From: an uncultured delta proteobacterium
GTDB taxonomy: Bacteria; Desulfobacterota; Desulfobacteria; Desulfobacterales; B30-G6
Assembly: GCA_963823335.1 (NCBI GenBank)
Contig: CAWGLD010000008.1
Location: forward strand, 1-64,000
Reading direction: 5' to 3'
DNA length: 64,000 nucleotides
Made by a program: the position numbers and the translations under genes. Shown in pieces: positions 1-64,000 of this stretch. The notes under the pieces were generated by a model, which was given only the letters and a program-made list of their open reading frames with translations, had not been told where the DNA came from and did no database searches. The first letter of the stretch is position 1; each line of letters starts with the position of its first letter.

Positions 1-2
1 AT

Positions 3-29
3 TCCCCGCCGCTTGTGGCGGGGAGCTTT
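3..29. repeat. GC-rich hairpin resembling an IS200/IS605-family end
   Basis: TCCCCGCC-GCTTGT-GGCGGGGA followed by GCTTT at the window edge; no transposase in view. Confidence 0.4.
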
Positions 30-74
30 ACTTTTTATGCAGCAGGTGAGTGAACCTGATGAAAGGAGACGAAA

Positions 75-278
75 ATGGAAATGAAAAAAGTGATGGCGGG
101 ATGGAGCAAAATCTGCCCGGGCTGCAACATTGGACGTAAATATCCGGATTCCTTTATGGGCAAGAAAGTGAGGGATCATTGGGAAAAAGGTTGTGCTACG
201 CATGACGCCTATATTGAGGTGTATGGCAGTGAAGAGCCTTCATCGAACCAAAGCAATGAGACGTCCGACAAGAAATGA
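75..278 (+). CDS. small hypothetical protein with CxxC motif
   Basis: AAAGGAG RBS upstream; CPGC plus later C/H residues. Confidence 0.7.
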   Translation: MEMKKVMAGWSKICPGCNIGRKYPDSFMGKKVRDHWEKGCATHDAYIEVYGSEEPSSNQSNETSDKK

Positions 279-286
279 ACCGAAAA

Positions 287-436
287 AGTGAGCGCTAACC
301 CCGTAGGTTCCACCGTGCGGCAGTGCTTCGCATGCTGCGGGGTTAGCGAGCGAATCTAAATTAGACAGAATTCCTTACGGTCGAGGATTCCTCGTAGGTT
401 CTGCCGTGCGGCAGTGCTTCGCATGCTGCGGGGTTC
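287..436 (+). repeat. REP-like palindromic repeat family A, two tandem copies
   Basis: core CGTAGGTTCyrCCGTGCGGCAGTGCTTCGCATGCTGCGGGGTT twice; reverse-complement copies at 19331-19426 and 56444-56503. Confidence 0.85.
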
Positions 437-751
437 TTCAATAATTATTTGTACTATTAACTTGTGTTTCTCCATAACGGTCTTACTATATTAGTATTAG
501 AATTACTCCAAACCTCCCCTGTGGATAGGGGGGAGGCAATTCACTTCAAATACCTTCTGAAACCATCATATCAGATAATACCCCAAGGCGGCGCTGTGCG
601 GCAAAATCATTGGATGCGCGGCTGGTTATGTTACCTTAATGAAAATACTCAAATGATGCATGCGTTGCTTCTAATGGAATTAATGTGATCTGTCGTGAGC
701 TTCAGGTGCCATTTGGTTCATATACATGAAAAATAAAAAGGGAGATATCAA

Positions 752-1102
752 ATGAAACCAGAAACTGCAGGAAAATTCAAGTACGGAGGTTGGGGGATCG
801 TTTGTGGAGCAATTATCGCCATGATCGTCGGTTTTGGGTGGGGTGGCTGGTCAACCGCCGCCACGACCCAAAAGATGAGCGAAGAATCGGTTTTGGCAAG
901 TCAGGCAGCGATCTGCGTCGCCCAATTTATGAAGCAACCGGCCAATGAAGAGAAACTTAAAGAATTAGGGGAAATAGATTCATGGAAGAGAGCTGACTTC
1001 ATTGAAAAAGGGGGCTGGGATAAAATGCCCGGGCAGGAAAAGGCTGACTATGCTGTAGCCCGAGCATGCTCCGATGGGCTTGAGCTTCTTATCAAAAAAT
1101 AA
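752..1102 (+). CDS. conserved hypothetical membrane-anchored protein
   Basis: GGGAG RBS; N-terminal TM with GFGWGGW; Cys pair. Confidence 0.8.
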   Translation: MKPETAGKFKYGGWGIVCGAIIAMIVGFGWGGWSTAATTQKMSEESVLASQAAICVAQFMKQPANEEKLKELGEIDSWKRADFIEKGGWDKMPGQEKADYAVARACSDGLELLIKK

Positions 1103-1276
1103 GATAAATGAAATAGATGTTGAAGGTGATTCATAATTTATTTTATATGGGTCACCTTTTTTTACTGATGATCTAATTTTATAGATCTGCGTTATACAAT
1201 ATACAGGGGTGCCGGTTCTGTTATGAAATCTGATTAACCATCGGATGATGAAACCTAACACCCTGGAGGTGACACA

Positions 1277-1594
1277 ATGAATGACAATCAATCGACAGAA
1301 TCACTTTGGCTAACTGCTCGGCTAAATAAATTCCATAACCAAGTAAGAGATGGAGGTGCCAGTGAATTCGATGCGCATAATATGCTTGAATGGCTTAGAA
1401 AAAACTATATGGATGATTTGATGGCATACCAAGAATCGACAACCATTGAAGATGTTAAGGTTCTGAATCGCAGGGTTGCAAAAATGATGGACGAACTTGT
1501 CTATCGGAAAGAATATTTCATCAAAAGTAAGGATAAGGCGAAAAGTATGAATATTAATGGCGTGACGTCACCCAATACAATTTGGAGAAAATAA
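1277..1594 (+). CDS. hypothetical protein
   Basis: GGAGGT RBS; 105 aa ORF. Confidence 0.65.
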   Translation: MNDNQSTESLWLTARLNKFHNQVRDGGASEFDAHNMLEWLRKNYMDDLMAYQESTTIEDVKVLNRRVAKMMDELVYRKEYFIKSKDKAKSMNINGVTSPNTIWRK

Positions 1595-1668
1595 GATGAA
1601 CAAGATCGAAAAAGTGAGGTTGTTACATAGGCCTTTCCCTGATTCCTTGGTGATAATCAAATGGTATC

Positions 1669-1740
1669 ATGGCTGATGGAACTTGTTAAATGGTTTAACG
1701 ACCGCAAAGGATTCGGATTCATTGAGCAGGAAAATGGATG
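1669..1740 (+). pseudogene. csp: cold-shock protein 5' fragment
   Basis: reads MADGT/VKWFNDRKGFGFIEQENG (RNP1 KGFGFI) with a frameshift, then breaks off. Confidence 0.8.
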
Positions 1741-1810
1741 GCTTGGTGTACTCCGCAGGTGTGGTCATCTCCTGTTTATCCTTTACTTGTAATTCTTTTG
1801 ACTCAGCCAT
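1738..1810 (-). pseudogene. probable Hsp20 5' fragment (second gene of an hsp20 pair)
   Basis: AAGGAGG RBS then MAESKELQVKDKQEMTTPAEYTKP, directly downstream of an Hsp20 3' end. Confidence 0.55.
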
Positions 1811-1840
1811 ATTTCTGCCCTCCTTCATCATCCATTGAAT

Positions 1841-2041
1841 TTAATTGATCGTGATTTGTTTTGGTTTGGCTTTCTCAGATTTGGCAATGGCGACCGTCAA
1901 AACGCCATTGATCATTTTGGTCTCAATCTTGTCGGCATCGATAGCACCAGGGAGCCTGATTACCCGGGAAAAGATGCCGGGCTTCACGTTCCTTTCGATA
2001 GACATCTCACCTTTATCACCTTCGGATAGGCTTGACTCCAT
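1841..2041 (-). pseudogene. Hsp20/alpha-crystallin C-terminal fragment
   Basis: FSRVIRLP...IDADKIETKMINGVLTVAIAK...KPKQITIN; N-terminal half absent. Confidence 0.8.
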
Positions 2042-2103
2042 TATTGATAAAATTTTCCTGTTTCCACCCTCTTATTCATTGTACAAGTATATGCTTGAAC
2101 AGA

Positions 2104-2714
2104 TCAAAGTAATTTTACTTCGAGGAGGGACATCTTAATATGCTCGGTGGCGGATTCCGTTAATCGTTTGGCATCCTGATTACGAATAGCGGAAATGATT
2201 TCGAGTGCGGACTTGAAGTAGTTCTCCTTGTCCTTTTCAATGGGAGAGAGCCAATACCGCAGGCATTGGCCGATAATCCTGGAAAGCAAAACAAAAAGCA
2301 CTTGATTATCAGTGGCCTTGAGAAGTGTCTCATGGAATCTCTGGTCAAGTTCTCCGAAAGACCTGGCCGGTTCTTCTGGACTCATTTCGCGCATTTCTCG
2401 TTCTATGTCCCAAAGCTCCTGCTGTACGGCTTCTGTTATGCGTTGCATAGCCCAAATATAGGCCTCAGGCTCCATTAGTAACCGGATTTCAATATTGTCC
2501 TTAAGGCGTTTAATTGTTAATGGAGTAACCATGAAATGACTGCCATGGCGTAAGAGCCAGCCCTCTCCCTGCAGCAGGATCAGTGCCTCTTTGACAGGAG
2601 TGCGGCTGATTCCGAAACTAGAGCCAAGTCGCTGACATTGATTATGTGCTCGGGCTCCATTTCAAGATGGATTATTTTGTTTCGCAGAATTTCGTGGATT
2701 TTTTTGGGGTCCAT
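2104..2714 (-). CDS. GntR (FadR/FCD) transcriptional regulator, frameshifted
   Basis: upstream frames give MDPKKIHEILRNKII and FGISRTPVKEAL (wHTH); FCD domain with DQRFH in 2104-2532. Confidence 0.85.
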
Positions 2715-3306
2715 AATATCCTTCACCTCAAGTAATACTTCATTAACTTAAGTTAGAATGAGTCACTTGTCATCCATTAAGGAGAGGCTTATACTCCCTA
2801 AAGGGGATGAATACTCAGTTACCAACTATAGCTCTTTTCAAAACATCTCATTTGGGCCACCCTTCATGTTGGATCAAGCTGAAAAATTTTGAAAGTCTCA
2901 TTACTGATCAACATATTCCTTTATGGAATCCAATACCGATTTTTTCGGCTGCACTTTTATCGACGCCCCTGATAAATAACAACTTGTCACATCCTGCTTT
3001 CTCCGGAACAATTGGGCTTTTTTGGATTACTATAGCATAATAGCAGATTAATTTAGAGTAATTAGGCTTGAATACAATCAGTATACGTTTAGGGTCACCT
3101 GTCTGTCAATATAGAAAAATCCACCTGAAGATACTTAGATATATCCTTTAAAAATCCCCATCGGGCGAAGGTCTGGATATAAGAATATCTCTCAAGAGAA
3201 TACTACTGTGGATCATATGAAGACATAAGGTCCATTTTATCAGCGCCAATTCGCCTACAATGTTGTTCGCTGGGTCCGGAGTTCTGACCACTCACCATAC
3301 CCCGAC

Positions 3307-4762
3307 TTATTTCTTATACCTCAATAATCTTCTGGATTTTATTGAGTACATCCAAAGACTTCGGTTGAATCTGGTGTTCAGCCAGAATACGTTTCGCCTC
3401 AATATTGCAGCGCTTATACAGATCAATCGCACCTTTCTTTTCCACTCATCGTAATAAGAACGATTAAGAAGTTTCGGGAGAAATTGGGCAGTTATGAAAT
3501 GTTTGAAGGTATGCTCATCGGAAAGAAAAATTTCTCCGGACTCTCCTGTTCCAACTCTCCTGATGGCGTCAATGGCCAAGGTATCTTCATTCACCAGGAT
3601 TCCCTGGACAAAGAACTTGCACATTTCCACCAATTCATTGCCCATGGTTACCATTTCCAGGCAAGATGTGTTGCCGTATTCAATGTAACCGACGTCGTGG
3701 ATCAGGTTGCAGCGAGACAACATGGAGGTTGCAATGGAGAACATCGATTCCGCACCCGCCTGCGCATCCATGGTTTTCGAGTCAGTTGCACCGGCATAAG
3801 CCCACACCGGCAAACCGTAAATCTCATCGCGCATCTGTGCCAGGGCAGCCTGGGTAAGACTCCATTCCGGACAGCCGTAGGAGATGATGCCCGATTTCAT
3901 GTCCAGTACGCTGACGTTGGGGCCAAAAAGGAAGGGGCATACCCCGACCCGCCAGTTGGTGAATCGTAAGGCCGGCCAGGTTCTCTAGCAATACCCATCG
4001 CCATAGCTCCGGCCATGGTCGCAGGGGCTCCTCCGCCCGCGTTGGAGCCCGAAGGTAGACAAACTGGAATTGCCTTTTGAGCACAGAAAACAAGCTTATC
4101 CATTACATGGGCGGGAAAACGAAGAGGGCTTATTGCTTCCGAATAGTTCAACAAAAAAGGCTTTTGTCTGAGGTTTTCCTCGCCACCGGCCACCGCGCAG
4201 GCGATTTCATGTATCTTGGCGATATCACGTCCGCCGTCCGCTATAAAGACGATGGGTTTGTTCGTATTCTTCACCATTTCGGCAAAAGAATAGACATAGA
4301 TATTGTCAACCGGGGCATCTTCCGGGTTGGACATAGACATTGCAAAAGAGATGTTTTCCAGTCCATCCACAAGGCGGGCAAAGTTGGCGGTGTCCTGGAG
4401 GCGCGAACGGCGGCGGTCGCCGCTTTCCAGATCGAGGGTGAAGGTCGTGTCAGAACCTGTTCCGTAGAAGAGATTGTTGTCGACCAGGGGCATCGCTTTG
4501 TTTCCCAACTGGTCGTACAGTGCGATTTGTCTAGGTGCCGATCTTCAGGGCATCTTCAACAAGAAAGGACGGAATACGGACCCAGTCGCCCTTGCCGGCC
4601 CTGCATCCTTTGTCCAGAAGCGTCCGGCGCACTTCCTGATGCTCCATTTTGATACCAATTTTCTCCAACACTTCTAAAGCAGCCGTATGAATTGCCAGGG
4701 CCTGTTCGACGGTTGATAACCTTCATGTACGGCTGCAAAGTAGGGATTTGTATTTGAGACAT
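3307..4762 (-). CDS. MttB-superfamily (non-pyrrolysine) corrinoid methyltransferase, frameshifted into 3 or more ORFs
   Basis: YGTGSD, TNKPIVF, EAISPL, APATMAG, GATDSKTMDAQAGAE, NLIHDVGY motifs. Confidence 0.88.
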
Positions 4763-4832
4763 TCCATTTCCTTCTTCGTTAATAATAACTTTGTACTAGC
4801 TTGAATGCATCATAGATCAGGAGAAAAGACAA

Positions 4833-5622
4833 ATGTGGCAACAGAGCAGAGATATGGGGATAAAAACTGCGGTGGGCCGTAAGAACAGGCACTGTTATGG
4901 TATGGGACTAGGGGTACTGCTCCTGGATGAGGTTTACCCCGGGTTTCCCGGTGACGTCCGGAATGCCAGCGGTTTCCCTTACCCAATACAGTACGAAATA
5001 GTCGAAGGCGTGGATATCCAGGCGCTTGTGTATCAAAAAGACAAATCTGCCTGCCTAGAGCCGTTAAAAAGAGCCGCCCAAAGACTTGAGTACATGGGCT
5101 GCCGGGCGATCGTGGCCGAATGCGGTTATTTTTCTTATTTTCAAAAGGAAGTAGCGGCCAGCGTTAACGTACCTGTATTCATGTCCAGCCTGCTGCAGAT
5201 ACCCTGGGCTCAACAGGTTATAGGATCGAACAAGGTGGTTGGCATTCTCATGAGCTGCAAAGCCGTTCTGCAGGACGAGCACCTAATAAACGTAGGCGTT
5301 GAGCTGGGAAGCAACTATGTCATCGGCGGGGTGATGGATGACAACGCCTGTCCCCAGTTTCATAACCTCTGGACCGAAGGTGTTCGACCGGAAATTCCTC
5401 AGGCCCTATACGAAAAAGCCGAAAAGGAATTTTTGGAGCAGGCGGTAAATTTTTTTTGAGTCCCACTCGAACATGGGGGCCATGGTGCTGGAATGCACCG
5501 GTTTCCCGCCTTTTGCCCGAGCGTTGCAAAGGGAAATAGATATCCCGGTATTCAGTTGGGGAACGCTGTTCGATTTTGCCTATTCAATAGTCGCGCATCG
5601 TGACTACTATGGGCATATATGA
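4833..5622 (+). CDS. aspartate/glutamate racemase-family protein, frameshift at poly-T near 5455
   Basis: PGDVRNA, AECGYF, VPVFMSSLLQ; continues in another frame with VLECTGFPPF to TGA at 5620-5622. Confidence 0.85.
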
Positions 5623-5627
5623 ACGAC

Positions 5628-5652
5628 AATCCCCCGCTTAAGCCGGGGGATT
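5628..5652. terminator. hairpin after racemase (terminator or IS605-like end)
   Basis: AATCCCCCG-CTTAAGC-CGGGGGATT. Confidence 0.45.
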
Positions 5653-5825
5653 ACGGCGGGCGCGTCGAATGGAATCCGACTCCGTGCGCCCGCACTAAGA
5701 GAACTTTTTAGCGGTGGAATTAATCTTCACCATTACGAATGTCCGAAACTCCGACCACAGTCGGAGCACGTCTTGGTCGTCCCATCCGGGACTTTTGCGA
5801 AATCTTCCCTTCGCCTGAGGCGACA

Positions 5826-7232
5826 CTAGAGCATTCTTTTGAGTTTGGAGAGCGTCGACGGCGGTAGAGGTTCCACCGGGGGACGTCTCGCCAAATCACG
5901 GACCATGGAGTTGACCCGTTTCTTTAAACTTAGGCCTCCGTTCTGCTTCCACTGGATATAACTCGAGCGGTCAAGAAGCCGGGGATGCCAGTCTTCCCGG
6001 AAATAACGGAAGGTGTGTTCTGTGTCCAGAAAATTGCACTCCGGGGCGGCCTGGTCAATGATATCCAGAACCAGGGTTTCGTCATTTACCCGCAGTGGAT
6101 TTAGGAATTTTTTCAGCCAGCCAATTATCTCATCACAAAATACGACAAGCTCAAAGCTCCCGGTCATGGCCGAATCCAGATAACCCAAATTCTGAATCAG
6201 GTTCGCACCCCGGAAGGTGTTGCTGAAAAGGGTCAGACTTGCGTCGGACGTAGCCTGGCCGTCAAAGACCTTGGAATCACTGGCTCCGGCGGAGCATAAA
6301 GCAGCTAATTGGTAGTGATTGGCAAGAGCGCAACCGTAGGCCCCGGCATCGGGGCTCACATAGAGGTCCACCATGGTTTTCATATCCATTGCTCCAACAC
6401 TGGGATTGTTCAGGATAAACGGCGAACCTTCATGAACCAGCTGAGAGAGCACAAGTCCGCCCAGTTGTCCTGCATTTCCAAGGGCCAGCATGCCCGCCAC
6501 GGTCATGGGCGCTGTGGTTCCCCTGGAATTGCCTGGGGCATAGATAGTAGGAATGTTCTCTGCCGCCGCGTCCATTAGCCGCTGAAGACTCTCCTGGTTG
6601 TGATTAAGTGCATTGACGGTGTTGACATAATTGATAATAAAAGGCCTTTTACCGAGCTCCTCCCGTCCGTGCACCTCTGACGCCATGCTAATTGCTTCTG
6701 TGGTGCAGTCCTGGGCCACACCCGTAAAGACGATGGGTTTGATATTCTCGTTAAGCATCACCAGCATCTGGTGGCGGCCGTAATTTTCGGCCGACACATC
6801 CGATGGGACGAACATCGACATGACAAAATCAATGTTTGAAAGGCCGGAAACCAGTTTCATTCCCTGGGAAATATCACCCAGAACGGCTTTGCGACGGTTG
6901 CCGTCATCAATATCGTAGATATATATACTGTCCGATCCCACACCGTAATAACTGGTGCGGCGGTTTCCTCCGATCAGCATAGCCGGTTCCAGGTTGCGGT
7001 TGTAAATAGTCAGCTCCTTCGAGACCGTTCGCAGAGCCCACTCAACCAAACTTGGTTTGATTTTCACAATATTGCCGTCAATATCGGCGCCGGCTTTTTT
7101 GAAAAGTTCCAGAGCTCCCCGATGGTGGAAGGCCAACCCTGTTTTTTGTAAAATATGCAATGACCCCTCGTGAAGCTTTTGAACCTCAGACAGGCTAGCA
7201 GGACGGTATTCGTTGGACATTATCTCAGACAT
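5826..7232 (-). CDS. MttB-superfamily (non-pyrrolysine) corrinoid methyltransferase
   Basis: YGVGSD, TAPMTVAG, GASDSKVFDGQA, GANLIQNLGYL; no in-frame amber codon; start after GAGGAG. Confidence 0.9.
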   Translation of the reverse strand: MSEIMSNEYRPASLSEVQKLHEGSLHILQKTGLAFHHRGALELFKKAGADIDGNIVKIKPSLVEWALRTVSKELTIYNRNLEPAMLIGGNRRTSYYGVGSDSIYIYDIDDGNRRKAVLGDISQGMKLVSGLSNIDFVMSMFVPSDVSAENYGRHQMLVMLNENIKPIVFTGVAQDCTTEAISMASEVHGREELGKRPFIINYVNTVNALNHNQESLQRLMDAAAENIPTIYAPGNSRGTTAPMTVAGMLALGNAGQLGGLVLSQLVHEGSPFILNNPSVGAMDMKTMVDLYVSPDAGAYGCALANHYQLAALCSAGASDSKVFDGQATSDASLTLFSNTFRGANLIQNLGYLDSAMTGSFELVVFCDEIIGWLKKFLNPLRVNDETLVLDIIDQAAPECNFLDTEHTFRYFREDWHPRLLDRSSYIQWKQNGGLSLKKRVNSMVRDLARRPPVEPLPPSTLSKLKRML

Positions 7233-7257
7233 TGAAATTGACTTCTCCTCAAGAAAA

Positions 7258-8676
7258 TTACAGTTTTGGAATAGGCTTCCAGAAACTGGTTGCCTTCTCA
7301 AATGCCCGGGCAGCATTCAATATAAGCAGCTCCTCAAAAGGTCGGCCGACAATTTGGAGGCCTACGGGGAGCCCTGCCTTAGTAAACCCGCAGGGTAGGG
7401 TCAGCGCGGGGTTTCCGGTCAAGTTAAAAACTTCGTTATACTGAGTCATAGCCCTGACGACACCAATCTGCTCCTTGCCGACAGTAACCAGGGCTTGTCC
7501 TGGCAAGCTGGCAGGGACGGGCATGGCCGGGCCGACGATGAGGTCTACTTTCTCAAAAAGATGCTTAGTATCTGCGACAAGTAGTGTTCTGGCTTTTTGA
7601 GCCCTCAAATAGTCGGCGGCCGATATCAACAACCCAGCCTCCAGTCGCAATCTCAAGGCTGGCAAAAGCCTCTGGCCGTCGTTCTTCACCAGCTCCTCAT
7701 AAGCGGAAGATGCTTCAGACAGAAGAATGAAATTGCTTATGTTTTCCGCATAGACCAGCATGGGCCAGGGTGGTTCCAATATTTCTGCCCCTAATTCCTT
7801 CAGCACGTTAACGGCATTTTCGACCCAGTACCTCACTTCCGGGTCCATGGGAAGCTTCCAGTATTCAACCGGAAGACCAATTCTCAGACCCTTGATGCCC
7901 CGGTTCAAAGGGACCGAAAAATTCGGTATGGACATTTTGGCGGAAGATGGGTCTTGAGTGTCATATCCACTCAGGGCCTGCATAACGATTGCGCAGTCTT
8001 CCGCCCGCCGGGTCAAGGGGCCGGGATGATCAAGGCTCCAAGCTAACGCTTGCATTCCATGGCGACTGATGCGTCCATAGGTTGGTTTCAGGGCTACTAC
8101 TCCGCACCAAGCGGCAGGGATGCGCAGTGATCCACCGCTGTCACTGCCCACGGAAAATGGGCAAAAGCCCGCAGCCACAGCCGCCCCTGATCCACCGCTG
8201 GATCCACCGGAGATGTGGTTTAAATCCCAGGGCGTAAACGTATGGCCGAAGTCGTATCCCGGTTCTGTAGCAAAGGGACCATAAGCCAGTGGGTTCATGT
8301 TCTGCTTGCCAAGCAGGATGGCCCCTGCCTGCTGAAGACGAATCGTCACCGTACTGTCTATTGTCGATATATTTTCATGAAAAAGCCTGCTGCCTAATGT
8401 GAAACGTTTGCCCCGAACCATGAAAAGATCTTTCAAGCCAAAAGGAATTCCATGTAGCGGGCCACTGTAAGCACCTTTTAAAATTTCCTGTTCCGCCTTC
8501 CGGGCCTTGGATAGAGCGTCATTTCGGAAAAGCGTGATAAATGAATTGATTTTACCGTCATGAGCTTCGATACGATCCAGGCAGGCTGTGACCAGTTCAA
8601 CCGGCGATATTTCGCCCCTGCTGAGAAGGTCGGACAGCTCCTTAATGCCCATGAAGCAAAGGTCAGTTGCGGGCAT
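7258..8676 (-). CDS. amidase signature family protein (GatA/AtzE-like)
   Basis: PLHGIPFGLKD, GGSSGGSGAAV, GSDSGGSLRIPA. Confidence 0.93.
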   Translation of the reverse strand: MPATDLCFMGIKELSDLLSRGEISPVELVTACLDRIEAHDGKINSFITLFRNDALSKARKAEQEILKGAYSGPLHGIPFGLKDLFMVRGKRFTLGSRLFHENISTIDSTVTIRLQQAGAILLGKQNMNPLAYGPFATEPGYDFGHTFTPWDLNHISGGSSGGSGAAVAAGFCPFSVGSDSGGSLRIPAAWCGVVALKPTYGRISRHGMQALAWSLDHPGPLTRRAEDCAIVMQALSGYDTQDPSSAKMSIPNFSVPLNRGIKGLRIGLPVEYWKLPMDPEVRYWVENAVNVLKELGAEILEPPWPMLVYAENISNFILLSEASSAYEELVKNDGQRLLPALRLRLEAGLLISAADYLRAQKARTLLVADTKHLFEKVDLIVGPAMPVPASLPGQALVTVGKEQIGVVRAMTQYNEVFNLTGNPALTLPCGFTKAGLPVGLQIVGRPFEELLILNAARAFEKATSFWKPIPKL

Positions 8677-8682
8677 GTGGAT

Positions 8683-8967
8683 TCATTCCTCCGAAAAGGG
8701 CCTGATGCTGAAAAACAGGGCCGGTTCCACCTGTTCCAGATTCAGTTCCTGAATGGATCTGGTTTTTCCGAAAACACGTGTCATTTGGTCCGCCGTTTCT
8801 TCATCCCCGGAATGATCCTGTCCCGGTTGCGGTTTTAAGATGGCGAACAATCGGCGGCTGTAATCGTAAAGCTCGCTTTTAAGAAGACTCTCTGATAATT
8901 CAAGGCCATTTATGGCTGTCAACAGCGAAAATGCTTTTCGTTCCATGGTCGAAAACCCTCCGATCAT
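8683..8967 (-). CDS. small protein, possible GatC/AtzG-like amidase partner
   Basis: coupled between hutI and the amidase; ends LEQVEPALFF. Confidence 0.55.
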   Translation of the reverse strand: MIGGFSTMERKAFSLLTAINGLELSESLLKSELYDYSRRLFAILKPQPGQDHSGDEETADQMTRVFGKTRSIQELNLEQVEPALFFSIRPFSEE

Positions 8968-10242
8968 TGGGAAAGGCAGTTATCCCATACAATTTTACCT
9001 TTTTTGATAACAGTGGAGGCCAATCCGCCACTGGGATTAGCGCATAACTGCAGGTGATTTGCAACATCCCAGATTACGATATCAGCCTGTTTGCCGGGTT
9101 CCATTGATCCGATTTTATCCCCTCGACCAATGGCATATGCAGAATTGATTGTTGCCGCGGTTAGCGCTTCAGCCGGACTCATTCCAGCGCTGTAGCATCC
9201 CAGAGCTATGACCAGAGACAATGATTCAACAGGACAACTAGGATTGAAATCAGTACCCAGGGCCACGGCCAGTCCGGCATCTATGAACCGGCGTGCGTCT
9301 AATGGAATATTCAGGCGATGTACTATGGGGATGGCCGGCAGCAGGACGGCCATGACTCCGGCCCGCTGCATGGCTTTCAGATCCTCCGGACTGGCGTGTA
9401 GACAGTGTTCTGCACTTATCGCTCCACACCGAGCTGCCAGGGCGGCCCCGCCTACGTGGGCAAATTCGTCGGCGTGCACCTTGGGCATCAAACCAAATTT
9501 TTTAGCTACGGAAAAAAGCCGCTCGGTCTGTTCCGGAGGAAAAGTAACACCGCTATCGTAAAACCTGGCCAGACGCCGTTTGGCCACTTGTGGAATCATT
9601 TCCTTTATGATTAGTTCGAGAAAATCTTCCGGTTGATTGGCATACTCAGGCGGAATGTCGTGAGCCCCAAACAAAGTGGGTACGATTTCCACCGGACCTT
9701 CCTGGTTCAGTCTCTGCATGGCCTCAAGAAGTCGAATTTCTCCCTGGGTGTTCAGTGCATAGCCACTCTTGGCTTCTATCGTTGTGACACCGTTTCTCAT
9801 CATCCGGCGCAGGACCGTGCGGGCCTGGGACAGTAACGTTTCCATGTCGGCATCTCTTGTATGCCTTACCGATGCCAGCACGCCTCCGCCCATGCTCTCT
9901 ATTTCCGCATAGCTCAGCCCTTTCTCAATTTTCAAGCGGAATTCGTTCTCACGGGAACCGGCGAACACCAGATGCGTGTGGGCATCCACCAGTCCAGGGG
10001 AACCAAGCCGGCCCTTGGCGTTAATCAGTCTAGTTTTCGGACCGGGCTTGAATCTGCTCGCAACCTCTTCTTCAGGACCTGCGGCCACTATCAAGCCTGC
10101 GGTCACGGCAACCATCCCATTTTTAACAGCGGCGATTTTATCCATATCCCGCCCACAACGGGGACCGCTCTCTCGTCGAAGACAGTGTCACAAGTTCTCC
10201 AACGTTATGGATCAGCATATCCGGGTGTCTGAAATCATCCAT
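8964..10242 (-). CDS. hutI: imidazolonepropionase-like amidohydrolase, 5' frameshift near 10150
   Basis: DAHTHLVFAGSRENEF, EAKSGY, GAH, HADE, TDFNP; likely start ATG 10242 overlaps the hutH stop (MLIHNVGELVT). Confidence 0.92.
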
Positions 10243-11774
10243 CAATGCAGTTCACCAACAGCCTCCATCACGGCTTGCGTCAGCTGTCCACCGGATATGA
10301 ATTCTCGTACTACTCTTATGTCCTCGGAGAAGATTCTGGCTATGTCACCGTCAACCCAAGGCATGCATGTCCGAATCGCCGCATGCGCTGCGCGGGTTCC
10401 CTTGCCGCAACGTTTCAGGCCGACAAAATCGAGGGCTTGTGCTGCACAAATACATTCAATGGCCAAAACATTTTCAAGATTGCCAGCTATATCGAAGGCT
10501 TTGCGGGCGGCATTAAGGCCCATGCTTACATGATCTTCCTGGTTGGCACTGGTAGGTACGCTGTCCACGCTGGCCGGGTGGGCCAACGTCTTGTTGTCCG
10601 AGACTAGGGACGCAGTGACGATTTGAAGAATACCGAAGCAGTTCCCCTCACTGGCAAATTTGGAAAGGCTGGGTGGAAGATCGCTGCAATGGGGATCTGT
10701 GAGACGGGCGCAGCGGCGGTCGCTTATATTGGCCAGTTCCGAGAGAACAATGCTCATGAAGTCACCAATGAAGGCCATGGGTTCACCATGGAAGTTGCCG
10801 CCTGAAAGGAAATCTCCATCTTCAGGAAAAATTAGCGGGTTATCCGTAGCAGAATTCAATTCGATTTCCAGAAGATAACGGACGAACTTCAAAACTTCCC
10901 GCACACTGCCATGAACCTGGGGCATACAGCGAAGGGAATAAGCATCCTGAACCCGGGAATTCAGATGGGGCGGAGTTATTGAACTGCCTTTGACTATCCG
11001 GAGAATGTTTTCAGCCACTTCGGCCTGACCGGGAATGGGACGAACCTTATGGATTCTGGCATCGAAGGCAGCTGCTGTTCCTCCCAGGGCTTCTAGCGTC
11101 ATTGCTCCGGCGACGTCAGCAACTTTGACCAGATTCAGTCCGCGGCTCAGGGTGAGAGCGCAAACGGAAGACATGGCCTGGGTTCCATTGACAAGGGCCA
11201 GCGCTTCTTTGGCTTCCAGTTCCATGGGAGCTATCCCCGCAACCTTGAGCCCCTCTTCCCCGGTGATAAGCTTTTCGTCCTTTCGGGCTTTCCCTTTGCC
11301 GGTGAGAATCAGGGCCATGTGAGCCAGCGGAACCAGATCGCCACTAGCGCCAACTGATCCCTGCTTGAAAATTACGGGAGTGACCCCGGCGTTAAGCAAC
11401 GCTATAAGATTCTCTATGATTTCAGGACGTACTCCTGAAAAACCCTTGGATAGAGAATTGGCTCTCAGTAACATCATGGCTCGGCATATCTCTACCGGGA
11501 ATTCGTCACCCACGCCCGAGCAATGGCTGAGGATCAAATTCTCTTGGACCTTCTTGGTCATTTCCCTGCTGATGCTCACTTCGCTCAAATGGCCCAGACC
11601 TGTTGTTATCCCATATATTTTGAGATTCTGCTCAACCGCTTTTCCCACCTCTTTGTATGCTGCGATGACAGCATTACGGCTGTCGGGGTTAAGTTTCGTT
11701 TTTTGTCCATGCAGGGCGACACGTACGACATCTTCCAAATGCAAATTATTCCCATTTATATCCAAAAAAACCAT
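10242..11774 (-). CDS. hutH: histidine ammonia-lyase-like (MIO) enzyme
   Basis: YGITTG, LILSH, GSVGASGDL (MIO), VQDAYSLRC, GGNFHG, NQEDHVSMG. Confidence 0.95.
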   Translation of the reverse strand: MVFLDINGNNLHLEDVVRVALHGQKTKLNPDSRNAVIAAYKEVGKAVEQNLKIYGITTGLGHLSEVSISREMTKKVQENLILSHCSGVGDEFPVEICRAMMLLRANSLSKGFSGVRPEIIENLIALLNAGVTPVIFKQGSVGASGDLVPLAHMALILTGKGKARKDEKLITGEEGLKVAGIAPMELEAKEALALVNGTQAMSSVCALTLSRGLNLVKVADVAGAMTLEALGGTAAAFDARIHKVRPIPGQAEVAENILRIVKGSSITPPHLNSRVQDAYSLRCMPQVHGSVREVLKFVRYLLEIELNSATDNPLIFPEDGDFLSGGNFHGEPMAFIGDFMSIVLSELANISDRRCARLTDPHCSDLPPSLSKFASEGNCFGILQIVTASLVSDNKTLAHPASVDSVPTSANQEDHVSMGLNAARKAFDIAGNLENVLAIECICAAQALDFVGLKRCGKGTRAAHAAIRTCMPWVDGDIARIFSEDIRVVREFISGGQLTQAVMEAVGELH

Positions 11775-12976
11775 TACGTTATCTCCTCAAAATCAGAATG
11801 CGACAACATCTCTGTTTTCATGTTAGGTCCTCCAAGTCCGGCAATTAATCTGGCCAATAGTAGCGTTCTTGGCAGTATGCTTTTAATGAGCAACCGCTCT
11901 CTGCGGCTGCAATCGTCCAGAGCGATGGGACCAAGCCCATCTAAAGTCGGTATTCCGCGTGCTGCCACAAAGCTTCCATCTGACCCACCTCTTGTGTGAA
12001 TTTCGGGCAAAGGCATCCCCATCTCTTTGGCAATTGCCAGCGCCCGGCGATAAAGGTACACAGTTCCTGGTGACCGAGGGAATTCAGGTCGCGATTGCCG
12101 CCCTTCCAACTTTAGGGTAACTTTCGGATTCTGTTGGAGCAGTGCTATCTTGCGGATGTTCGCCACTAGTTTGTCTGCTTCTTCCTGGTTGGGTGCTCGA
12201 TAGTCTATTTCCATTTCCGCCTTAGCCGGAATCACCTGTCGTGCTTCGCCACCCTTAAAAATGCCTACATTGAGCAATATCCCCTTTTCTATATGCGTCA
12301 AATCCTCCAGGGAAGACACTTTGGTTGCGAGCTCTTTGATGGCGCTGGCCCCTTCACCTCTGTTCACGGCGCAGTGAGCACTTACCCCATGAGCGCTAAG
12401 TGTGAATCGACCCATGACCGCCCTTTGCGTGACGACACCATTGTTCTCACGCCCGGGCTCCATAACTAGTGCATAGTCGGCTTGGTCCCCCTCATTTTCT
12501 ATCCATATCCGTGAGTTTGGCGATCCCACCTCTTCGTCCGGGACGAGCATGAAGGTTATTGATTCCAAATGTTCGGCTGCACCGGTAACCATAAGGGCTT
12601 CCAGTGCAGTCAATGCAACCACCAAGCCGCCCTTCATGTCCCCTACACCTGGCCCCAGGGCAAAACCATCATCGGTAACAGCAAACGGCCATTCGGCTAA
12701 GGTTCCCTTTGGCCAGACCGTGTCCAAATGGCCAAGAATAAGAATCTTGCCTTTTCCGCCCAAAGAGCGGCGGGCAAGAACTTGATCACCAATGTTTTGT
12801 TGAGGCTTTTTTTCAATAATAAAGCCGATGCGTTCCAGTTCACGGGCCATATATGCACCGGCTCGATCGACCCCTTCCTTGTCATAGGAATTTGTTTCGA
12901 TATTCACCAGGGCTTCGATATGCTTTAAAGGCTCTTGCTTTATGCTTTCCAGAAAAGTGTGAATCTCTTTTTTCAT
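11774..12976 (-). CDS. M20 family metallo-hydrolase (carboxypeptidase G2-like)
   Basis: GHLDTV, GDMKGG, DEEVGS, MEPGR, GGSDG. Confidence 0.92.
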   Translation of the reverse strand: MKKEIHTFLESIKQEPLKHIEALVNIETNSYDKEGVDRAGAYMARELERIGFIIEKKPQQNIGDQVLARRSLGGKGKILILGHLDTVWPKGTLAEWPFAVTDDGFALGPGVGDMKGGLVVALTALEALMVTGAAEHLESITFMLVPDEEVGSPNSRIWIENEGDQADYALVMEPGRENNGVVTQRAVMGRFTLSAHGVSAHCAVNRGEGASAIKELATKVSSLEDLTHIEKGILLNVGIFKGGEARQVIPAKAEMEIDYRAPNQEEADKLVANIRKIALLQQNPKVTLKLEGRQSRPEFPRSPGTVYLYRRALAIAKEMGMPLPEIHTRGGSDGSFVAARGIPTLDGLGPIALDDCSRRERLLIKSILPRTLLLARLIAGLGGPNMKTEMLSHSDFEEIT

Positions 12977-12985
12977 TGTTGGTAC

Positions 12986-13810
12986 CTAATCCAGGCTCAT
13001 GAACTTACCGATGCCGATAAATTTTTCAATCAACAGGGCCAGCAGCAAGGTCATTAAAATTAGAATGGTAGACATGGCTGCAATTGTTGGGTCGTCCATG
13101 GTGCGCATGTAATTCATAGCTTCGATGGCCAGGGTGTTGGTATTCATCTCCACCAGGAAGATAACGATTGAAACATCCTCTAAAACCATGGTGAAAATAA
13201 ATATGCATCCACTGAGGATTCCCGGCCCGATCTGGGGAAAAACAATCTTCCAGAATGTAGTCCAGCGGCTGGCTCCCATGTTGATGGCCGCTTCATCTAT
13301 ATGGGAGCTCAGTCCGTGAAGATTGGCGGTTATGGTCCGGATAGGATAGGCGACGGTACAGATGGTCATGGCGATGACCAGTTTGCCGAAGCTCCAGCTA
13401 AAACCAACAATCCCGAAAAAGGTTAGCAGGGCCATACCGGTGATGATTCCCGGAACCACTATCGGTGAGAGTACCAGTGAATTCAAAAATACTTTACCTT
13501 TGAATTCCCCCCTAACCAGGGCATAGGCAGTTCCCATACCAAAAAGTGTGGCCAAGGGTATTACACAGGCGGCCAGACCGAGACTTACGAGAAATGCGTG
13601 TCTGAAATAATCCAGTGAAAATAGGTTAAAGTACCATCTTAGGGAAAGGCGGGTGAAGGAAAACCCAAAATATGCGCTTGGATTGAATGAATAGGCAATG
13701 GTGAAAATCACCGGCATGGCAATGAATATTACAATTGCCGCAACAGCGATGGTCAGGCTGGGGCCTATCATACTGAAGTCATTCTTGTTCTTGTAAATTG
13801 CCCTTCTCAT
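12986..13810 (-). CDS. ABC transporter permease (PotC-like)
   Basis: TM helices; EAAINMGA loop. Confidence 0.92.
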   Translation of the reverse strand: MRRAIYKNKNDFSMIGPSLTIAVAAIVIFIAMPVIFTIAYSFNPSAYFGFSFTRLSLRWYFNLFSLDYFRHAFLVSLGLAACVIPLATLFGMGTAYALVRGEFKGKVFLNSLVLSPIVVPGIITGMALLTFFGIVGFSWSFGKLVIAMTICTVAYPIRTITANLHGLSSHIDEAAINMGASRWTTFWKIVFPQIGPGILSGCIFIFTMVLEDVSIVIFLVEMNTNTLAIEAMNYMRTMDDPTIAAMSTILILMTLLLALLIEKFIGIGKFMSLD

Positions 13811-13815
13811 GGCTT

Positions 13816-14742
13816 TTACTCATACCTTTGCTTAAGAACGTTTTGCAAACGGGCAAGCCCGATAACTGTAGCCAGAGAAACAATCAGAAGCATAATGGCA
13901 AGCACCGCGGCAAAAGGCAGGTCGTAAGAAATGGCGATCTTTTCATAAATGATGTTGGACATCATTTTCACCCGGCCTCCACCAAGAAGCAGAGGGAAGA
14001 GAAACGAACTCAAGGCCAGGGCGAACGTCAGAGATACCGTTTCAATGACGGCCGATATAGTCAGCGGAAAAATTATCTTCATAAAGACTTTGAATTTGTT
14101 AGCACCCATGTTTATGGCGGCCTCCTCCAATGAACGGGGAATGTTCTGAATGGGGCCAAGCAGAACCAGGGCTGCAAAGGGTACCAGATAGTGAACCACG
14201 CTGATTATTACACCTCGCCAGGAATAGAGGAATTGAATCGGGTGGTTGATGATGCCCATGGCTTTGAGTATTGAATTCACCAGCCCCACGTTACCCAGCA
14301 TTATTATCCAAGCATAGGCAATGGTGATTCCTCCGGCCAGAAGGGGAACCAACATGACGATCATAATGATGTACCGGGCCGCCTTCGATCTAGTTCGAAC
14401 CGTGAAGTAGGCCAGGGGATAAGCGATCACCAGGGTGATGGCCGTCATCTCGCCCGAACGCCATATGGATTCCCACAAAAAGGATGGATAGAGAGGATCG
14501 GAGAAAAATCGTATATAGCTATTGAATGTCCACGCATCGCCGACCATTGCCAGACCGGGTACTAGTTCGTGAAAACTTTCAAGGATGAAAGAGAAGTAGG
14601 ATACAAAAAACAGCAGCAGGAGAATCATGATCGGCAGCAGAAGCAAACAGATGGTTTTTGCCGTCAGTGCCTGGTAATCCATGCTGTTTTTGCTGTTTGT
14701 TTCTGCATCGCCATCGTAAGTCAAGGATGCATTTGCCACCAT
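13816..14742 (-). CDS. ABC transporter permease (PotB-like)
   Basis: AYPLAY, EEAAINMGA. Confidence 0.92.
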   Translation of the reverse strand: MVANASLTYDGDAETNSKNSMDYQALTAKTICLLLLPIMILLLLFFVSYFSFILESFHELVPGLAMVGDAWTFNSYIRFFSDPLYPSFLWESIWRSGEMTAITLVIAYPLAYFTVRTRSKAARYIIMIVMLVPLLAGGITIAYAWIIMLGNVGLVNSILKAMGIINHPIQFLYSWRGVIISVVHYLVPFAALVLLGPIQNIPRSLEEAAINMGANKFKVFMKIIFPLTISAVIETVSLTFALALSSFLFPLLLGGGRVKMMSNIIYEKIAISYDLPFAAVLAIMLLIVSLATVIGLARLQNVLKQRYE

Positions 14743-14746
14743 CGGT

Positions 14747-15874
14747 CTACCTTTCTATCAAAGTGCAGTTTTGTCCCATGATGGTGACTTCCACCTCGCA
14801 ATTGGGTTCGAAACCTGCACATCGTTCCTGGCGCGGCGCCTCGACTATCAGTGTGAGCCCGTGGGGAATCCGAACCTCGTAGGTGATAAGAGAACCTGCA
14901 TTTGTGGTGAACGTTATCACTCCGGGCAGATGCAGACATTCGTCCGAATTTTGATTCGTCAGAGCCTCATTGTTCTCCTTTCTGGCCACGATCTGAATGC
15001 GCTCGCCCCTTACAGCGATAATTACATCTGATGAAATCGGTTTTTCCCTTATGGGTACTTTCAGCCTCTCTTTTCCGAGAAGTTCCACGGTAGCTTCATT
15101 GCGGTTCGTACTTATTACGGTTGCGTTGAAAAAATGAGGGATACCCAGGAACTCGGCCACGAATTTGGTTTTGGGGTGGTCATATATCTCCAGGGGTTTT
15201 CCTTCGTGTTCTATATGCCCGTAATTCATTACCGCAATTCGGTCCGAGATGGTCATGGCCTCCTTCTGGTCATGGGTCACGAATAGGGTCGTTATTTTTA
15301 AAAGTTGTTGAAGCTTCCTGACTTCGAACTGCATTTCATCCTTAAGATTGCGATCAAGGGCGGCGAACGGCTCATCCAGAAGCAGAACACTGGGTTGGAA
15401 GGCAAGAACACGGGCCAGGGCGACTCTCTGCTTCATACCGCCGCTTAACTGACCGGGATAGCTGTTTTTTAGGTCGGCAAGGTGCACCAAATCCAGACAC
15501 TCCATGGCCCTTTTATAGATGGCTTTACGATTCATTTTGCGCATTCTGAGACCAAACGTAATGTTATCGTAAACGGTCATGTGCGGGAAAAGGCAATAGT
15601 GCTGGAACACCATTCCAACATTTCTCTTGTTGGGAGAAATTGAGTTAAGAAGTTTGCCAGCCACCCTGACCTCACCGTGGGTTGGGGTTACGAAACCCGC
15701 CAGAATTCTTAAAAGCGTTGACTTTCCGCATCCGCTGGGCCCCAGCATAGATAGCAATTCGCCTTCTCTAATGGTTATGGAGACACCGGAAAGGACTTCC
15801 TTGCGTCCATACACCTTACGGATATCTTTGAACTCTACATAATCATTTTGTAATGATTGCTGCATAGGTAACAA
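14747..15874 (-). CDS. ABC transporter ATP-binding protein (PotA-like)
   Basis: GPSGCGKS, LSGGMKQR, LLLDEP. Confidence 0.95.
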   Translation of the reverse strand: MLPMQQSLQNDYVEFKDIRKVYGRKEVLSGVSITIREGELLSMLGPSGCGKSTLLRILAGFVTPTHGEVRVAGKLLNSISPNKRNVGMVFQHYCLFPHMTVYDNITFGLRMRKMNRKAIYKRAMECLDLVHLADLKNSYPGQLSGGMKQRVALARVLAFQPSVLLLDEPFAALDRNLKDEMQFEVRKLQQLLKITTLFVTHDQKEAMTISDRIAVMNYGHIEHEGKPLEIYDHPKTKFVAEFLGIPHFFNATVISTNRNEATVELLGKERLKVPIREKPISSDVIIAVRGERIQIVARKENNEALTNQNSDECLHLPGVITFTTNAGSLITYEVRIPHGLTLIVEAPRQERCAGFEPNCEVEVTIMGQNCTLIER

Positions 15875-15968
15875 TTATTTATCCTATACTTACACCCGCC
15901 AGAAAACCTTGTATGTGCAATGCGAATGATGACCGCACGGGACCTTATTCTGCTTATCAGGGGATAAG

Positions 15969-15995
15969 GTGATGACGGAAAAATTCCGTCATCAC
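15969..15995. terminator. intercistronic hairpin downstream of the binding-protein gene
   Basis: GTGATGACGGAA-AAA-TTCCGTCATCAC perfect stem. Confidence 0.6.
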
Positions 15996-16024
15996 TTTGT
16001 CGAAGGTTATTGCCAAATTAAATT

Positions 16025-17053
16025 CTATTTGACGAATTCCTTATCCCACTGTTCGATCCATTTGGCAAGGTTGTCCTTTACCGCGGCATGGTCGATAATC
16101 AGGGAATCTTCTGGTTTGGGAAAGTCGTTGGTGAGGATTTCCGTGGCGTCTACCTTACTGTTTACCGGGGCACATTTATGGGGAAGCACCGAAATCTCCT
16201 GAGCCCACTTGGAAACCATCATGTCTATGAATTTATGTGCCAGATCCTCATTGCCGTTATTGACCACGGTCATGACGTCAAAAGAGACCGGAGTCGGTTT
16301 GGGATTGACGACTTCAGCGGGAATTCCCGCTTCGGTAAGGTAATCCAGACTGCCGGTGTTGCCGATAAGAACCGACACTTCACCTTGTGCCAGAAGTTTG
16401 CGTGAAGTGGAGTCATTATCGTAGAAAGTGACCACATTGGGCATGAGTTGCTTTATTTTTTCGAAGCCCGGCTGGATATTGGTTTCGCTGCCGCCGTTTA
16501 TTTTGGCTGCAACCACCAGGAAAGTGCCCTGGTCAAAGGAGGGCGGAGGGACTGCAAGCTGCTTTTTGAATTCCGGTCGCCAAAGATCTTCCCAAGTTTT
16601 AATCTCCATGGGGCAGATGTCTTTGCGATAAATAATCCCTTGGGGGTAATAGAGCTGGGCTACGTATTTTTTATTGAGTGCACCCTCAACCAGGTCGGCC
16701 CGGTTGGTGATCTTGTCGGGATCTATGTCAGCTATCAGCCCCGGCGGTGCGGTGCTGGGCATTGCTGAATCACAGAACCAGACGTCAACACCCGGTTTCC
16801 CCTGGGCAGCCATCATTTTGGCGAGGCCTTCAGACGACCCGGACTGCATGACGGCCTTGACTGGAACGCCATATTTTTCCTCGAATTTTTTAGCAACGTC
16901 CTTTACGCCCACATTCCAGGTGGCGCCCCACAGCATAACTGTAAGTGCTTTCTCCTCAGCAGCGGCTTTAATCGGATTCAGCACCATAGGCATGAGCAGA
17001 GTCAGTGTTAACAGTGCAACCATTCCGATTTTGTAACAATTGGTAGTCTTCAT
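16025..17053 (-). CDS. ABC transporter substrate-binding protein (PotD/PotF-like)
   Basis: signal peptide; TWEDLW motif; operon position. Confidence 0.9.
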   Translation of the reverse strand: MKTTNCYKIGMVALLTLTLLMPMVLNPIKAAAEEKALTVMLWGATWNVGVKDVAKKFEEKYGVPVKAVMQSGSSEGLAKMMAAQGKPGVDVWFCDSAMPSTAPPGLIADIDPDKITNRADLVEGALNKKYVAQLYYPQGIIYRKDICPMEIKTWEDLWRPEFKKQLAVPPPSFDQGTFLVVAAKINGGSETNIQPGFEKIKQLMPNVVTFYDNDSTSRKLLAQGEVSVLIGNTGSLDYLTEAGIPAEVVNPKPTPVSFDVMTVVNNGNEDLAHKFIDMMVSKWAQEISVLPHKCAPVNSKVDATEILTNDFPKPEDSLIIDHAAVKDNLAKWIEQWDKEFVK

Positions 17054-17149
17054 CGATTCCTCCTTCGCGTTTAGGGTTCTCTTTCGGTTTTTGGCACGTC
17101 ACTATTTGCTTCCTTTAAACTTCGAATCATGTAAATTCAGAACTATCTT

Positions 17150-18805
17150 CTACGTTCTCAGTGGAGTTATTTTGTTAAGATTGTGTTCGCGGGCACACTC
17201 CCGGGCGATTTCGTAACCCGCGTCTGCATATCGAATGATGCCGAGACCGGTCTCGGCATCCAGGGTTTTTTGGATTCTTGTAAACCCAGTCTGAGTTCCA
17301 TCTGCTATCAGGGTAGTCCCACTACTGACACTCACCCCCGTGCTTCCGCCAGCCGCCGAATGAATGGTGACCAGGTCAGCCCGGCAGGTTACATTCAACA
17401 ATGCGTTCAGTAGTGGCCAATCGGCAATAGCGTCGCTGCCGTCAAGCATGTTTTCCGTTTCACGGTGAGGCATGGCTACCGAAGCTGCGTCTAAATGGTC
17501 TCGTGTGAAAGCTACCGGACCCTTGAGCTTGCCCTCCCGCACTAGGTTGTTGACCATGGTCCCTATTTTGCTTCTTTGCCCATGAGAGGCCCAGCAAATA
17601 CGGGCGGGAAGCCCCTCAACGGGAACATGCTTAGCGGCTAGTTTGAGCCAGCCAGAAATGTGAGGCTCATCTGGAAATTCTCGTATCAACATGTCATCTA
17701 TCACTTCTATGTCCGTGGGATCACCGGAAATGGCTATCCATCGGAATGGACCACAGCCCCGGCAGAAGAACGGGCGAATGAATTTTTCCATGAATCCGGG
17801 GATATGGAAGGCATCGGACACACCACCATGATCCCTGGCTTTTTCCCTAAGCAGGTTGCCGTATTCAAATGCCACAACACCTTTTTCATGGAACTCAAGG
17901 ATGGCTTTCATATGGATGGCCATGGATTGGAAGGCTTCTTTTAAATATTGATCCGGATTTTTTCGTGCAAAATCGGCCGCCTGTTCTACATCGTAGCCCA
18001 CAGGCACATAACCGCCTGCCAGAGGATCACTGGCCGCAGTCTGATCAGTTACAACATCGGGAGTAACACCTCTTCGCAAAAGCTCGGGCAAAACCTCGGC
18101 AGCGTTGCCCACCAGTCCCACTGAAAGGGGCTTTTTATCAGCCACTGCCGTACGGCAAACATCCAAAGCTTCGTCAAGATCGTACACTATACGGTGGCAA
18201 TAACCGTTATCAACTCTGCGTTGTATTTTGGCGGGATTGACATCTATCACAAGCGCCACCCCGCCGTTCATGGTCACCGCTAGCGGTTGAGCCCCGCCCA
18301 TACCACCGCACCCTCCGGTAACCACAAATTTGCCTTCCAAATTCCCTCCAAAGTATTGCTTGGCTACCGAATAGAAGGTCATGTATGTACCTTGGACAAT
18401 ACCCTGGGTGCCAATGTATTGCCAACCACCGGCGGTGAAACCGGCCGGCATGATCAATCCCTTTGCTTCGAGTTCATAGAAAATTTCGGGTCGTGAGTAT
18501 TGTCCGACCAGGTTGGCATTGGCCATGATCACCAAAGGTGCGTCGGCATGGGTCTGAAAAAGTCCTACTGGCTTTCCGGATTGAATCAAAAGGGTTTCAT
18601 CCTCATTCATGGTCTTAAGGATATGGACTATTTGCTCGAAACACTCCCAATTACGGGCCGCCCGGGCGCTAGACATATAAATAACCAGGTCTTCAGGTCG
18701 CTCGCCCACTTCTAAAACGTTTTCCAGCATCCTCAAAAGGGTCTCCTGGCGCCAACCTTTGCATCGAATCGTGGGGCCACGCATGGCTTTAATTTGACGA
18801 GACAT
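17150..18805 (-). CDS. hutU: urocanate hydratase-family protein, divergent
   Basis: QSGKPVG, YIGTQGIVQGTY, GGMGGAQPLA, LPARICW, RDHLD, RETE, DGSDAIADWP. Confidence 0.93.
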   Translation of the reverse strand: MSRQIKAMRGPTIRCKGWRQETLLRMLENVLEVGERPEDLVIYMSSARAARNWECFEQIVHILKTMNEDETLLIQSGKPVGLFQTHADAPLVIMANANLVGQYSRPEIFYELEAKGLIMPAGFTAGGWQYIGTQGIVQGTYMTFYSVAKQYFGGNLEGKFVVTGGCGGMGGAQPLAVTMNGGVALVIDVNPAKIQRRVDNGYCHRIVYDLDEALDVCRTAVADKKPLSVGLVGNAAEVLPELLRRGVTPDVVTDQTAASDPLAGGYVPVGYDVEQAADFARKNPDQYLKEAFQSMAIHMKAILEFHEKGVVAFEYGNLLREKARDHGGVSDAFHIPGFMEKFIRPFFCRGCGPFRWIAISGDPTDIEVIDDMLIREFPDEPHISGWLKLAAKHVPVEGLPARICWASHGQRSKIGTMVNNLVREGKLKGPVAFTRDHLDAASVAMPHRETENMLDGSDAIADWPLLNALLNVTCRADLVTIHSAAGGSTGVSVSSGTTLIADGTQTGFTRIQKTLDAETGLGIIRYADAGYEIARECAREHNLNKITPLRT

Positions 18806-19155
18806 TTTTTATATCTTAAACCTTATCTATACAGCAATATTCAATTAGTAGATATGTTTGCTTCTATGCTGTTTGTTTATCAGAAAATTAATAGATCCGT
18901 TTGGTATAGGTATGTTTCATTTTGTGTCGGTTTGAGCAGCTGCTATTAAGAATTAGCATTGGCTTTCTTCAGGCGTGGCAGCCAACAATTCACATTAAAC
19001 ACACCTCTTAAACGACATGTATTAACCCTGAATACAAAATAAACAACTCCTGGTCAAGTAAAAATTGTCCTGTGTGAACCATGGACCGGCTTTATTTTGC
19101 GATCGTCATTAGGGGAAAGATTGAAACAGTCAATCCCTTTTCTTACTATGCGGTT

Positions 19156-19320
19156 GGTGGTTCCATCTTATATGCGTTCCTCGTAACCGACGATTAAAAC
19201 CCCTTGCCTAACCTTATGAAAACTTCGTGATCAGCTTTATTCGTTTTTAGAACAGCATGTTACAACCTGGTTGTTATATCGGCATGACAACTGCCGATTG
19301 TTCAATTAAACACTTCGAAA
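19156..19320. repeat. ~165-nt diverged direct repeat, copy 1
   Basis: colinear with 19520-19683 (CTCGTAACCGAC, AAAACCCCTTGCCTAACC, GAAAACTTCG, CTGGTTGT, CCGATTGTTCA shared). Confidence 0.85.
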
Positions 19321-19330
19321 TTCTTCGCAG

Positions 19331-19426
19331 CGACCGTAAGGAATTCTTTCTAATTTTGGTTCGCTCGCTAACCTCGCAGCATGCGAAGCACTGCTGCAGG
19401 CAGAACCCACGGGGTTAGCACTCGCT
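19331..19426 (-). repeat. REP-like family A copy
   Basis: reverse complement aligns with 287-383. Confidence 0.85.
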
Positions 19427-19456
19427 ATTGCGGTTCAAATCGTGTGAACGTTCATA

Positions 19457-19493
19457 CAAAACAGAACGGGGCGACCCGAAAGATCGCCCCGTT
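19457..19493 (-). terminator. intrinsic terminator on minus strand
   Basis: minus strand AACGGGGCGAtc-TTTC-ggTCGCCCCGTT then CTGTTTT. Confidence 0.65.
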
Positions 19494-19519
19494 GGTGTTC
19501 ATGGATGCCATGTGACAGA

Positions 19520-19683
19520 TGGTGGTTCGATCATATATGCGTTTCTCGTAACCGACTGTGAAAACCCCTTGCCTAACCCCGCGAAAACTTCGTTATCGGA
19601 CATATTCGATGTTATAACTGCATGTTGTATTCTGGTTGTCATATAGGTATAACAACTTCCGATTGTTCATTTAAACAATTGAA
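19520..19683. repeat. ~165-nt diverged direct repeat, copy 2
   Basis: see copy 1. Confidence 0.85.
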
Positions 19684-20505
19684 GCACCTCTCAGCTTGCA
19701 TCATGTGGCTGATTCTGGCATCCCGATCGTCGTGGCCACCGCGCTGCGTATCGATAATTCGGTGCTTGCTACCCCTGTGGTTGCACAGCTTCCGATACAG
19801 CGCACACAGCGCCATCTGGTGGCGTGTTAATGCGTACGGTGCTATATAAAAGCCTTATCAATGTGTTACACATTTGCACCCATGCTCTGGTATAGGGCAA
19901 ACTGAGATTCTTTCCGGCGCTTGGCCTATGCGACACCAATGGTGGTCATGAATGCGCTATTCGCCCCACAGCGATGGCGCAGCGACGCCAGCGACACCGT
20001 GCGATAGCTTTAACATTAGCCTCACAGATTCAACGCATAATTGCATGCTCGCGACGCACCGTTAGGCAGCCCCTTGACAAAATATCCCTATATTGTATTA
20101 ATAATATTTATAAAGAAATATCATCGTCTTATCGCTATTGTCCGCCGATAGCGGCAGAATCCAATCCTCGACAAAAGAACATCCGATATGCAGGCTACCG
20201 TATTTGATCTTTGGCACTATTATAGGTAAACGCAATTGAGGTTTCCAGGCTAAAAAGCAGCCGAAGATTATTAGAGCGGCGAGTCGATGATCGTGAAACC
20301 ATTTTGCTGTTTTTTAATGAGGCCATAGCTGCCAGTTTATTTCTATTTAGAGTTTTCATAATTACCCTTTTAATTATTACTCCAGTATAATTCTTCTTCA
20401 TACCAACTTGGTTAAAAGAGTTGCAGGACGGCTAAACTTAGAGTTATAGATTTGATATTACAATATAATTGACTCATAAATCTGATTCATATTTGGAGAT
20501 ATCAT

Positions 20506-21692
20506 ATGAAATCCAACACCGCGAGCGAACCTATCATTCAAGTTTCACCGCCCCCTCCACGTATTTCTGTGATTGATGGCTATAAATACTGTAAGCAATA
20601 TCTTGGTAAGGAACCCATTGCGCGTTTGATAGAAATTCTGCGGTGGGGTATACAGCCTGGACGCATCTCGATCCGTGACTATTTCTATTATCGCTTTTGC
20701 GATCCTACGCTGACAGATGCCGATCGGCGACAGTTCGTTGGGCATCGAATGGAACATAGTCTTCACCGTTTAGTTTACGACCGTAAGAATCACCAACTCG
20801 CGACGGATAAGTGCTTGTTTGAAAGTTCTATGTGCAAAGCAGGGTTCCCGACAACACAAACACTTTGCCTTTTTCAGAAAAAAAATGATCCGGATTCCTC
20901 CGCCTTTCATAATATTTCTAAGGCTACTGATCTCGAAGCATGGCTGCAAAATGCTTCCCATTACCCTGTATTCGGTAAACCACGGTTTGGAATCCGAAGC
21001 GGAGGCGTCTTGGCATTAGAAGCCTATGAGTCAGCGACAAATGAACTATTTACCGAGAACGGCAGGCAAACAAACATTTCTGCCGTGGTCAAATCGATTA
21101 ATCGTTATCGTCACAAAGGTTATCTATTTCAACGGAGACTGCGTTCCGCACCCACAAGTTGAAGAGATAACGGGGAATACAGTCGCAACGGTTCGTATCG
21201 TCTTGCTTATCAAAAGTAATGGACCGTCGGTATACCGCGCAGCATGGAAATTGCCAGCAAACAAGAATATCGCCGATAATTTCTGGCGCGGCAATGTATT
21301 GGCAGGGCTAAATGCTGAAACGGGAGAAGTTGTGCGTGCGATTGTGGGTATTGGCATCGACATGCGCATTCATTAAGCATCACCCCGACAGTAACCGCCC
21401 GTTATTGGGTATCCGAGTACCCGATTGGAATAAGCTATGTCAACATGTGCCTTGATGCAAGCAGAGCATATTCCAGGTATAGACATGCAGAGCCTGGGAT
21501 ATTGCGATTACAGATTCCGGACCAGTATTGATGGAAGTAAACATTGGCGGTGACTATTGCTTACCTCAACTTGCGTTGAACAAAGGTATGATAGAAAGTG
21601 AATTTATTGAGTTTCTCGCGGACTGCGCCCGACGTCGAAATTTTATAAAAAAATTCAATAAATTACGGTTAGAAAAAATTTACGAGGCTTAA
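20506..21692 (+). CDS. sugar-transfer-associated ATP-grasp family protein, multiply frameshifted
   Basis: DYFYY, ATDK, FGKPRFGIRSGG, YLFQ, TVATVR, ADNF, HPDS, WDIAIT, MEVNIGGD spread over frames. Confidence 0.8.
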
Positions 21693-21722
21693 AACAAAAT
21701 ATTACAGATAAAATCTGAAACT

Positions 21723-21815
21723 TCACTTGAAGAATTGAAGGCTACAGATTTTCTGACGGGCATTCCCACCGGCTTCATGCTGGTAGACACCATGATCGGC
21801 GACTTCAAGTTTTAG
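21723..21815 (+). pseudogene. DnaB-like fragment
   Basis: SLEELKATDFLTGIPTGFMLVDTMIG resembles LEERQGNKSLITGVPTGYSRLDNLTSG of dnaB in this window. Confidence 0.5.
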
Positions 21816-21871
21816 GTGAGGTTTTGATATCAATAAACTGTAGAACCATATTTGATTAAAATAGACATCAA

Positions 21872-23269
21872 TCAAAGGACAAAATAGTTTTCCCATACCT
21901 TATCTAAAAGGGCTTTCGTCACTACGGGTGGCTTGTTATCAAAACTCGCAAAGTCAATTATTTGGTCAATCAAATTTCTCGGATCGCAGCAAGATAAATT
22001 CCTTTTTGAACTCTCATATTTATGTATCAAATAATTAAAGGCTTCTTCATCAAATTGTATTAAATTTGAATCACATATTTTTATAAATATGTTTCGATAT
22101 TCATCTTTTGTAGGGTAATCAACCCTGATTTTATACCTCAACCTTCTCAAAAATGCATCGTCGGCAATTTTCTTGGGAGGAAGATTGGTTGCAAAAATAA
22201 CCAATTGATCGAATGGGATTTCAAATTTCATTCCCGTGTGCAAAGTTAAAAAATCTGTCTGGCGGTCTAAAGGAATAATCCATCTATTTAGAAGTGTTTG
22301 AGGATCTACGATTTGTCGGCCAAAATCGTCAACAATGAACAGACCGTTGTTCGCTTTCATTTGCAGCGGGGCTTCATAATATTTCGAGTCAGGGTTAAAA
22401 TTCAAATCGAGCGTTTTAAGTGTGAGTTCCCCACCAGCTATTACAACGGGTCTTTTAATTTTAATCCATCTTCGGTCCAAACGATTATCATCATCTTCTT
22501 TATTGATGGCTCTATGATTAACCTGGTCATATACAATTATTACCTGATTGCCTGCCAATACAGCGTAGGGGATATAGACGTCATCGGGAAGTGAATCACC
22601 GATTAATTCTGCGATGGTCGTCTTACCATTTCCTGGAGGACCATATAAGAAAATAGGTTTGGTCGAATTAATGGCAGGTCCATACGTTTTTAGTTTATCA
22701 TCACTTAGAACAATTTTTGAAAAGACACTTTTTAAATGTTCTTCGGTAATCTCGATGCTTTTAATGGTTTGGATTTCAATGGCGTATCTATATTCCTCCA
22801 ATGAAACAGGCGCAGGTCCGGTGTATCGGCATTCTTCCAGACATTGAATCGCACGATTAATACCGGCATCTGTCAATGCGTATTCTGAGGCAGCAAGTGA
22901 AATATCACCCTTGGCAACCTCAATAAATCTGTCTCTCCTTAGCCCAGTGACAATTTCCAGGATCAATGATGACGGCAATTTTATTTTGTCACTTAAATCG
23001 GCTATTTTGAATTTTTTAAGGAAGACACAGTGTTTTAATATAAGATCCGTAATAAAGCCCGTCTCAAGGTTTGTTTCTTCTAAATTGGTGGGAATGTGCG
23101 GTGTAAAAGTAAAAAAGTCGGATAAATGAGACTCAGAAATCAAATTTAAAGCAATTAGGTTAAAACCCAATCTGCCACCAAATAATCGCTGTCTTTCAAC
23201 TGCCTGTGTCAATTCATTTCTTGATATCAACCCCTTTTTCAGAACTCTCTGACCTAATAGATCTATCAT
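21872..23269 (-). CDS. AAA-type ATPase with N-terminal MshEN-like segment
   Basis: GPPGNGKT, IVDDFGRQ, FATNL, AFLRR; N-terminal LGxxxxxxGLI...Q...RLGxxL. Confidence 0.88.
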   Translation of the reverse strand: MIDLLGQRVLKKGLISRNELTQAVERQRLFGGRLGFNLIALNLISESHLSDFFTFTPHIPTNLEETNLETGFITDLILKHCVFLKKFKIADLSDKIKLPSSLILEIVTGLRRDRFIEVAKGDISLAASEYALTDAGINRAIQCLEECRYTGPAPVSLEEYRYAIEIQTIKSIEITEEHLKSVFSKIVLSDDKLKTYGPAINSTKPIFLYGPPGNGKTTIAELIGDSLPDDVYIPYAVLAGNQVIIVYDQVNHRAINKEDDDNRLDRRWIKIKRPVVIAGGELTLKTLDLNFNPDSKYYEAPLQMKANNGLFIVDDFGRQIVDPQTLLNRWIIPLDRQTDFLTLHTGMKFEIPFDQLVIFATNLPPKKIADDAFLRRLRYKIRVDYPTKDEYRNIFIKICDSNLIQFDEEAFNYLIHKYESSKRNLSCCDPRNLIDQIIDFASFDNKPPVVTKALLDKVWENYFVL

Positions 23270-23282
23270 TTTATCCTTTCGA

Positions 23283-24173
23283 TTACTCTATATTCTGTTC
23301 TTCGATACCGTCGGTTGTTGATCCGGCTGGCGTTGTGGATTGTTCTTCTGATTTGTCGTTGCCTGGTATAGCGGTAGGGCTGATTTCTGGCTGGACAGGC
23401 TTTTCTTTTGATTGTTTGCTCCCCTTGATGGTTTGAACGGCAACGATTTGGCCTTGGCTGGGTTGAAGAGTGTTTGCTTGTCTCTTTTTTAGGTTGTCGA
23501 TTCTTTTATCAAATGTATTTTTAATTTCCAGCAGTGCCTGCCGGTTTGATATTTCTTTTAGTTTCAAAGCCAGATTCAGTTCTTTTTTTCCGATCTTTTC
23601 TTCGGACAGATTTGATATGTCTGCTTTTATTATATCGAGGCCGCCTTTCATCTTGCTCAGGCTTTCTGTAAGTGCATAAAGATTGTTGGAAACGTCCTCA
23701 ACATCTTTGCCCATCAGGTTCCCGATGTCTTTGAGTGTTTCAATTTCGACCATCATGCTATCAGATAATTCCTGATTTTTTCCATTGAGAGATTCAATCA
23801 CCTGTGACATTTCTTCCCAACTTGACTGCAAAAGTGCGATCGATTTTTCAAATGATGGCATCTTTTTGGAATGGATATCCTTAATTTTCTCCTGTTCAAG
23901 AGAGAGGAAAGAGAATTTGGTTTCGAGATCCTTGGAAATCCTCTCGATACTGGTAGCTTCTGTATTATGTGTTCGCGTAACTCTGTTCTTAATATCAAGA
24001 TAGGCAATAACTAGGATGATTCCAATCATGAAGGGGATAAGAATCGTCAGAAGCGTAACCCTGTTGCTGAGTTTTTCTATCTTTAATTCCCGCAGTTCTT
24101 CCTGTAAGATAGGTTCCGGAGATTCGTCATTGCTTCCAAATTGAAATGCTGAAGCGTTCTTTTCTCTCATCAT
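23283..24173 (-). CDS. single-TM coiled-coil hypothetical protein
   Basis: one TM segment then heptad-rich region. Confidence 0.8.
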   Translation of the reverse strand: MMREKNASAFQFGSNDESPEPILQEELRELKIEKLSNRVTLLTILIPFMIGIILVIAYLDIKNRVTRTHNTEATSIERISKDLETKFSFLSLEQEKIKDIHSKKMPSFEKSIALLQSSWEEMSQVIESLNGKNQELSDSMMVEIETLKDIGNLMGKDVEDVSNNLYALTESLSKMKGGLDIIKADISNLSEEKIGKKELNLALKLKEISNRQALLEIKNTFDKRIDNLKKRQANTLQPSQGQIVAVQTIKGSKQSKEKPVQPEISPTAIPGNDKSEEQSTTPAGSTTDGIEEQNIE

Positions 24174-24282
24174 TATCTCTTCCCATATATTCTATAGATC
24201 GATGATCCGTTTATTTCAGTTTTTGACCACACAGCGTTATGAAATCTGACAATATTAACCCGGCGACTAAATAACTTAACAC

Positions 24283-24366
24283 GTCATGCCGGACTTGATC
24301 CGGCATCCAGTATATTTCTGGATAGCGCTAAAGCTTCACTTCGTGCCCCGCCTTCGCGGGAATGAC
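24283..24366. repeat. GTCAT...ATGAC REP-type palindromic element
   Basis: GTCATGCCGGACTTGATCCGGCATCCAG...CTGGAT...CCCGCCTTCGCGGGAATGAC nested hairpins. Confidence 0.7.
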
Positions 24367-24420
24367 AGTTTTAGTGTATTTAATTGCCGGAGTAATAAAA
24401 TAAATTTTTTAATGAATTTC

Positions 24421-24699
24421 TCAAACAAACTGAATTCCAAATTGATCGCTTTCGGCCCACATGACGATTGCTTTTCTTTTCAGACAACCTGGTTTGTTTG
24501 CAAAAGGAATCGTAATAATTATTTTTACCCCTGTTTTTATTTTAGGTATACTTGTGGTACCAACAAGTGCGCCTCCCATGCTAAGATTTTTTATCGTTGC
24601 AGGAAAAATCATCGACTCTGTAGAAAATGATACGTCCTTACGGTAATTTTTCCTTTCATTTGTTCTTCTATATCCATCAAAATCATATGCTGTTTCCAT
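24421..24699 (-). CDS. single-domain PilZ protein
   Basis: RxxxR (RTNER) and NLSMGG motifs; ends FGIQF. Confidence 0.9.
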   Translation of the reverse strand: METAYDFDGYRRTNERKNYRKDVSFSTESMIFPATIKNLSMGGALVGTTSIPKIKTGVKIIITIPFANKPGCLKRKAIVMWAESDQFGIQFV

Positions 24700-24742
24700 T
24701 TTATGTCTTCTCCTATCTAAAAAATATCAAGCACATCATTTC

Positions 24743-24967
24743 TTAATTTTCTATCATCATTCTATCGATTTTCTTTCTAAGCATTACCTGCGCCTGAACA
24801 ATCTCGAATTGAAGTTGTTTTTTTCGGTCTTTTATTTTTTTTCTGTCACGCCAGTCGGAGAGAAATTCATCGGGCAAGGCTTCTAATTCCATATCGAAAG
24901 TGATGATCTCATGAATGTACCTTACGATATCATTGAAGAACTTCTTATCGGATAGCGTTTTCTTCAT
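24743..24967 (-). CDS. hypothetical protein
   Basis: GGAGGT RBS; 74 aa. Confidence 0.7.
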   Translation of the reverse strand: MKKTLSDKKFFNDIVRYIHEIITFDMELEALPDEFLSDWRDRKKIKDRKKQLQFEIVQAQVMLRKKIDRMMIEN

Positions 24968-25012
24968 TTACTACCTCCAACAACCTTGCTTATAAATTAT
25001 AAAAAGAATTAA

Positions 25013-25029
25013 AGCAAAAGTCATGCCGA
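25013..25029 (-). promoter_or_regulatory. putative sigma54 promoter
   Basis: minus strand CGGCAT-GACTT-TTGC (-24/-12) upstream of 24967. Confidence 0.6.
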
Positions 25030-25341
25030 CCACCATAAATTATATATGTTTTAATATCAGATGGTTATTGAATATTATTGAGGATAGACATGTAAAGATA
25101 TGAAAAGAACTACATATTTTTCACTAAAAAGGCAGGAGATGAAACTAAAATATTACGGGTCTATAACCAAAATAAAGACTGAATTTGCATTAAGTTTCCC
25201 TGATTAGTTCCAGCGAAACGGCAACACGCTGTACGGCAATTCAAATGCTTTTAGCAGGCGCCAGTAGACAGCTTGTCTGTGATACTTTGTTGGTCACCAA
25301 TCGCATATTAAGAAAATGGATTAACTGTCTCGGTAACCTAT

Positions 25342-25667
25342 CAGGCATTTTTGGATGAAGCGAGTAAAACCGTTTCATTTCAAAGAACGATCAATATCTT
25401 GATTATGGACAATGCCTCATGGCATCGAAAAATATCGACCAAATGGCATGGATGGCAACCAAAATATTTGCCACCATATTCGCCAGATTTAAATCCTATC
25501 GAAAGAATCTGACTTACAATGAAAGCACGCTGGTTCAATAATCATGTTTGTAAAAACGAAGAACAACTATTAGAGCGTTTGGATCAGGCCATATTAGATG
25601 TCATATATACTCCCTTGCGGACTCAAAATGCCGCCGCTATCGGAACGTTATTATGACAAACGCTCTA
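25342..25667 (+). mobile_element. IS630-family transposase 3' remnant with right end
   Basis: LIMDNASWH and YLPPYSPDLNPIERI* (internal stop); ends ATGACAAACGCTC-TA. Confidence 0.88.
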
Positions 25668-26277
25668 AATGTGACAATTTTCGGCAATAAATGTGACAAT
25701 TTGTGGTTATCTGTTATAGTTTTTTTATGGCGGCGCCTTTTATACTGTTTGTCAGAATAACGTTCCGAAACTGTTCGGCAAATAACGTCAAACAACCGAA
25801 GCGTCAGCCAAAAGCCAAACGGAACATATTTATGACAACGGCTGTATATGGAATTTAAATGTTTACATTTGCATATAATAACAACTCATTATCTATGCTT
25901 TGCCATGTTGATTATGCAACTATAGGGTAATAATTGCCACACTCGCCGTTACAGACACCCTAATTGTGAAACAAATTACCACTAAAGTAAGAATTAAAAT
26001 TCTTACTTACTCATTTTCTTAATTCTCTTCTTGAGCTCTTTAGCCTGCCTAAAGTTTCGCTCTCTGTTAATTATTTGAATTATTTTTTCTTCATCACGTA
26101 TCTGTAGCCCTATGGCAAGTCACTAAATTCTCCTGTTGTTTATAACTATTTATTTTTAACATGTAATATTATACTATGGCTGCCTGTTGAAATTGAAATT
26201 CAGCACAGATGTATGACCTGATTAATGATTCATACAAGGGACTAAAGCAGGATAAAAACAGTCAATCGACTTTAATT

Positions 26278-26293
26278 TGGCACACCTTCTGCA
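26278..26293 (+). promoter_or_regulatory. putative sigma54 promoter of flp/tad
   Basis: TGGCAC-ACCTT-CTGCA upstream of the pilin gene. Confidence 0.65.
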
Positions 26294-26439
26294 TTAAAGC
26301 GTGTTGTGGCAACAACGAGCCGATCAAAAAGAAACAACAACGCGAAAAGGAGGTGGTCTGGAATTTATTTTGGCATAACAACGAATCGAAATTTTTTTGG
26401 TGTTATTCAAACAACAATTAAGAGGAGGAAAAAAAGAAA

Positions 26440-26610
26440 ATGGAAAAAATTATAAAATTTTTCAGAGATGAAGATGGATTGGAACTTAGTGAGTACGCAG
26501 TAATGGGTGGTCTCTGATCTTGTGGCACTTGTTGCGGCCAGTAGGTGCTCTCCAGATCAGATCGGCATCTACTTTTAGTGCAATAACGACTGCAATTGTG
26601 ACTTGTCTGA
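26440..26610 (+). CDS. flp: Flp (type IVb) pilin, frameshifted; end approximate; absent from ORF track
   Basis: GAGGAGG RBS; MEKIIKFFRDEDG/LELSEYAVMGGL then ILVALVAA in a shifted frame. Confidence 0.85.
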
Positions 26611-26659
26611 AGAATAATTCAGCTATAAAGCTTTGGATATACTTAATAGATTAACTATT

Positions 26660-27247
26660 ATGGATTTATTCCCTGTCATTTTGTTGATAAGCGCCTGCAC
26701 TGTCTCAGTGGTGGAGGACTTGCGACGTCAGAAGATTCCTAACCTCGTAACCTTCCCGACGATGGTGCTGGCGCTTATCTACCACGGCATTTCAAGCGGT
26801 CTGAGTGGCTTTTTTTTCAGCGCAGGCGGTCTGGCTTTGGGGATGGGTTTTTTTATGATTCCCTATTTGATGGGCGGAATGGGCGCCGGTGACGTCAAGC
26901 TCATGGGCGCCACCGGTGCCATTTTCGGCCCCATGGGCATCACCACTGCATCGATCCTGGTCTTTTTTGCCGGCGGTCTCTACGGGTTGGTTCTTTTCGC
27001 ATTGAACCCAAAGTACACGCTCTCATTTGTAAAGCGGTTATGGACGACCATCAATCTTTTTATTGTGACATGGCAGTTCATTCCAATCCCGCAGGAAGAA
27101 GGTGTTAAACAGCCTGTTTTAAAATTTGCCATCCCCATTGCAGCAGGTGCCTTGGGATATATGACCATGAAGATGACTGGAACGATCTTATTCCGATGCT
27201 GGGTAATAATTTTCACTATCGCTCTTTTCAATGGAGGAACAGGATAA
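26660..27247 (+). CDS. cpaA: A24 prepilin peptidase (CpaA/TadV)
   Basis: EDLRRQKIPN, GGMGAGDVKL. Confidence 0.92.
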   Translation: MDLFPVILLISACTVSVVEDLRRQKIPNLVTFPTMVLALIYHGISSGLSGFFFSAGGLALGMGFFMIPYLMGGMGAGDVKLMGATGAIFGPMGITTASILVFFAGGLYGLVLFALNPKYTLSFVKRLWTTINLFIVTWQFIPIPQEEGVKQPVLKFAIPIAAGALGYMTMKMTGTILFRCWVIIFTIALFNGGTG

Positions 27248-28113
27248 TGGGACGCTGGAAAGCATTTTTTCCGATCATTTTAGCCCTGGTCATCGCTGCA
27301 GGGGGCAGCGGTTTTCTTTACAATTGGCTACAGACCAAGAGTGCGCCGGCTGCTGTGATCAAGGTGAAAGCCGAGTCCGAGGCGGTGCCGGTGGTGGTGA
27401 CGACAACGGATATAACCTGGGGACAGCAACTGACCAAGGAGATGCTCCAAACAGTGCCCTTCATGAAGGAGAGCCTGCCGGTGGGGTATGCTTCCGACCC
27501 TGATGCCCTGGTTGGCAGAGTCGTCATTTCACCTCTCAAAGAACGAGAACCCGTGCTTGAATCCAGACTCGCGTCAAAGGATGTAACTGCGGGCGGTGTT
27601 TCAGCGCTGATCAAACCGGGTATGCGCGCCGTTGCCGTAAAGGGAGATAAAGTAATCGGCATATCAGGCTTTATCCAGCCCGGCAACCGGGTGGACATTC
27701 TGGTTACTTTAAAACACCCGGTTTCAAAAAGAGAGGTCACCAAAATGGTGCTGAGCAATGTGCTCGTGCTAGCGGCAGGAACCGAAATCGAGGAAAAAAG
27801 GGACGGCAAGCCCAGGCCGGTGGACGTATATACCCTGGAGGTGGACCCCGAGCAGGCTGAAAGACTGGGATTGGCGGCCGCCGAGGGAAAATTGCAGTTC
27901 GCCCTGAGAAATAGCATGGATCAAGAGACCGTGCTCACCAGGGGTGCCACCATTTCACAAACCCTTTCATCCTTGCGAGGTGTCGATCCGGTCCCAACTC
28001 CCCCCAAAAGCAAAACAAAGCCCAACGTAAAAAACTGGGCCCCGAAAAGCACGAGCTTTACAGTCGAAACCATCAAGGGGGGCAAACGCTCAAAGGAACA
28101 GTTTAAACAATAG
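27247..28113 (+). CDS. cpaB: Flp pilus assembly protein CpaB/RcpC
   Basis: SAF-like region; GMRAVAV, GFIQPGNRVDILVT. Confidence 0.93.
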   Translation: MGRWKAFFPIILALVIAAGGSGFLYNWLQTKSAPAAVIKVKAESEAVPVVVTTTDITWGQQLTKEMLQTVPFMKESLPVGYASDPDALVGRVVISPLKEREPVLESRLASKDVTAGGVSALIKPGMRAVAVKGDKVIGISGFIQPGNRVDILVTLKHPVSKREVTKMVLSNVLVLAAGTEIEEKRDGKPRPVDVYTLEVDPEQAERLGLAAAEGKLQFALRNSMDQETVLTRGATISQTLSSLRGVDPVPTPPKSKTKPNVKNWAPKSTSFTVETIKGGKRSKEQFKQ

Positions 28114-28135
28114 TCGTACTGGAGGTAAGATTCCC

Positions 28136-29556
28136 ATGGTCTTAACAAAAAGAAGCAAAAAATTCATCAAGACGCCGGTTTTTATCATCCTTCTTCTGGT
28201 GCTGTATGTAACCGGAGCGGCAATCCCCTCTTCTGCACAGGCCCAGAAAACGGGAAAACTCGATATTGTATCGGGCAAATCCATCGTCCTGCCAACCTAC
28301 CGGCAGGTGAAACGTGTTTCCATCTCGGACCCGGCCATAGCTGATTTTATCCTTATCTCACCCACCGAGATTTATATCACGGCCAGGGGTGTGGGCATCA
28401 CAAACATGCTTTTGTGGTACGACAAAGGTGGCCACGATGTTTACGACGTGGAGGTACAGTATGACATCCTGCGGCTCAAACAACAGCTCCAGGAAGTCCT
28501 GCCCGACGAAAAAGACCTTAGCGTCACGGCCATGCAGGGCACCCTTACCCTGTCCGGGCGTGTTTCCAGCGCCACCAGCCTTTCGCATGCCCTGGCACTG
28601 GCCAGCGCCTACGCACCTGAGGGAAAGGTGCAAAACCTGGTGGAAGTGGGCGGTGTCCAGCAGGTCATGCTCGAAGTGCGCGTGGCGGAGATGCAGAAAA
28701 GCCTGCTGAAAAGGCTGGGGGTGAATTTCAACGCCGTGAACGGGTCCGGTGAATTCGGCATCAGTAAACTGGGCGGCCTCACAGAGTTGGTAAGACCGAG
28801 TGATGGCCAACATCGGCGGCACGCGGCCCTTTCAGCACATTTGTATCTCCGGCCGTCAATGCCCTGTTCCGGTTTGACATCGGCAACACGACCTGGACGG
28901 GTTTTATCGATGCCTTAAAGTCCGACGGTCTGGTAAAGGTGCTGGCAGAGCCCACCTTAATCTCCCTGAGCGGAGAGAAAGCGTCTTTCAATGCGGGCGG
29001 GGAATATCCCATACCGGTGCCGCAGGGGCTGGGCACTGTGGCCATAGAATACAAGGAATATGGCGTGGGCCTGGATTTTACCCCCACCGTGCTTGGCGAC
29101 AACAAGATTCATATCAAGGTGGCACCGACGGTCTCCGAGCTTGACTTCTCCTCGGCTGTCCAGTTCAGCGGTTTTACCGTTCCGGGCTTAAACACGAGAC
29201 GGGCGGAGACGGTGGTGGAACTGGACGACGGCCAGAGTTTTGCCATTGCCGGCCTGATGCGGGAGACATCCAGGGACGTCTTACAAAAGTACCCGCTCCT
29301 GGGGGACCTTCCCATTCTGGGTGTGCTTTTCCGCAGCAGGGAGTTTCAAAAAAACGAGACCGAACTCGTCATCGTCGCCACCCCTCGGTTGGTCAAGCCC
29401 CTTGACCCCGTGGTTCAGAGCCTGCCGACGGACTTTTACGTCGAGCCCAGTGATATGGATTTTTATCTTTTGGGACGGATGGAGGGAAGCAAAAAGACCG
29501 CGGGGATCCAGGGCAGAATGGATGGCGAATTCGGCCATGCCGTTCCACAAGAATAA
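28136..29556 (+). CDS. cpaC: Tad secretin CpaC/RcpA, frameshift near 28810
   Basis: QVMLEVRVAE, LAEPTL, GGEYPIP, IAGL, PLLGDLPILGVLFRS. Confidence 0.92.
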
Positions 29557-29632
29557 TCGTGCCTGCCAAGCGCAGTGCAACGCGCTTCAAAGGCATGGGT
29601 TTTAATACGAAATCATTCCAAGGGGGAGAAAC

Positions 29633-29869
29633 ATGGAGTTTAAAACAACCGTTATCGCAGGGGCCGCCCTGCTGGCAATCACGATTTCCGGGTGTGCCGG
29701 CACCCCCGAATTGGACGAAAACTGGGGCAGATCTTATGAGGAGGCCAAGGCAACCCAAACCATGAATCCGGATGGGCAGTACAATTTGACGCCGGTGGAG
29801 GGGCAACAGGGCCCGGTCGTGGAAAGAATTTTAGAAGATTATTTGAAGAGCGAGCCAGGGGTAAAGTAA
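29633..29869 (+). CDS. small lipoprotein of the Tad locus
   Basis: lipobox ISGC; GGGGAG RBS. Confidence 0.8.
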   Translation: MEFKTTVIAGAALLAITISGCAGTPELDENWGRSYEEAKATQTMNPDGQYNLTPVEGQQGPVVERILEDYLKSEPGVK

Positions 29870-29954
29870 AAAACCTCTTACATCATTTTTCCTTCCCGCA
29901 TTTCCAAAAGCTATGAGGGAGAGAATTAACCACAGGCAGGCAGGTATAAGCAGT

Positions 29955-30375
29955 ATGAATCCACTAAAAAATGAAAGAGGCGGTTCCCTAATTGAATTCG
30001 TCCTCATCGCGTGGGTGCTCTTCCTGATTCTTTTCGGAATTATGGAATTCGGGCTGATCATGTATAACCAGGCGGTGATTACCAATGCAAGCCGAGAGGG
30101 TGCACGATACGGGATTGTGTCACGGACACCCAGATACACAGAAGAGCAAATAGTCACTTATGTATCCCAATGCGTATGCAGACAGACCCATAACGTTTGG
30201 AACCCGTTTATTCGATGTAATCTCCGACGTCCGAGCCTCCCCTATCTTTGGAGAGGATTTGACCGTTGAGGTGACCTGGTCATACGACTTTTTGCTGCTG
30301 CCAAATTTTACTGGTGGTGGGTTACACCAATCCCCTGACCCTTACGAGCAAGCAACGGTGATGAAATATGAATGA
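29955..30375 (+). CDS. tadE: TadE-like pseudopilin, frameshifted
   Basis: ERG/GSLIEF, NASREGARYG, C-terminal MKYE. Confidence 0.88.
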
Positions 30376-31631
30376 AGTTAAAAATCATACGATCGGAAAG
30401 ATACGCTCTTTCGGGTGTGCAGACAGAATAAAGAACCAAAAAGGCGTAACCATCATTCTGGTTGCACTCTTGATGCTGGTTTTAATCGGCTTTGCGGCGC
30501 CTGGCTATTGATGTCGGGTATTACATGGTCACACGGAACGAGCTGCAAAATATTGCGGACGGTGCGGCATTGGCAGCCTGCAGTGAACTTGGAGAAATAT
30601 ACATGGGCATGACGCTGGATGAGCAAAGGAATTACGTCTGCGATCAGGACGATCACGACCGACATTGTCGCGAAAGCCGTATCGATTGGCACAAGCAACA
30701 AAGCCGGAGGGATTCAGGGCATTACGATAGCGCACAGAAGATGTTATTATTGGAATTGGGATGCTGAATCCATACCTTTACCCCAGGACACTCAATCAAC
30801 CGGATGCAGTTCGCGTGATTGCGCGTCGGGATGGCTCTGCTAATGGTCCCATATTGACATTTCTCGCCCGGGTACTGGGGATCGACACCGTTAATGTCTG
30901 CGATGGATGCCACAGCAGCCCTGACGGGTCAAGGTACGACCGAAGCCGGGTGAACTGGAACTGCCCATCGGGATATCACACTATTTTTTTCAGGATGGTG
31001 AAGATGATTTTGTAATGATTCCATTGTATTCAATCCCACAAACGATCCTGATTCCTGTGCAGGTTGGAACAGTTGGGATATTTCTCCGCCGAACGACAAT
31101 CTGCTTCGCCAGATTCTGGATGGGAGTGTGACAGTCCCGGGACAACAGCCAATGACACTGCTTTTAATTTTATCGGCGGGAACTTGAGCAACCCTACTTT
31201 TGACGAACTGCTTCTGCTGTTCATGCGACAAAGGCTACGATATTGATGGTGTAGACGGCGATCCAGTGTTACTGATTGTCGATGGAAAGCCTGTAACCGG
31301 ACACTTACTACGAACAGTTCCAGGAACAGATTGCATATTTGGAAGAAGGCGAACAGGCCTACTATCCGGACGACAAAAAGAATCCAACACCGAGAAATTA
31401 GCATAGATGGGAAACAAGTGTTGTCGTTTATGATTGGGACGACTGCTCAAACCCGAATACGACAATCATAATCGTTGGATATGCCAAAATATCGATTACC
31501 AATGTCCAGAATGCACCTGAAAAAAGAATTGAGGGAAATGATTGAATGTGACCTCTTTTCCAATGAGTACCACCCGGGGTGGCGGCGGAGAGTACGGCAT
31601 TAAAGGGACCATACCGGGTCTCGTTGAATAA
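30372..31631 (+). CDS. TadG-like pilus protein, heavily frameshifted
   Basis: LAIDVG...RNELQNIADGAALAA; PILTFLARVLGI; ends GTIPGLVE. Confidence 0.8.
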
Positions 31632-31737
31632 GCAGTCGGATAAGTGTTCTTTTCTTTGATGAATATTCACATTGTGTTAATTGCACCTGATGGAGATAAC
31701 GAGAAAACCATGCACCAAGACATTTCCATATTGATCA

Positions 31738-32871
31738 ATGTCAAAGTTTGGCGCACTCAGCGAAGAACTTGAGCGTGCGATCCTCAATATTGGGGGGTTC
31801 AGGATAAAATCTCCAGAAGACAAGGAACGAGCTGACCTTCTGTTCTATGAACTGGGCCACACCCCCGATGATGATTTCAAACGGATCCAGTCCCTGCTGG
31901 CTTCAAATGCCGTGGGCGAAGTTTTCGTGATCTCCGCGAACAAGGAGTCAGACCTTATCCTCAGGGCCATGCGCGCCGGGGTCAAGGAATTCATCTCTCT
32001 GCCGATAGATGAAGCGGAGCTGAAAAACGCTCTTCTGGAGCTTAAAAAACGGATAAAGCTGGGATCCCCGGTCATGGAACATAAACAGCAACGTATGGGC
32101 CGGGTCATCAATGTGATGGGCGCCAAAGGAGGCGTGGGGACCACCACCCTGGCAGTCAACCTGGCCATGACACTGGCGGGAAAAAAGGAGGCCGGTTCTG
32201 TAGCTCTCCTGGACCTGAACATGGTGTTCGGTGAGATTCCCCTTTTTTTGTCCATTACACCCGCGTATCACTGGGGTCAGATCGTGGAAAATATAAACCG
32301 GCTGGACAATACCTTTCTTTTGAGTGTGATGACCCGTCACAACTCCGGTGTGCACATACTGCCATCGACGAGCCATCTGAACGGTTATCCACCGTTGACG
32401 CCCCAAATCATGGACCGCATCTTAGCTACCATGAAAAAAACCTTTGATTTCATCGTCGTAGACGCCGGCCAATCCCTGGACGGCCCGACACTGAAGACGA
32501 TCGAAATGGCAGAAATGAATTTTCTGGTTACACTTTTAAATCTGCCCTGCCTGCACAACACAAACAACCTGCTCAAATCTCTATCCAGTCTAGGCCTGGC
32601 CCAGAAAGACCGGGTAAAACTGGTGGCCAACCGGTATTTGAAAAATAACGATATTGCGGTCGCAGAAGCGGAGGAAAGTGTGCAAAGCGAAATTTTCTGG
32701 ACCATCCCCAACGATTACAAGACCACCATGTCGGCCATCAACAGGGGCAAACCCCTGTTCGAGATTGCCCCCAAAGCAAAAATAACCAAAAAGATCGATG
32801 GACTGGTGGAAACCCTCCTGCAGGGGGACCGGGAGATAAAGAAAAAAGGGTGGTTCTTCAGTAAAAGATGA
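31738..32871 (+). CDS. cpaE: CpaE/TadZ receiver-like plus MinD-type ATPase
   Basis: RAMRAGVKEF, GAKGGVGTTT, IPNDY; true start may be near 31710. Confidence 0.92.
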   Translation: MSKFGALSEELERAILNIGGFRIKSPEDKERADLLFYELGHTPDDDFKRIQSLLASNAVGEVFVISANKESDLILRAMRAGVKEFISLPIDEAELKNALLELKKRIKLGSPVMEHKQQRMGRVINVMGAKGGVGTTTLAVNLAMTLAGKKEAGSVALLDLNMVFGEIPLFLSITPAYHWGQIVENINRLDNTFLLSVMTRHNSGVHILPSTSHLNGYPPLTPQIMDRILATMKKTFDFIVVDAGQSLDGPTLKTIEMAEMNFLVTLLNLPCLHNTNNLLKSLSSLGLAQKDRVKLVANRYLKNNDIAVAEAEESVQSEIFWTIPNDYKTTMSAINRGKPLFEIAPKAKITKKIDGLVETLLQGDREIKKKGWFFSKR

Positions 32872-32932
32872 GTGGCTCAAGCATGCCATACACACGTCAT
32901 AAACCTTTAGGAACGACGGAGAAAAGAAAACA

Positions 32933-34276
32933 ATGATGGCTTCCGAAATACAACACGATGGATTGTCGCACGAAGATAATACCGGATTTTTATCCGATGA
33001 GTATTTTGATTTAAAAAGCCGCATTCACGACCGCCTGGTAGACGTGCTGGATTTGAGCAAAATGGAACGTGTGGATCCTGTCTTACTCAAACCCGAGTTG
33101 CGCAAGGTCGTGGACAAGATACTCCGGGAAGATTTCCAGTCGCTTCCTCTAAATGCCTTTGAAAGAGAGCGGCTGTACACCGAAATCATGGATGAAGTTC
33201 TGGGTTTTGGCCCTCTGGAACCATTACTCCAGGACCCAACGGTTTCGGATATCCTGGTCAACACGTACAAGCGAATTTATGTTGAACGCTTCGGCAAACT
33301 GGAAAACACCATTGCACGCTTCAAGGACGACGCCCACCTGAGAAGAATCATCGACAAGATCGTGACCGCCGTGGGTCGACGTATCGACGAATCCTCTCCC
33401 ATGGTGGACGCCAGGCTGATGGACGGCTCGCGGGTCAACGCCATCATCCCGCCCCTGGCCCTGGATGGACCCATCCTTTCCATTCGGCGATTTTCCGTAG
33501 ACCCCCTGGAAATGGAAGATTTGATTCAATTCAGAACACTGATTCCCCAGATCGGTGAATTGCTGCAGGGTATCGTCAAATCACGGCTCAACATTCTGAT
33601 CTCCGGCGGCACGGGCAGCGGAAAAACCACGGTCCTGAATGTACTTTCGCGATTTATTCCCGCCGGGGAGCGTATCGTCACCATCGAAGACTCGGCGGAA
33701 CTGCAGCTCAAGCAACGGCACGTGGTGCGGCTCGAGACCCGGCCCGCGAACATAGAAGGCAAGGGAATGGTTACCCAACGGGACCTGGTCATCAACAGCC
33801 TGAGAATGCGGCCCGACCGGATCATCGTGGGTGAGGTGCGCGGCCAGGAAGCCTTTGATATGCTCCAGGCCATGAACACCGGTCACGATGGCTCCTTGAC
33901 CACCATCCATGCCAATTCGCCCCGGGACGCGCTCATGCGTCTGGAGACCATGGTGGCCATGGCCAACTTCGATATTCCCAGTGAATTTTTAAGACGCTTC
34001 ATCAGTTCGGCCATTGACGTGGTCCTTCATCTGGCCCGGTTGACGGACGGCTCGCGCAAGGTGATGAGTCTCCAGGAGATCACAGGCATGGAGGGTAACA
34101 CCATCACCACCCAGGAAATTTTCTCCTTCCAGCAAAAGGGTATCGATCAGGAAGGCAAGGTCAGGGGCCGCTTCATTTTTGGCGGCGTGCGGCCGAAGTT
34201 CATGGAACGTTTCAGGGCGGCGGGTATCAGGTTGTCGCCGGACCTGTTCGATCCATCCAATTCAATTGAGGTTTGA
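32933..34276 (+). CDS. cpaF: CpaF/TadA assembly ATPase
   Basis: [37 protein letters not shown]. Confidence 0.96.
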
Positions 34277-34294
34277 TTCAAAAAGGAGCATGAA

Positions 34295-35265
34295 ATGTTC
34301 ATCTGGCTGTTGGGAACGGTAATATTTATTCAGATTCTCCTGATCATTGAACTTCTTTTATACGCCATTCGCATGTTCAGATACCCGGACCGTGCAGAAG
34401 TGCGCAAAAGACTGAAGAACAGCCTAATTACGGCGCCCGATGCTGAAGACGTTGATATTACAAAGAATAAAGTTTTCAGCGACATTCCTTTCTTAAATCA
34501 ATTCATCGTTGCCGTTCCAGGTGTTGCACGTCTGGATTTGCTGATGCGTCAGGCCAATGTGAAATACACCATGGGCTTTTTCATTCTGCTCAGCACGACT
34601 CTGGGATTCACGGGATACCTGGTGATCTTTATTCTGATCGGAAATCCGCTCATATCGCTATATCCCTGGCTTTGGTCGCGGCAACCATTCCATACCTGTC
34701 CCTCAGGATGAAAAAAAATAAAAGGACAGACCGTTTTGAAAAACAGCTTCCCGAAGGATTAGAACTGATCGCCAGGGCTCTGCGGGCCGGTCATGCCTTT
34801 ACAAGCGGTATGAAGTTGGCTGCCGAGGAATTTCCGGATCCGCTTGGACCTGAATTCGATGAAACCCTTGATGAAATCAATTTCGGTGTAAACGTCTCGG
34901 ACGCCTTGAAGCACCTTGCCCGACGTGTGGACTGCCCTGACCTGAGTTTCTTTGTGGTCGCCGTGATCCTGCAACGCGAAACCGGAGGCAACCTGTCCGA
35001 GATCATTGAAAACCTGGCCCATCTTATGCGGGAGCGATTCAGATTCCGGGGGAAAATTAGAATTCTATCCGCTGAAGGACGCTTAACAGGGAAAATTCTA
35101 GTCGCTATTCCGGTACTTCTCTTTATAGCAATGTATTCACTAAATCGGGATTATGCTGCAATTCTAATACACGACCCCGCCGGACGGATGACCGTTGGTA
35201 TTTCGGTATTGTTGATCTTGGCCGGGTTGGTTTGGATGAAACGGGTTCTAAAACTGGATGTTTAA
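34295..35265 (+). CDS. tadB: TadB, frameshift near 34670
   Basis: FEKQLPE, LRAGH, QRETGGNL, SAEGR. Confidence 0.9.
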
Positions 35266-36244
35266 TTGGCTTGGGTGATCGATATGCTTTTTACAAATGA
35301 GTATTTTCCGATAATATTTGCCTCTCTATCATTTGTGGTATTTTGTTTACTTTTCCTGGGCATTGCCCTGTCGCTGAACAGTGCGCGCCACCGACGCGAA
35401 ATACGCAATAAAATACGTTCTGAGGATCCGGATTGGACGGAAGGTGGCAAGGAATCATCGTCCATAGAAATGGACGACGGGTCTGGCAATGCTTTCACGC
35501 AGTTCCTCAGCGTTGTCGGCTCGAAGATCAATACTCGGCCGGTCAGGAGACGACGGGGAGATAAAGCTCAAGTTCCTTCGGGCCGGCCTGCGCGGAAGCA
35601 ATATTCCTGCCATATTCTGGGGGACAAAGGTGCTTCTGGCAGTCACCCTGACCATGGCCTTTGTTATAATCGTAGTTATTTTTTTCCCGGCCATAAAATC
35701 AAGCCATCTGCTAATGGGTATCATATCTTTCACCTTGATGGGGTTAATGTTGCCGGATATCTGGCTGCGCTCGAAAACAACCCGAAGGAAAGAAAAAATC
35801 AGTAGAGCCTTTCCCGACGCCCTTGATTTACTGGTGGTCTGCGTGGAAGCCGGCATGGGCATGGACGCGGCCATCAGCCGTGTCGGCAAGGAGTTGGAAC
35901 TGAACCATCCCGTGTTGAGCCGTGAACTGCATTTGCTGAACCTGGAGTTGAGAGCCGGAAAACCCCGGCCGATTGCTTTGAGAAATCTGGCGTATAGAAC
36001 CGACATCGATGATGTGAACAGCCTGGTGACCCTGCTGATTCAAACCGACCGGTTTGGCACCAGCGTGGCACAGGCACTGAGGGTGTATGCGGACACTTTC
36101 AGGACAGCCCGTTTCCAAAAGGCGGAAGAATTGGCCGCGAAATTATCCACCAAGCTGATATTCCCCCTGGCTGTCTGTATTTTTCCTTCATTTTTTGTCG
36201 TTGCGCTCGGACCTGCGTTAATACAGGCTGTATCGAATGCTTAA
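35266..36244 (+). CDS. tadC: TadC, frameshift near 35535
   Basis: PDALDLLVVCVEAG, QTDRFGT, AEELAAK, KLIFPL. Confidence 0.9.
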
Positions 36245-36282
36245 TCAGGGATAACGCTTAACCAAAAGGAGTTATACTTTCC

Positions 36283-37260
36283 ATGAAAACACGACATAAT
36301 ACAATTTCTACAATGACCTGCGCTGTCCTTTTATCGCTGTTGATTGGCGGCATGGTAACCGGCTGCGCAACAACCGGCAACATGAAACAAGACAACCCAG
36401 GCTTCGATGGCATGAAACAGCTGAACGATCAGAAGCAAAAGGAACTTGCCGAAGACCCGGCCCTGAATCTTAAGCTTCCGGATATGACCGCAGAAGAACA
36501 CGAGGCCCTGGGGGACCGTTACCAGAACAAAAAAGACCATGCCATGGCCTTTGTGCAGTATGAAAAGTCCCTGGCTCTCGATCCGGACAATCAGCGCGTT
36601 CAATACAAGCAGGGCATGCTTTTTATAGAAACCGGTAAGTACACGGAGGCGGCAGCATCCTTTCAAACGGTTTTGAAAAAAGAACCGCGTCAGGCAGACG
36701 CCCGTGAGGGGTTGGGCATCGCCTTTTTAAAATTGAAAGAATATGACAAGGCCGAAAAGCAATTCCTCACGGCCGTCGCCTGGGAACCGGGGCGTTGGAA
36801 ATCCCGCAACTATCTAGGATCTATCTACGATCATGAAAAAAAATACGACAAGGCCATCGAACAGTACCAAAAAGCCATTCGTTTCAGACCGACTGATGGT
36901 GTATTGTACAACAATCTGGGGGTTTCGCTATCACTGGCAGGCCGCTATGATGAGTCTGTCAAGGCTTTGATGCAGGCCCTTGAGAATGATGGGCCCAAAG
37001 AAAAGATTTATAACAATTTAGGCATTGTATTGGCCAAAAGTGGTCGCTATCCCGCCGCACTGGATGCCTTTACGAAAGCATCCGACAGCGCAAAAGCTTA
37101 CAATAATTTAGGCTGCATGTACATGGCAGACGGCAGGTACCAAAAAGCGAGCGAAGCTTTAGAAAAGGCCATTGCGCTGAGCCCGAAATTTTACACCCTG
37201 GCGAATGAAAACCTGAAAAAGGTTCAGTTGAAAGACGCTGTTCAGCAAGCGGAAAAATAA
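36283..37260 (+). CDS. TPR lipoprotein (TadD-like)
   Basis: lipobox VTGC; repeated YNNLG TPR motifs. Confidence 0.88.
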   Translation: MKTRHNTISTMTCAVLLSLLIGGMVTGCATTGNMKQDNPGFDGMKQLNDQKQKELAEDPALNLKLPDMTAEEHEALGDRYQNKKDHAMAFVQYEKSLALDPDNQRVQYKQGMLFIETGKYTEAAASFQTVLKKEPRQADAREGLGIAFLKLKEYDKAEKQFLTAVAWEPGRWKSRNYLGSIYDHEKKYDKAIEQYQKAIRFRPTDGVLYNNLGVSLSLAGRYDESVKALMQALENDGPKEKIYNNLGIVLAKSGRYPAALDAFTKASDSAKAYNNLGCMYMADGRYQKASEALEKAIALSPKFYTLANENLKKVQLKDAVQQAEK

Positions 37261-37320
37261 CGAGACGACTACACTATTTTACAACACTGAGCGGACAAAC
37301 CGTTCGGTAAAAAAGGATTC

Positions 37321-38595
37321 ATGGTGGTCAATATGTCTTATCCCACAGAGAAATTAAAAAGAACGCCTCAAGCGGAGAATTCAAATGATGCGACTGCCGA
37401 CGTCCAGACAGCGCCGGACCTGTCACCCCGCGCAACCACCCAGGTACTTCAACTATCTGCCGCCATCCTCAAACGGTCTGACAGGCTTGCGTTGGTGTCG
37501 ACGCTGGGTTTGCTTGCGGTCTGGCTGATCGGCCGTGTAATGGAGACCCTGCATGGCAAAATGGTATTCGACATGACCTTGACATATTGGCTGGGCCTGG
37601 TCATTTACATCCTCATTGCAATTTGGGCCATCGGTTTCGTCATTTCGGCCTCTGATGATCTACGCACGGCACGCCAAAAGAAACTTGCCATCCTGTGCTG
37701 GCTTTTTCTTATGTCCCTGGTCGCCACATTACTTGTGAGTTTCAAAGGATATCGGATCTCATCCGGGGGCCTGCTCGCCACAATTGCCGGCTCGCAGGAA
37801 CCGTCGGAAATGGCGATCTTTCTGCTGTTTAAATATCATTACATGAACCCCCTTCTGGCATTGAACCTGGTAGCTGCAAAAATCACGGGGCTGTCATGGG
37901 GTGTGGCGTCCTTCGCGCCCTTTGTATGGAGTTGGAATGTCCTGCTGGGCTTTTTTATCTGGAGCGTTGCTTATGGGATCTTGCTTTTATTGCGCAAAGG
38001 CAGGCAGGGCATGAAAAATATCTACCTTGTGTTTTCAGCCTTTGGCCTGATTGGGCTGATGATTCTCAAATCGGCGTCCTCTCCGACCATAGAACAAATG
38101 ATCATGATCCAGGCTGCTGCAACTATTCTCATAGTGGCTCAAGTGCTTTTGGCTTATACGACCCTGCGGGAGATCGCCGCGGGCCCTTCCGACCCTGACC
38201 AAAAAACCGTCGACACATTAAATGATTGGCCGCCGAAAAAAGACCAGGCCCCTGACAAGCGATTCGCCGGTCTTCCTCCATCAGCGGTAAAATTGGTCCT
38301 GGTGCTGTTTTTCGCGATACCCTTGATTGCCGATATGAGCAATCAGTTTCTTACGGCTTCATCCTCCAAGCGGATTTATCACCAGATAACCATGGATGCG
38401 GACAGTCCGGAAACCGGTTTTACAGCGGTTACGGCCATGAGTATCCGCAGTGGCCCAACCCATGGAGATGAGTTAATCGGCATTTTACCCAAGGGTTCTC
38501 ATATACAGGTAGGGGATAAGCGAAACGGCTGGGTAGAAATAGGTGAAAACAAATGGATCCAGGAGAAATTTATAAGACCGCCACAGGGCAAATAA
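37321..38595 (+). CDS. polytopic membrane protein with C-terminal SH3b-like domain
   Basis: about 8 TM segments; IRSGP...NGWVEI..KWI. Confidence 0.82.
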   Translation: MVVNMSYPTEKLKRTPQAENSNDATADVQTAPDLSPRATTQVLQLSAAILKRSDRLALVSTLGLLAVWLIGRVMETLHGKMVFDMTLTYWLGLVIYILIAIWAIGFVISASDDLRTARQKKLAILCWLFLMSLVATLLVSFKGYRISSGGLLATIAGSQEPSEMAIFLLFKYHYMNPLLALNLVAAKITGLSWGVASFAPFVWSWNVLLGFFIWSVAYGILLLLRKGRQGMKNIYLVFSAFGLIGLMILKSASSPTIEQMIMIQAAATILIVAQVLLAYTTLREIAAGPSDPDQKTVDTLNDWPPKKDQAPDKRFAGLPPSAVKLVLVLFFAIPLIADMSNQFLTASSSKRIYHQITMDADSPETGFTAVTAMSIRSGPTHGDELIGILPKGSHIQVGDKRNGWVEIGENKWIQEKFIRPPQGK

Positions 38596-38635
38596 CAAAA
38601 GCGGGACCAAGGATAACGTATCATTCTCATATGGT

Positions 38636-39589
38636 ATGCATCGCATAAACAGGATGTCTATATTTAGATGGTTTCTTTTCATATATTTGTTTTTATCGCC
38701 TTTATTTTGGGTGTGCGCCCATGGCGAACAGCTTTTGCTAACTGCAGAAATGAAAAAGGCGTATGACCCTGAAATCGGCCAAGAGAGCCTTGTTCCAAGC
38801 AACTACATCAAGCTTTATGATCCTGAAAAAGGAATCCTGGTTCTAACACCTGCCTATCTTGTCTCCCGTTACGATCCTGAAACCAATTCTATGAAGCTGG
38901 TCCCTAAAGATTATGTAAGGGTGTTTGATCCCGAGCTGGAGATCGAACGCTGGGTATCGCCCGAAATGGGCCGTAGATATGATCCGGAAACAGGTGCTAC
39001 AGGGCTTCGCAGGAAAGACAGCCGAAAAATGGTTGACCCGGAAACCGGTACTGAAAAGCTGGTGGCTAAAAGTTCAACCGTGGTGGTTGATTCTCTCGGA
39101 AACAAGGTGGGAGAAATCAACGTCATGGGTTACCAGAACACCTATGACCCTGAAAAAGGATATCAGGTGCTTTCTCTAGAAAATCAGAAAAGGATGTATG
39201 ATCCGGAATTCGGTGGTTACCGTCTAACCCCTGATAATTATGTCCAGATATATGATCCGGAGTCAGGAACCTTCGTGTTGAGACCCGAAAATTACAGGCC
39301 CGTGTATGACCCTGAATCGGGTTCCAATAAACTCATGCCTAAAAATTACGTTAAACGCTACGACTCCCAAACGGGAAAGGAAACGCTCGTTCCTGATTTC
39401 TATGAACGCAAATATGATCCTGAACTCGGTGCTTACCGGCTTGTGCCAAAGGATTATAAACGGATTTATGATCCCCAAAAGGGCTACGAAGTTTTGTTGG
39501 GTGGTGCCTATACGACCATTGTTGATGAACTGGGAAATGAAATCAAGCGTGTGAAAAACAGCGATCTCTTGAAAGACGGCACGCAATAG
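38636..39589 (+). CDS. exported protein of about 15 tandem 18-aa YDPE repeats
   Basis: hydrophobic N-terminus; repeats xYDPExGxxxLxPxxYxx. Confidence 0.88.
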   Translation: MHRINRMSIFRWFLFIYLFLSPLFWVCAHGEQLLLTAEMKKAYDPEIGQESLVPSNYIKLYDPEKGILVLTPAYLVSRYDPETNSMKLVPKDYVRVFDPELEIERWVSPEMGRRYDPETGATGLRRKDSRKMVDPETGTEKLVAKSSTVVVDSLGNKVGEINVMGYQNTYDPEKGYQVLSLENQKRMYDPEFGGYRLTPDNYVQIYDPESGTFVLRPENYRPVYDPESGSNKLMPKNYVKRYDSQTGKETLVPDFYERKYDPELGAYRLVPKDYKRIYDPQKGYEVLLGGAYTTIVDELGNEIKRVKNSDLLKDGTQ

Positions 39590-39614
39590 GTTTTCCAATT
39601 GAAAAGCGCTTTTT

Positions 39615-40127
39615 TTATGGTGAGATTGAAGACGCCTCGTCTACACATTCTTTAACTTTCTCAAGCGCTTTGTTAGAGCCTCTAAGACTGAATAATAATT
39701 TTTCATGTTCACCTTCAACAACCAAGCTGTTGCCAAGACGTAATTTATTAAAGACATCCTCTCGATTCCCAAGATCAATTTGCAGAGAGGTTTCATCGGT
39801 TGTTGTGGCAAAAAAACGCCCCAGGTCATTACCATCGATTAAGAGGCTGACTTCATGGTTGCGATCTGAGGATAATTCCCAAGATTCTTTTACAAGTAAT
39901 AAACTTATTTCATTTGCATCTGTCAATGCAATCGCTAATACAACCCCGCTTTCATAAGCTGTTGCCATATGGCAATGTGAAAATGAACCATCCGCCAATC
40001 GATATGCACCGCCTGCCCAGTCGCCATATGAAAAAGTATAGAGCTCTTCAAGATCATCAGAAATCGATTGTCCAGCAAAAGCGAACAGTATGGCAAACAA
40101 GTATATCAGGGTTCTCTTGCATTTCAT
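39615..40127 (-). CDS. exported hypothetical protein
   Basis: signal peptide; YGDWAGGAY...FSHC; C-terminal FSLRGS...C. Confidence 0.75.
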   Translation of the reverse strand: MKCKRTLIYLFAILFAFAGQSISDDLEELYTFSYGDWAGGAYRLADGSFSHCHMATAYESGVVLAIALTDANEISLLLVKESWELSSDRNHEVSLLIDGNDLGRFFATTTDETSLQIDLGNREDVFNKLRLGNSLVVEGEHEKLLFSLRGSNKALEKVKECVDEASSISP

Positions 40128-40168
40128 GGTAAACACCCCTTGGCGTAAGTGGTTTGTAGAAGGACTTT

Positions 40169-40405
40169 TAGGATCTTCTCCCAATTATTTGGGAGAAAGG
40201 GTTCAAGGAGTCCAGGATTCAAGGGTTCAAGTGTTTGTTTTCCAGGGATTTGATCATCGCTTTTAGCATTCTCTCTACATCCCCACCTTTAACTCTTTAT
40301 AATTCTTAAGCATTTAGCTGATGCCTCACTTCATCTCACTCGAAACCTGGACCCCTGGAATCCTTGAATCCTTAATTTGGATCAACTCTTTGGGAGATGA
40401 TCCTA
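40169..40405 (-). mobile_element. TIR-bounded cassette with internally deleted four-helix-bundle gene, copy 1
   Basis: TA-GGATCTTCTCCCAA...TTGGGAGATGATCC-TA; remnant MLKNYKELKV|GDVERMLKAMIKSLENKHLNP at 40313-40219. Confidence 0.8.
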
Positions 40406-40512
40406 TTTTTATTATACCCCAAGAATTAAAAAGATGTCAAAAGAAACCAATTTTTTTCCTTCTACGCTACAGCTTTGACAGATAAATTTTAAGCATCAAA
40501 ATTTATTTTGGC

Positions 40513-40655
40513 TTGACAATAATGTCTTTAACCCCATATATATAGCGTTTTGATTCCGGAAGGAATCAAAACGGACATAATCCTTGCTCCGGCGTGTCTC
40601 TCTCAGGATGCGCATAGCCAAATCGGCCGGGGCTTTAAACCCACAAGGAGGTACT
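40513..40655 (+). promoter_or_regulatory. rpsF promoter and probable S6:S18 autoregulatory leader
   Basis: TTGACA at 40513; CCTTG...CAAGG stem covering the RBS with CCC just 5' of it; inner CTCCGG/CCGGGG stem. Confidence 0.6.
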
Positions 40656-41258
40656 ATGAGAAGGTACGAACAGATCGTTATCCTCGATTCCGACCTGCCG
40701 GAAGACGAGCGCTCACCTGTATTTGACAGACTCAAAGAACTCATTCCGCAGTACAAGGGTTTCCTGATCGACATCGATGAATGGGGCACCAAAAAACTGG
40801 CCTATGACATCAAGAAAAAACCACGCGGGTTTTACGCCCAGGTCAATTTCTGTGGTTTTGGCGACCTTGTCGATGAAATGGAGCGGTTTTTCCGCATCGA
40901 CGACCGGATACTCAAGTACATGACGGTTCTGCTGGACAAAGAGGCGGATGTGGAGGCCATCAAGGCTGAAATGGCTGAAAAGAAAGCCCAGAAAGCCGAA
41001 GCAGCGGCCAAGGCTGCGGAAGAAGCGGCAGCGGCAACCGCTGCAGCAGCCGCTGCCGAAGCAGCGGCGGAAGCTGAAGCGGCGGCAACCCCCGAAGCTG
41101 AACCGGAGGCCAAAACAGCCCCGGCAGTCGAAGTGGTAGTGGAAGAGGCAGCGACCCAGGCGGCAGAGATAGAAACCGTCGAAGCTGCACCGGAGCCCGA
41201 GGAAACCCCGGCCCCTGAAAAAAAACCCACTGAATCAGCAGAAACCCCTAAGGAGTAG
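40656..41258 (+). CDS. rpsF: 30S ribosomal protein S6 with long Ala/Glu tail
   Basis: MRRYE, DEWGTKKLAYDIKK; AAGGAGG RBS. Confidence 0.97.
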   Translation: MRRYEQIVILDSDLPEDERSPVFDRLKELIPQYKGFLIDIDEWGTKKLAYDIKKKPRGFYAQVNFCGFGDLVDEMERFFRIDDRILKYMTVLLDKEADVEAIKAEMAEKKAQKAEAAAKAAEEAAAATAAAAAAEAAAEAEAAATPEAEPEAKTAPAVEVVVEEAATQAAEIETVEAAPEPEETPAPEKKPTESAETPKE

Positions 41259-41262
41259 ATAA

Positions 41263-41541
41263 ATGGCAGCCTATCACAGACAGACGCGGGACGGTAACAA
41301 CGTAAAGAAAAAAAGACGAGTTTTCCATCGCAGAAAAGTATGTCGTTTCTGCGCCGACAGCAAGATCAATATCGATTACAAGGATCAGAAGCTGTTAAAA
41401 TATTTTATTACCGAGCGGGGCAAAATTATTCCCAGAAGAATTTCCGGAACCTGTTCCAAACATCAGCGCGTATTGACCCATGCCATCAAACGGGCCCGGA
41501 CGATTGCGCTATTACCCTATGTCGGTACATTGGATTTGTAG
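41263..41541 (+). CDS. rpsR: 30S ribosomal protein S18
   Basis: [25 protein letters not shown]. Confidence 0.98.
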
Positions 41542-41685
41542 AAGTTATCTCAAAAAGGTCTTTTGGCCCAATCTCTGTGTTGGCTTCGCGTTTCAACTCC
41601 TCAAAATACTTAAAGTATTCCTGCGGGTTTAAACACGAAGCCGCCTTGACCTTGAGCCAAAATCCTATTTTTGAGACAACTTCTA
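41539..41685. mobile_element. MITE-like element at the rpsR stop codon
   Basis: TIR TAGAAGTTATCTCAAAAA / TTTTTGAGACAACTTCTA, TA ends, internal palindromes. Confidence 0.75.
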
Positions 41686-41732
41686 AACTGATGTTGTCGT
41701 CTTTAGATAAAAAGAAAGCAGGAGCCACAATA

Positions 41733-41775
41733 GAGCGACATCGTCGCGACAGATAAAATCGTAGCACGATTTTAT
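41733..41775 (-). repeat. two-hairpin repeat family B (also 42715-42760, 43357-43410, 47903-47943, 48156-48201, 53761-53803, 61304-61348, 61697-61742)
   Basis: GCGRC-nnn-GYCGC, 7-nt linker, AAAATCG-n4-6-CGATTTT. Confidence 0.8.
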
Positions 41776-41784
41776 GGAGAGAAC

Positions 41785-42729
41785 GTGCCGCAAACCTTTA
41801 CCAGGGAGATATCCAGAGATGTACTGACCGGTGTGCTGATAACAATGGCCATCATCACCGTGTCCGTGTATATGCCGATCATCGGTTTTTTCTGTTCCCT
41901 GCTTCTCCCGCTCCCGGTTCTGTTCTATCGCTCCAAGCTGGGCCGCAAGACCGGCCTCATTATACCGGGAGCTGCCATGACCATACTGGTGGTTATGGCG
42001 GGGGGTATTTCCATCGATGTGGTTTTCTTTCTGGAAATGCTTTTGCTGGGCTTTTTGCTGAGTGAACTTTTTGAAATGAACCTTTCGGTTGAAAAGACCG
42101 TTCTGTACTCATGCGGGGGGGTCCTGCTGACAGGTGTTGTGGGGCTGGTGCTATACAGCAACATGTCGGCCACCAGTATTTACAGTCTTGTTTCGGCGTA
42201 TATTGCCCAGAATCTTGAAATGACGGTGGCGCTCTACCGCAGCATGGGAGCCTCGGAAGAGTTTATCCGCAAGTTTTCGGTCTCGCTGGACCAGATACAA
42301 TATGGCCTGATTCGTATTATCCCGGCCATGGTGACAGCATCGTTCTTGATGGTAACATGGTCCAACCTGCTCATGGCCCGACCGCTATTAAAACGATGGG
42401 GCCTGTTTTTCCCGGCATTTGGTGCGCTGAACCTGTGGAAAGCCCCTGATTATCTTGTGTGGGTCTTGATCGGCTGTGGTGGGTCTCTCATGCTGCCGGG
42501 CAGCACGCTCAAAATCATCGGCATCAATGTCCTGCTGGTGCTGTTGATGATCTATTTTTTTCAAGGGATTGCCATTGTATCTTTTTTCTTTGAAAAAAAG
42601 CATTTTCCCAGGTTGCTGCGGATTTTTTTCTACAGCCTGATCGCCATTCAGCAGATCATTCTGCTGGTTGTCATCGGCCTGGGTGTTTTCGATATGTGGC
42701 TCAATTTCAGAAAGATAAAATCGCAGTAG
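41785..42729 (+). CDS. DUF2232/YybS membrane protein
   Basis: polytopic; YFFQG, GLGVFDMWLNFRK; position between rpsR and rplI. Confidence 0.9.
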   Translation: MPQTFTREISRDVLTGVLITMAIITVSVYMPIIGFFCSLLLPLPVLFYRSKLGRKTGLIIPGAAMTILVVMAGGISIDVVFFLEMLLLGFLLSELFEMNLSVEKTVLYSCGGVLLTGVVGLVLYSNMSATSIYSLVSAYIAQNLEMTVALYRSMGASEEFIRKFSVSLDQIQYGLIRIIPAMVTASFLMVTWSNLLMARPLLKRWGLFFPAFGALNLWKAPDYLVWVLIGCGGSLMLPGSTLKIIGINVLLVLLMIYFFQGIAIVSFFFEKKHFPRLLRIFFYSLIAIQQIILLVVIGLGVFDMWLNFRKIKSQ

Positions 42730-42916
42730 CGATTTTATCTTAGGCGACGTTGTCGCTTTTGATGCGCAGTAATTTTGTTCTTATAAAGAAATGTAATCAA
42801 TTTTAGTTTGTTCCACGCTATTTTGATCAACGGGTGGTTTTCCTGATAAACAGCCTGGAATAATCAAACATAAAAATAAAAATTGAAAATCAATTTTTAT
42901 TTTTGGAGGTTAGCAC

Positions 42917-43360
42917 ATGAAAGTTATTTTAAAAGAAACCATTGATTCTCTGGGCATTATCGGAAGCGAAGTGAAGGTTGCCAAGGGTTTTGCGCGTAAC
43001 TACCTGCTTCCACAAGAAAAAGCAGTTCTATCCACGCCCCAGAACCGGCGTATGCTGGAACAGCAAAAAGCCAAATTCGATCTGCAGATCGCCAAGGAAA
43101 AGAAGATCGCAGAGGAAATGGCGGCCAGCCTGGAGGGTGTAACCTGTAAAATCGTCGCCAAGGTCAGCGAAGAGGACCGTCTTTACGGCTCTATCACGGT
43201 GCGAGACGTGGTCAAGGCGCTTGCAGATGTGGGCGTTACGGTGGAAAAACGCATGGTTCTCCTGAGCGAACCCATCAAGACCACCGGGACGCACCTGATT
43301 CCCATCCGGGTGTATAAAGAAGTGGAACCGGAAATTACGCTGGAAGTCGTGCCCGAATAG
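42917..43360 (+). CDS. rplI: 50S ribosomal protein L9
   Basis: MKVIL, GFARNYLLP, LYGSIT. Confidence 0.98.
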   Translation: MKVILKETIDSLGIIGSEVKVAKGFARNYLLPQEKAVLSTPQNRRMLEQQKAKFDLQIAKEKKIAEEMAASLEGVTCKIVAKVSEEDRLYGSITVRDVVKALADVGVTVEKRMVLLSEPIKTTGTHLIPIRVYKEVEPEITLEVVPE

Positions 43361-43667
43361 ATATTTCAGGACGCGCCTGACATATCTATTTGACGCGACT
43401 TCGTCGCTTATTTAGCTAGAGGTAATAAGCGGTAAGCTTAAGCTATGTATGGCCTTTTGGCATTATAGCCTTTGGCCGGTAAGCAGATAATCGCTTATAG
43501 CTTAAAGCTTACCGCTTATTGCGTTTTGATTTCTTGATTTCACCTGAACAGGTGTGTTATCTTTCGATCTGAAAACGTCACATAGCGGATCTATCCGGCT
43601 TGTCAACTACCATGGAAGATTCATGATAAAATCGTAAACCGATTTTAGAACGGCACCCAGACCCAGT

Positions 43668-45023
43668 ATGGCCAATAACGCATCCATCCACACCATTCCA
43701 CCCCAGAATCTGGAGGCGGAAGAGTCCCTTCTCAGTGCCGTTATGCTGGACAACAGCACCCTGTACGATGTCCTTGAACGCTTGATTCCGGAAGACTTCT
43801 ATCGCTCGGCGCATCAGAAGATATTTGCGGGCATCATCGATCTCTTTCAAAAAAATGAACCCATCGACCTGGTGACCCTTACCAACCTTCTCAAGGAAAA
43901 GGGGGATCTCGAGGCCATCGGTGGTGCCACCTATCTGGCAAAGCTCGTGGACACGGCACCTGTGGCCGTGAACGCCCAGCACTATGCCAAAATAATCCAC
44001 GACAAATCCTCACTGAGGCAACTGATACAAAAGGCCAACGCCATCTCCAAGCGCTGCTACGAAGACCGGGGCGATGTGGAAGACATGATCGACTTTGCCG
44101 AGAAGGCTGTTTTTGAAATATCCGGCAACGAAAACCGGCAGTCTTTCTACTCCCTGTCATCCCTGGTCCAGAAAAATATCGACGCCCTCGAGGAACGGCA
44201 AGGCAACAAATCACTCATTACCGGTGTACCCACCGGCTACAGCCGTCTCGACAACCTCACATCCGGGCTCCAGAATTCGGATCTTGTCATTCTGGCCGGG
44301 CGGCCCAGCATGGGAAAAACCGCCCTGGCCCTTAACATCGCCAGGAATGTTGCCGTGGACGCCAATATACCCGTGGCGGTATTCTCCATCGAAATGTCAC
44401 GGGAACAGCTGTCCATGCGTCTGCTGTGCTCGGAGGCGCGTATCGACTCATCCCGCCTGCGCAGCGGCTTCTTCAGCAGGGAGGACTGGGTCAACCTGAC
44501 CAGCGCTGCCGAAGTTCTTTCCGAAGCCCCCGTTTATATCGATGATTCGCCCGACATATCCGCCATGGGCATACGCGCCAAAGCCCGGCGGCTCAAAATG
44601 GACAAGAACATCGGCCTCATTATCATTGATTACCTGCAACTCATGAAGTCGAGCTCATCGTCTGAAAGAAGAGACCTCGAAATATCGGAAATGTCCAGAA
44701 GCCTGAAGGCGCTTGCCAAGGAACTGAACATCCCGGTCATGGCCCTGTCCCAGTTAAACCGGAAACTCGAGGAGCGCCAGGACAAAAGGCCCCAACTGTC
44801 AGATCTCAGGGAGTCCGGAGCCCTGGAACAGGATGCCGATGTGGTGGCATTCATCTACCGGGACGAAGTCTACAACCGGGATGAAAACAACCCCAGCAAA
44901 GGGACGGCAGAGTTATTGCTCAAAAAACAGCGCAACGGCCCCACCGGCGAGATCAAACTGGCATTTTTGAACACCTACACGCGCTTTGAAAACCTGGCGG
45001 AGGATAAGTACATCAAGCAGTAA
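43668..45023 (+). CDS. dnaB: replicative DNA helicase
   Basis: GRPSMGKT, IDYLQL, LSQLNR, DLRESGALEQDAD, KQRNGP. Confidence 0.98.
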   Translation: MANNASIHTIPPQNLEAEESLLSAVMLDNSTLYDVLERLIPEDFYRSAHQKIFAGIIDLFQKNEPIDLVTLTNLLKEKGDLEAIGGATYLAKLVDTAPVAVNAQHYAKIIHDKSSLRQLIQKANAISKRCYEDRGDVEDMIDFAEKAVFEISGNENRQSFYSLSSLVQKNIDALEERQGNKSLITGVPTGYSRLDNLTSGLQNSDLVILAGRPSMGKTALALNIARNVAVDANIPVAVFSIEMSREQLSMRLLCSEARIDSSRLRSGFFSREDWVNLTSAAEVLSEAPVYIDDSPDISAMGIRAKARRLKMDKNIGLIIIDYLQLMKSSSSSERRDLEISEMSRSLKALAKELNIPVMALSQLNRKLEERQDKRPQLSDLRESGALEQDADVVAFIYRDEVYNRDENNPSKGTAELLLKKQRNGPTGEIKLAFLNTYTRFENLAEDKYIKQ

Positions 45024-45127
45024 GCGATAAGCTGTAAGCTGCTTATGGCTCACAGCTTACAGCTAAAGAGTAACCACATGTCTCCCATTCCCCAACAAAT
45101 TTTGAAAACCATCCCATCGTATGCCAT

Positions 45128-46750
45128 ATGAAAAAGATAATTGGTAACACCAAAGGGCTCAAGACCAGCCAGATACACATGATAGAAAACCTCTATCGCC
45201 GAAAAATTCCACCGGAATTCATTATCACGCCGGAACTGGCCCGGGACATCAGCCGCCTGTCCCTCGACATCAATCGACAGATCGGGCTTCTCATCGATCG
45301 CAAGGGCAGAATTCCCTACGTGATTGTGGGCAATCACAATGAAATCGTGATTCCCGACACGCCTGAATACCGATCCGCACCCGGACGCCTGCGGGGTATC
45401 CGCTGCGTTCACACGCATCTGGATAGCGAACCATTGACCACCGACGACATAACAGACCTTGCCCTGCTGCGTCTTGATCTTATGGCAGTGATACAAGTCG
45501 GTAGAGACGGTCTCCCAAAACAGGTTCTCATGAGCCACATCCTGCCTGAAAATGCAGGTGAACCCACCACAATTCCTGTACCCTTGGCTCCCGGAAAGAC
45601 GGATATCGGATGTGTGCAGCTGATTCAGTCTATCGAGGAAGAGCTTTCCGGCATCACCCCCCTGCGCGCAGGGGGCAAGCATGCAGATCGGGCCCTTCTC
45701 ATCAGCGTCTCCACAGCGTCCAAACAGGATGCCAGCGATTCTCTGGACGAACTTTTGGAACTGGTGTCCTCGAGCGGTATCCAGACCGTTGGCAGTATCC
45801 TGCAGCATCGTCGGAAAATAGACAGTCGCTTTTTGATAGGATCGGGAAAACTGAAAAGTCTTGTTATTACGGCCCTCCAGAAAGGCGCCACACTGCTTGT
45901 TTTCGATCAGGAGCTCAATCCGTCTCAAATCCGCTCCATTACCGACCAGGTTGATATCAAAGTCATCGATCGAACCCAGCTGATCCTCGACATTTTTGCA
46001 CAGAGAGCCCAGACCCGTGAGGGCAAGCTCCAGGTGGAGCTGGCCCAGCTCAAATACCTGCTGCCGAGACTGATTACCAAAAATACAGCCATGTCACGCC
46101 TGACCGGTGGTATCGGCGGGAGAGGTCCCGGCGAAACAAAACTGGAAATCAACCGCAGACGCACACGGGACAAAATCGTTCAGTTGGAAAACTCCCTGCT
46201 GAAAGTCAGAAAACAACGGCAGCAGCAAAAAGCCAAACGCGCCAAGAAGGCCCTGCCGATCATTTCCATCATCGGCTACACCAACGCCGGGAAATCTACC
46301 CTTCTCAATACCCTCACGCACAGTCATGTCCTGGCGGAGAAACGACTTTTTGCCACCCTGGACCCATCCAGCCGGCGTCTCAGATTTCCCCGGGACACCG
46401 AGGTTATCATCACCGACACGGTGGGATTCATCAAAAACCTGCCTGAAGACCTGCTGGTCGCTTTCAGAGCCACCCTGGAAGAGCTCGAGAGTGCCGACAT
46501 CCTGCTGCACGTAATCGACATGAGCAACCCCCGGCACCCGGAACAGATTGAATCCGTGGAAAATCTCCTGGCAGACCTGACGTTGCAGCAGATCCCCATG
46601 ATACGGGTGCTGAACAAACAGGACCTGGTGCCTGTGCAGGAACGGAATCGATTATGCCGGATATACGACGGTCTTTCTGTTTCTGCCCGGGAAGCCGCCA
46701 GCCTGAGACCATTGATCGACAAGCTCGAGGGGATGATGGAAAGGGCTTGA
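45128..46750 (+). CDS. hflX: GTPase HflX (long N-terminus)
   Basis: GPGETKLE, GYTNAGKST, LFATLD, DTVGFI, NKQD. Confidence 0.97.
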   Translation: MKKIIGNTKGLKTSQIHMIENLYRRKIPPEFIITPELARDISRLSLDINRQIGLLIDRKGRIPYVIVGNHNEIVIPDTPEYRSAPGRLRGIRCVHTHLDSEPLTTDDITDLALLRLDLMAVIQVGRDGLPKQVLMSHILPENAGEPTTIPVPLAPGKTDIGCVQLIQSIEEELSGITPLRAGGKHADRALLISVSTASKQDASDSLDELLELVSSSGIQTVGSILQHRRKIDSRFLIGSGKLKSLVITALQKGATLLVFDQELNPSQIRSITDQVDIKVIDRTQLILDIFAQRAQTREGKLQVELAQLKYLLPRLITKNTAMSRLTGGIGGRGPGETKLEINRRRTRDKIVQLENSLLKVRKQRQQQKAKRAKKALPIISIIGYTNAGKSTLLNTLTHSHVLAEKRLFATLDPSSRRLRFPRDTEVIITDTVGFIKNLPEDLLVAFRATLEELESADILLHVIDMSNPRHPEQIESVENLLADLTLQQIPMIRVLNKQDLVPVQERNRLCRIYDGLSVSAREAASLRPLIDKLEGMMERA

Positions 46751-47050
46751 GGGTTGAGAGGGTGGAGGGTGGAGGGGTGGAGGGTTGAAGGGTTGGAGGG
46801 GTGAAGGGGTGGAGGGTTGGAGGGTTGAAGGGGTGGAGGGGGAAGGGGTGAAGGGTGAGGGGGTCTTTTAGCTTATGACCCATGGCAAGCGACAGGATAG
46901 CTAACATGCGCTGACAGAAAAAAATGCAGTTCACGAGTATTTCCAGCATATGGCCGAAGACTCTGAACTAAGGGCTTACCCTCCGACCCTCCAACCCTCC
47001 AACCCTTGTATCACCCTCCAACCCTCCGACCCTCTCTCCAACCCTCCTTC
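46743..47050. repeat. inverted 8-mer arrays (GGAGGGTT-type then AACCCTCC-type) around a ~115-nt core
   Basis: G-rich tract 46743-46863, C-rich tract 46978-47050. Confidence 0.85.
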
Positions 47051-47093
47051 CCAAAAGCCCCCATGAAATATTTCCACCCAAGAAAAAATGTGG

Positions 47094-47121
47094 TTGACAT
47101 CCTCCTCAGATCACCTATAAC
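47094..47121 (+). promoter_or_regulatory. sigma70-type promoter of suhB
   Basis: TTGACA-16 nt-TATAAC. Confidence 0.6.
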
Positions 47122-47131
47122 GGTCTCACCT

Positions 47132-47905
47132 ATGGAAATGGACTACATCAAACGCATCGGTATCAAGGCGGCCTTTGAAAGCGGCAAGATCTTGAAATCT
47201 TATTTCGGCAACATTTCCGATGTCCGCAAAAAAGGTCTCGTGGATCTTGTCACCGAGGCCGATACCGCATCGGAAAAGATCATCATCGAAATTATACGTA
47301 AAACCTTTCCCGAACACTCGATCCTGGCAGAGGAAAGCGGTCTGAATCAGAAAGACGTGGATCACCAGTGGATCATAGACCCCCTGGACGGTACAGTCAA
47401 TTTTGCCCACCAGCTGCCGATTTTTTCGATTTCAATTGCCTATGCATTCAAGGGAACACCGGTCATGGGGATCGTCCTCAATCCGGTCACAGGAGAACTT
47501 TTCTCGGCCGTTGCCGGTGAAGGAGCCTTCCTGAATAACCGTCGCATACAGGTTTCCAGCACCCGGGTCATGCAAGAAAGCCTGCTTGCCACGGGTTTCC
47601 CCTATGATCTCTTGTCGATATTCGATACCATCACAGGCCGGCTGGAAAAATGTCTGAGAGCTGCTCAGGGTATCCGCAGACTGGGATCCGCTGCTATCGA
47701 TATCTGCGCCTTGGCATGTGGTCGTTTCGATGGTTTTTGGGAACAGAATCTCCACCCGTGGGATACGGCTGCAGCCGTGCTGATCGCGTCAGAAGCGGGA
47801 GCGGTCGTGACCGATTTCGCCAACAATCCATTTACCATCGACAAAAAGGAAATCCTGGCCACCAACGGAAAGATACATGCTGAGATGTTGTCATTACTCA
47901 ACTAA
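47132..47905 (+). CDS. suhB: inositol monophosphatase family protein
   Basis: DLVTEAD, EES, WIIDPLDGTVNF, RRLGSAA, WDTAA. Confidence 0.95.
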   Translation: MEMDYIKRIGIKAAFESGKILKSYFGNISDVRKKGLVDLVTEADTASEKIIIEIIRKTFPEHSILAEESGLNQKDVDHQWIIDPLDGTVNFAHQLPIFSISIAYAFKGTPVMGIVLNPVTGELFSAVAGEGAFLNNRRIQVSSTRVMQESLLATGFPYDLLSIFDTITGRLEKCLRAAQGIRRLGSAAIDICALACGRFDGFWEQNLHPWDTAAAVLIASEAGAVVTDFANNPFTIDKKEILATNGKIHAEMLSLLN

Positions 47906-47962
47906 ATTCGTTCACGAATTTCGTTGATGCGACAATGCCGCTTACAAGAACGAAAGGTTAAA

Positions 47963-48157
47963 ATGGAAAAAATAATTACGGAAACAGAGTTGCTGGACGA
48001 TCAGGTGGGATGTATTGGTGATTACGATGCCGCCGATGATGTTTGTGCTAAATGTGCACTGAAGCTGCGCTGTCTGATCGAATACCACCAGAATGTACGT
48101 ATGGAATTCATCGAGGACATCGTTGCATCCAACAGCACGTTCATCAAGATCCAATAA
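47963..48157 (+). CDS. small 4-Cys hypothetical protein
   Basis: GAAAGG RBS; GCIGDY...VCAKCALKLRC. Confidence 0.7.
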   Translation: MEKIITETELLDDQVGCIGDYDAADDVCAKCALKLRCLIEYHQNVRMEFIEDIVASNSTFIKIQ

Positions 48158-48215
48158 TAAAAGTGCGACGCACTTTTATCTGACGCGGCGTTGCCGCTTT
48201 TGACATATAAAAACC

Positions 48216-48248
48216 AAAACCCCGACGGAATCCGTTGGGGTTTTTTTT
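48216..48248 (+). terminator. intrinsic terminator
   Basis: AAAACCCCGACGGA-A-TCCGTTGGGG then T8. Confidence 0.8.
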
Positions 48249-48275
48249 ACTAACATATCGCTCAGCAATATTAAT

Positions 48276-48428
48276 TACCCCACGTTTCTCATCGGTTTGA
48301 TGCGTTCATTTGGAAGGCATCCGAGGTGAAGCCGTATAAGCATACTGCGATGCTCGGATAACACACCAAATGGGCGCATCAAACTGACCCGAAGGGTGAA
48401 AATACATTTTCATGAGAAATGTGGGTTA
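48276..48428. mobile_element. MITE-like element at the dnaA stop codon
   Basis: TIR TACCCCACGTTTCTCAT / ATGAGAAATGTGGGTTA; inner TTTGATGCGTTCATTTGG / CCAAATGGGCGCATCAAA stem. Confidence 0.75.
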
Positions 48429-49769
48429 GAAGTCGCCCGACTCGAGCTTCTTGCTGAGAATCTTCACATGCTGCTTGAGGGGGGCGTTCTGCTTTAACTC
48501 GCGTTCAACACATCCGATGGCGTGCAGCGCGGTGGCGTGATAACGGTTGAAACTCTTTCCGATGGCCTGCAAGGGCTGGTCCGTGTAGCGTCTGGCAAGA
48601 TAAATGGCCACCTGCCTCGGTTTGAGAACACGCTGTTTTCGCGACCGGGACACCAGATCATTCTGGTCCACCTTATACTGTTCACAAACGAGTTTTTTGA
48701 TGACCGCCACGGTAATGGTTTTGCGCTGTCGAACAATATTCTTGACCACACTCTCTGCCAGGTTCAAATCGATACCCATGCCCAGCAACGATGATTTAGC
48801 CACCACACCGATGAGACCGCTTTCCAGCTGCCGGACGTTCTCGGCCAGCACATCTGCCAGATAGTGCAAAACTTCCAGGGGTATTTTACAGCCGTTTGCT
48901 GCCGATTTTTTCTTGAGAATCTTCACCCGTGTCTTGTATTCCGGGGTTTCTATATTAGAAATGAGGCCGTAACCAAGCCGGGAGCGCAATTTTTCATCCA
49001 GCTTCGGTATGTCACCCGGCAGGTAACAGCTCGAAAATATAATTTTTTTATCCGCTTCAAACAGCGTGTCCAAAACCAGCGCCAGCTCCTGTTGGGTCCT
49101 GCCCTTGCCGCTCAGGTAGTGAACGTCCTCCATTAGTAAAACATCACACTGATTCTGGTACTTCTCTTTGAATTTTCCAATGGAGTTGTTTTGAAATGAG
49201 TAGGTCATCTCATTGGTGAAATCCTCGGCAGTGATATAAAACACCCTCTCCTTGGGAAATTGTGACAGGATATGATGCCCCACAGCCTGGGAAAGATGGC
49301 TTTTCCCATTGCCGGTCTTGGACAGAAGAAACACGGAGTTCTGTTGGCTCGATTTCTTGGATGCCAGAGAAAGCGCTGCTGAATAGGCCAAACCATTATT
49401 CTTTCCAACGACAAACTGGTCAAAGGTAAAGTTCTCCCGCAGCATTCGGCCACTGTATGTTTTCGAATGGATGCTTGGAAGCAGCATCTGGTGTTGCGCC
49501 GGCAATGCGCCTGCCAAGGCTCTTTTGGCCTGTTTGTGCACATCCAGAAAGACTTTGCACGACTTTCCCAGTACGCGGTTCATTTCGGTTTCCATCAAAC
49601 CCACATAGTTAGTGAGAATCCGTTTTCGATAAAACTGGTTAGGGCAGGACAGAAACAGGCCCTCTTCGGTAGATTTGTCGAATTCGATGGGTTCGATCCA
49701 CATGTTATAACAATGATCGGGAATTTGTTCCTTGATGGCAGATTTTATCTCGTTCCAGACAGCTTCCAT
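48426..49769 (-). CDS. dnaA: DnaA-family replication initiator (divergent, probably a paralog)
   Basis: FTFDQFVVG, TGNGKSHL, RLxxG, NVRQLE, RQVAIYL. Confidence 0.9.
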   Translation of the reverse strand: MEAVWNEIKSAIKEQIPDHCYNMWIEPIEFDKSTEEGLFLSCPNQFYRKRILTNYVGLMETEMNRVLGKSCKVFLDVHKQAKRALAGALPAQHQMLLPSIHSKTYSGRMLRENFTFDQFVVGKNNGLAYSAALSLASKKSSQQNSVFLLSKTGNGKSHLSQAVGHHILSQFPKERVFYITAEDFTNEMTYSFQNNSIGKFKEKYQNQCDVLLMEDVHYLSGKGRTQQELALVLDTLFEADKKIIFSSCYLPGDIPKLDEKLRSRLGYGLISNIETPEYKTRVKILKKKSAANGCKIPLEVLHYLADVLAENVRQLESGLIGVVAKSSLLGMGIDLNLAESVVKNIVRQRKTITVAVIKKLVCEQYKVDQNDLVSRSRKQRVLKPRQVAIYLARRYTDQPLQAIGKSFNRYHATALHAIGCVERELKQNAPLKQHVKILSKKLESGDF

Positions 49770-50436
49770 AAATACCAGTTTTCCAGCAGATTCGCTTGTG
49801 TAATATATTGATTTGTTCAGGGATTAATAAAAAAGATAAATCAACGAAATTAATCTTATTTTTGAATTAATACCGAATAAGATCGATATCATCAATCGTT
49901 GAATGTTTTTTAAGGTACCGCGCAGCGATTGTCAAACCGAATGAAGGCGAATCGCATAATAGCCTTACCAGAAAATTTTTTTAGATTATATCTATTTGAT
50001 ATTAAAATATATTATGATATAGAGCCTGTCAGTTCCCTGATCTATGGCGCTTTGTATTTGCAATATTTCTTTAAGTATTTTAGGCATATCCGGAGTTATG
50101 AACAATTCTTCAACAATCCTGATTACTCCTATTTACATTTAATATCTTCTATTTTCTCTTATTTTTAAATTAATTTTCGCCCGAATTTCAGCACCGGAAA
50201 ACCGTTTGACACCTACCGGACAAAAGCTCAATCATTTCATGGCGCTATCAAAATATATGCATTTTAGGAAATTATAAGGTGTAACTTCGTCACTTTTTTG
50301 GGCCTCATTTTTTCATTATTTTGATGGCCAAGCAATCTGTTTCCGCCTGTTTTCAGGCCTATGATTTTGTCGGCGAATCTAGTATAGATAAATTCGTTTT
50401 ACAAATTTATATGAAAACACAATTTCAAAACAGCTT

Positions 50437-53241
50437 ATGGATATTATCATTCAGGGGGCAAGACAGCACAATCTCAAAAATATAGATCTGGTGCTGCCGG
50501 GAAACAAGCTCATTGTCATCACCGGTCTTTCCGGCTCCGGGAAATCCTCCCTGGCTTTTGACACGCTCTATGCTGAAGGCCAGCGGCGCTATGTGGAATC
50601 CCTTTCCACATATGCCCGGCAGTTTCTCGAGAGAATGGAAAAGCCAGCCATTGACTCCATTGAAGGACTCTCACCAGCCATCGCCATCGAACAAAAGACC
50701 GGCAGCCACAACCCCAGGTCAACCGTGGGCACCATTACCGAAATCTATGACTATTTCCGACTGCTTTTTGCCCGTGTGGGAACACCCCACTGCCATGAAT
50801 GCGATCAACCGATCTCTTCCCAGACCCTCGACCAGATCGTCGACCAGGTCATGGAACTGCCGGAAAATTCCCGGACCATGATTCTTTCACCGGTGGTGTC
50901 AAAACAGACGGGAACCCATGAAAAATTGCTGAAACAGCTGCGCAAAGAAGGTTTCGCCCGTGTGCGCGTGAACAACGACACGCTCGATATCGAACAGGTG
51001 GAAAGATTAGAACCGTCCCGGCAACACACCATCGACGTGGTTGTGGACCGTCTGGTGATCAAGGAAACTATTCGAAACCGTCTGGCAGATTCTCTGGAGC
51101 TTGCCGCATCCCTGTCCGGTGGACGGGTAACCATCGACATTGCAGACGGTCCGCCGATTTATTACAGTGAAACACCTGTCTGTCTGAACTGTGGCATTCA
51201 TTACCCTGGTTTTTCACCGGCCAGTTTTTCCTTCAATTCGCCCCAGGGCGCCTGCCCCAAATGCGATGGACTGGGTGTGACAAGTGAATTTGACCCTGAT
51301 CTGATTGTCCCCAATCCGTCCCTGTCACTGCGCCAGGGAGCCGTCGCTCTGTGGGCCAATCGTAACTCGGTCCATTTCGCCGAATTTCTGGACGCCCTGA
51401 CCGCTTACTACAGGACAGATATCTACACCCCCTTTGTCGATCTTCCCGACCATTTCAAGCAGATACTGCTATTCGGTTCCGGCGATGAGCAGATTCCCTT
51501 CTATTTTGAGAGAAACAGCCGCAGATTCTCCTACCACAAGGCCTATGAAGGAATCATACCCAATCTCGAAAGACGTTATAAAGAAACCGACTCCAGTGGA
51601 TCACGAGAGGACATCAAACTATACATGAACTTCCGCCCGTGCTCCGAGTGCAAGGGTGCTAAATTGAACCGCGCCAGCCGCTCGGTTAAGATTGGTGCTA
51701 AATCCATTTCCGACATCACGTCTCTTGCGGTTGGAAATGCCCTGGCTTTTTTTGAGACCCTGGCGCTCACCGGAAAAAGAGCAATTATTGCAGACCGCAT
51801 TCTGAGGGAAATCAAGGAAAGACTCGGATTTCTGGCCAATGTCGGTCTCTCCTATCTCACCCTCGACAGGGCCGCCACCACCCTCTCGGGCGGTGAAAGC
51901 CAGCGGATACGGCTCGCCACACAGATTGGATCGAAATTGACCGGTGTTCTGTATGTGCTGGACGAACCGAGCATCGGTCTCCATCAGAGAGACAATCAAC
52001 AACTGTTGTCCGCCTTGTCAAGAATGCGCGATCTCGGCAACACGGTCGTTGTCGTCGAGCATGACGAGGAAACCATACGGCAGGCCGATCACGTGGTGGA
52101 TATGGGGCCCGGTGCCGGTGTCGAAGGTGGAAAGGTCGTATTTACCGGAACGCCCGAAGATCTCGTCTTGTCGGAGACCTCCTTGACCGGACGCTATCTG
52201 TCGGGCAAGAAAACAATTGATGTACCTAAGCGCAGACGCCCAGGCCATGGGACCTGTCTTGTCATCAAGGGGGCTACCCAGAACAATCTTAAAAATATTG
52301 ATGTGACCTTCCCACTGGGACGATTGATCTGTGTCACCGGTGTCTCCGGGTCTGGAAAGTCCTCTCTGGTTCTGGAAACACTCTTTCGCGCACTCTCCCA
52401 AAGACTTTACCACAAAAAAATCAGGGCCGGCAGATTCAGTCAACTCACGGGTCTGGAGCATATCGACAAAGTGATCCATATCGACCAGTCGGCCATCGGC
52501 AGGACACCACGGTCGAATCCGGCCACCTACACGGGTCTGTTTACTTTCATCCGTGAACTTTTCTCCAAGACACCGGAATCCCGGATGAGAGGTTACAAAT
52601 CAGGACGATTCAGTTTCAATGTCAAAGGAGGAAGGTGCGAAGCCTGCAGCGGGGACGGCATCATCAAGATTGAAATGCACTTTCTGCCGGACCTGCACGT
52701 GAAGTGCGATGCCTGCCAGGGGAAGCGCTACAACCGTGAGACCCTCGAGGTTCGTTACAGGGGACAGAACATTGTGGATGTCCTCAATATGACGGTTACC
52801 CAGGCCCTTGGCTTTTTTGACAAAATCGGCAATATCCGCTCAAAACTTCAAACCCTTGCCGATGTGGGTCTGGGATACATCCGGATTGGCCAGCCCGCCA
52901 CGACACTGTCTGGTGGAGAAGCACAACGGGTAAAGCTGGCCAAGGAACTCAGCAAAAAAGGAACCGGCCGCACCCTGTATATTCTGGACGAACCCACCAC
53001 CGGCCTGCATAGCGAAGACATCCGCCATCTGCTGAAAGTGCTGGACCGCTTTGTGGATACCGGAAACACGGTCGTCGTGATCGAGCACAATCTGGATGTC
53101 ATCAAAACAGCCGACACCATCATCGATCTTGGACCGGAAGGCGGGGATGACGGAGGCGAAATCGTTGGTTACGGAACCCCCGAAGAACTGGCCAGAATCG
53201 AAGGCTCCTATACAGGGCGATATCTCAAGGGGAAGCTGTAA
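50437..53241 (+). CDS. uvrA: excinuclease ABC subunit A
   Basis: GARQHNLKN, two Walker A motifs, two LSGGE, Zn fingers. Confidence 0.98.
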
Positions 53242-53245
53242 TTTA

Positions 53246-53310
53246 AGGGTTGGGGGGTGATACAAGGGTTGGGGGGTGATACAAGGGGTGGAGGGTGATA
53301 CAAGGGGTGG
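53246..53310. repeat. ~19-bp tandem repeat, 3 copies
   Basis: AAGGGTTGGGGGGTGATAC units; complement CCCTTGTATCACCC recurs at ~47003, ~62728 and ~62827. Confidence 0.8.
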
Positions 53311-53376
53311 CTGAAAGCGGATAGCCAATGGCGGCGTCATAGCCTCCCAGCTTCCCAGCACTCCCTAACAGCCTAC

Positions 53377-53418
53377 AAAAAAAAGGCCGCGCTTTAATAA
53401 AGCGCGGCCTTTTTTTTT
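53377..53418. terminator. bidirectional terminator between uvrA and atpE
   Basis: A-run, GGCCGCGCTTTA-A-TAAAGCGCGGCC, T-run. Confidence 0.9.
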
Positions 53419-53425
53419 GTGCTTT

Positions 53426-53707
53426 TTATTGACCCAACAGACCTGCGATGGCTCCTGCTTGGGGATGCGCATAAATAAGGATCAAGGCAACGACCAGCGC
53501 GTAAATACAGAGCGATTCGATCATGGCCAGACCGATCAGCAGGGTAACCGTAACCTTACCGGAAGATTCGGGATTTCTGGCAATACCCTCCACGGCGGAT
53601 TTCAATCCAATGCCCTGTCCGATACCACAGCCAAAGGCTGCAATGGCGATTCCGAATCCGGCTGCCGTTACACAGGCGATAAAAAAACTTAATGCAGTTG
53701 CTTCCAT
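53426..53707 (-). CDS. atpE: ATP synthase F0 subunit c
   Basis: GIGQG, IARNPE, AMIESL. Confidence 0.97.
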
Positions 53708-53878
53708 ACTTGCTCTACCTCCTTGTTAATGATTAATGATTCGCTTCTTCCATTATCCAAATAAACTCGCTACGCGATTTTATCATGCGCGACCTTGTCG
53801 CTTAAATTATGCTGATGTCTGCCTCTTTTCAAACTGCCCGAACACGTTTTGTACCCGATTTATTCGATATGCACCTGC

Positions 53879-54568
53879 TTAATGGGCATGCTCCATGGCG
53901 GCTGTGAAGTACATCACCGAGAGCAGGAAAAACACAAATGCCTGTACCAGGGCCACGAAGATGCCAAGCGCCATGATGGGCAGAGGCGCGAAATACAGCC
54001 CTGCCAGAGCAAAGAGTATACCCAGCACCAGCTCATGCCCCATCATGTTGCCAAAGAGCCGGAAAGAAAGCGACAGCACCCTGGCAATGTGGCCGATGAG
54101 CTCGATGGGTAAAATAATGGGAACCATCCACCATACAGGGCCCAAAAAATGTTTGATGTAACTGGCGCCATGATATTTGATGCCGATGACATGGGTAAAA
54201 ACCACCACCGTCAAAGCACAGGACACGGTCGTATTGATACTGGCTGTGGGCGGAAAAAATCCCGGTATCAGACCGATCAGGTTGCATGTGGCAATATAGA
54301 TAAAAATCGTGGCGATGATGGGCAGAAGCCAACGCCCTTCATCTCCTGTAATCGTGACGGCAAATTCCTCGAGACCGGAAATGAGGATTTCGAAAAAGTT
54401 CTGGCCTTTGGATGGAATCAAGGTCACGGCCTTTACCCCCAGAAAACCAAAACCGATCAGTATGGCCATGACGATCCAGGTATAGATGACATGGGGATAG
54501 GCGTGTGCAAAGTGACCCAAACCGATAAGCTCAAACAATTTGACGAAAAAAAGATAGGGATGCTCCAT
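53879..54568 (-). CDS. atpB: ATP synthase F0 subunit a
   Basis: NLIGLIP, SLSFRLFGNM, VQAFVF. Confidence 0.97.
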   Translation of the reverse strand: MEHPYLFFVKLFELIGLGHFAHAYPHVIYTWIVMAILIGFGFLGVKAVTLIPSKGQNFFEILISGLEEFAVTITGDEGRWLLPIIATIFIYIATCNLIGLIPGFFPPTASINTTVSCALTVVVFTHVIGIKYHGASYIKHFLGPVWWMVPIILPIELIGHIARVLSLSFRLFGNMMGHELVLGILFALAGLYFAPLPIMALGIFVALVQAFVFFLLSVMYFTAAMEHAH

Positions 54569-54570
54569 CC

Positions 54571-54957
54571 TTAGAATGCCTCCTTCATTATTAGTTTGCC
54601 TACTTCAAGAATCGTAGCCATGAAAATGCTCGCAACCACAACGGAAAGCCCGACAAAAAGACCCAGCGGCGCAACATAGTGCCCCTGGATGAGAAACAAC
54701 AGAATGATACCGCTCACAAAAAATCGAAAATAGTATTTTGCCAGAACAACATTGTGGGAAGAGAGATGGGGTGGCGTCAAGGCCTTTTTCAGCGTCCGGG
54801 ACAGCAGGTGAAAATTGATGGTCACGATCAGGCCACCGTAAAGGATACCCTTGGCAAAATCAATGGGCAGAAACGCCAGACCGAGTGAGCTCGCCACTAC
54901 CAGCAGCACCCAGTTCGTTCGCGTCACAAACTTGAGTATTCTTTCCTGAATTTTCAC
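54571..54957 (-). CDS. atpI: ATP synthase subunit I-like membrane protein
   Basis: 4 TM, KYYFRF; GTG start inferred; upstream of atpB. Confidence 0.85.
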   Translation of the reverse strand: MKIQERILKFVTRTNWVLLVVASSLGLAFLPIDFAKGILYGGLIVTINFHLLSRTLKKALTPPHLSSHNVVLAKYYFRFFVSGIILLFLIQGHYVAPLGLFVGLSVVVASIFMATILEVGKLIMKEAF

Positions 54958-54979
54958 AATAAAAAAACCGTAAAACCGT

Positions 54980-55198
54980 TTACAAATTTCGACTTTTTTT
55001 AATGGCAAGACCAATATTCCGATACGCCGCTGCAATACCGGCAGCCAGAAAAATAAGTGTCAACCAGGGTGATGTATCAAACTTTCCATCCAGCCAGACA
55101 CCGATGCCGAGACCAATGAAAATGGAAAGCGCCACAGAGAGCCCCAGACTACTGTAGTAGGCCATTTCCCGTATGGACCGGTATGTCTCCTTTTTCAT
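54980..55198 (-). CDS. AtpZ/AtpI-family small protein
   Basis: GVWLDGKFDTSPW. Confidence 0.88.
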   Translation of the reverse strand: MKKETYRSIREMAYYSSLGLSVALSIFIGLGIGVWLDGKFDTSPWLTLIFLAAGIAAAYRNIGLAIKKSRNL

Positions 55199-55580
55199 GA
55201 AAAAGAACGCTTTCCCTGATGGTCAGAAGTCTTGTCTGCTCACAAAATTCGACTTAAACGACCTAACATAGGCACCGGGGCAAGTCAAACCAAAAATAAA
55301 TTCGCACGGCGAATTTATCTGGTGCCGCTTTGCGGCACAGGCACTCCCTATTTCAATACCACAAGGTCTTTTGTTCGTCATGGACATTTTGTACGAAATT
55401 TGTCCTTTGAATGACACTCGCCCTACGGGCTGTCATTAGCACTTCGTGCGAAATTCGTCCTTTGGACGTCATTAGCGCTTGCGCGCGTCATTTATTGTCG
55501 CCGATAGCTGATAGCTACCTTCCACCCTTCCAAACCTCCACCCCTTTCACCCTTGGGTTTTCCCCTGAAACCCTCCAACC

Positions 55581-56393
55581 CTAAATTTGTATTTGCCCTG
55601 CCTCAAACACCGGCCCATCCATACAGGCATGCAGGTATTGTTCCTTGGAATCGCGTTTCTCAACGGCACAACCCAGGCAGGCACCCATACCACAGGCCAT
55701 CATGGTTTCGACAGAAACCTGGCACGGGATGCCGTCCTTTCTGGAGATGGCCATCACTTCCCGCAACATAGGCATGGGCCCGCATGCAAACAATATTTCC
55801 GGCTTCTGCTGTCTCAGGCTTTCTCTCAGCGGCTGCGTAACCAGACACTGACTGCCGGCGCTGCCATCATCGGTGGTCACCATCAACTGTATGCCCAGAT
55901 GTTCGAATATCTCAAGGCATAACAGATCCCCGCAGGACCTGCCACCGATAAACAGGTTGATCTGTGAACCGGAATAACCCTGCCGCATCAAGTGCTTGGC
56001 TAAAAAAACAAGTGGCGCAATACCAATGCCCCCGGCCACCATGTGAACACGACGGAACTCCCCTCTGGTGGAAAATCCCCGCCCCAGAGGCCCGAGAACA
56101 TCCATCATATCACCGCTGCCGCTCATGGAAAGCGCCTGCGTGCCCTTGCCGATGATTTTATACAGGATATCAAACCCGGTGACACGCGTCCCTTCCATGA
56201 TCAAATCATGGATCGAAAACGGTCTTCGGAGCATGGGAGAGGTCTGCCCTGCCAGACGAACCATAACAAACTGCCCGGGCAAGGCATCCTGATACACCTG
56301 GTCACAGGCAATACGCATCCGAAAGTATCCCGGGCAAATTTCCCGGTTCGATAAAATCCGCGACATTGACAACCGTGTTTCCGTGCGGGTCAT
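55581..56393 (-). CDS. pyrK: dihydroorotate dehydrogenase electron-transfer subunit
   Basis: LRRPFS, GGIGIAP, CGPMPM, MACGMGACLGC, CMDGPVF. Confidence 0.93.
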   Translation of the reverse strand: MTRTETRLSMSRILSNREICPGYFRMRIACDQVYQDALPGQFVMVRLAGQTSPMLRRPFSIHDLIMEGTRVTGFDILYKIIGKGTQALSMSGSGDMMDVLGPLGRGFSTRGEFRRVHMVAGGIGIAPLVFLAKHLMRQGYSGSQINLFIGGRSCGDLLCLEIFEHLGIQLMVTTDDGSAGSQCLVTQPLRESLRQQKPEILFACGPMPMLREVMAISRKDGIPCQVSVETMMACGMGACLGCAVEKRDSKEQYLHACMDGPVFEAGQIQI

Positions 56394-56443
56394 CGTCAGG
56401 GTCCTCCTATATGCTTTTCCCGGTGGTTTGGCATAAACGTTTC

Positions 56444-56503
56444 AAGAACCTCGCAGCATGCGAAGCACTGCCGAACGGCAGAACCTGCGGGGAATGCGCT
56501 CGC
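56444..56503 (-). repeat. REP-like family A copy
   Basis: reverse complement matches 388-437. Confidence 0.8.
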
Positions 56504-56528
56504 TGTTGCGCTTCAAGAAGTCCTGCAT

Positions 56529-57317
56529 TTATCCCATCTGTAATTCATCTTTTCGGCGCTCCCTCAACTGGATAGCGGCTGCAAAACGGCCGGTAATCTT
56601 ATTTGCCCGATAAGAATAATAATGGTCTGCCCTGCATCGGGTACAGATGCCGCTGACATGGATGTTTCCCGGCAAAACGCCTTCCAGTAGCAGTTGTTCT
56701 TTGCTGAGGGCCCATAAATCGAACCGATTCCGCCGGTCTTTGTGATGCCAGTACATCTCGGGTATCTCCTGGGCGAAATTGACGAATTCCGCGCAGCATG
56801 GTCCCAGGGAAGGACTGATACCGACCCGCAGATCCTCAGGAGCACAACCGAACCGGCGCTGCATTTCCGTGATGGTATGGCAAAGGATATGGTTGACGTT
56901 CCCCCGCCATCCTACGTGTACGTTGGCAATAACGCTCTTAACCGGGTCCACCATCATTACGGCCTGGCAATCGGCGACCAGAACCACCAGGGCCACACCC
57001 GGAATGTTCGTTATCATGGCATCACCGGTGCCGACATGCAATGTTTCCGGCAGCCCCCCGGAAAAGCTTTGTCGGCCTACAGTCAAGACCTGTGTGCCAT
57101 GAACCTGATTTAAAAAAGCCAGACATGGGGCCTGCATGTGTTTCAGGAGAATACGCCGGTTTTTTTGAACCGCGCCGTTATCGTCACCTACGCCCATACT
57201 GAGGTTCAGACTCGCGAAGTCACCCCGGCTGCAGCCACCGTGCCGGGGAAAAATATCATGCTGAATACCCTCAATTGCCGAGAGATTTGTAAGTTTCAAG
57301 GTCTCCATGGTTCTCAC
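56529..57317 (-). CDS. pgeF: PgeF/YfiH family protein
   Basis: QVHG, ADC, HVGWRG, YYSYR. Confidence 0.92.
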   Translation of the reverse strand: MRTMETLKLTNLSAIEGIQHDIFPRHGGCSRGDFASLNLSMGVGDDNGAVQKNRRILLKHMQAPCLAFLNQVHGTQVLTVGRQSFSGGLPETLHVGTGDAMITNIPGVALVVLVADCQAVMMVDPVKSVIANVHVGWRGNVNHILCHTITEMQRRFGCAPEDLRVGISPSLGPCCAEFVNFAQEIPEMYWHHKDRRNRFDLWALSKEQLLLEGVLPGNIHVSGICTRCRADHYYSYRANKITGRFAAAIQLRERRKDELQMG

Positions 57318-58180
57318 ATGGCCCGGGCGAGTGTCAGGATATCCACTGCTTCAGCCCCTTCCTTTAAAAGTATTTTTGCACATTCATCGACCGTGGCACC
57401 CGTGGTATATACGTCATCCACGAGCAGAATCCTTTTCTTTAGAATTGAGTGCGGTGCGACTATTTCGAATGCGCCTTTCACGTTTCTCAGACGGTCCCTG
57501 CGACCCAGACCTGTCTGGGGCAGTGTGGATCTTCTGCGTCGCAGCACCCCTCTTTCCACCACGGGAAACATCGGCAGGGCTCCTTGCCATCTGCGATTCC
57601 TCCAATGCTTGATGGCCAGATAAACCTGATTGAATCCCCTTTTTCGAAGCCGTTGCCCATACAACGGTACCGGCACAACCACATCCATGGGTCTGTCATG
57701 CCAGAAGTGATGGTAAGTGTTCAACAACAAAATGGACAGCGGTGCGGCCATACCCACTTTTTCACCATACTTGAAGTGGTGAATAACTGCCATTAACGCC
57801 TGGTCGTAAACACCCACGGCTCTTGCCATACCAAAAGATCGTCTGGCGTCGAGACATTCCCCACAAACATGGTCCGTCCCTTCCCGGCTTTTGAACATAA
57901 TGCCGCAGCAGGTACAACACGGTGAGTGGACAGGGGTAAACTGTTGTGAACAGGCAGGGCAGACATAGGACGCCATCAGTCTGCCGAAAAGAGCGGCCGA
58001 TGGCGGCGCCTGGATCGTTTCATTGAAGGAAACACCGATTTTAAGGGAATCGTTCCAGCCGGACCGCGGTGGATAAAATTGTCCGCACACCAGACAGGTC
58101 AAGGGAAACAGGGCTTCCTTGAAAGCAATCCATACACGCACGAGCGCCCTGCGATATGCGTCGGTGATATCCAGACTCAT
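57314..58180 (-). CDS. comF: ComF family protein
   Basis: Zn-ribbon Cys pairs; RGFNQ; LLVDDVYTTGAT. Confidence 0.92.
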   Translation of the reverse strand: MSLDITDAYRRALVRVWIAFKEALFPLTCLVCGQFYPPRSGWNDSLKIGVSFNETIQAPPSAALFGRLMASYVCPACSQQFTPVHSPCCTCCGIMFKSREGTDHVCGECLDARRSFGMARAVGVYDQALMAVIHHFKYGEKVGMAAPLSILLLNTYHHFWHDRPMDVVVPVPLYGQRLRKRGFNQVYLAIKHWRNRRWQGALPMFPVVERGVLRRRRSTLPQTGLGRRDRLRNVKGAFEIVAPHSILKKRILLVDDVYTTGATVDECAKILLKEGAEAVDILTLARAM

Positions 58181-58197
58181 AAAATCGATCTGATGAA

Positions 58198-59403
58198 CTA
58201 CAGCGATTGAATGATCGCATTGGCAAATTCAGAGCAGGCCACTTTCCTGGCACCGGATATCTGCCGAGCCAGGTCATAGGTGACAATTCTCTGCTGTATT
58301 GTCAAGCGCAGCGCCGTTCTGATGGCAGTGGCGGCCTCGTTCCACCCCAGATAATCGAGCATCATGGCACCGGATAGAATCAGGGAACTCGGATTGACCT
58401 TGTCCTGTCCTGCATATTTGGGCGCGGTACCATGGGTTGCCTCAAATACAGCGCACAAGTCCCCGATGTTGGCACCCGGTGCCATCCCCAGGCCACCCAC
58501 CTGCGCTGCCAGAGCATCGGAAATGTAGTCCCCGTTCAGGTTGGGCGTTGCAATGACATCAAACTCATCCGGGCGAAGCAGTACCTGCTGAAACAGCATA
58601 TCTGCAATCCGGTCTTTGATGATAACCTTGCCCTCCGGTCGCCGGCCGTCATAGTTATCGTAGAGGTCCTTTTCGGTGATGACGGTATCTCCAAATCTTT
58701 CTCTGGCAACCTCGTAACCCCATTTCATGAAGGCGCCTTCTGTAAATTTCATGATGTTGCCCTTATGCATGAGGGTAACGGATGCCAGTTGATGGTCTAT
58801 GGCATGGGCAATGGCCCGGGCAACCAGGCGCTTGGTGTTTTCTTCGCTGATGGGTTTGATACCGATCCCGGTGTGGCCTTTTAGGGTCACACCCATTTCC
58901 TGTGATAAAAACGCCATCACCCGTTCGGTGTCCTTGCTTCCGGCCTCCCATTCGATTCCCGCGTAAAGATCTTCGGTGTTCTCTCTGAAAACCACCATGT
59001 CGATTTTTTCAGGATGTTTCATGGGGCTCGGAACCGTATCGATGTAAACAACCGGTCGAACACAGGCGTACAGGTCCAGCATCTGACGGATAGCGACGTT
59101 CACACTTCGAATGCCTTCCCCGACAGGCGTCGTCAAGGGTCCCTTGATGGCTACCACATGATCCTTGATGGTATCGAGTGTCTCCTGCGGCAGCCATTCA
59201 CCTGTCTTGTGGAACCCTTTTTCACCCGCATAGACTTCCTTCCATACAATCTTTCGACTGGATTTGTACGCTTTTGCCACGGCCATGTCCATGACGTCTT
59301 TTGCCGCCCGCCATATATCCGGCCCGATGCCGTCACCTTCGATAAACGGAATCACAGGCGTATCAGGTACATTCAGTTTGTTGTCTGTCAATGTGATTTT
59401 CAT
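58198..59403 (-). CDS. icd: NADP-dependent isocitrate dehydrogenase
   Basis: [45 protein letters not shown]. Confidence 0.97.
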
Positions 59404-59438
59404 GCTCTCCCCGATCTCAATAGGTGTTGTTATCGTAG

Positions 59439-60173
59439 CTATCCGAATTCTCTCTGCCGATAGGTCTCATACATCACCACGCCGCCGGCTACCGAAGCGT
59501 TCAGCGAATCGACGTCGCCAACCTGGGGGATGGCGATCATCAGATCACAGTGTTTTTTTACCAGCGGACGGATCCCCTTTTCTTCACTGCCGATGACCAG
59601 CGCCATCGGGCCGGTCAGATCGCTGCTATAAATGCTTTGACCCGTATGCTTGTCGAGCCCTGCAACCCAGAGCCCTGATTCTTTGAGGGTCTTTATGGTT
59701 GATACCATATTTGTAACGCGGGTCAAGGAAATATGCTCCATGGTGCCGGCCGATGCCTTGGAAACAGCAGGCGTGGGCTGCGCGGAGCGGTCCTTGGTTA
59801 TGATCACACCGTCCAGTCCTGCACAAAATGCCGTTCGGAGCAAGGCACCGAGGTTGTGGGGGTCGACAATATGATCCAGCAGCAATAAAAAGGGCTTGCC
59901 GCCCTGGGCTGTCTTGGTGAGCCGGAAAAGGTCGCTCCAGACATAGGGGCCGGCCGATGCACAAATACCCTGGTGAGCGTCGGTAGCGGACATGGATTCG
60001 ATTCTTCCCATGGGAACCCGCTTGATGGGAACATGGGCGGCCTCAGCCAGAAAGACCACCTCCTCAGCCCTGGAAGATGATTTGCCCGTCGGCAGATATA
60101 TCTCAAGCAATTCTCGTTTGCCTGCGCGGAGCGCTTCTCTCACCGGATGATATCCGTATAGAATTTCCACCAT
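59439..60173 (-). CDS. rlmB: 23S rRNA G2251 2'-O-methyltransferase
   Basis: HQG, DPHNLGA, GSEEKG, SLNASVA. Confidence 0.95.
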
Positions 60174-60198
60174 TATAACTCCCTAGTGCCGGAGCCGA

Positions 60199-60801
60199 TC
60201 AGATCAGGGCTTTGCTGTTGCGATATTTTTCGACAAGACGGATGAGTTTTTCGATAGCTGTAGAGAGATCGTCATTGACGATCACATGACGGTAAATCGA
60301 TATTCTGGCGATCTCTTTTTTGGCATTTCTCAGACGCTTTTCAATGGTCTGGGGATCTTCTGTCCCCCGATTTATCAGTCGTTGTTTTAAAATTTCCAGC
60401 GAGGGTGCCATGATGAAAATGGTAACGGCATCAGGGTATCGTTCCAGAATCTGCAGTGTTCCCTGGACATCGATGTCGAGTAGAATATCATGACCGCCTG
60501 CAAGCGCCTTTTCCAGATTTTTTGCGGAGGTACCGTAATAATGACCGTGAACCTCCGCCCACTCCGCCCAGCAACCTTTGTCGCGCATGTCGAGGAATTC
60601 ATTCTCGTCTGTGAAATGATAGTCGATACCGTCTTTTTCACCCTGACGTGGTTTTCGTGTGGTGTGAGAAACAGAGTACTGAATGTCGGCATGGGCACCC
60701 TGCAGCGCCCTGCAGAGCGTGCTTTTCCCAGCCCCGGACGGTGCAGAAACCACAAATAGATGTCCCTTGCGATAACCCGTCCCAGTCCTTTCTGATACCA
60801 T
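60199..60801 (-). CDS. gmk: guanylate kinase
   Basis: APSGAGKST, TTRKPR, YYGT, DIDVQG. Confidence 0.96.
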   Translation of the reverse strand: MVSERTGTGYRKGHLFVVSAPSGAGKSTLCRALQGAHADIQYSVSHTTRKPRQGEKDGIDYHFTDENEFLDMRDKGCWAEWAEVHGHYYGTSAKNLEKALAGGHDILLDIDVQGTLQILERYPDAVTIFIMAPSLEILKQRLINRGTEDPQTIEKRLRNAKKEIARISIYRHVIVNDDLSTAIEKLIRLVEKYRNSKALI

Positions 60802-60910
60802 GTTTTCCACCTGATACCCACTCCTCCAGCAACTACCCGGACCCAAAGGACCCAGCCCAGATTAACCCTAAAAGGGTTCACTTTTGGAAATATTCGGTCC
60901 TTAAAAATAC

Positions 60911-61269
60911 GGCTCTTCTCCCAATTAGTTGGGAGAAAGGGTTCTAGGAGTCGAGGATTCAAGGATCCAAGTGTTTGTTTTCCAGGGATTTGATTAACGC
61001 TTTCAGCATTCTATCTCTATGGTCGTTTTTCTCCCGTATCCCTCGGCGATATTCGATGGTATGGAAACAGCAGATCTTCTGATTTGGGAGGTCAAACCAT
61101 ATATTTCATCCTTTGGAAAACCTTTCGTGATTTTATAAATATGCAAACAAAGGGCGTACGATTTCTGCCAAACGTTTAACTCTTTATAATTTTTAAGCAT
61201 ATCACTTGAATCCTGGAATCCTGGACTCCTTGAATCCTTCTTTTAGATCAACTCTTTTGGAGATGATCC
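60911..61269 (-). mobile_element. TIR-bounded cassette with internally deleted four-helix-bundle gene, copy 2
   Basis: GGCTCTTCTCCCAA...TTTGGAGATGATCC; MLKNYKELNVWQKS...FPKDEIYGLTSQIRRSAVSIPSNIAEG..RKTT|EIERMLKALIKSLENKHLDP (61200-60959). Confidence 0.85.
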
Positions 61270-61344
61270 AAAAATACTAAATTGAAATATCGAAATGCGA
61301 AATAAAAGCGGCAACGCCGCGTCAGATAAATTCGTGCAACGAAT

Positions 61345-61596
61345 TTATTCTTCTTTTAGCGTCGCATAGCGCTGGGAGATCGTTTCCGCCTGTATGGCGG
61401 ACAGGACAATGTGATTGCTGTCCATGATAATAACTGCCCGGGTTCTGCGACCATGAGTCGCATCGATCAGTCGCCGGTCTTCCTTGGCCTCGTCTTTGAG
61501 TCGCTTCATGGGAGCTGAATTGGGCGCCACAATACTCACAACCCTTTCCGCCACTACCGTGTTGCCAAATCCGATGTTCAATAAAGCTTTTTCCAT
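61345..61596 (-). CDS. RemA/DUF370 family protein
   Basis: [22 protein letters not shown]. Confidence 0.93.
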
Positions 61597-61740
61597 ACCC
61601 CTCCTAAACCCGGATTGACCGGAAGAAAAGATCTATTAACACGAAAACACGAAAGGTCGAAATCACAAAAAAAACAAATAAATTCCGAGATACCAAATAA
61701 GTGGCGAAGCCACGTCAGATAATATCGCGCAACGATATTA

Positions 61741-62622
61741 TTATTCCACGTTCTGGACCTGCTCCCGTATCTTTTCCAGTTCAGACTTTACGTTAACGAC
61801 CATGTGAGAAATATCTGTTTTCGCTGATTTGGACCCGATGGTATTGAATTCCCGATTGATTTCCTGCATCAAAAAATTGAGTTTATGTCCTGATGGGTCC
61901 CCTGCCGTGATAATTGCTTCAAATTGCGCCAGATGGCTGCGAACCCTGACAATCTCTTCTGAAATGTCACTTTTGTCTGTCAAAAACGCCGCCTCCTGCT
62001 CGACACGCCCATCATCCAGATCAACCCGCTGTTCGGTTAGAATCGATATGCGTTCCATCAAGCGCTGCTTGTAGTGCTCCAGGAGTCCGGAACTGTCTGC
62101 TTCGATCTGATCGATGCACTCCTTAAGAAACCGCAGTCGTTGCCTGAAATCGTTGGCGATAAAGGCACCTTCCTTTGACCGCATGGCATCCACATCCGCC
62201 AGTACTTTCTGCATGCAATCTGCCAGGCAGGCCCAGGTTTTGTCGACATCCGACGCAACCTCCTTTGGCTTGATAAGATCATTTCTTGTGGTAACCCACT
62301 CCATGGGTACCGGCCCTTCCAGATCCAGGAGCTTTTTTAGGGTTTTCAGCGCCTGATGAAAGGCCCTGGCTTTGGCTTCGTCCACTTCGAATGCCACCGC
62401 AGTCTCAGACAGGTCATCGATGTGAAGCTTCACATCGACCCGTCCCCTTGCCACGCACCCGCTGATCAGCGTTTTAATTCTTTCTTCGAGGACCTGGTAT
62501 CCCGGGGTCATTCGCAGCTGAATATCAAGATACCTGCTGTTGTAGGTTCTGATTTCAACCTTTATGGAAATATCGTCCATGGTTTGTTCAATATTTGCAA
62601 ACGCCGTCATGCTTTTGATCAT
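61741..62622 (-). CDS. yicC: YicC/YloC family endoribonuclease
   Basis: SMTAF, RGRVD, DISEE, QEINREFNTIGSK, REQVQNVE. Confidence 0.95.
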   Translation of the reverse strand: MIKSMTAFANIEQTMDDISIKVEIRTYNSRYLDIQLRMTPGYQVLEERIKTLISGCVARGRVDVKLHIDDLSETAVAFEVDEAKARAFHQALKTLKKLLDLEGPVPMEWVTTRNDLIKPKEVASDVDKTWACLADCMQKVLADVDAMRSKEGAFIANDFRQRLRFLKECIDQIEADSSGLLEHYKQRLMERISILTEQRVDLDDGRVEQEAAFLTDKSDISEEIVRVRSHLAQFEAIITAGDPSGHKLNFLMQEINREFNTIGSKSAKTDISHMVVNVKSELEKIREQVQNVE

Positions 62623-62680
62623 TGAAGGTTGGTTCCTTTCTCAGGTGGATAGCAATCGTATTCGACTATTTTCTTTCATG

Positions 62681-62850
62681 GGTGCCTTTCGCTCACTGCC
62701 GTCAGCTACCCTTGAACCCTCTTATCACCCTTGTATCACCCTCGAACCCTGGTTAGCCTTTTAGTGGTTTAGACTCATAGGTGCCTTTCGCTCACTGCCG
62801 TCAGCTACCCTTGAACCCTCTTATCACCCTTGTATCACCCTCGAACCCTG
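62681..62850. repeat. 71-bp direct repeat, 2 copies (62681-62751, 62780-62850)
   Basis: GGTGCCTTTCGCTCACTGCCGTCAGCTACCCTTGAACCC...CTCGAACCCTG identical in both. Confidence 0.9.
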
Positions 62851-63372
62851 TCTTTTCAAATCCATCGCATACTTTCCCCGAACACGCATTAAAAATGTCT
62901 GAACCCGATCTCCGGCATAGTCGGGAAAACTCCAGGGAAGCGATTCAAACCGGCCCTTGCGAAAAACAAGGGTCAGGTCTGCGTAAATCCCATTGCCTAT
63001 ATATATCCGATGGGCAAAATTTTTCCCGGTGGCAAGAACAAACCGTTCAAGGAGCAGATAACCCGGGTCGATATTGACAACCCGTTTCCCTTTGTCCGCA
63101 TAGTGTTTTTCGATTTCGTTGGTAAAAAGCTTGACCTGTGCAAGCTCGCTTTGTTGGACCAGCATTTCAAAAGCCATCATCCTCCGGTGAAGAGGCGCGC
63201 CCATTTCCGGTTCATAATAGCTTGTATGATCAAAGGGCATCCATTCGCTGACGATGTCCACATCGCCAAATCTTTCGATGAGATTTTCGACAACAGGTGT
63301 ACACAGGCTCTTTTCGTATAAAAAAAAACCGATGACGAGCTTGGCTGGTTTGGGGGGTCTTGGGTGGCTCAT
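62824..63372 (-). CDS. DUF4416 family protein
   Basis: YYEPEMG, NIDPGY, LATGKNFAHRIY, FPDY. Confidence 0.88.
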   Translation of the reverse strand: MSHPRPPKPAKLVIGFFLYEKSLCTPVVENLIERFGDVDIVSEWMPFDHTSYYEPEMGAPLHRRMMAFEMLVQQSELAQVKLFTNEIEKHYADKGKRVVNIDPGYLLLERFVLATGKNFAHRIYIGNGIYADLTLVFRKGRFESLPWSFPDYAGDRVQTFLMRVRGKYAMDLKRQGSRVIQG

Positions 63373-63413
63373 GGGTTCAGCTGCGGTTCAATCATTGGGC
63401 CATATGATACATT

Positions 63414-63584
63414 TCAGGCGATCGGTTTTGCCTCATCGATCAGCATAATGGGAATATCGTCCCTGATTTCATATCGTAGAAGGCAATGATCGCAGATGAG
63501 TCCGTTACCCGACTCGTCGAGATAAATGTCACCCTTACATTTCGGGCACGCCAGAATATCCAGAAGTTCCTGTTTGATCGCCAT
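63414..63584 (-). CDS. Trm112/YcaR family protein
   Basis: LLDILACPKCKG...IPIMLIDEA; GGAGG RBS. Confidence 0.93.
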   Translation of the reverse strand: MAIKQELLDILACPKCKGDIYLDESGNGLICDHCLLRYEIRDDIPIMLIDEAKPIA

Positions 63585-63631
63585 GCTTTCCTCCAATACC
63601 AACATCGCCGGGCATTGTTGTGAAATACGGT

Positions 63632-64000
63632 TCAATTATCATATTTTTCTCCAATTACGGCCATAAATTCCGCCTCGGCGACTTTCTTCCCATCCACCTT
63701 GGCAATACCGGTCATACGAACCGCTTTTGAGCGTATGTTGAGGATTTTTGATTCCAGTATCAATTGGTCCCCCGGCACCACCGGTTTTCTGAACCGGGCC
63801 TTGTCAATACCGGTAAAATAGACAAGCCGCCCTTTCAGTGTTTCCGGCAACGAGACATATGCCAGCACACCCCCGGCTTGTCCCATGGCCTCCAGGATCA
63901 GGACGCCGGGCATCACCGGCACCCCCGGGAAATGGCCCTGGAAAAAAGGTTCATTCATGCTGACATTTTTCAATGCCAGCACGCTTTTTCCCGGGTCGAG
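63632..64000 (-). CDS. fabZ: 3-hydroxyacyl-ACP dehydratase, 5' end outside window
   Basis: [28 protein letters not shown]. Confidence 0.95.

Follow-up and report, generated by a model that had tools for sequence, protein, structure and literature searches.

A hut-type operon ending in a non-pyrrolysine MttB gene, a candidate route for catabolism of a methylated histidine derivative in an uncultured delta proteobacterium

Why should a run of histidine-utilization (hut) genes end in a gene for an MttB-superfamily methyltransferase? We analyzed 64,000 nucleotides of an uncultured delta proteobacterium, a sediment organism of the sulfate-reducer type (positions 1 to 64,000 of contig CAWGLD010000008.1, hereafter the window), in which a minus-strand run from position 18805 to 5826 encodes a HutU-like protein, an ABC importer, an M20 hydrolase, HutH, HutI, a small protein, an amidase, and MttB1, with intergenic gaps of -1 to 150 nt. 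A preliminary description of this DNA had recognized the closely spaced run from hutU to mttB, which stands, and had proposed the import of hercynine, ergothioneine, or N-methylhistidine, its demethylation by corrinoid chemistry, and its degradation by Hut chemistry. Our own reading, to which we assign a probability of about 0.5, is that the operon serves to break down a histidine derivative that is N-methylated and also modified on the ring. MttB1 would pass one methyl to a corrinoid protein whose gene lies elsewhere, and the amidase and the M20 enzyme would replace HutF, HutG, and FtcD. If this is true, the operon represents an undescribed oxygen-free route for the breakdown of a methylated histidine relative, and a literature search, which found no paper tying MttB to hut or hercynine, agrees with the preliminary statement that no described pathway is known to combine the two. 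The operon genes are as follows.

17150..18805, minus strand: HutU-like hydratase with all three urocanase domains (Pfam)
16025..17053, minus strand: periplasmic solute-binding protein, PotD/PhnS-like (Pfam SBP_bac_8/6/1/11; weak PotD and PhnS matches)
14747..15874, minus strand: ATPase of the ABC transporter, carrying a TOBE domain (Pfam ABC_tran and TOBE_2; PotA/PhnT2-like)
13816..14742, minus strand: ABC permease, PotB-like (Pfam BPD_transp_1; NCBIfam PotB, 131 bits)
12986..13810, minus strand: ABC permease, PotC-like (Pfam BPD_transp_1; NCBIfam PotC, 123 bits)
11774..12976, minus strand: M20 metallohydrolase, carboxypeptidase-G2-like (Pfam Peptidase_M20 and M20_dimer)
10242..11774, minus strand: HutH paralogue, MIO-dependent ammonia-lyase family (TIGR01225, 603.6 versus a cut-off of 539)
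8964..10145, minus strand: HutI paralogue, imidazolonepropionase family (TIGR01224, 383 versus a cut-off of 298)
8683..8946 (ORF 8683-8967), minus strand: small conserved protein, 87 aa from a conserved Met, no family match assigned
7258..8676, minus strand: amidase-signature enzyme, GatA/AtzE-like (Pfam Amidase, 378 bits)
5826..7232 (ORF to 7316), minus strand: MttB1, methyltransferase of the MttB superfamily without pyrrolysine, terminal in the operon (PF06253, 238 bits)

A Pfam scan of the 55 window ORFs recovered no HutG, HutF, or FtcD, in line with the earlier remark that hutG and hutF are missing. Nor did it reveal a corrinoid protein, a methyl-THF methyltransferase, or a reductive activator, which tells against our main reading. 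Short contigs from two estuary-sediment RNA libraries match the greater part of the operon with a likeness of at least 90%, and one of them bridges the amidase/MttB1 junction (7126-7415), a weak hint that the operon is expressed.

The preliminary description had extended the island beyond MttB1 to a racemase-family gene, a second mttB, and a GntR regulator; all three are frameshifted, and the supposed pair of MttB enzymes comes down to one intact gene and one pseudogene.

4833..5622, plus strand: Asp/Glu-racemase-superfamily gene (PRK07475), frameshifted (pieces 4833-5459 and 5473-5622)
4776..4814, no strand: site of a missing corrinoid-protein gene (39 bp in the window versus 1361 bp in contig L001, a relative with the region intact; blastn segments)
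3295..4775, minus strand: MttB2 pseudogene (three MTTB pieces in different frames, 3307-4775; five 1-nt frameshifts)
2731..3294, no strand: stretch found where L001 has its methyl-THF:corrinoid methyltransferase gene (not similar to L001 15115-16407 by blastn)
2104..2730, minus strand: GntR/FCD regulator, frameshifted (pieces 2104-2532, with the FCD domain, and 2580-2726)

Compared with the intact 481-aa gene of L001, MttB2 carries five 1-nt indels, none within a long homopolymer, and contigs from other samples differ by 1 nt at four sites that coincide with the frameshifts or lie no more than a few bases away. The racemase-like gene is broken by a single additional T, in a T8 run, relative to L001, whose copy scores 257 against the PRK07475 cut-off of 231; the gene falls in two frames in the window only and occupies one frame in L002, L003, and six other loci. 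The GntR gene has lost one base at 2622 relative to L083 and is whole in L083, L084, and L001 (207 to 210 aa). Between its accessory genes L001 also encodes a corrinoid protein (222 aa, with B12-binding and B12-binding_2 domains) and a methyl-THF:corrinoid methyltransferase (Pterin_bind; PRK07535 score of 318, above the cut-off of 259), both of which are deleted in the window. The accessory module, comprising the second MttB, the racemase-like gene, the corrinoid protein, and the methyl-THF methyltransferase, is decaying here. That the regulator and the entire accessory module are broken in the window is a point against our main reading. The corrinoid chemistry of the preliminary description finds support in the intact L001 cluster and in corrinoid genes elsewhere in the genome, but not in the window itself.

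The linkage of mttB to hut genes, on which the preliminary description had staked its reading, recurs in other contigs. An MttB1 orthologue of at least 70% identity is accompanied by the hut, M20, and amidase genes in every contig whose flanks are long enough, 7 of 7 in all (from 79 loci examined, the window, L001, L002, and L003; from 80 more, L083, L084, and L085), and the 12 MttB1-clade clusters apparently have 10 contigs in common with HutU- or HutH-clade clusters. A minimal form with a single MttB is found in the window, L083, L084, and L085. The operon is rare, which is another point against our main reading: it was not found in 400 other genomes sampled from the phylum or in 200 from the order, two of which belong to the same genus. 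It is probably a self-contained catabolic unit and probably subject to horizontal mobility. Two more hut loci in the host genome adjoin MttB genes of other, unrelated subfamilies. When three hut blocks were placed at random against 20 MttB places in 4.37 Mb, 0.6% of 200,000 trials brought at least 2 of the 3 to within 2 kb of an MttB and 0.08% brought all three to within 10 kb, figures to be read with the fact that two of the blocks share a 35-kb region.

The product of MttB1 is a full-length protein with 0 in-frame TAG codons. Its nearest solved structure is MtgB (9yce/2qne, E of 8e-52), yet 0 of the 4 MtgB substrate-contact residues are kept: Y97, R312, H348, and F356, whose roles are described in PMC13080624, are replaced by V, L, Q, and A, and R312 is reported there to be conserved in all characterized members. 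In a quick tree with long branches the hut-linked sequences form one clade (SH-aLRT of 100) with its own pocket signature: relative to the nearest homologues (52-53% identity), one of the 4 MtgB contact columns changes from F to L and a second from H to Q. The nearest homologues of MttB1, at 50 to 55% identity, occur outside hut contexts with other MttBs, a racemase-like gene, and a methylaspartate ammonia-lyase.

It is conceivable that MttB1 acts on an unrelated betaine and that a variant histidine-utilization operon merely neighbors it, through the crowding of MttB genes in the genome and a shared regulation of nitrogen-rich osmolyte catabolism. The genome holds 19 full-length MttB-family genes (versus 4 corrinoid proteins), the nearest homologues sit in non-hut settings, and among the other 76 MttB loci a urocanase lies nearby at L069 alone, on the opposite strand. 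We nevertheless consider this account improbable: MttB1 is the terminal gene of the operon, starting 25 nt past the amidase stop, its reading frame is intact in all six orthologous contigs of one comparison and in 7 of 7 by the count above while the adjoining module decays or is lost, its clade has a distinct pocket, and the two other hut loci with adjoining MttB genes would arise by chance with a P of about 0.006.

HutH, HutU, and HutI of the operon score 603, 715, and 383, all above the curated hutH, hutU, and hutI cut-offs. The genome that holds L001 also has a canonical operon, hutC-hutH(695)-hutU(915)-ftcD-cyclodeaminase-hutI(475), from which the enzymes described here are distinct; they are paralogues, in support of the preliminary description, and not the housekeeping set. 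On the NCBIfam models for S-methyl thiourocanate hydratase, thiourocanate hydratase, and hutU, the operon HutU scores 778 (cut-off of 880), 749 (cut-off of 930), and 715, compared with 693, 665, and 915 for the canonical HutU of genome G001; true Ert-type hydratases reach 697 to 703 on the hutU model, near the operon enzyme. A quick tree, again with long branches, places HutU with the (S-methyl)thiourocanate hydratases and away from canonical HutU (supports of 91 to 99). It departs at 6 of 185 conserved columns, and its clade-specific changes H259S, R280A, and L406A are absent from the reference thiourocanate hydratases. HutH, with a GASGD MIO motif at residue 142, departs at 6 of 116 conserved columns, with clade-specific changes (F369S, S378N, G379C, M381G, E352D, and E393D) at columns invariant in 91 outgroup sequences. 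Judged by conserved motifs, it retains presumed counterparts of every named type of histidine ammonia-lyase substrate-binding residue (roles as given in 10.1101/2025.08.13.670108). The changes at otherwise invariant columns run mostly from large to small, as in HutH M381G and F369S and HutU R280A, L406A, and H259S. HutI has just two mild departures in 51 conserved columns, and its next relative in a 50%-clustered library is 48% identical; on TIGR01224 it scores 383 versus 475 for the canonical G001 HutI. The histidine-type binding motifs kept by HutH, the nearly unaltered conserved columns of HutI, and the lack of the HutU changes in the reference thiourocanate hydratases are observations that weigh against our main reading.

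Because HutH keeps the MIO motif, it should need a primary alpha-amine and should not act directly on hercynine or ergothioneine; the trimethylammonia-lyases that do so are MIO-less, according to the same report (10.1101/2025.08.13.670108). The HutU step lies past the loss of the alpha-amine, so its residue changes suggest that the extra group is on the ring. Together, the HutH and HutU substitutions point to a ring substituent rather than to N-alpha methylation alone, and the hercynine or ergothioneine substrate of the preliminary description would not hold for direct action by HutH.

The affinity of HutU for the thiourocanate enzymes raises the possibility of a 2-thio substrate, ergothioneine or S-methyl-ergothioneine, from which MttB would strip the N-alpha methyls in place of trimethylamine elimination; thiourocanate-type chemistry would follow, with the M20 enzyme as an N-carbamoylglutamate amidohydrolase. 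The two top family models of HutU and its tree position fit this account, and reference Ert clusters finish with an M20-family carbamoylase. It is nonetheless very unlikely: HutU falls under both curated cut-offs, the operon proteins include no thiohydantoin desulfurase (DUF917) or ErtD, neither the M20 enzyme nor HutI matches its Ert counterpart (ErtE and ErtD, respectively), the lyase keeps MIO where ergothionases do not, and a single MttB would have to account for three demethylations.

Alternatively, demethylation might come first, with MttB1 (and MttB2 where present) turning hercynine, N-alpha-methylhistidines, or N-tau/N-pi-methylhistidine into L-histidine for ordinary Hut chemistry; the amidase and the M20 enzyme would then stand in for HutF and HutG as analogues of formiminoglutamate deiminase and N-formylglutamate deformylase, and the divergence of the Hut proteins would reflect acquisition of the island from elsewhere. 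HutH lies above the hutH equivalog cut-off with its MIO and presumed binding motifs in place, so plain histidine may still be its substrate, and HutI is almost unchanged at conserved columns. Characterized non-pyrrolysine MttBs all take quaternary amines according to PMC13080624, and hercynine is histidine betaine; physiological work (PMC9768040) reports a corrinoid-type demethylation that takes glycine betaine to sarcosine step by step. L001, moreover, combines two MttBs with a corrinoid protein and a methyl-THF methyltransferase in an MtgABC-like set, and the island seems mobile, its contigs being labelled with different classes and absent from the same-genus genomes examined. Against this, a genome with a canonical hut operon would need no second HutH/HutU/HutI set for plain histidine, HutU clusters with hydratases of C2-substituted urocanates and not with canonical HutU, invariant residues are replaced in both HutH and HutU, and the minimal operon has one MttB while hercynine requires three demethylations ahead of an MIO lyase. 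On balance we think this order of events rather unlikely.

The best solved relative of the solute-binding protein, 4edp_A, has no named ligand. The nearest solved structure to the M20 enzyme is carboxypeptidase G2 (1cg2, E of 1e-44); its identity as an ErtE orthologue was ruled out (E of 0.015 to 0.8). AtzE-family and GatA models give the amidase 320 to 343 bits, under their cut-offs, and among solved structures GatA and biuret hydrolase 6c62 come closest to it. The small protein is kept in L001, L003, L083, and L085 at 43 to 78% identity, and only the L001 copy has a weak match to GatC (E of 0.099); it is possibly a GatC/AtzG-like partner of the amidase.

From the gene content, order, conservation, paralogy, and residue changes we infer the following catalytic roles for our preferred reading, catabolism of a ring-modified histidine derivative. 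The compound would enter via the PotD-type ABC importer and lose ammonia to the MIO-dependent HutH paralogue; the resulting substituted urocanate would be hydrated by the HutU paralogue, kin of (S-methyl)thiourocanate hydratases, and the ring opened by the HutI paralogue. In place of HutF, HutG, and FtcD, the amidase (GatA/AtzE-like, probably with the small protein) and the CPG2-like M20 enzyme would yield L-glutamate, the latter by freeing it from N-acyl, N-formyl, or N-carbamoyl glutamate. At a point that we place no more firmly than the substrate itself, MttB1 would move an N-methyl group to a corrinoid protein, from which it would reach tetrahydrofolate for oxidation; the corrinoid protein and methyl-THF methyltransferase would be supplied from elsewhere in the host genome; in L001 their genes are adjacent to the operon. 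The likely substrate combines a free alpha-amino group with an extra substituent on the imidazole, at C2 or N-tau on its far side, and carries one or more methyl groups on a cationic nitrogen. Ring-N-methylated histidines, including those of the ovothiol type, are tentative candidates, as is, to the same degree, some compound outside the classes named here; N-alpha-methylated histidines of the hercynine series, demethylated ahead of the lyase step, are a more doubtful proposal, and cationic histidines substituted at C2, free diphthine or diphthamide for example, are unlikely. According to PMC13080624, all characterized non-pyrrolysine MttB enzymes use trimethylammonium or related quaternary compounds, which counts against our main reading; to take the methyl from a ring nitrogen or an amidinium would require chemistry of a new kind.

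Among known systems, the MtgB/MtgC/MtgA glycine betaine:THF system of Desulfitobacterium hafniense, together with the other characterized non-pyrrolysine enzymes MtpB, MtcB, MtyB, and MthB, is the closest to MttB1, which is likewise a full-length PF06253 protein without pyrrolysine, and in L001 an MttB is combined with a corrinoid protein and a pterin-binding methyltransferase, the same arrangement in three parts. MttB1 is only about 30% identical to MtgB and retains none of its four contacts; unlike the Mtg system it lies within a hut-type operon, and 4 of the 5 contigs reaching past MttB1 (the window, L083, L084, and L085) have no adjoining corrinoid protein or MT2. The canonical Hut pathway shares HutH (with MIO), HutU, and HutI, all of which pass its curated cut-offs here, but the operon enzymes are paralogues, with invariant residues replaced in HutH and HutU, and in place of FtcD, HutG, and HutF the operon has the amidase, the small protein, and the CPG2-like M20 enzyme. 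AtzE/AtzG 1-carboxybiuret hydrolase and GatCA likewise have an amidase-signature protein after a small conserved protein, although the operon amidase falls under all curated cut-offs and the GatC match of the small protein is marginal. The Shewanella hercynine trimethylammonia-lyases are also HAL-family enzymes acting anaerobically on a methylated histidine derivative in marine bacteria; they are reported to lack MIO and to release trimethylamine, feeding a urocanate reductase (10.1101/2025.08.13.670108; 10.64898/2026.04.22.720169), whereas the operon HutH has MIO and methyl loss is proposed to occur via corrinoid transfer. Finally, the Ert clusters (ergothionase, thiourocanate hydratase, thiohydantoin desulfurase, ErtD, and ErtE; references, Burkholderia plasmid locus L166 and Agrobacterium plasmid locus L165) have no counterpart to the operon MttB and amidase, the operon has no orthologues of the desulfurase, ErtD, or ErtE, and trimethylamine is eliminated there, while the MIO kept by the operon lyase implies elimination of ammonia. 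Their hydratases nevertheless belong to the same radiation as the operon HutU, and both systems would follow the same logic, in which a ring-substituted histidine is degraded along Hut-like lines and an M20-family hydrolase finally releases glutamate.

The operon on the minus strand of the window was annotated with Pfam and NCBIfam, and the assignments agree with the gene list of the preliminary description, giving 11 closely spaced genes:

18805-5826, minus strand: in order, a urocanase-family protein (HutU), a PotD/PhnS-like binding protein, an ABC ATPase, two permeases, an M20-family protein, a HutH-family protein, a HutI-family protein, a small ORF, an amidase-signature protein, and an MttB-family methyltransferase (MttB1)

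Intergenic gaps range from -1 to 150 nt, with 25 nt between the amidase stop and the MttB1 start. Short contigs from two RNA libraries lie over most of the operon, including the amidase/MttB1 junction, which falls short of proving transcription. The formiminoglutamate-processing enzyme of a complete Hut pathway (FtcD, HutG, or HutF together with HutG) is missing among the 55 ORFs scanned in the window, as had already been remarked for hutG and hutF, and an FtcD is present in the other hut operon of the genome (G000; 4.37 Mb, 11 contigs, 93.9% complete). A search of the whole window against Rfam at gathering thresholds returned nothing, including no riboswitch, and a promoter and terminator scan found fewer sites than in shuffles and none that were usable. 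No sequencing run contained half or more of the sampled words of the window, and because the matching contigs are short and come from relatives, we make no claim about habitat or abundance.

Just upstream of the operon, the region at 20000-26000 is AT-rich (GC 0.36-0.42, versus 0.47-0.52 in the operon) and holds ORFs of 465, 296, 218, and 114 amino acids with no Pfam match. It is followed by a Tad/Flp pilus locus at 26633-36244, three genes of which each seem to be divided into two ORFs:

28136-28918 and 28939-29556: secretin, apparently split
34295-34711 and 34672-35265: TadB-like protein, apparently split
35266-35805 and 35489-36244: TadC-like protein, apparently split

Our preferred reading, to which we assign a probability of about 0.5, is that the operon serves to break down a histidine derivative that is N-methylated, modified on the ring, and free at its alpha-amine, with MttB1 passing one methyl group to a corrinoid protein. 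This methyl might come off the imported compound itself, an N-methyl-amidinium product of ring opening, or a betaine-like side chain.

On sequence grounds, the Hut enzymes of the cluster are paralogues. The window HutH, HutU, and HutI score 603, 715, and 383 bits, and the genome holding L001, a related locus with the same operon, has in addition a canonical operon with HutC, HutH (695 bits), HutU (915 bits), FtcD, cyclodeaminase, and HutI (475 bits). HutH and HutI pass TIGR01225 (603.6 bits versus a cut-off of 539.15) and TIGR01224 (383 versus 298 bits), respectively. The cluster clade of HutU (n = 13) departs at six of 185 columns with ≥95% conservation across 82 outgroup sequences (H259S, R280A, L406A, G484A, V500I, and D518E), and R280A and L406A are unique to this clade and absent from the Ert references, two plasmid-borne clusters for the catabolism of ergothioneine or S-methyl-ergothioneine. 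By the same criterion the HutH clade (n = 12) departs at 6 of 116 columns (E352D, F369S, S378N, G379C, M381G, and E393D). HutI departs at only 2 of 51 conserved columns. We take the Met at HutH position 381 to line the ring-binding pocket of the HAL/TAL family and, by its spacing from the N-pi-binding Glu, to lie one helical turn from the ergothionase residue that contacts the C2-thiolate. That both HutH and HutU exchange large residues for small ones suggests an additional group on the ring, which would survive the lyase step. The window HutH retains the MIO motif and residues presumed to correspond to the catalytic Tyr and to those binding the carboxylate, N-tau, and N-pi, with roles as named in the available part of a Shewanella preprint (10.1101/2025.08.13.670108). 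The main rival to our reading is that the compound is first demethylated to plain histidine and then degraded by an otherwise ordinary pathway; the residues that HutH retains are in its favor and the replacement of otherwise invariant residues in HutH and HutU is against it, and we regard it as possible, if rather doubtful.

The remaining enzymes of the operon may supply the missing downstream steps. The M20 protein is nearest to carboxypeptidase G2, an enzyme that frees glutamate from N-acyl-glutamates, and the amidase (Pfam Amidase, 378 bits) is nearest to GatA and AtzE-type enzymes. The small protein that precedes the amidase is conserved in five contigs, with a marginal match to GatC (E = 0.099). 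We propose that the amidase, the small protein, and the M20 enzyme jointly stand in for HutF/HutG or FtcD, acting on a formimino-, acylimidoyl-, or carbamoyl-glutamate. Such a set, an amidase with a putative small subunit plus a carboxypeptidase G2-like M20, is a likely non-orthologous replacement for HutF/HutG.

MttB1 matches the MTTB profile PF06253 at 238.5 bits (cut-off 25; profile positions 30-489 of 500) with no in-frame UAG and no stop inside the match, which places it in the non-pyrrolysine branch. The genome holds 26 MTTB matches, 19 of them taken as full-length; a TAG at residues 324-335 in six of these 19 shows that pyrrolysine is used by the organism. MtgB is the nearest solved structure to MttB1, and Y97, R312, H348, and F356 are the MtgB residues that hold glycine betaine according to the portion of the source that was available (PMC13080624). 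V, L, Q, and A align with these four positions in all six hut-linked orthologues, none of which keeps the MtgB contacts, and at two of the four columns the nearest non-hut homologues carry F and H. These homologues belong to Anaerolineae clusters that also encode two or three additional MttBs, the racemase-like protein of this locus, an Fe-S protein, and methylaspartate ammonia-lyase. Among Anaerolineae/Chloroflexia MAG contigs of this kind (L005, L006, L044, L048, and L054), we observed one to three further MttBs, a PRK07475 racemase-like gene, an Fe-S protein, and unassigned proteins of 456-544 amino acids, with methylaspartate ammonia-lyase in L005 and L044; such clusters may encode a serial-demethylation route for another amino-acid betaine.

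The other two parts of a three-component system, a corrinoid protein and a methyl-THF (or CoM) methyltransferase, are absent from the window and are both present in L001. Elsewhere in G000 there are four corrinoid-protein genes, all outside the window, for the 19 full-length MttB genes, and of its two PRK07535-type methyl-THF:corrinoid methyltransferase matches, one exceeds the cut-off and the other, which contains an in-frame stop, falls short of it. With four corrinoid proteins and only one or two methyltransferases to serve 19 MttBs, sharing of partners in trans is therefore the rule in this organism.

Linkage between mttB and hut genes in other genomes, which the preliminary description had proposed to look for, is recurrent: the operon was found in seven of seven contigs that carry an MttB1 orthologue with enough flank. 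A scan with MttB1 over one genome per species recovered 79 loci, of which three (L001, L002, and L003; MttB1 at 76-88% identity) all carry the hut, M20, and amidase genes, and the other 76, at 37-55% identity, lack the operon. One of the latter, L069, has a urocanase gene 2 kb from its MttB on the opposite strand, which we judged possibly due to chance and did not count as further linkage. A scan of metagenomes with the amidase gave 80 loci, and the three with an amidase at 64-87% identity all show the order M20-HutH-HutI-small ORF-amidase-MttB1. Protein searches returned twelve 90%-identity clusters of MttB1 at ≥70% identity, twelve of HutU at ≥73%, and eleven of HutH at ≥70%, and ten contigs, matched by their lengths, hold both MttB1 clusters and HutU/HutH clusters. 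An apparent exception, a 6.1-Mb genome with the Hut paralogues and seemingly without MttB1, was dismissed, as its MttB1 is a non-representative member of cluster P0245. The idea that MttB1 is a passenger has in its favor the 19 full-length MttB genes of the genome and the non-hut contexts of the nearest homologues, and against it the position of MttB1 at the end of the operon and its retention in all seven contigs; we consider it unlikely, and less likely than prior demethylation to histidine. In a quick maximum-likelihood tree the hut-linked MttB1 sequences form one clade (SH-aLRT 100) nested among Chloroflexota homologues. The operon was not found in 400 other genomes sampled from the phylum or 200 from the order, including two of the same genus, and the records of its carriers are assigned to different classes; this sporadic occurrence across classes fits horizontal spread.

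Beyond MttB1 the preliminary description listed a racemase, a second mttB, and a GntR regulator, all of which proved to be broken, with frames split or a base missing. MttB2 (3295-4775) is spread over three frames, the racemase-family gene is interrupted at a T8 run, and the GntR gene lacks one base at 2622. The intact arrangement is seen in L001, which lies on a 4.8-Mb chromosome-level MAG and has the whole operon (its long genes encode proteins 76-92% identical to those of the window, and its small-ORF product is 64% identical), followed after MttB1 by a racemase-like gene (271 aa, opposite strand), a corrinoid protein (222 aa), MttB2 (481 aa), a pterin-binding methyl-THF:corrinoid methyltransferase (277 aa), and a GntR/FCD regulator (210 aa). 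DNA comparison with L001 demonstrates that the corrinoid-protein gene has been deleted from the window, which has 39 bp where L001 has 1361 bp, and that the methyltransferase gene is gone as well. MttB2 contains five 1-nt frameshifts, none in a long homopolymer, and contigs of other samples have single-base indels relative to the window at 4543, 3986/3987, 3934, and 3437, each coinciding with one of four frameshift sites or lying a few bases from it; the remaining indels among those listed are all intergenic. Assembly error was considered as the cause of the breaks, and we regard it as unlikely for MttB2 given five non-homopolymer indels in 1.4 kb and two whole genes missing; the adjoining 12.9-kb operon, unlike MttB2, has no such indel in its coding parts. 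We read the broken genes as real decay of the accessory module, with the possible exception of the racemase-like gene, where the T8-run shift alone could be an assembly slip. In the metagenome contigs L083 and L084 an intact GntR gene directly follows MttB1, the end state of a natural series in which the accessory methyltransferase module is intact, decaying, and lost.

G000 encodes three HutU-family, three HutH-family, and two HutI-family proteins, and both further hut loci, on contig 7, also lie near MttB genes:

L081 9893-19846 and L082 108-1957, all on one strand: hut operon with FtcD cyclodeaminase, formiminotransferase, HutI, HutH, HutU, a very divergent non-Pyl MttB, and a polar-amino-acid ABC transporter
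L080 4606-19998 and L081 1-9458: methyltransferase-rich island

The island holds a divergent HutU/HutH pair (HutU very divergent, 435 bits; HutH, 668 bits) about 15 kb upstream of the contig-7 hut operon. With this pair are a HutC-like GntR/UTRA regulator, a corrinoid protein, a non-Pyl MtmB homologue (460 aa), an MtaA-like protein, and a RACo activator, and two MttB genes flank it at 8-10 kb, one with a GntR/FCD regulator; an Fe-S flavoprotein, a MetH-activation-like protein, a ferredoxin, two molybdopterin oxidoreductases, and an FAD/BBE oxidase complete the island. The hut-adjacent MttBs of contig 7 share no more than 35% identity with MttB1 and branch at separate places in the tree. Of random placements of the three hut blocks, 0.6% brought two or more of them to within 2 kb of an MttB. 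In the contig-7 operon, HutH retains the MIO motif, has Asp in place of the His aligned with the N-tau-binding His (a role named in the available part of the Shewanella preprint, 10.1101/2025.08.13.670108), and is changed at 15 nearly invariant columns in all. When 400 genomes of the phylum were searched for orthologues of C7:400778, the second hut-linked MttB, the only hits were relatives at 32-33% identity.

A more specific proposal, which we regard as a long shot, is that the operon is the first catabolic pathway for free diphthine or diphthamide. Diphthine and diphthamide are 2-[3-carboxy(amido)-3-(trimethylammonio)propyl]histidines, freed by digestion of the elongation factor 2 of archaea and eukaryotes. 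Such a compound would offer a free alpha-amine to an MIO lyase, and its bulky, cationic C2 substituent would account for the large-to-small changes in HutH and HutU, for the lost Arg and His, and for the kinship of HutU with hydratases of C2-substituted urocanates. The carboxamide would be the substrate of the amidase, ring opening would yield an N-acyl-glutamate for the carboxypeptidase G2-like M20, and the glutamate-betaine-like trimethylammonio-carboxypropyl moiety would be the substrate of MttB1. In its favor, the nearest MttB1 homologues sit with genes for an Asp/Glu-racemase-like protein and methylaspartate ammonia-lyase. On a wider view of this long shot, a single sediment bacterium would have turned MttB-family enzymes to different histidine derivatives on at least three separate occasions.

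Methylated histidine derivatives, which include hercynine, ergothioneine, ovothiols, methylhistidines, and diphthamide, occur widely in fungi, cyanobacteria, animals, and marine invertebrates. To our knowledge, the established routes for their breakdown either give off trimethylamine or have been described mostly in aerobes. If true, a corrinoid-dependent route would extend the substrate range of the MttB superfamily past simple betaines, give sulfate reducers and acetogens an extra methyl source in their competition with methylotrophic methanogens in sediments, and suggest specific candidates for a portion of the numerous orphan MttB genes. The literature search, which had subscription-only papers outside its reach, found no paper linking MttB enzymes to histidine derivatives (urocanate, hercynine, ergothioneine, or methylhistidine), and the available part of a study of Pyl-using marine Deltaproteobacteria mentions multiple non-Pyl MttB copies and no hut link (PMC8318568). 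The parts belong to known families, and what is new, as far as we can see, is their combination, a conserved MttB clade with a pocket of its own, and the repeated pairing of hut and MttB genes.

The Ert references allow a comparison with known systems. The Burkholderia plasmid cluster (L166) encodes a thiourocanate hydratase (1043 bits, cut-off 930), a thiohydantoin desulfurase, ErtD, ErtE, and a MIO-less lyase, and the Agrobacterium plasmid cluster (L165) an S-methyl thiourocanate hydratase (976 bits, cut-off 880), its desulfurase, ErtD, and ErtE. L165 (5010-17602) also has a molybdopterin S/N-oxide reductase, a glutathione S-transferase, and a glycine-betaine-type ABC importer and adjoins a gene annotated hutH. 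The window HutU passes TIGR01228 (715 bits versus a cut-off of 375), but this cut-off does not separate the activities, because both reference hydratases pass it with similar scores (697-703). It falls below the cut-offs of the models for S-methyl thiourocanate hydratase (NF058531; 778 versus 880) and thiourocanate hydratase (NF058530; 749 versus 930), scoring on them about as the references do on each other's models (762 and 727), with the canonical HutU at 693 and 665. In a quick tree, the window HutU clade and a clade at 62-68% identity are together sister to S-methyl thiourocanate hydratase (support 91), within a support-99 group that includes thiourocanate hydratase and the contig-7 HutU and stands apart from canonical HutU. 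An ergothioneine-type route would explain this kinship; the lyases of such routes, the trimethylammonia-lyases, have the HAL fold and lack the MIO-forming Ala-Ser-Gly, according to the part of the preprint available (10.1101/2025.08.13.670108), and the window HutH carries that motif (GASGD at residue 142), which is absent from the Burkholderia lyase. We hold this route to be very unlikely, and less likely than prior demethylation to histidine. Kinship with the Ert clusters is limited to the window HutU: the window M20 is not ErtE, and the window HutI is not ErtD.
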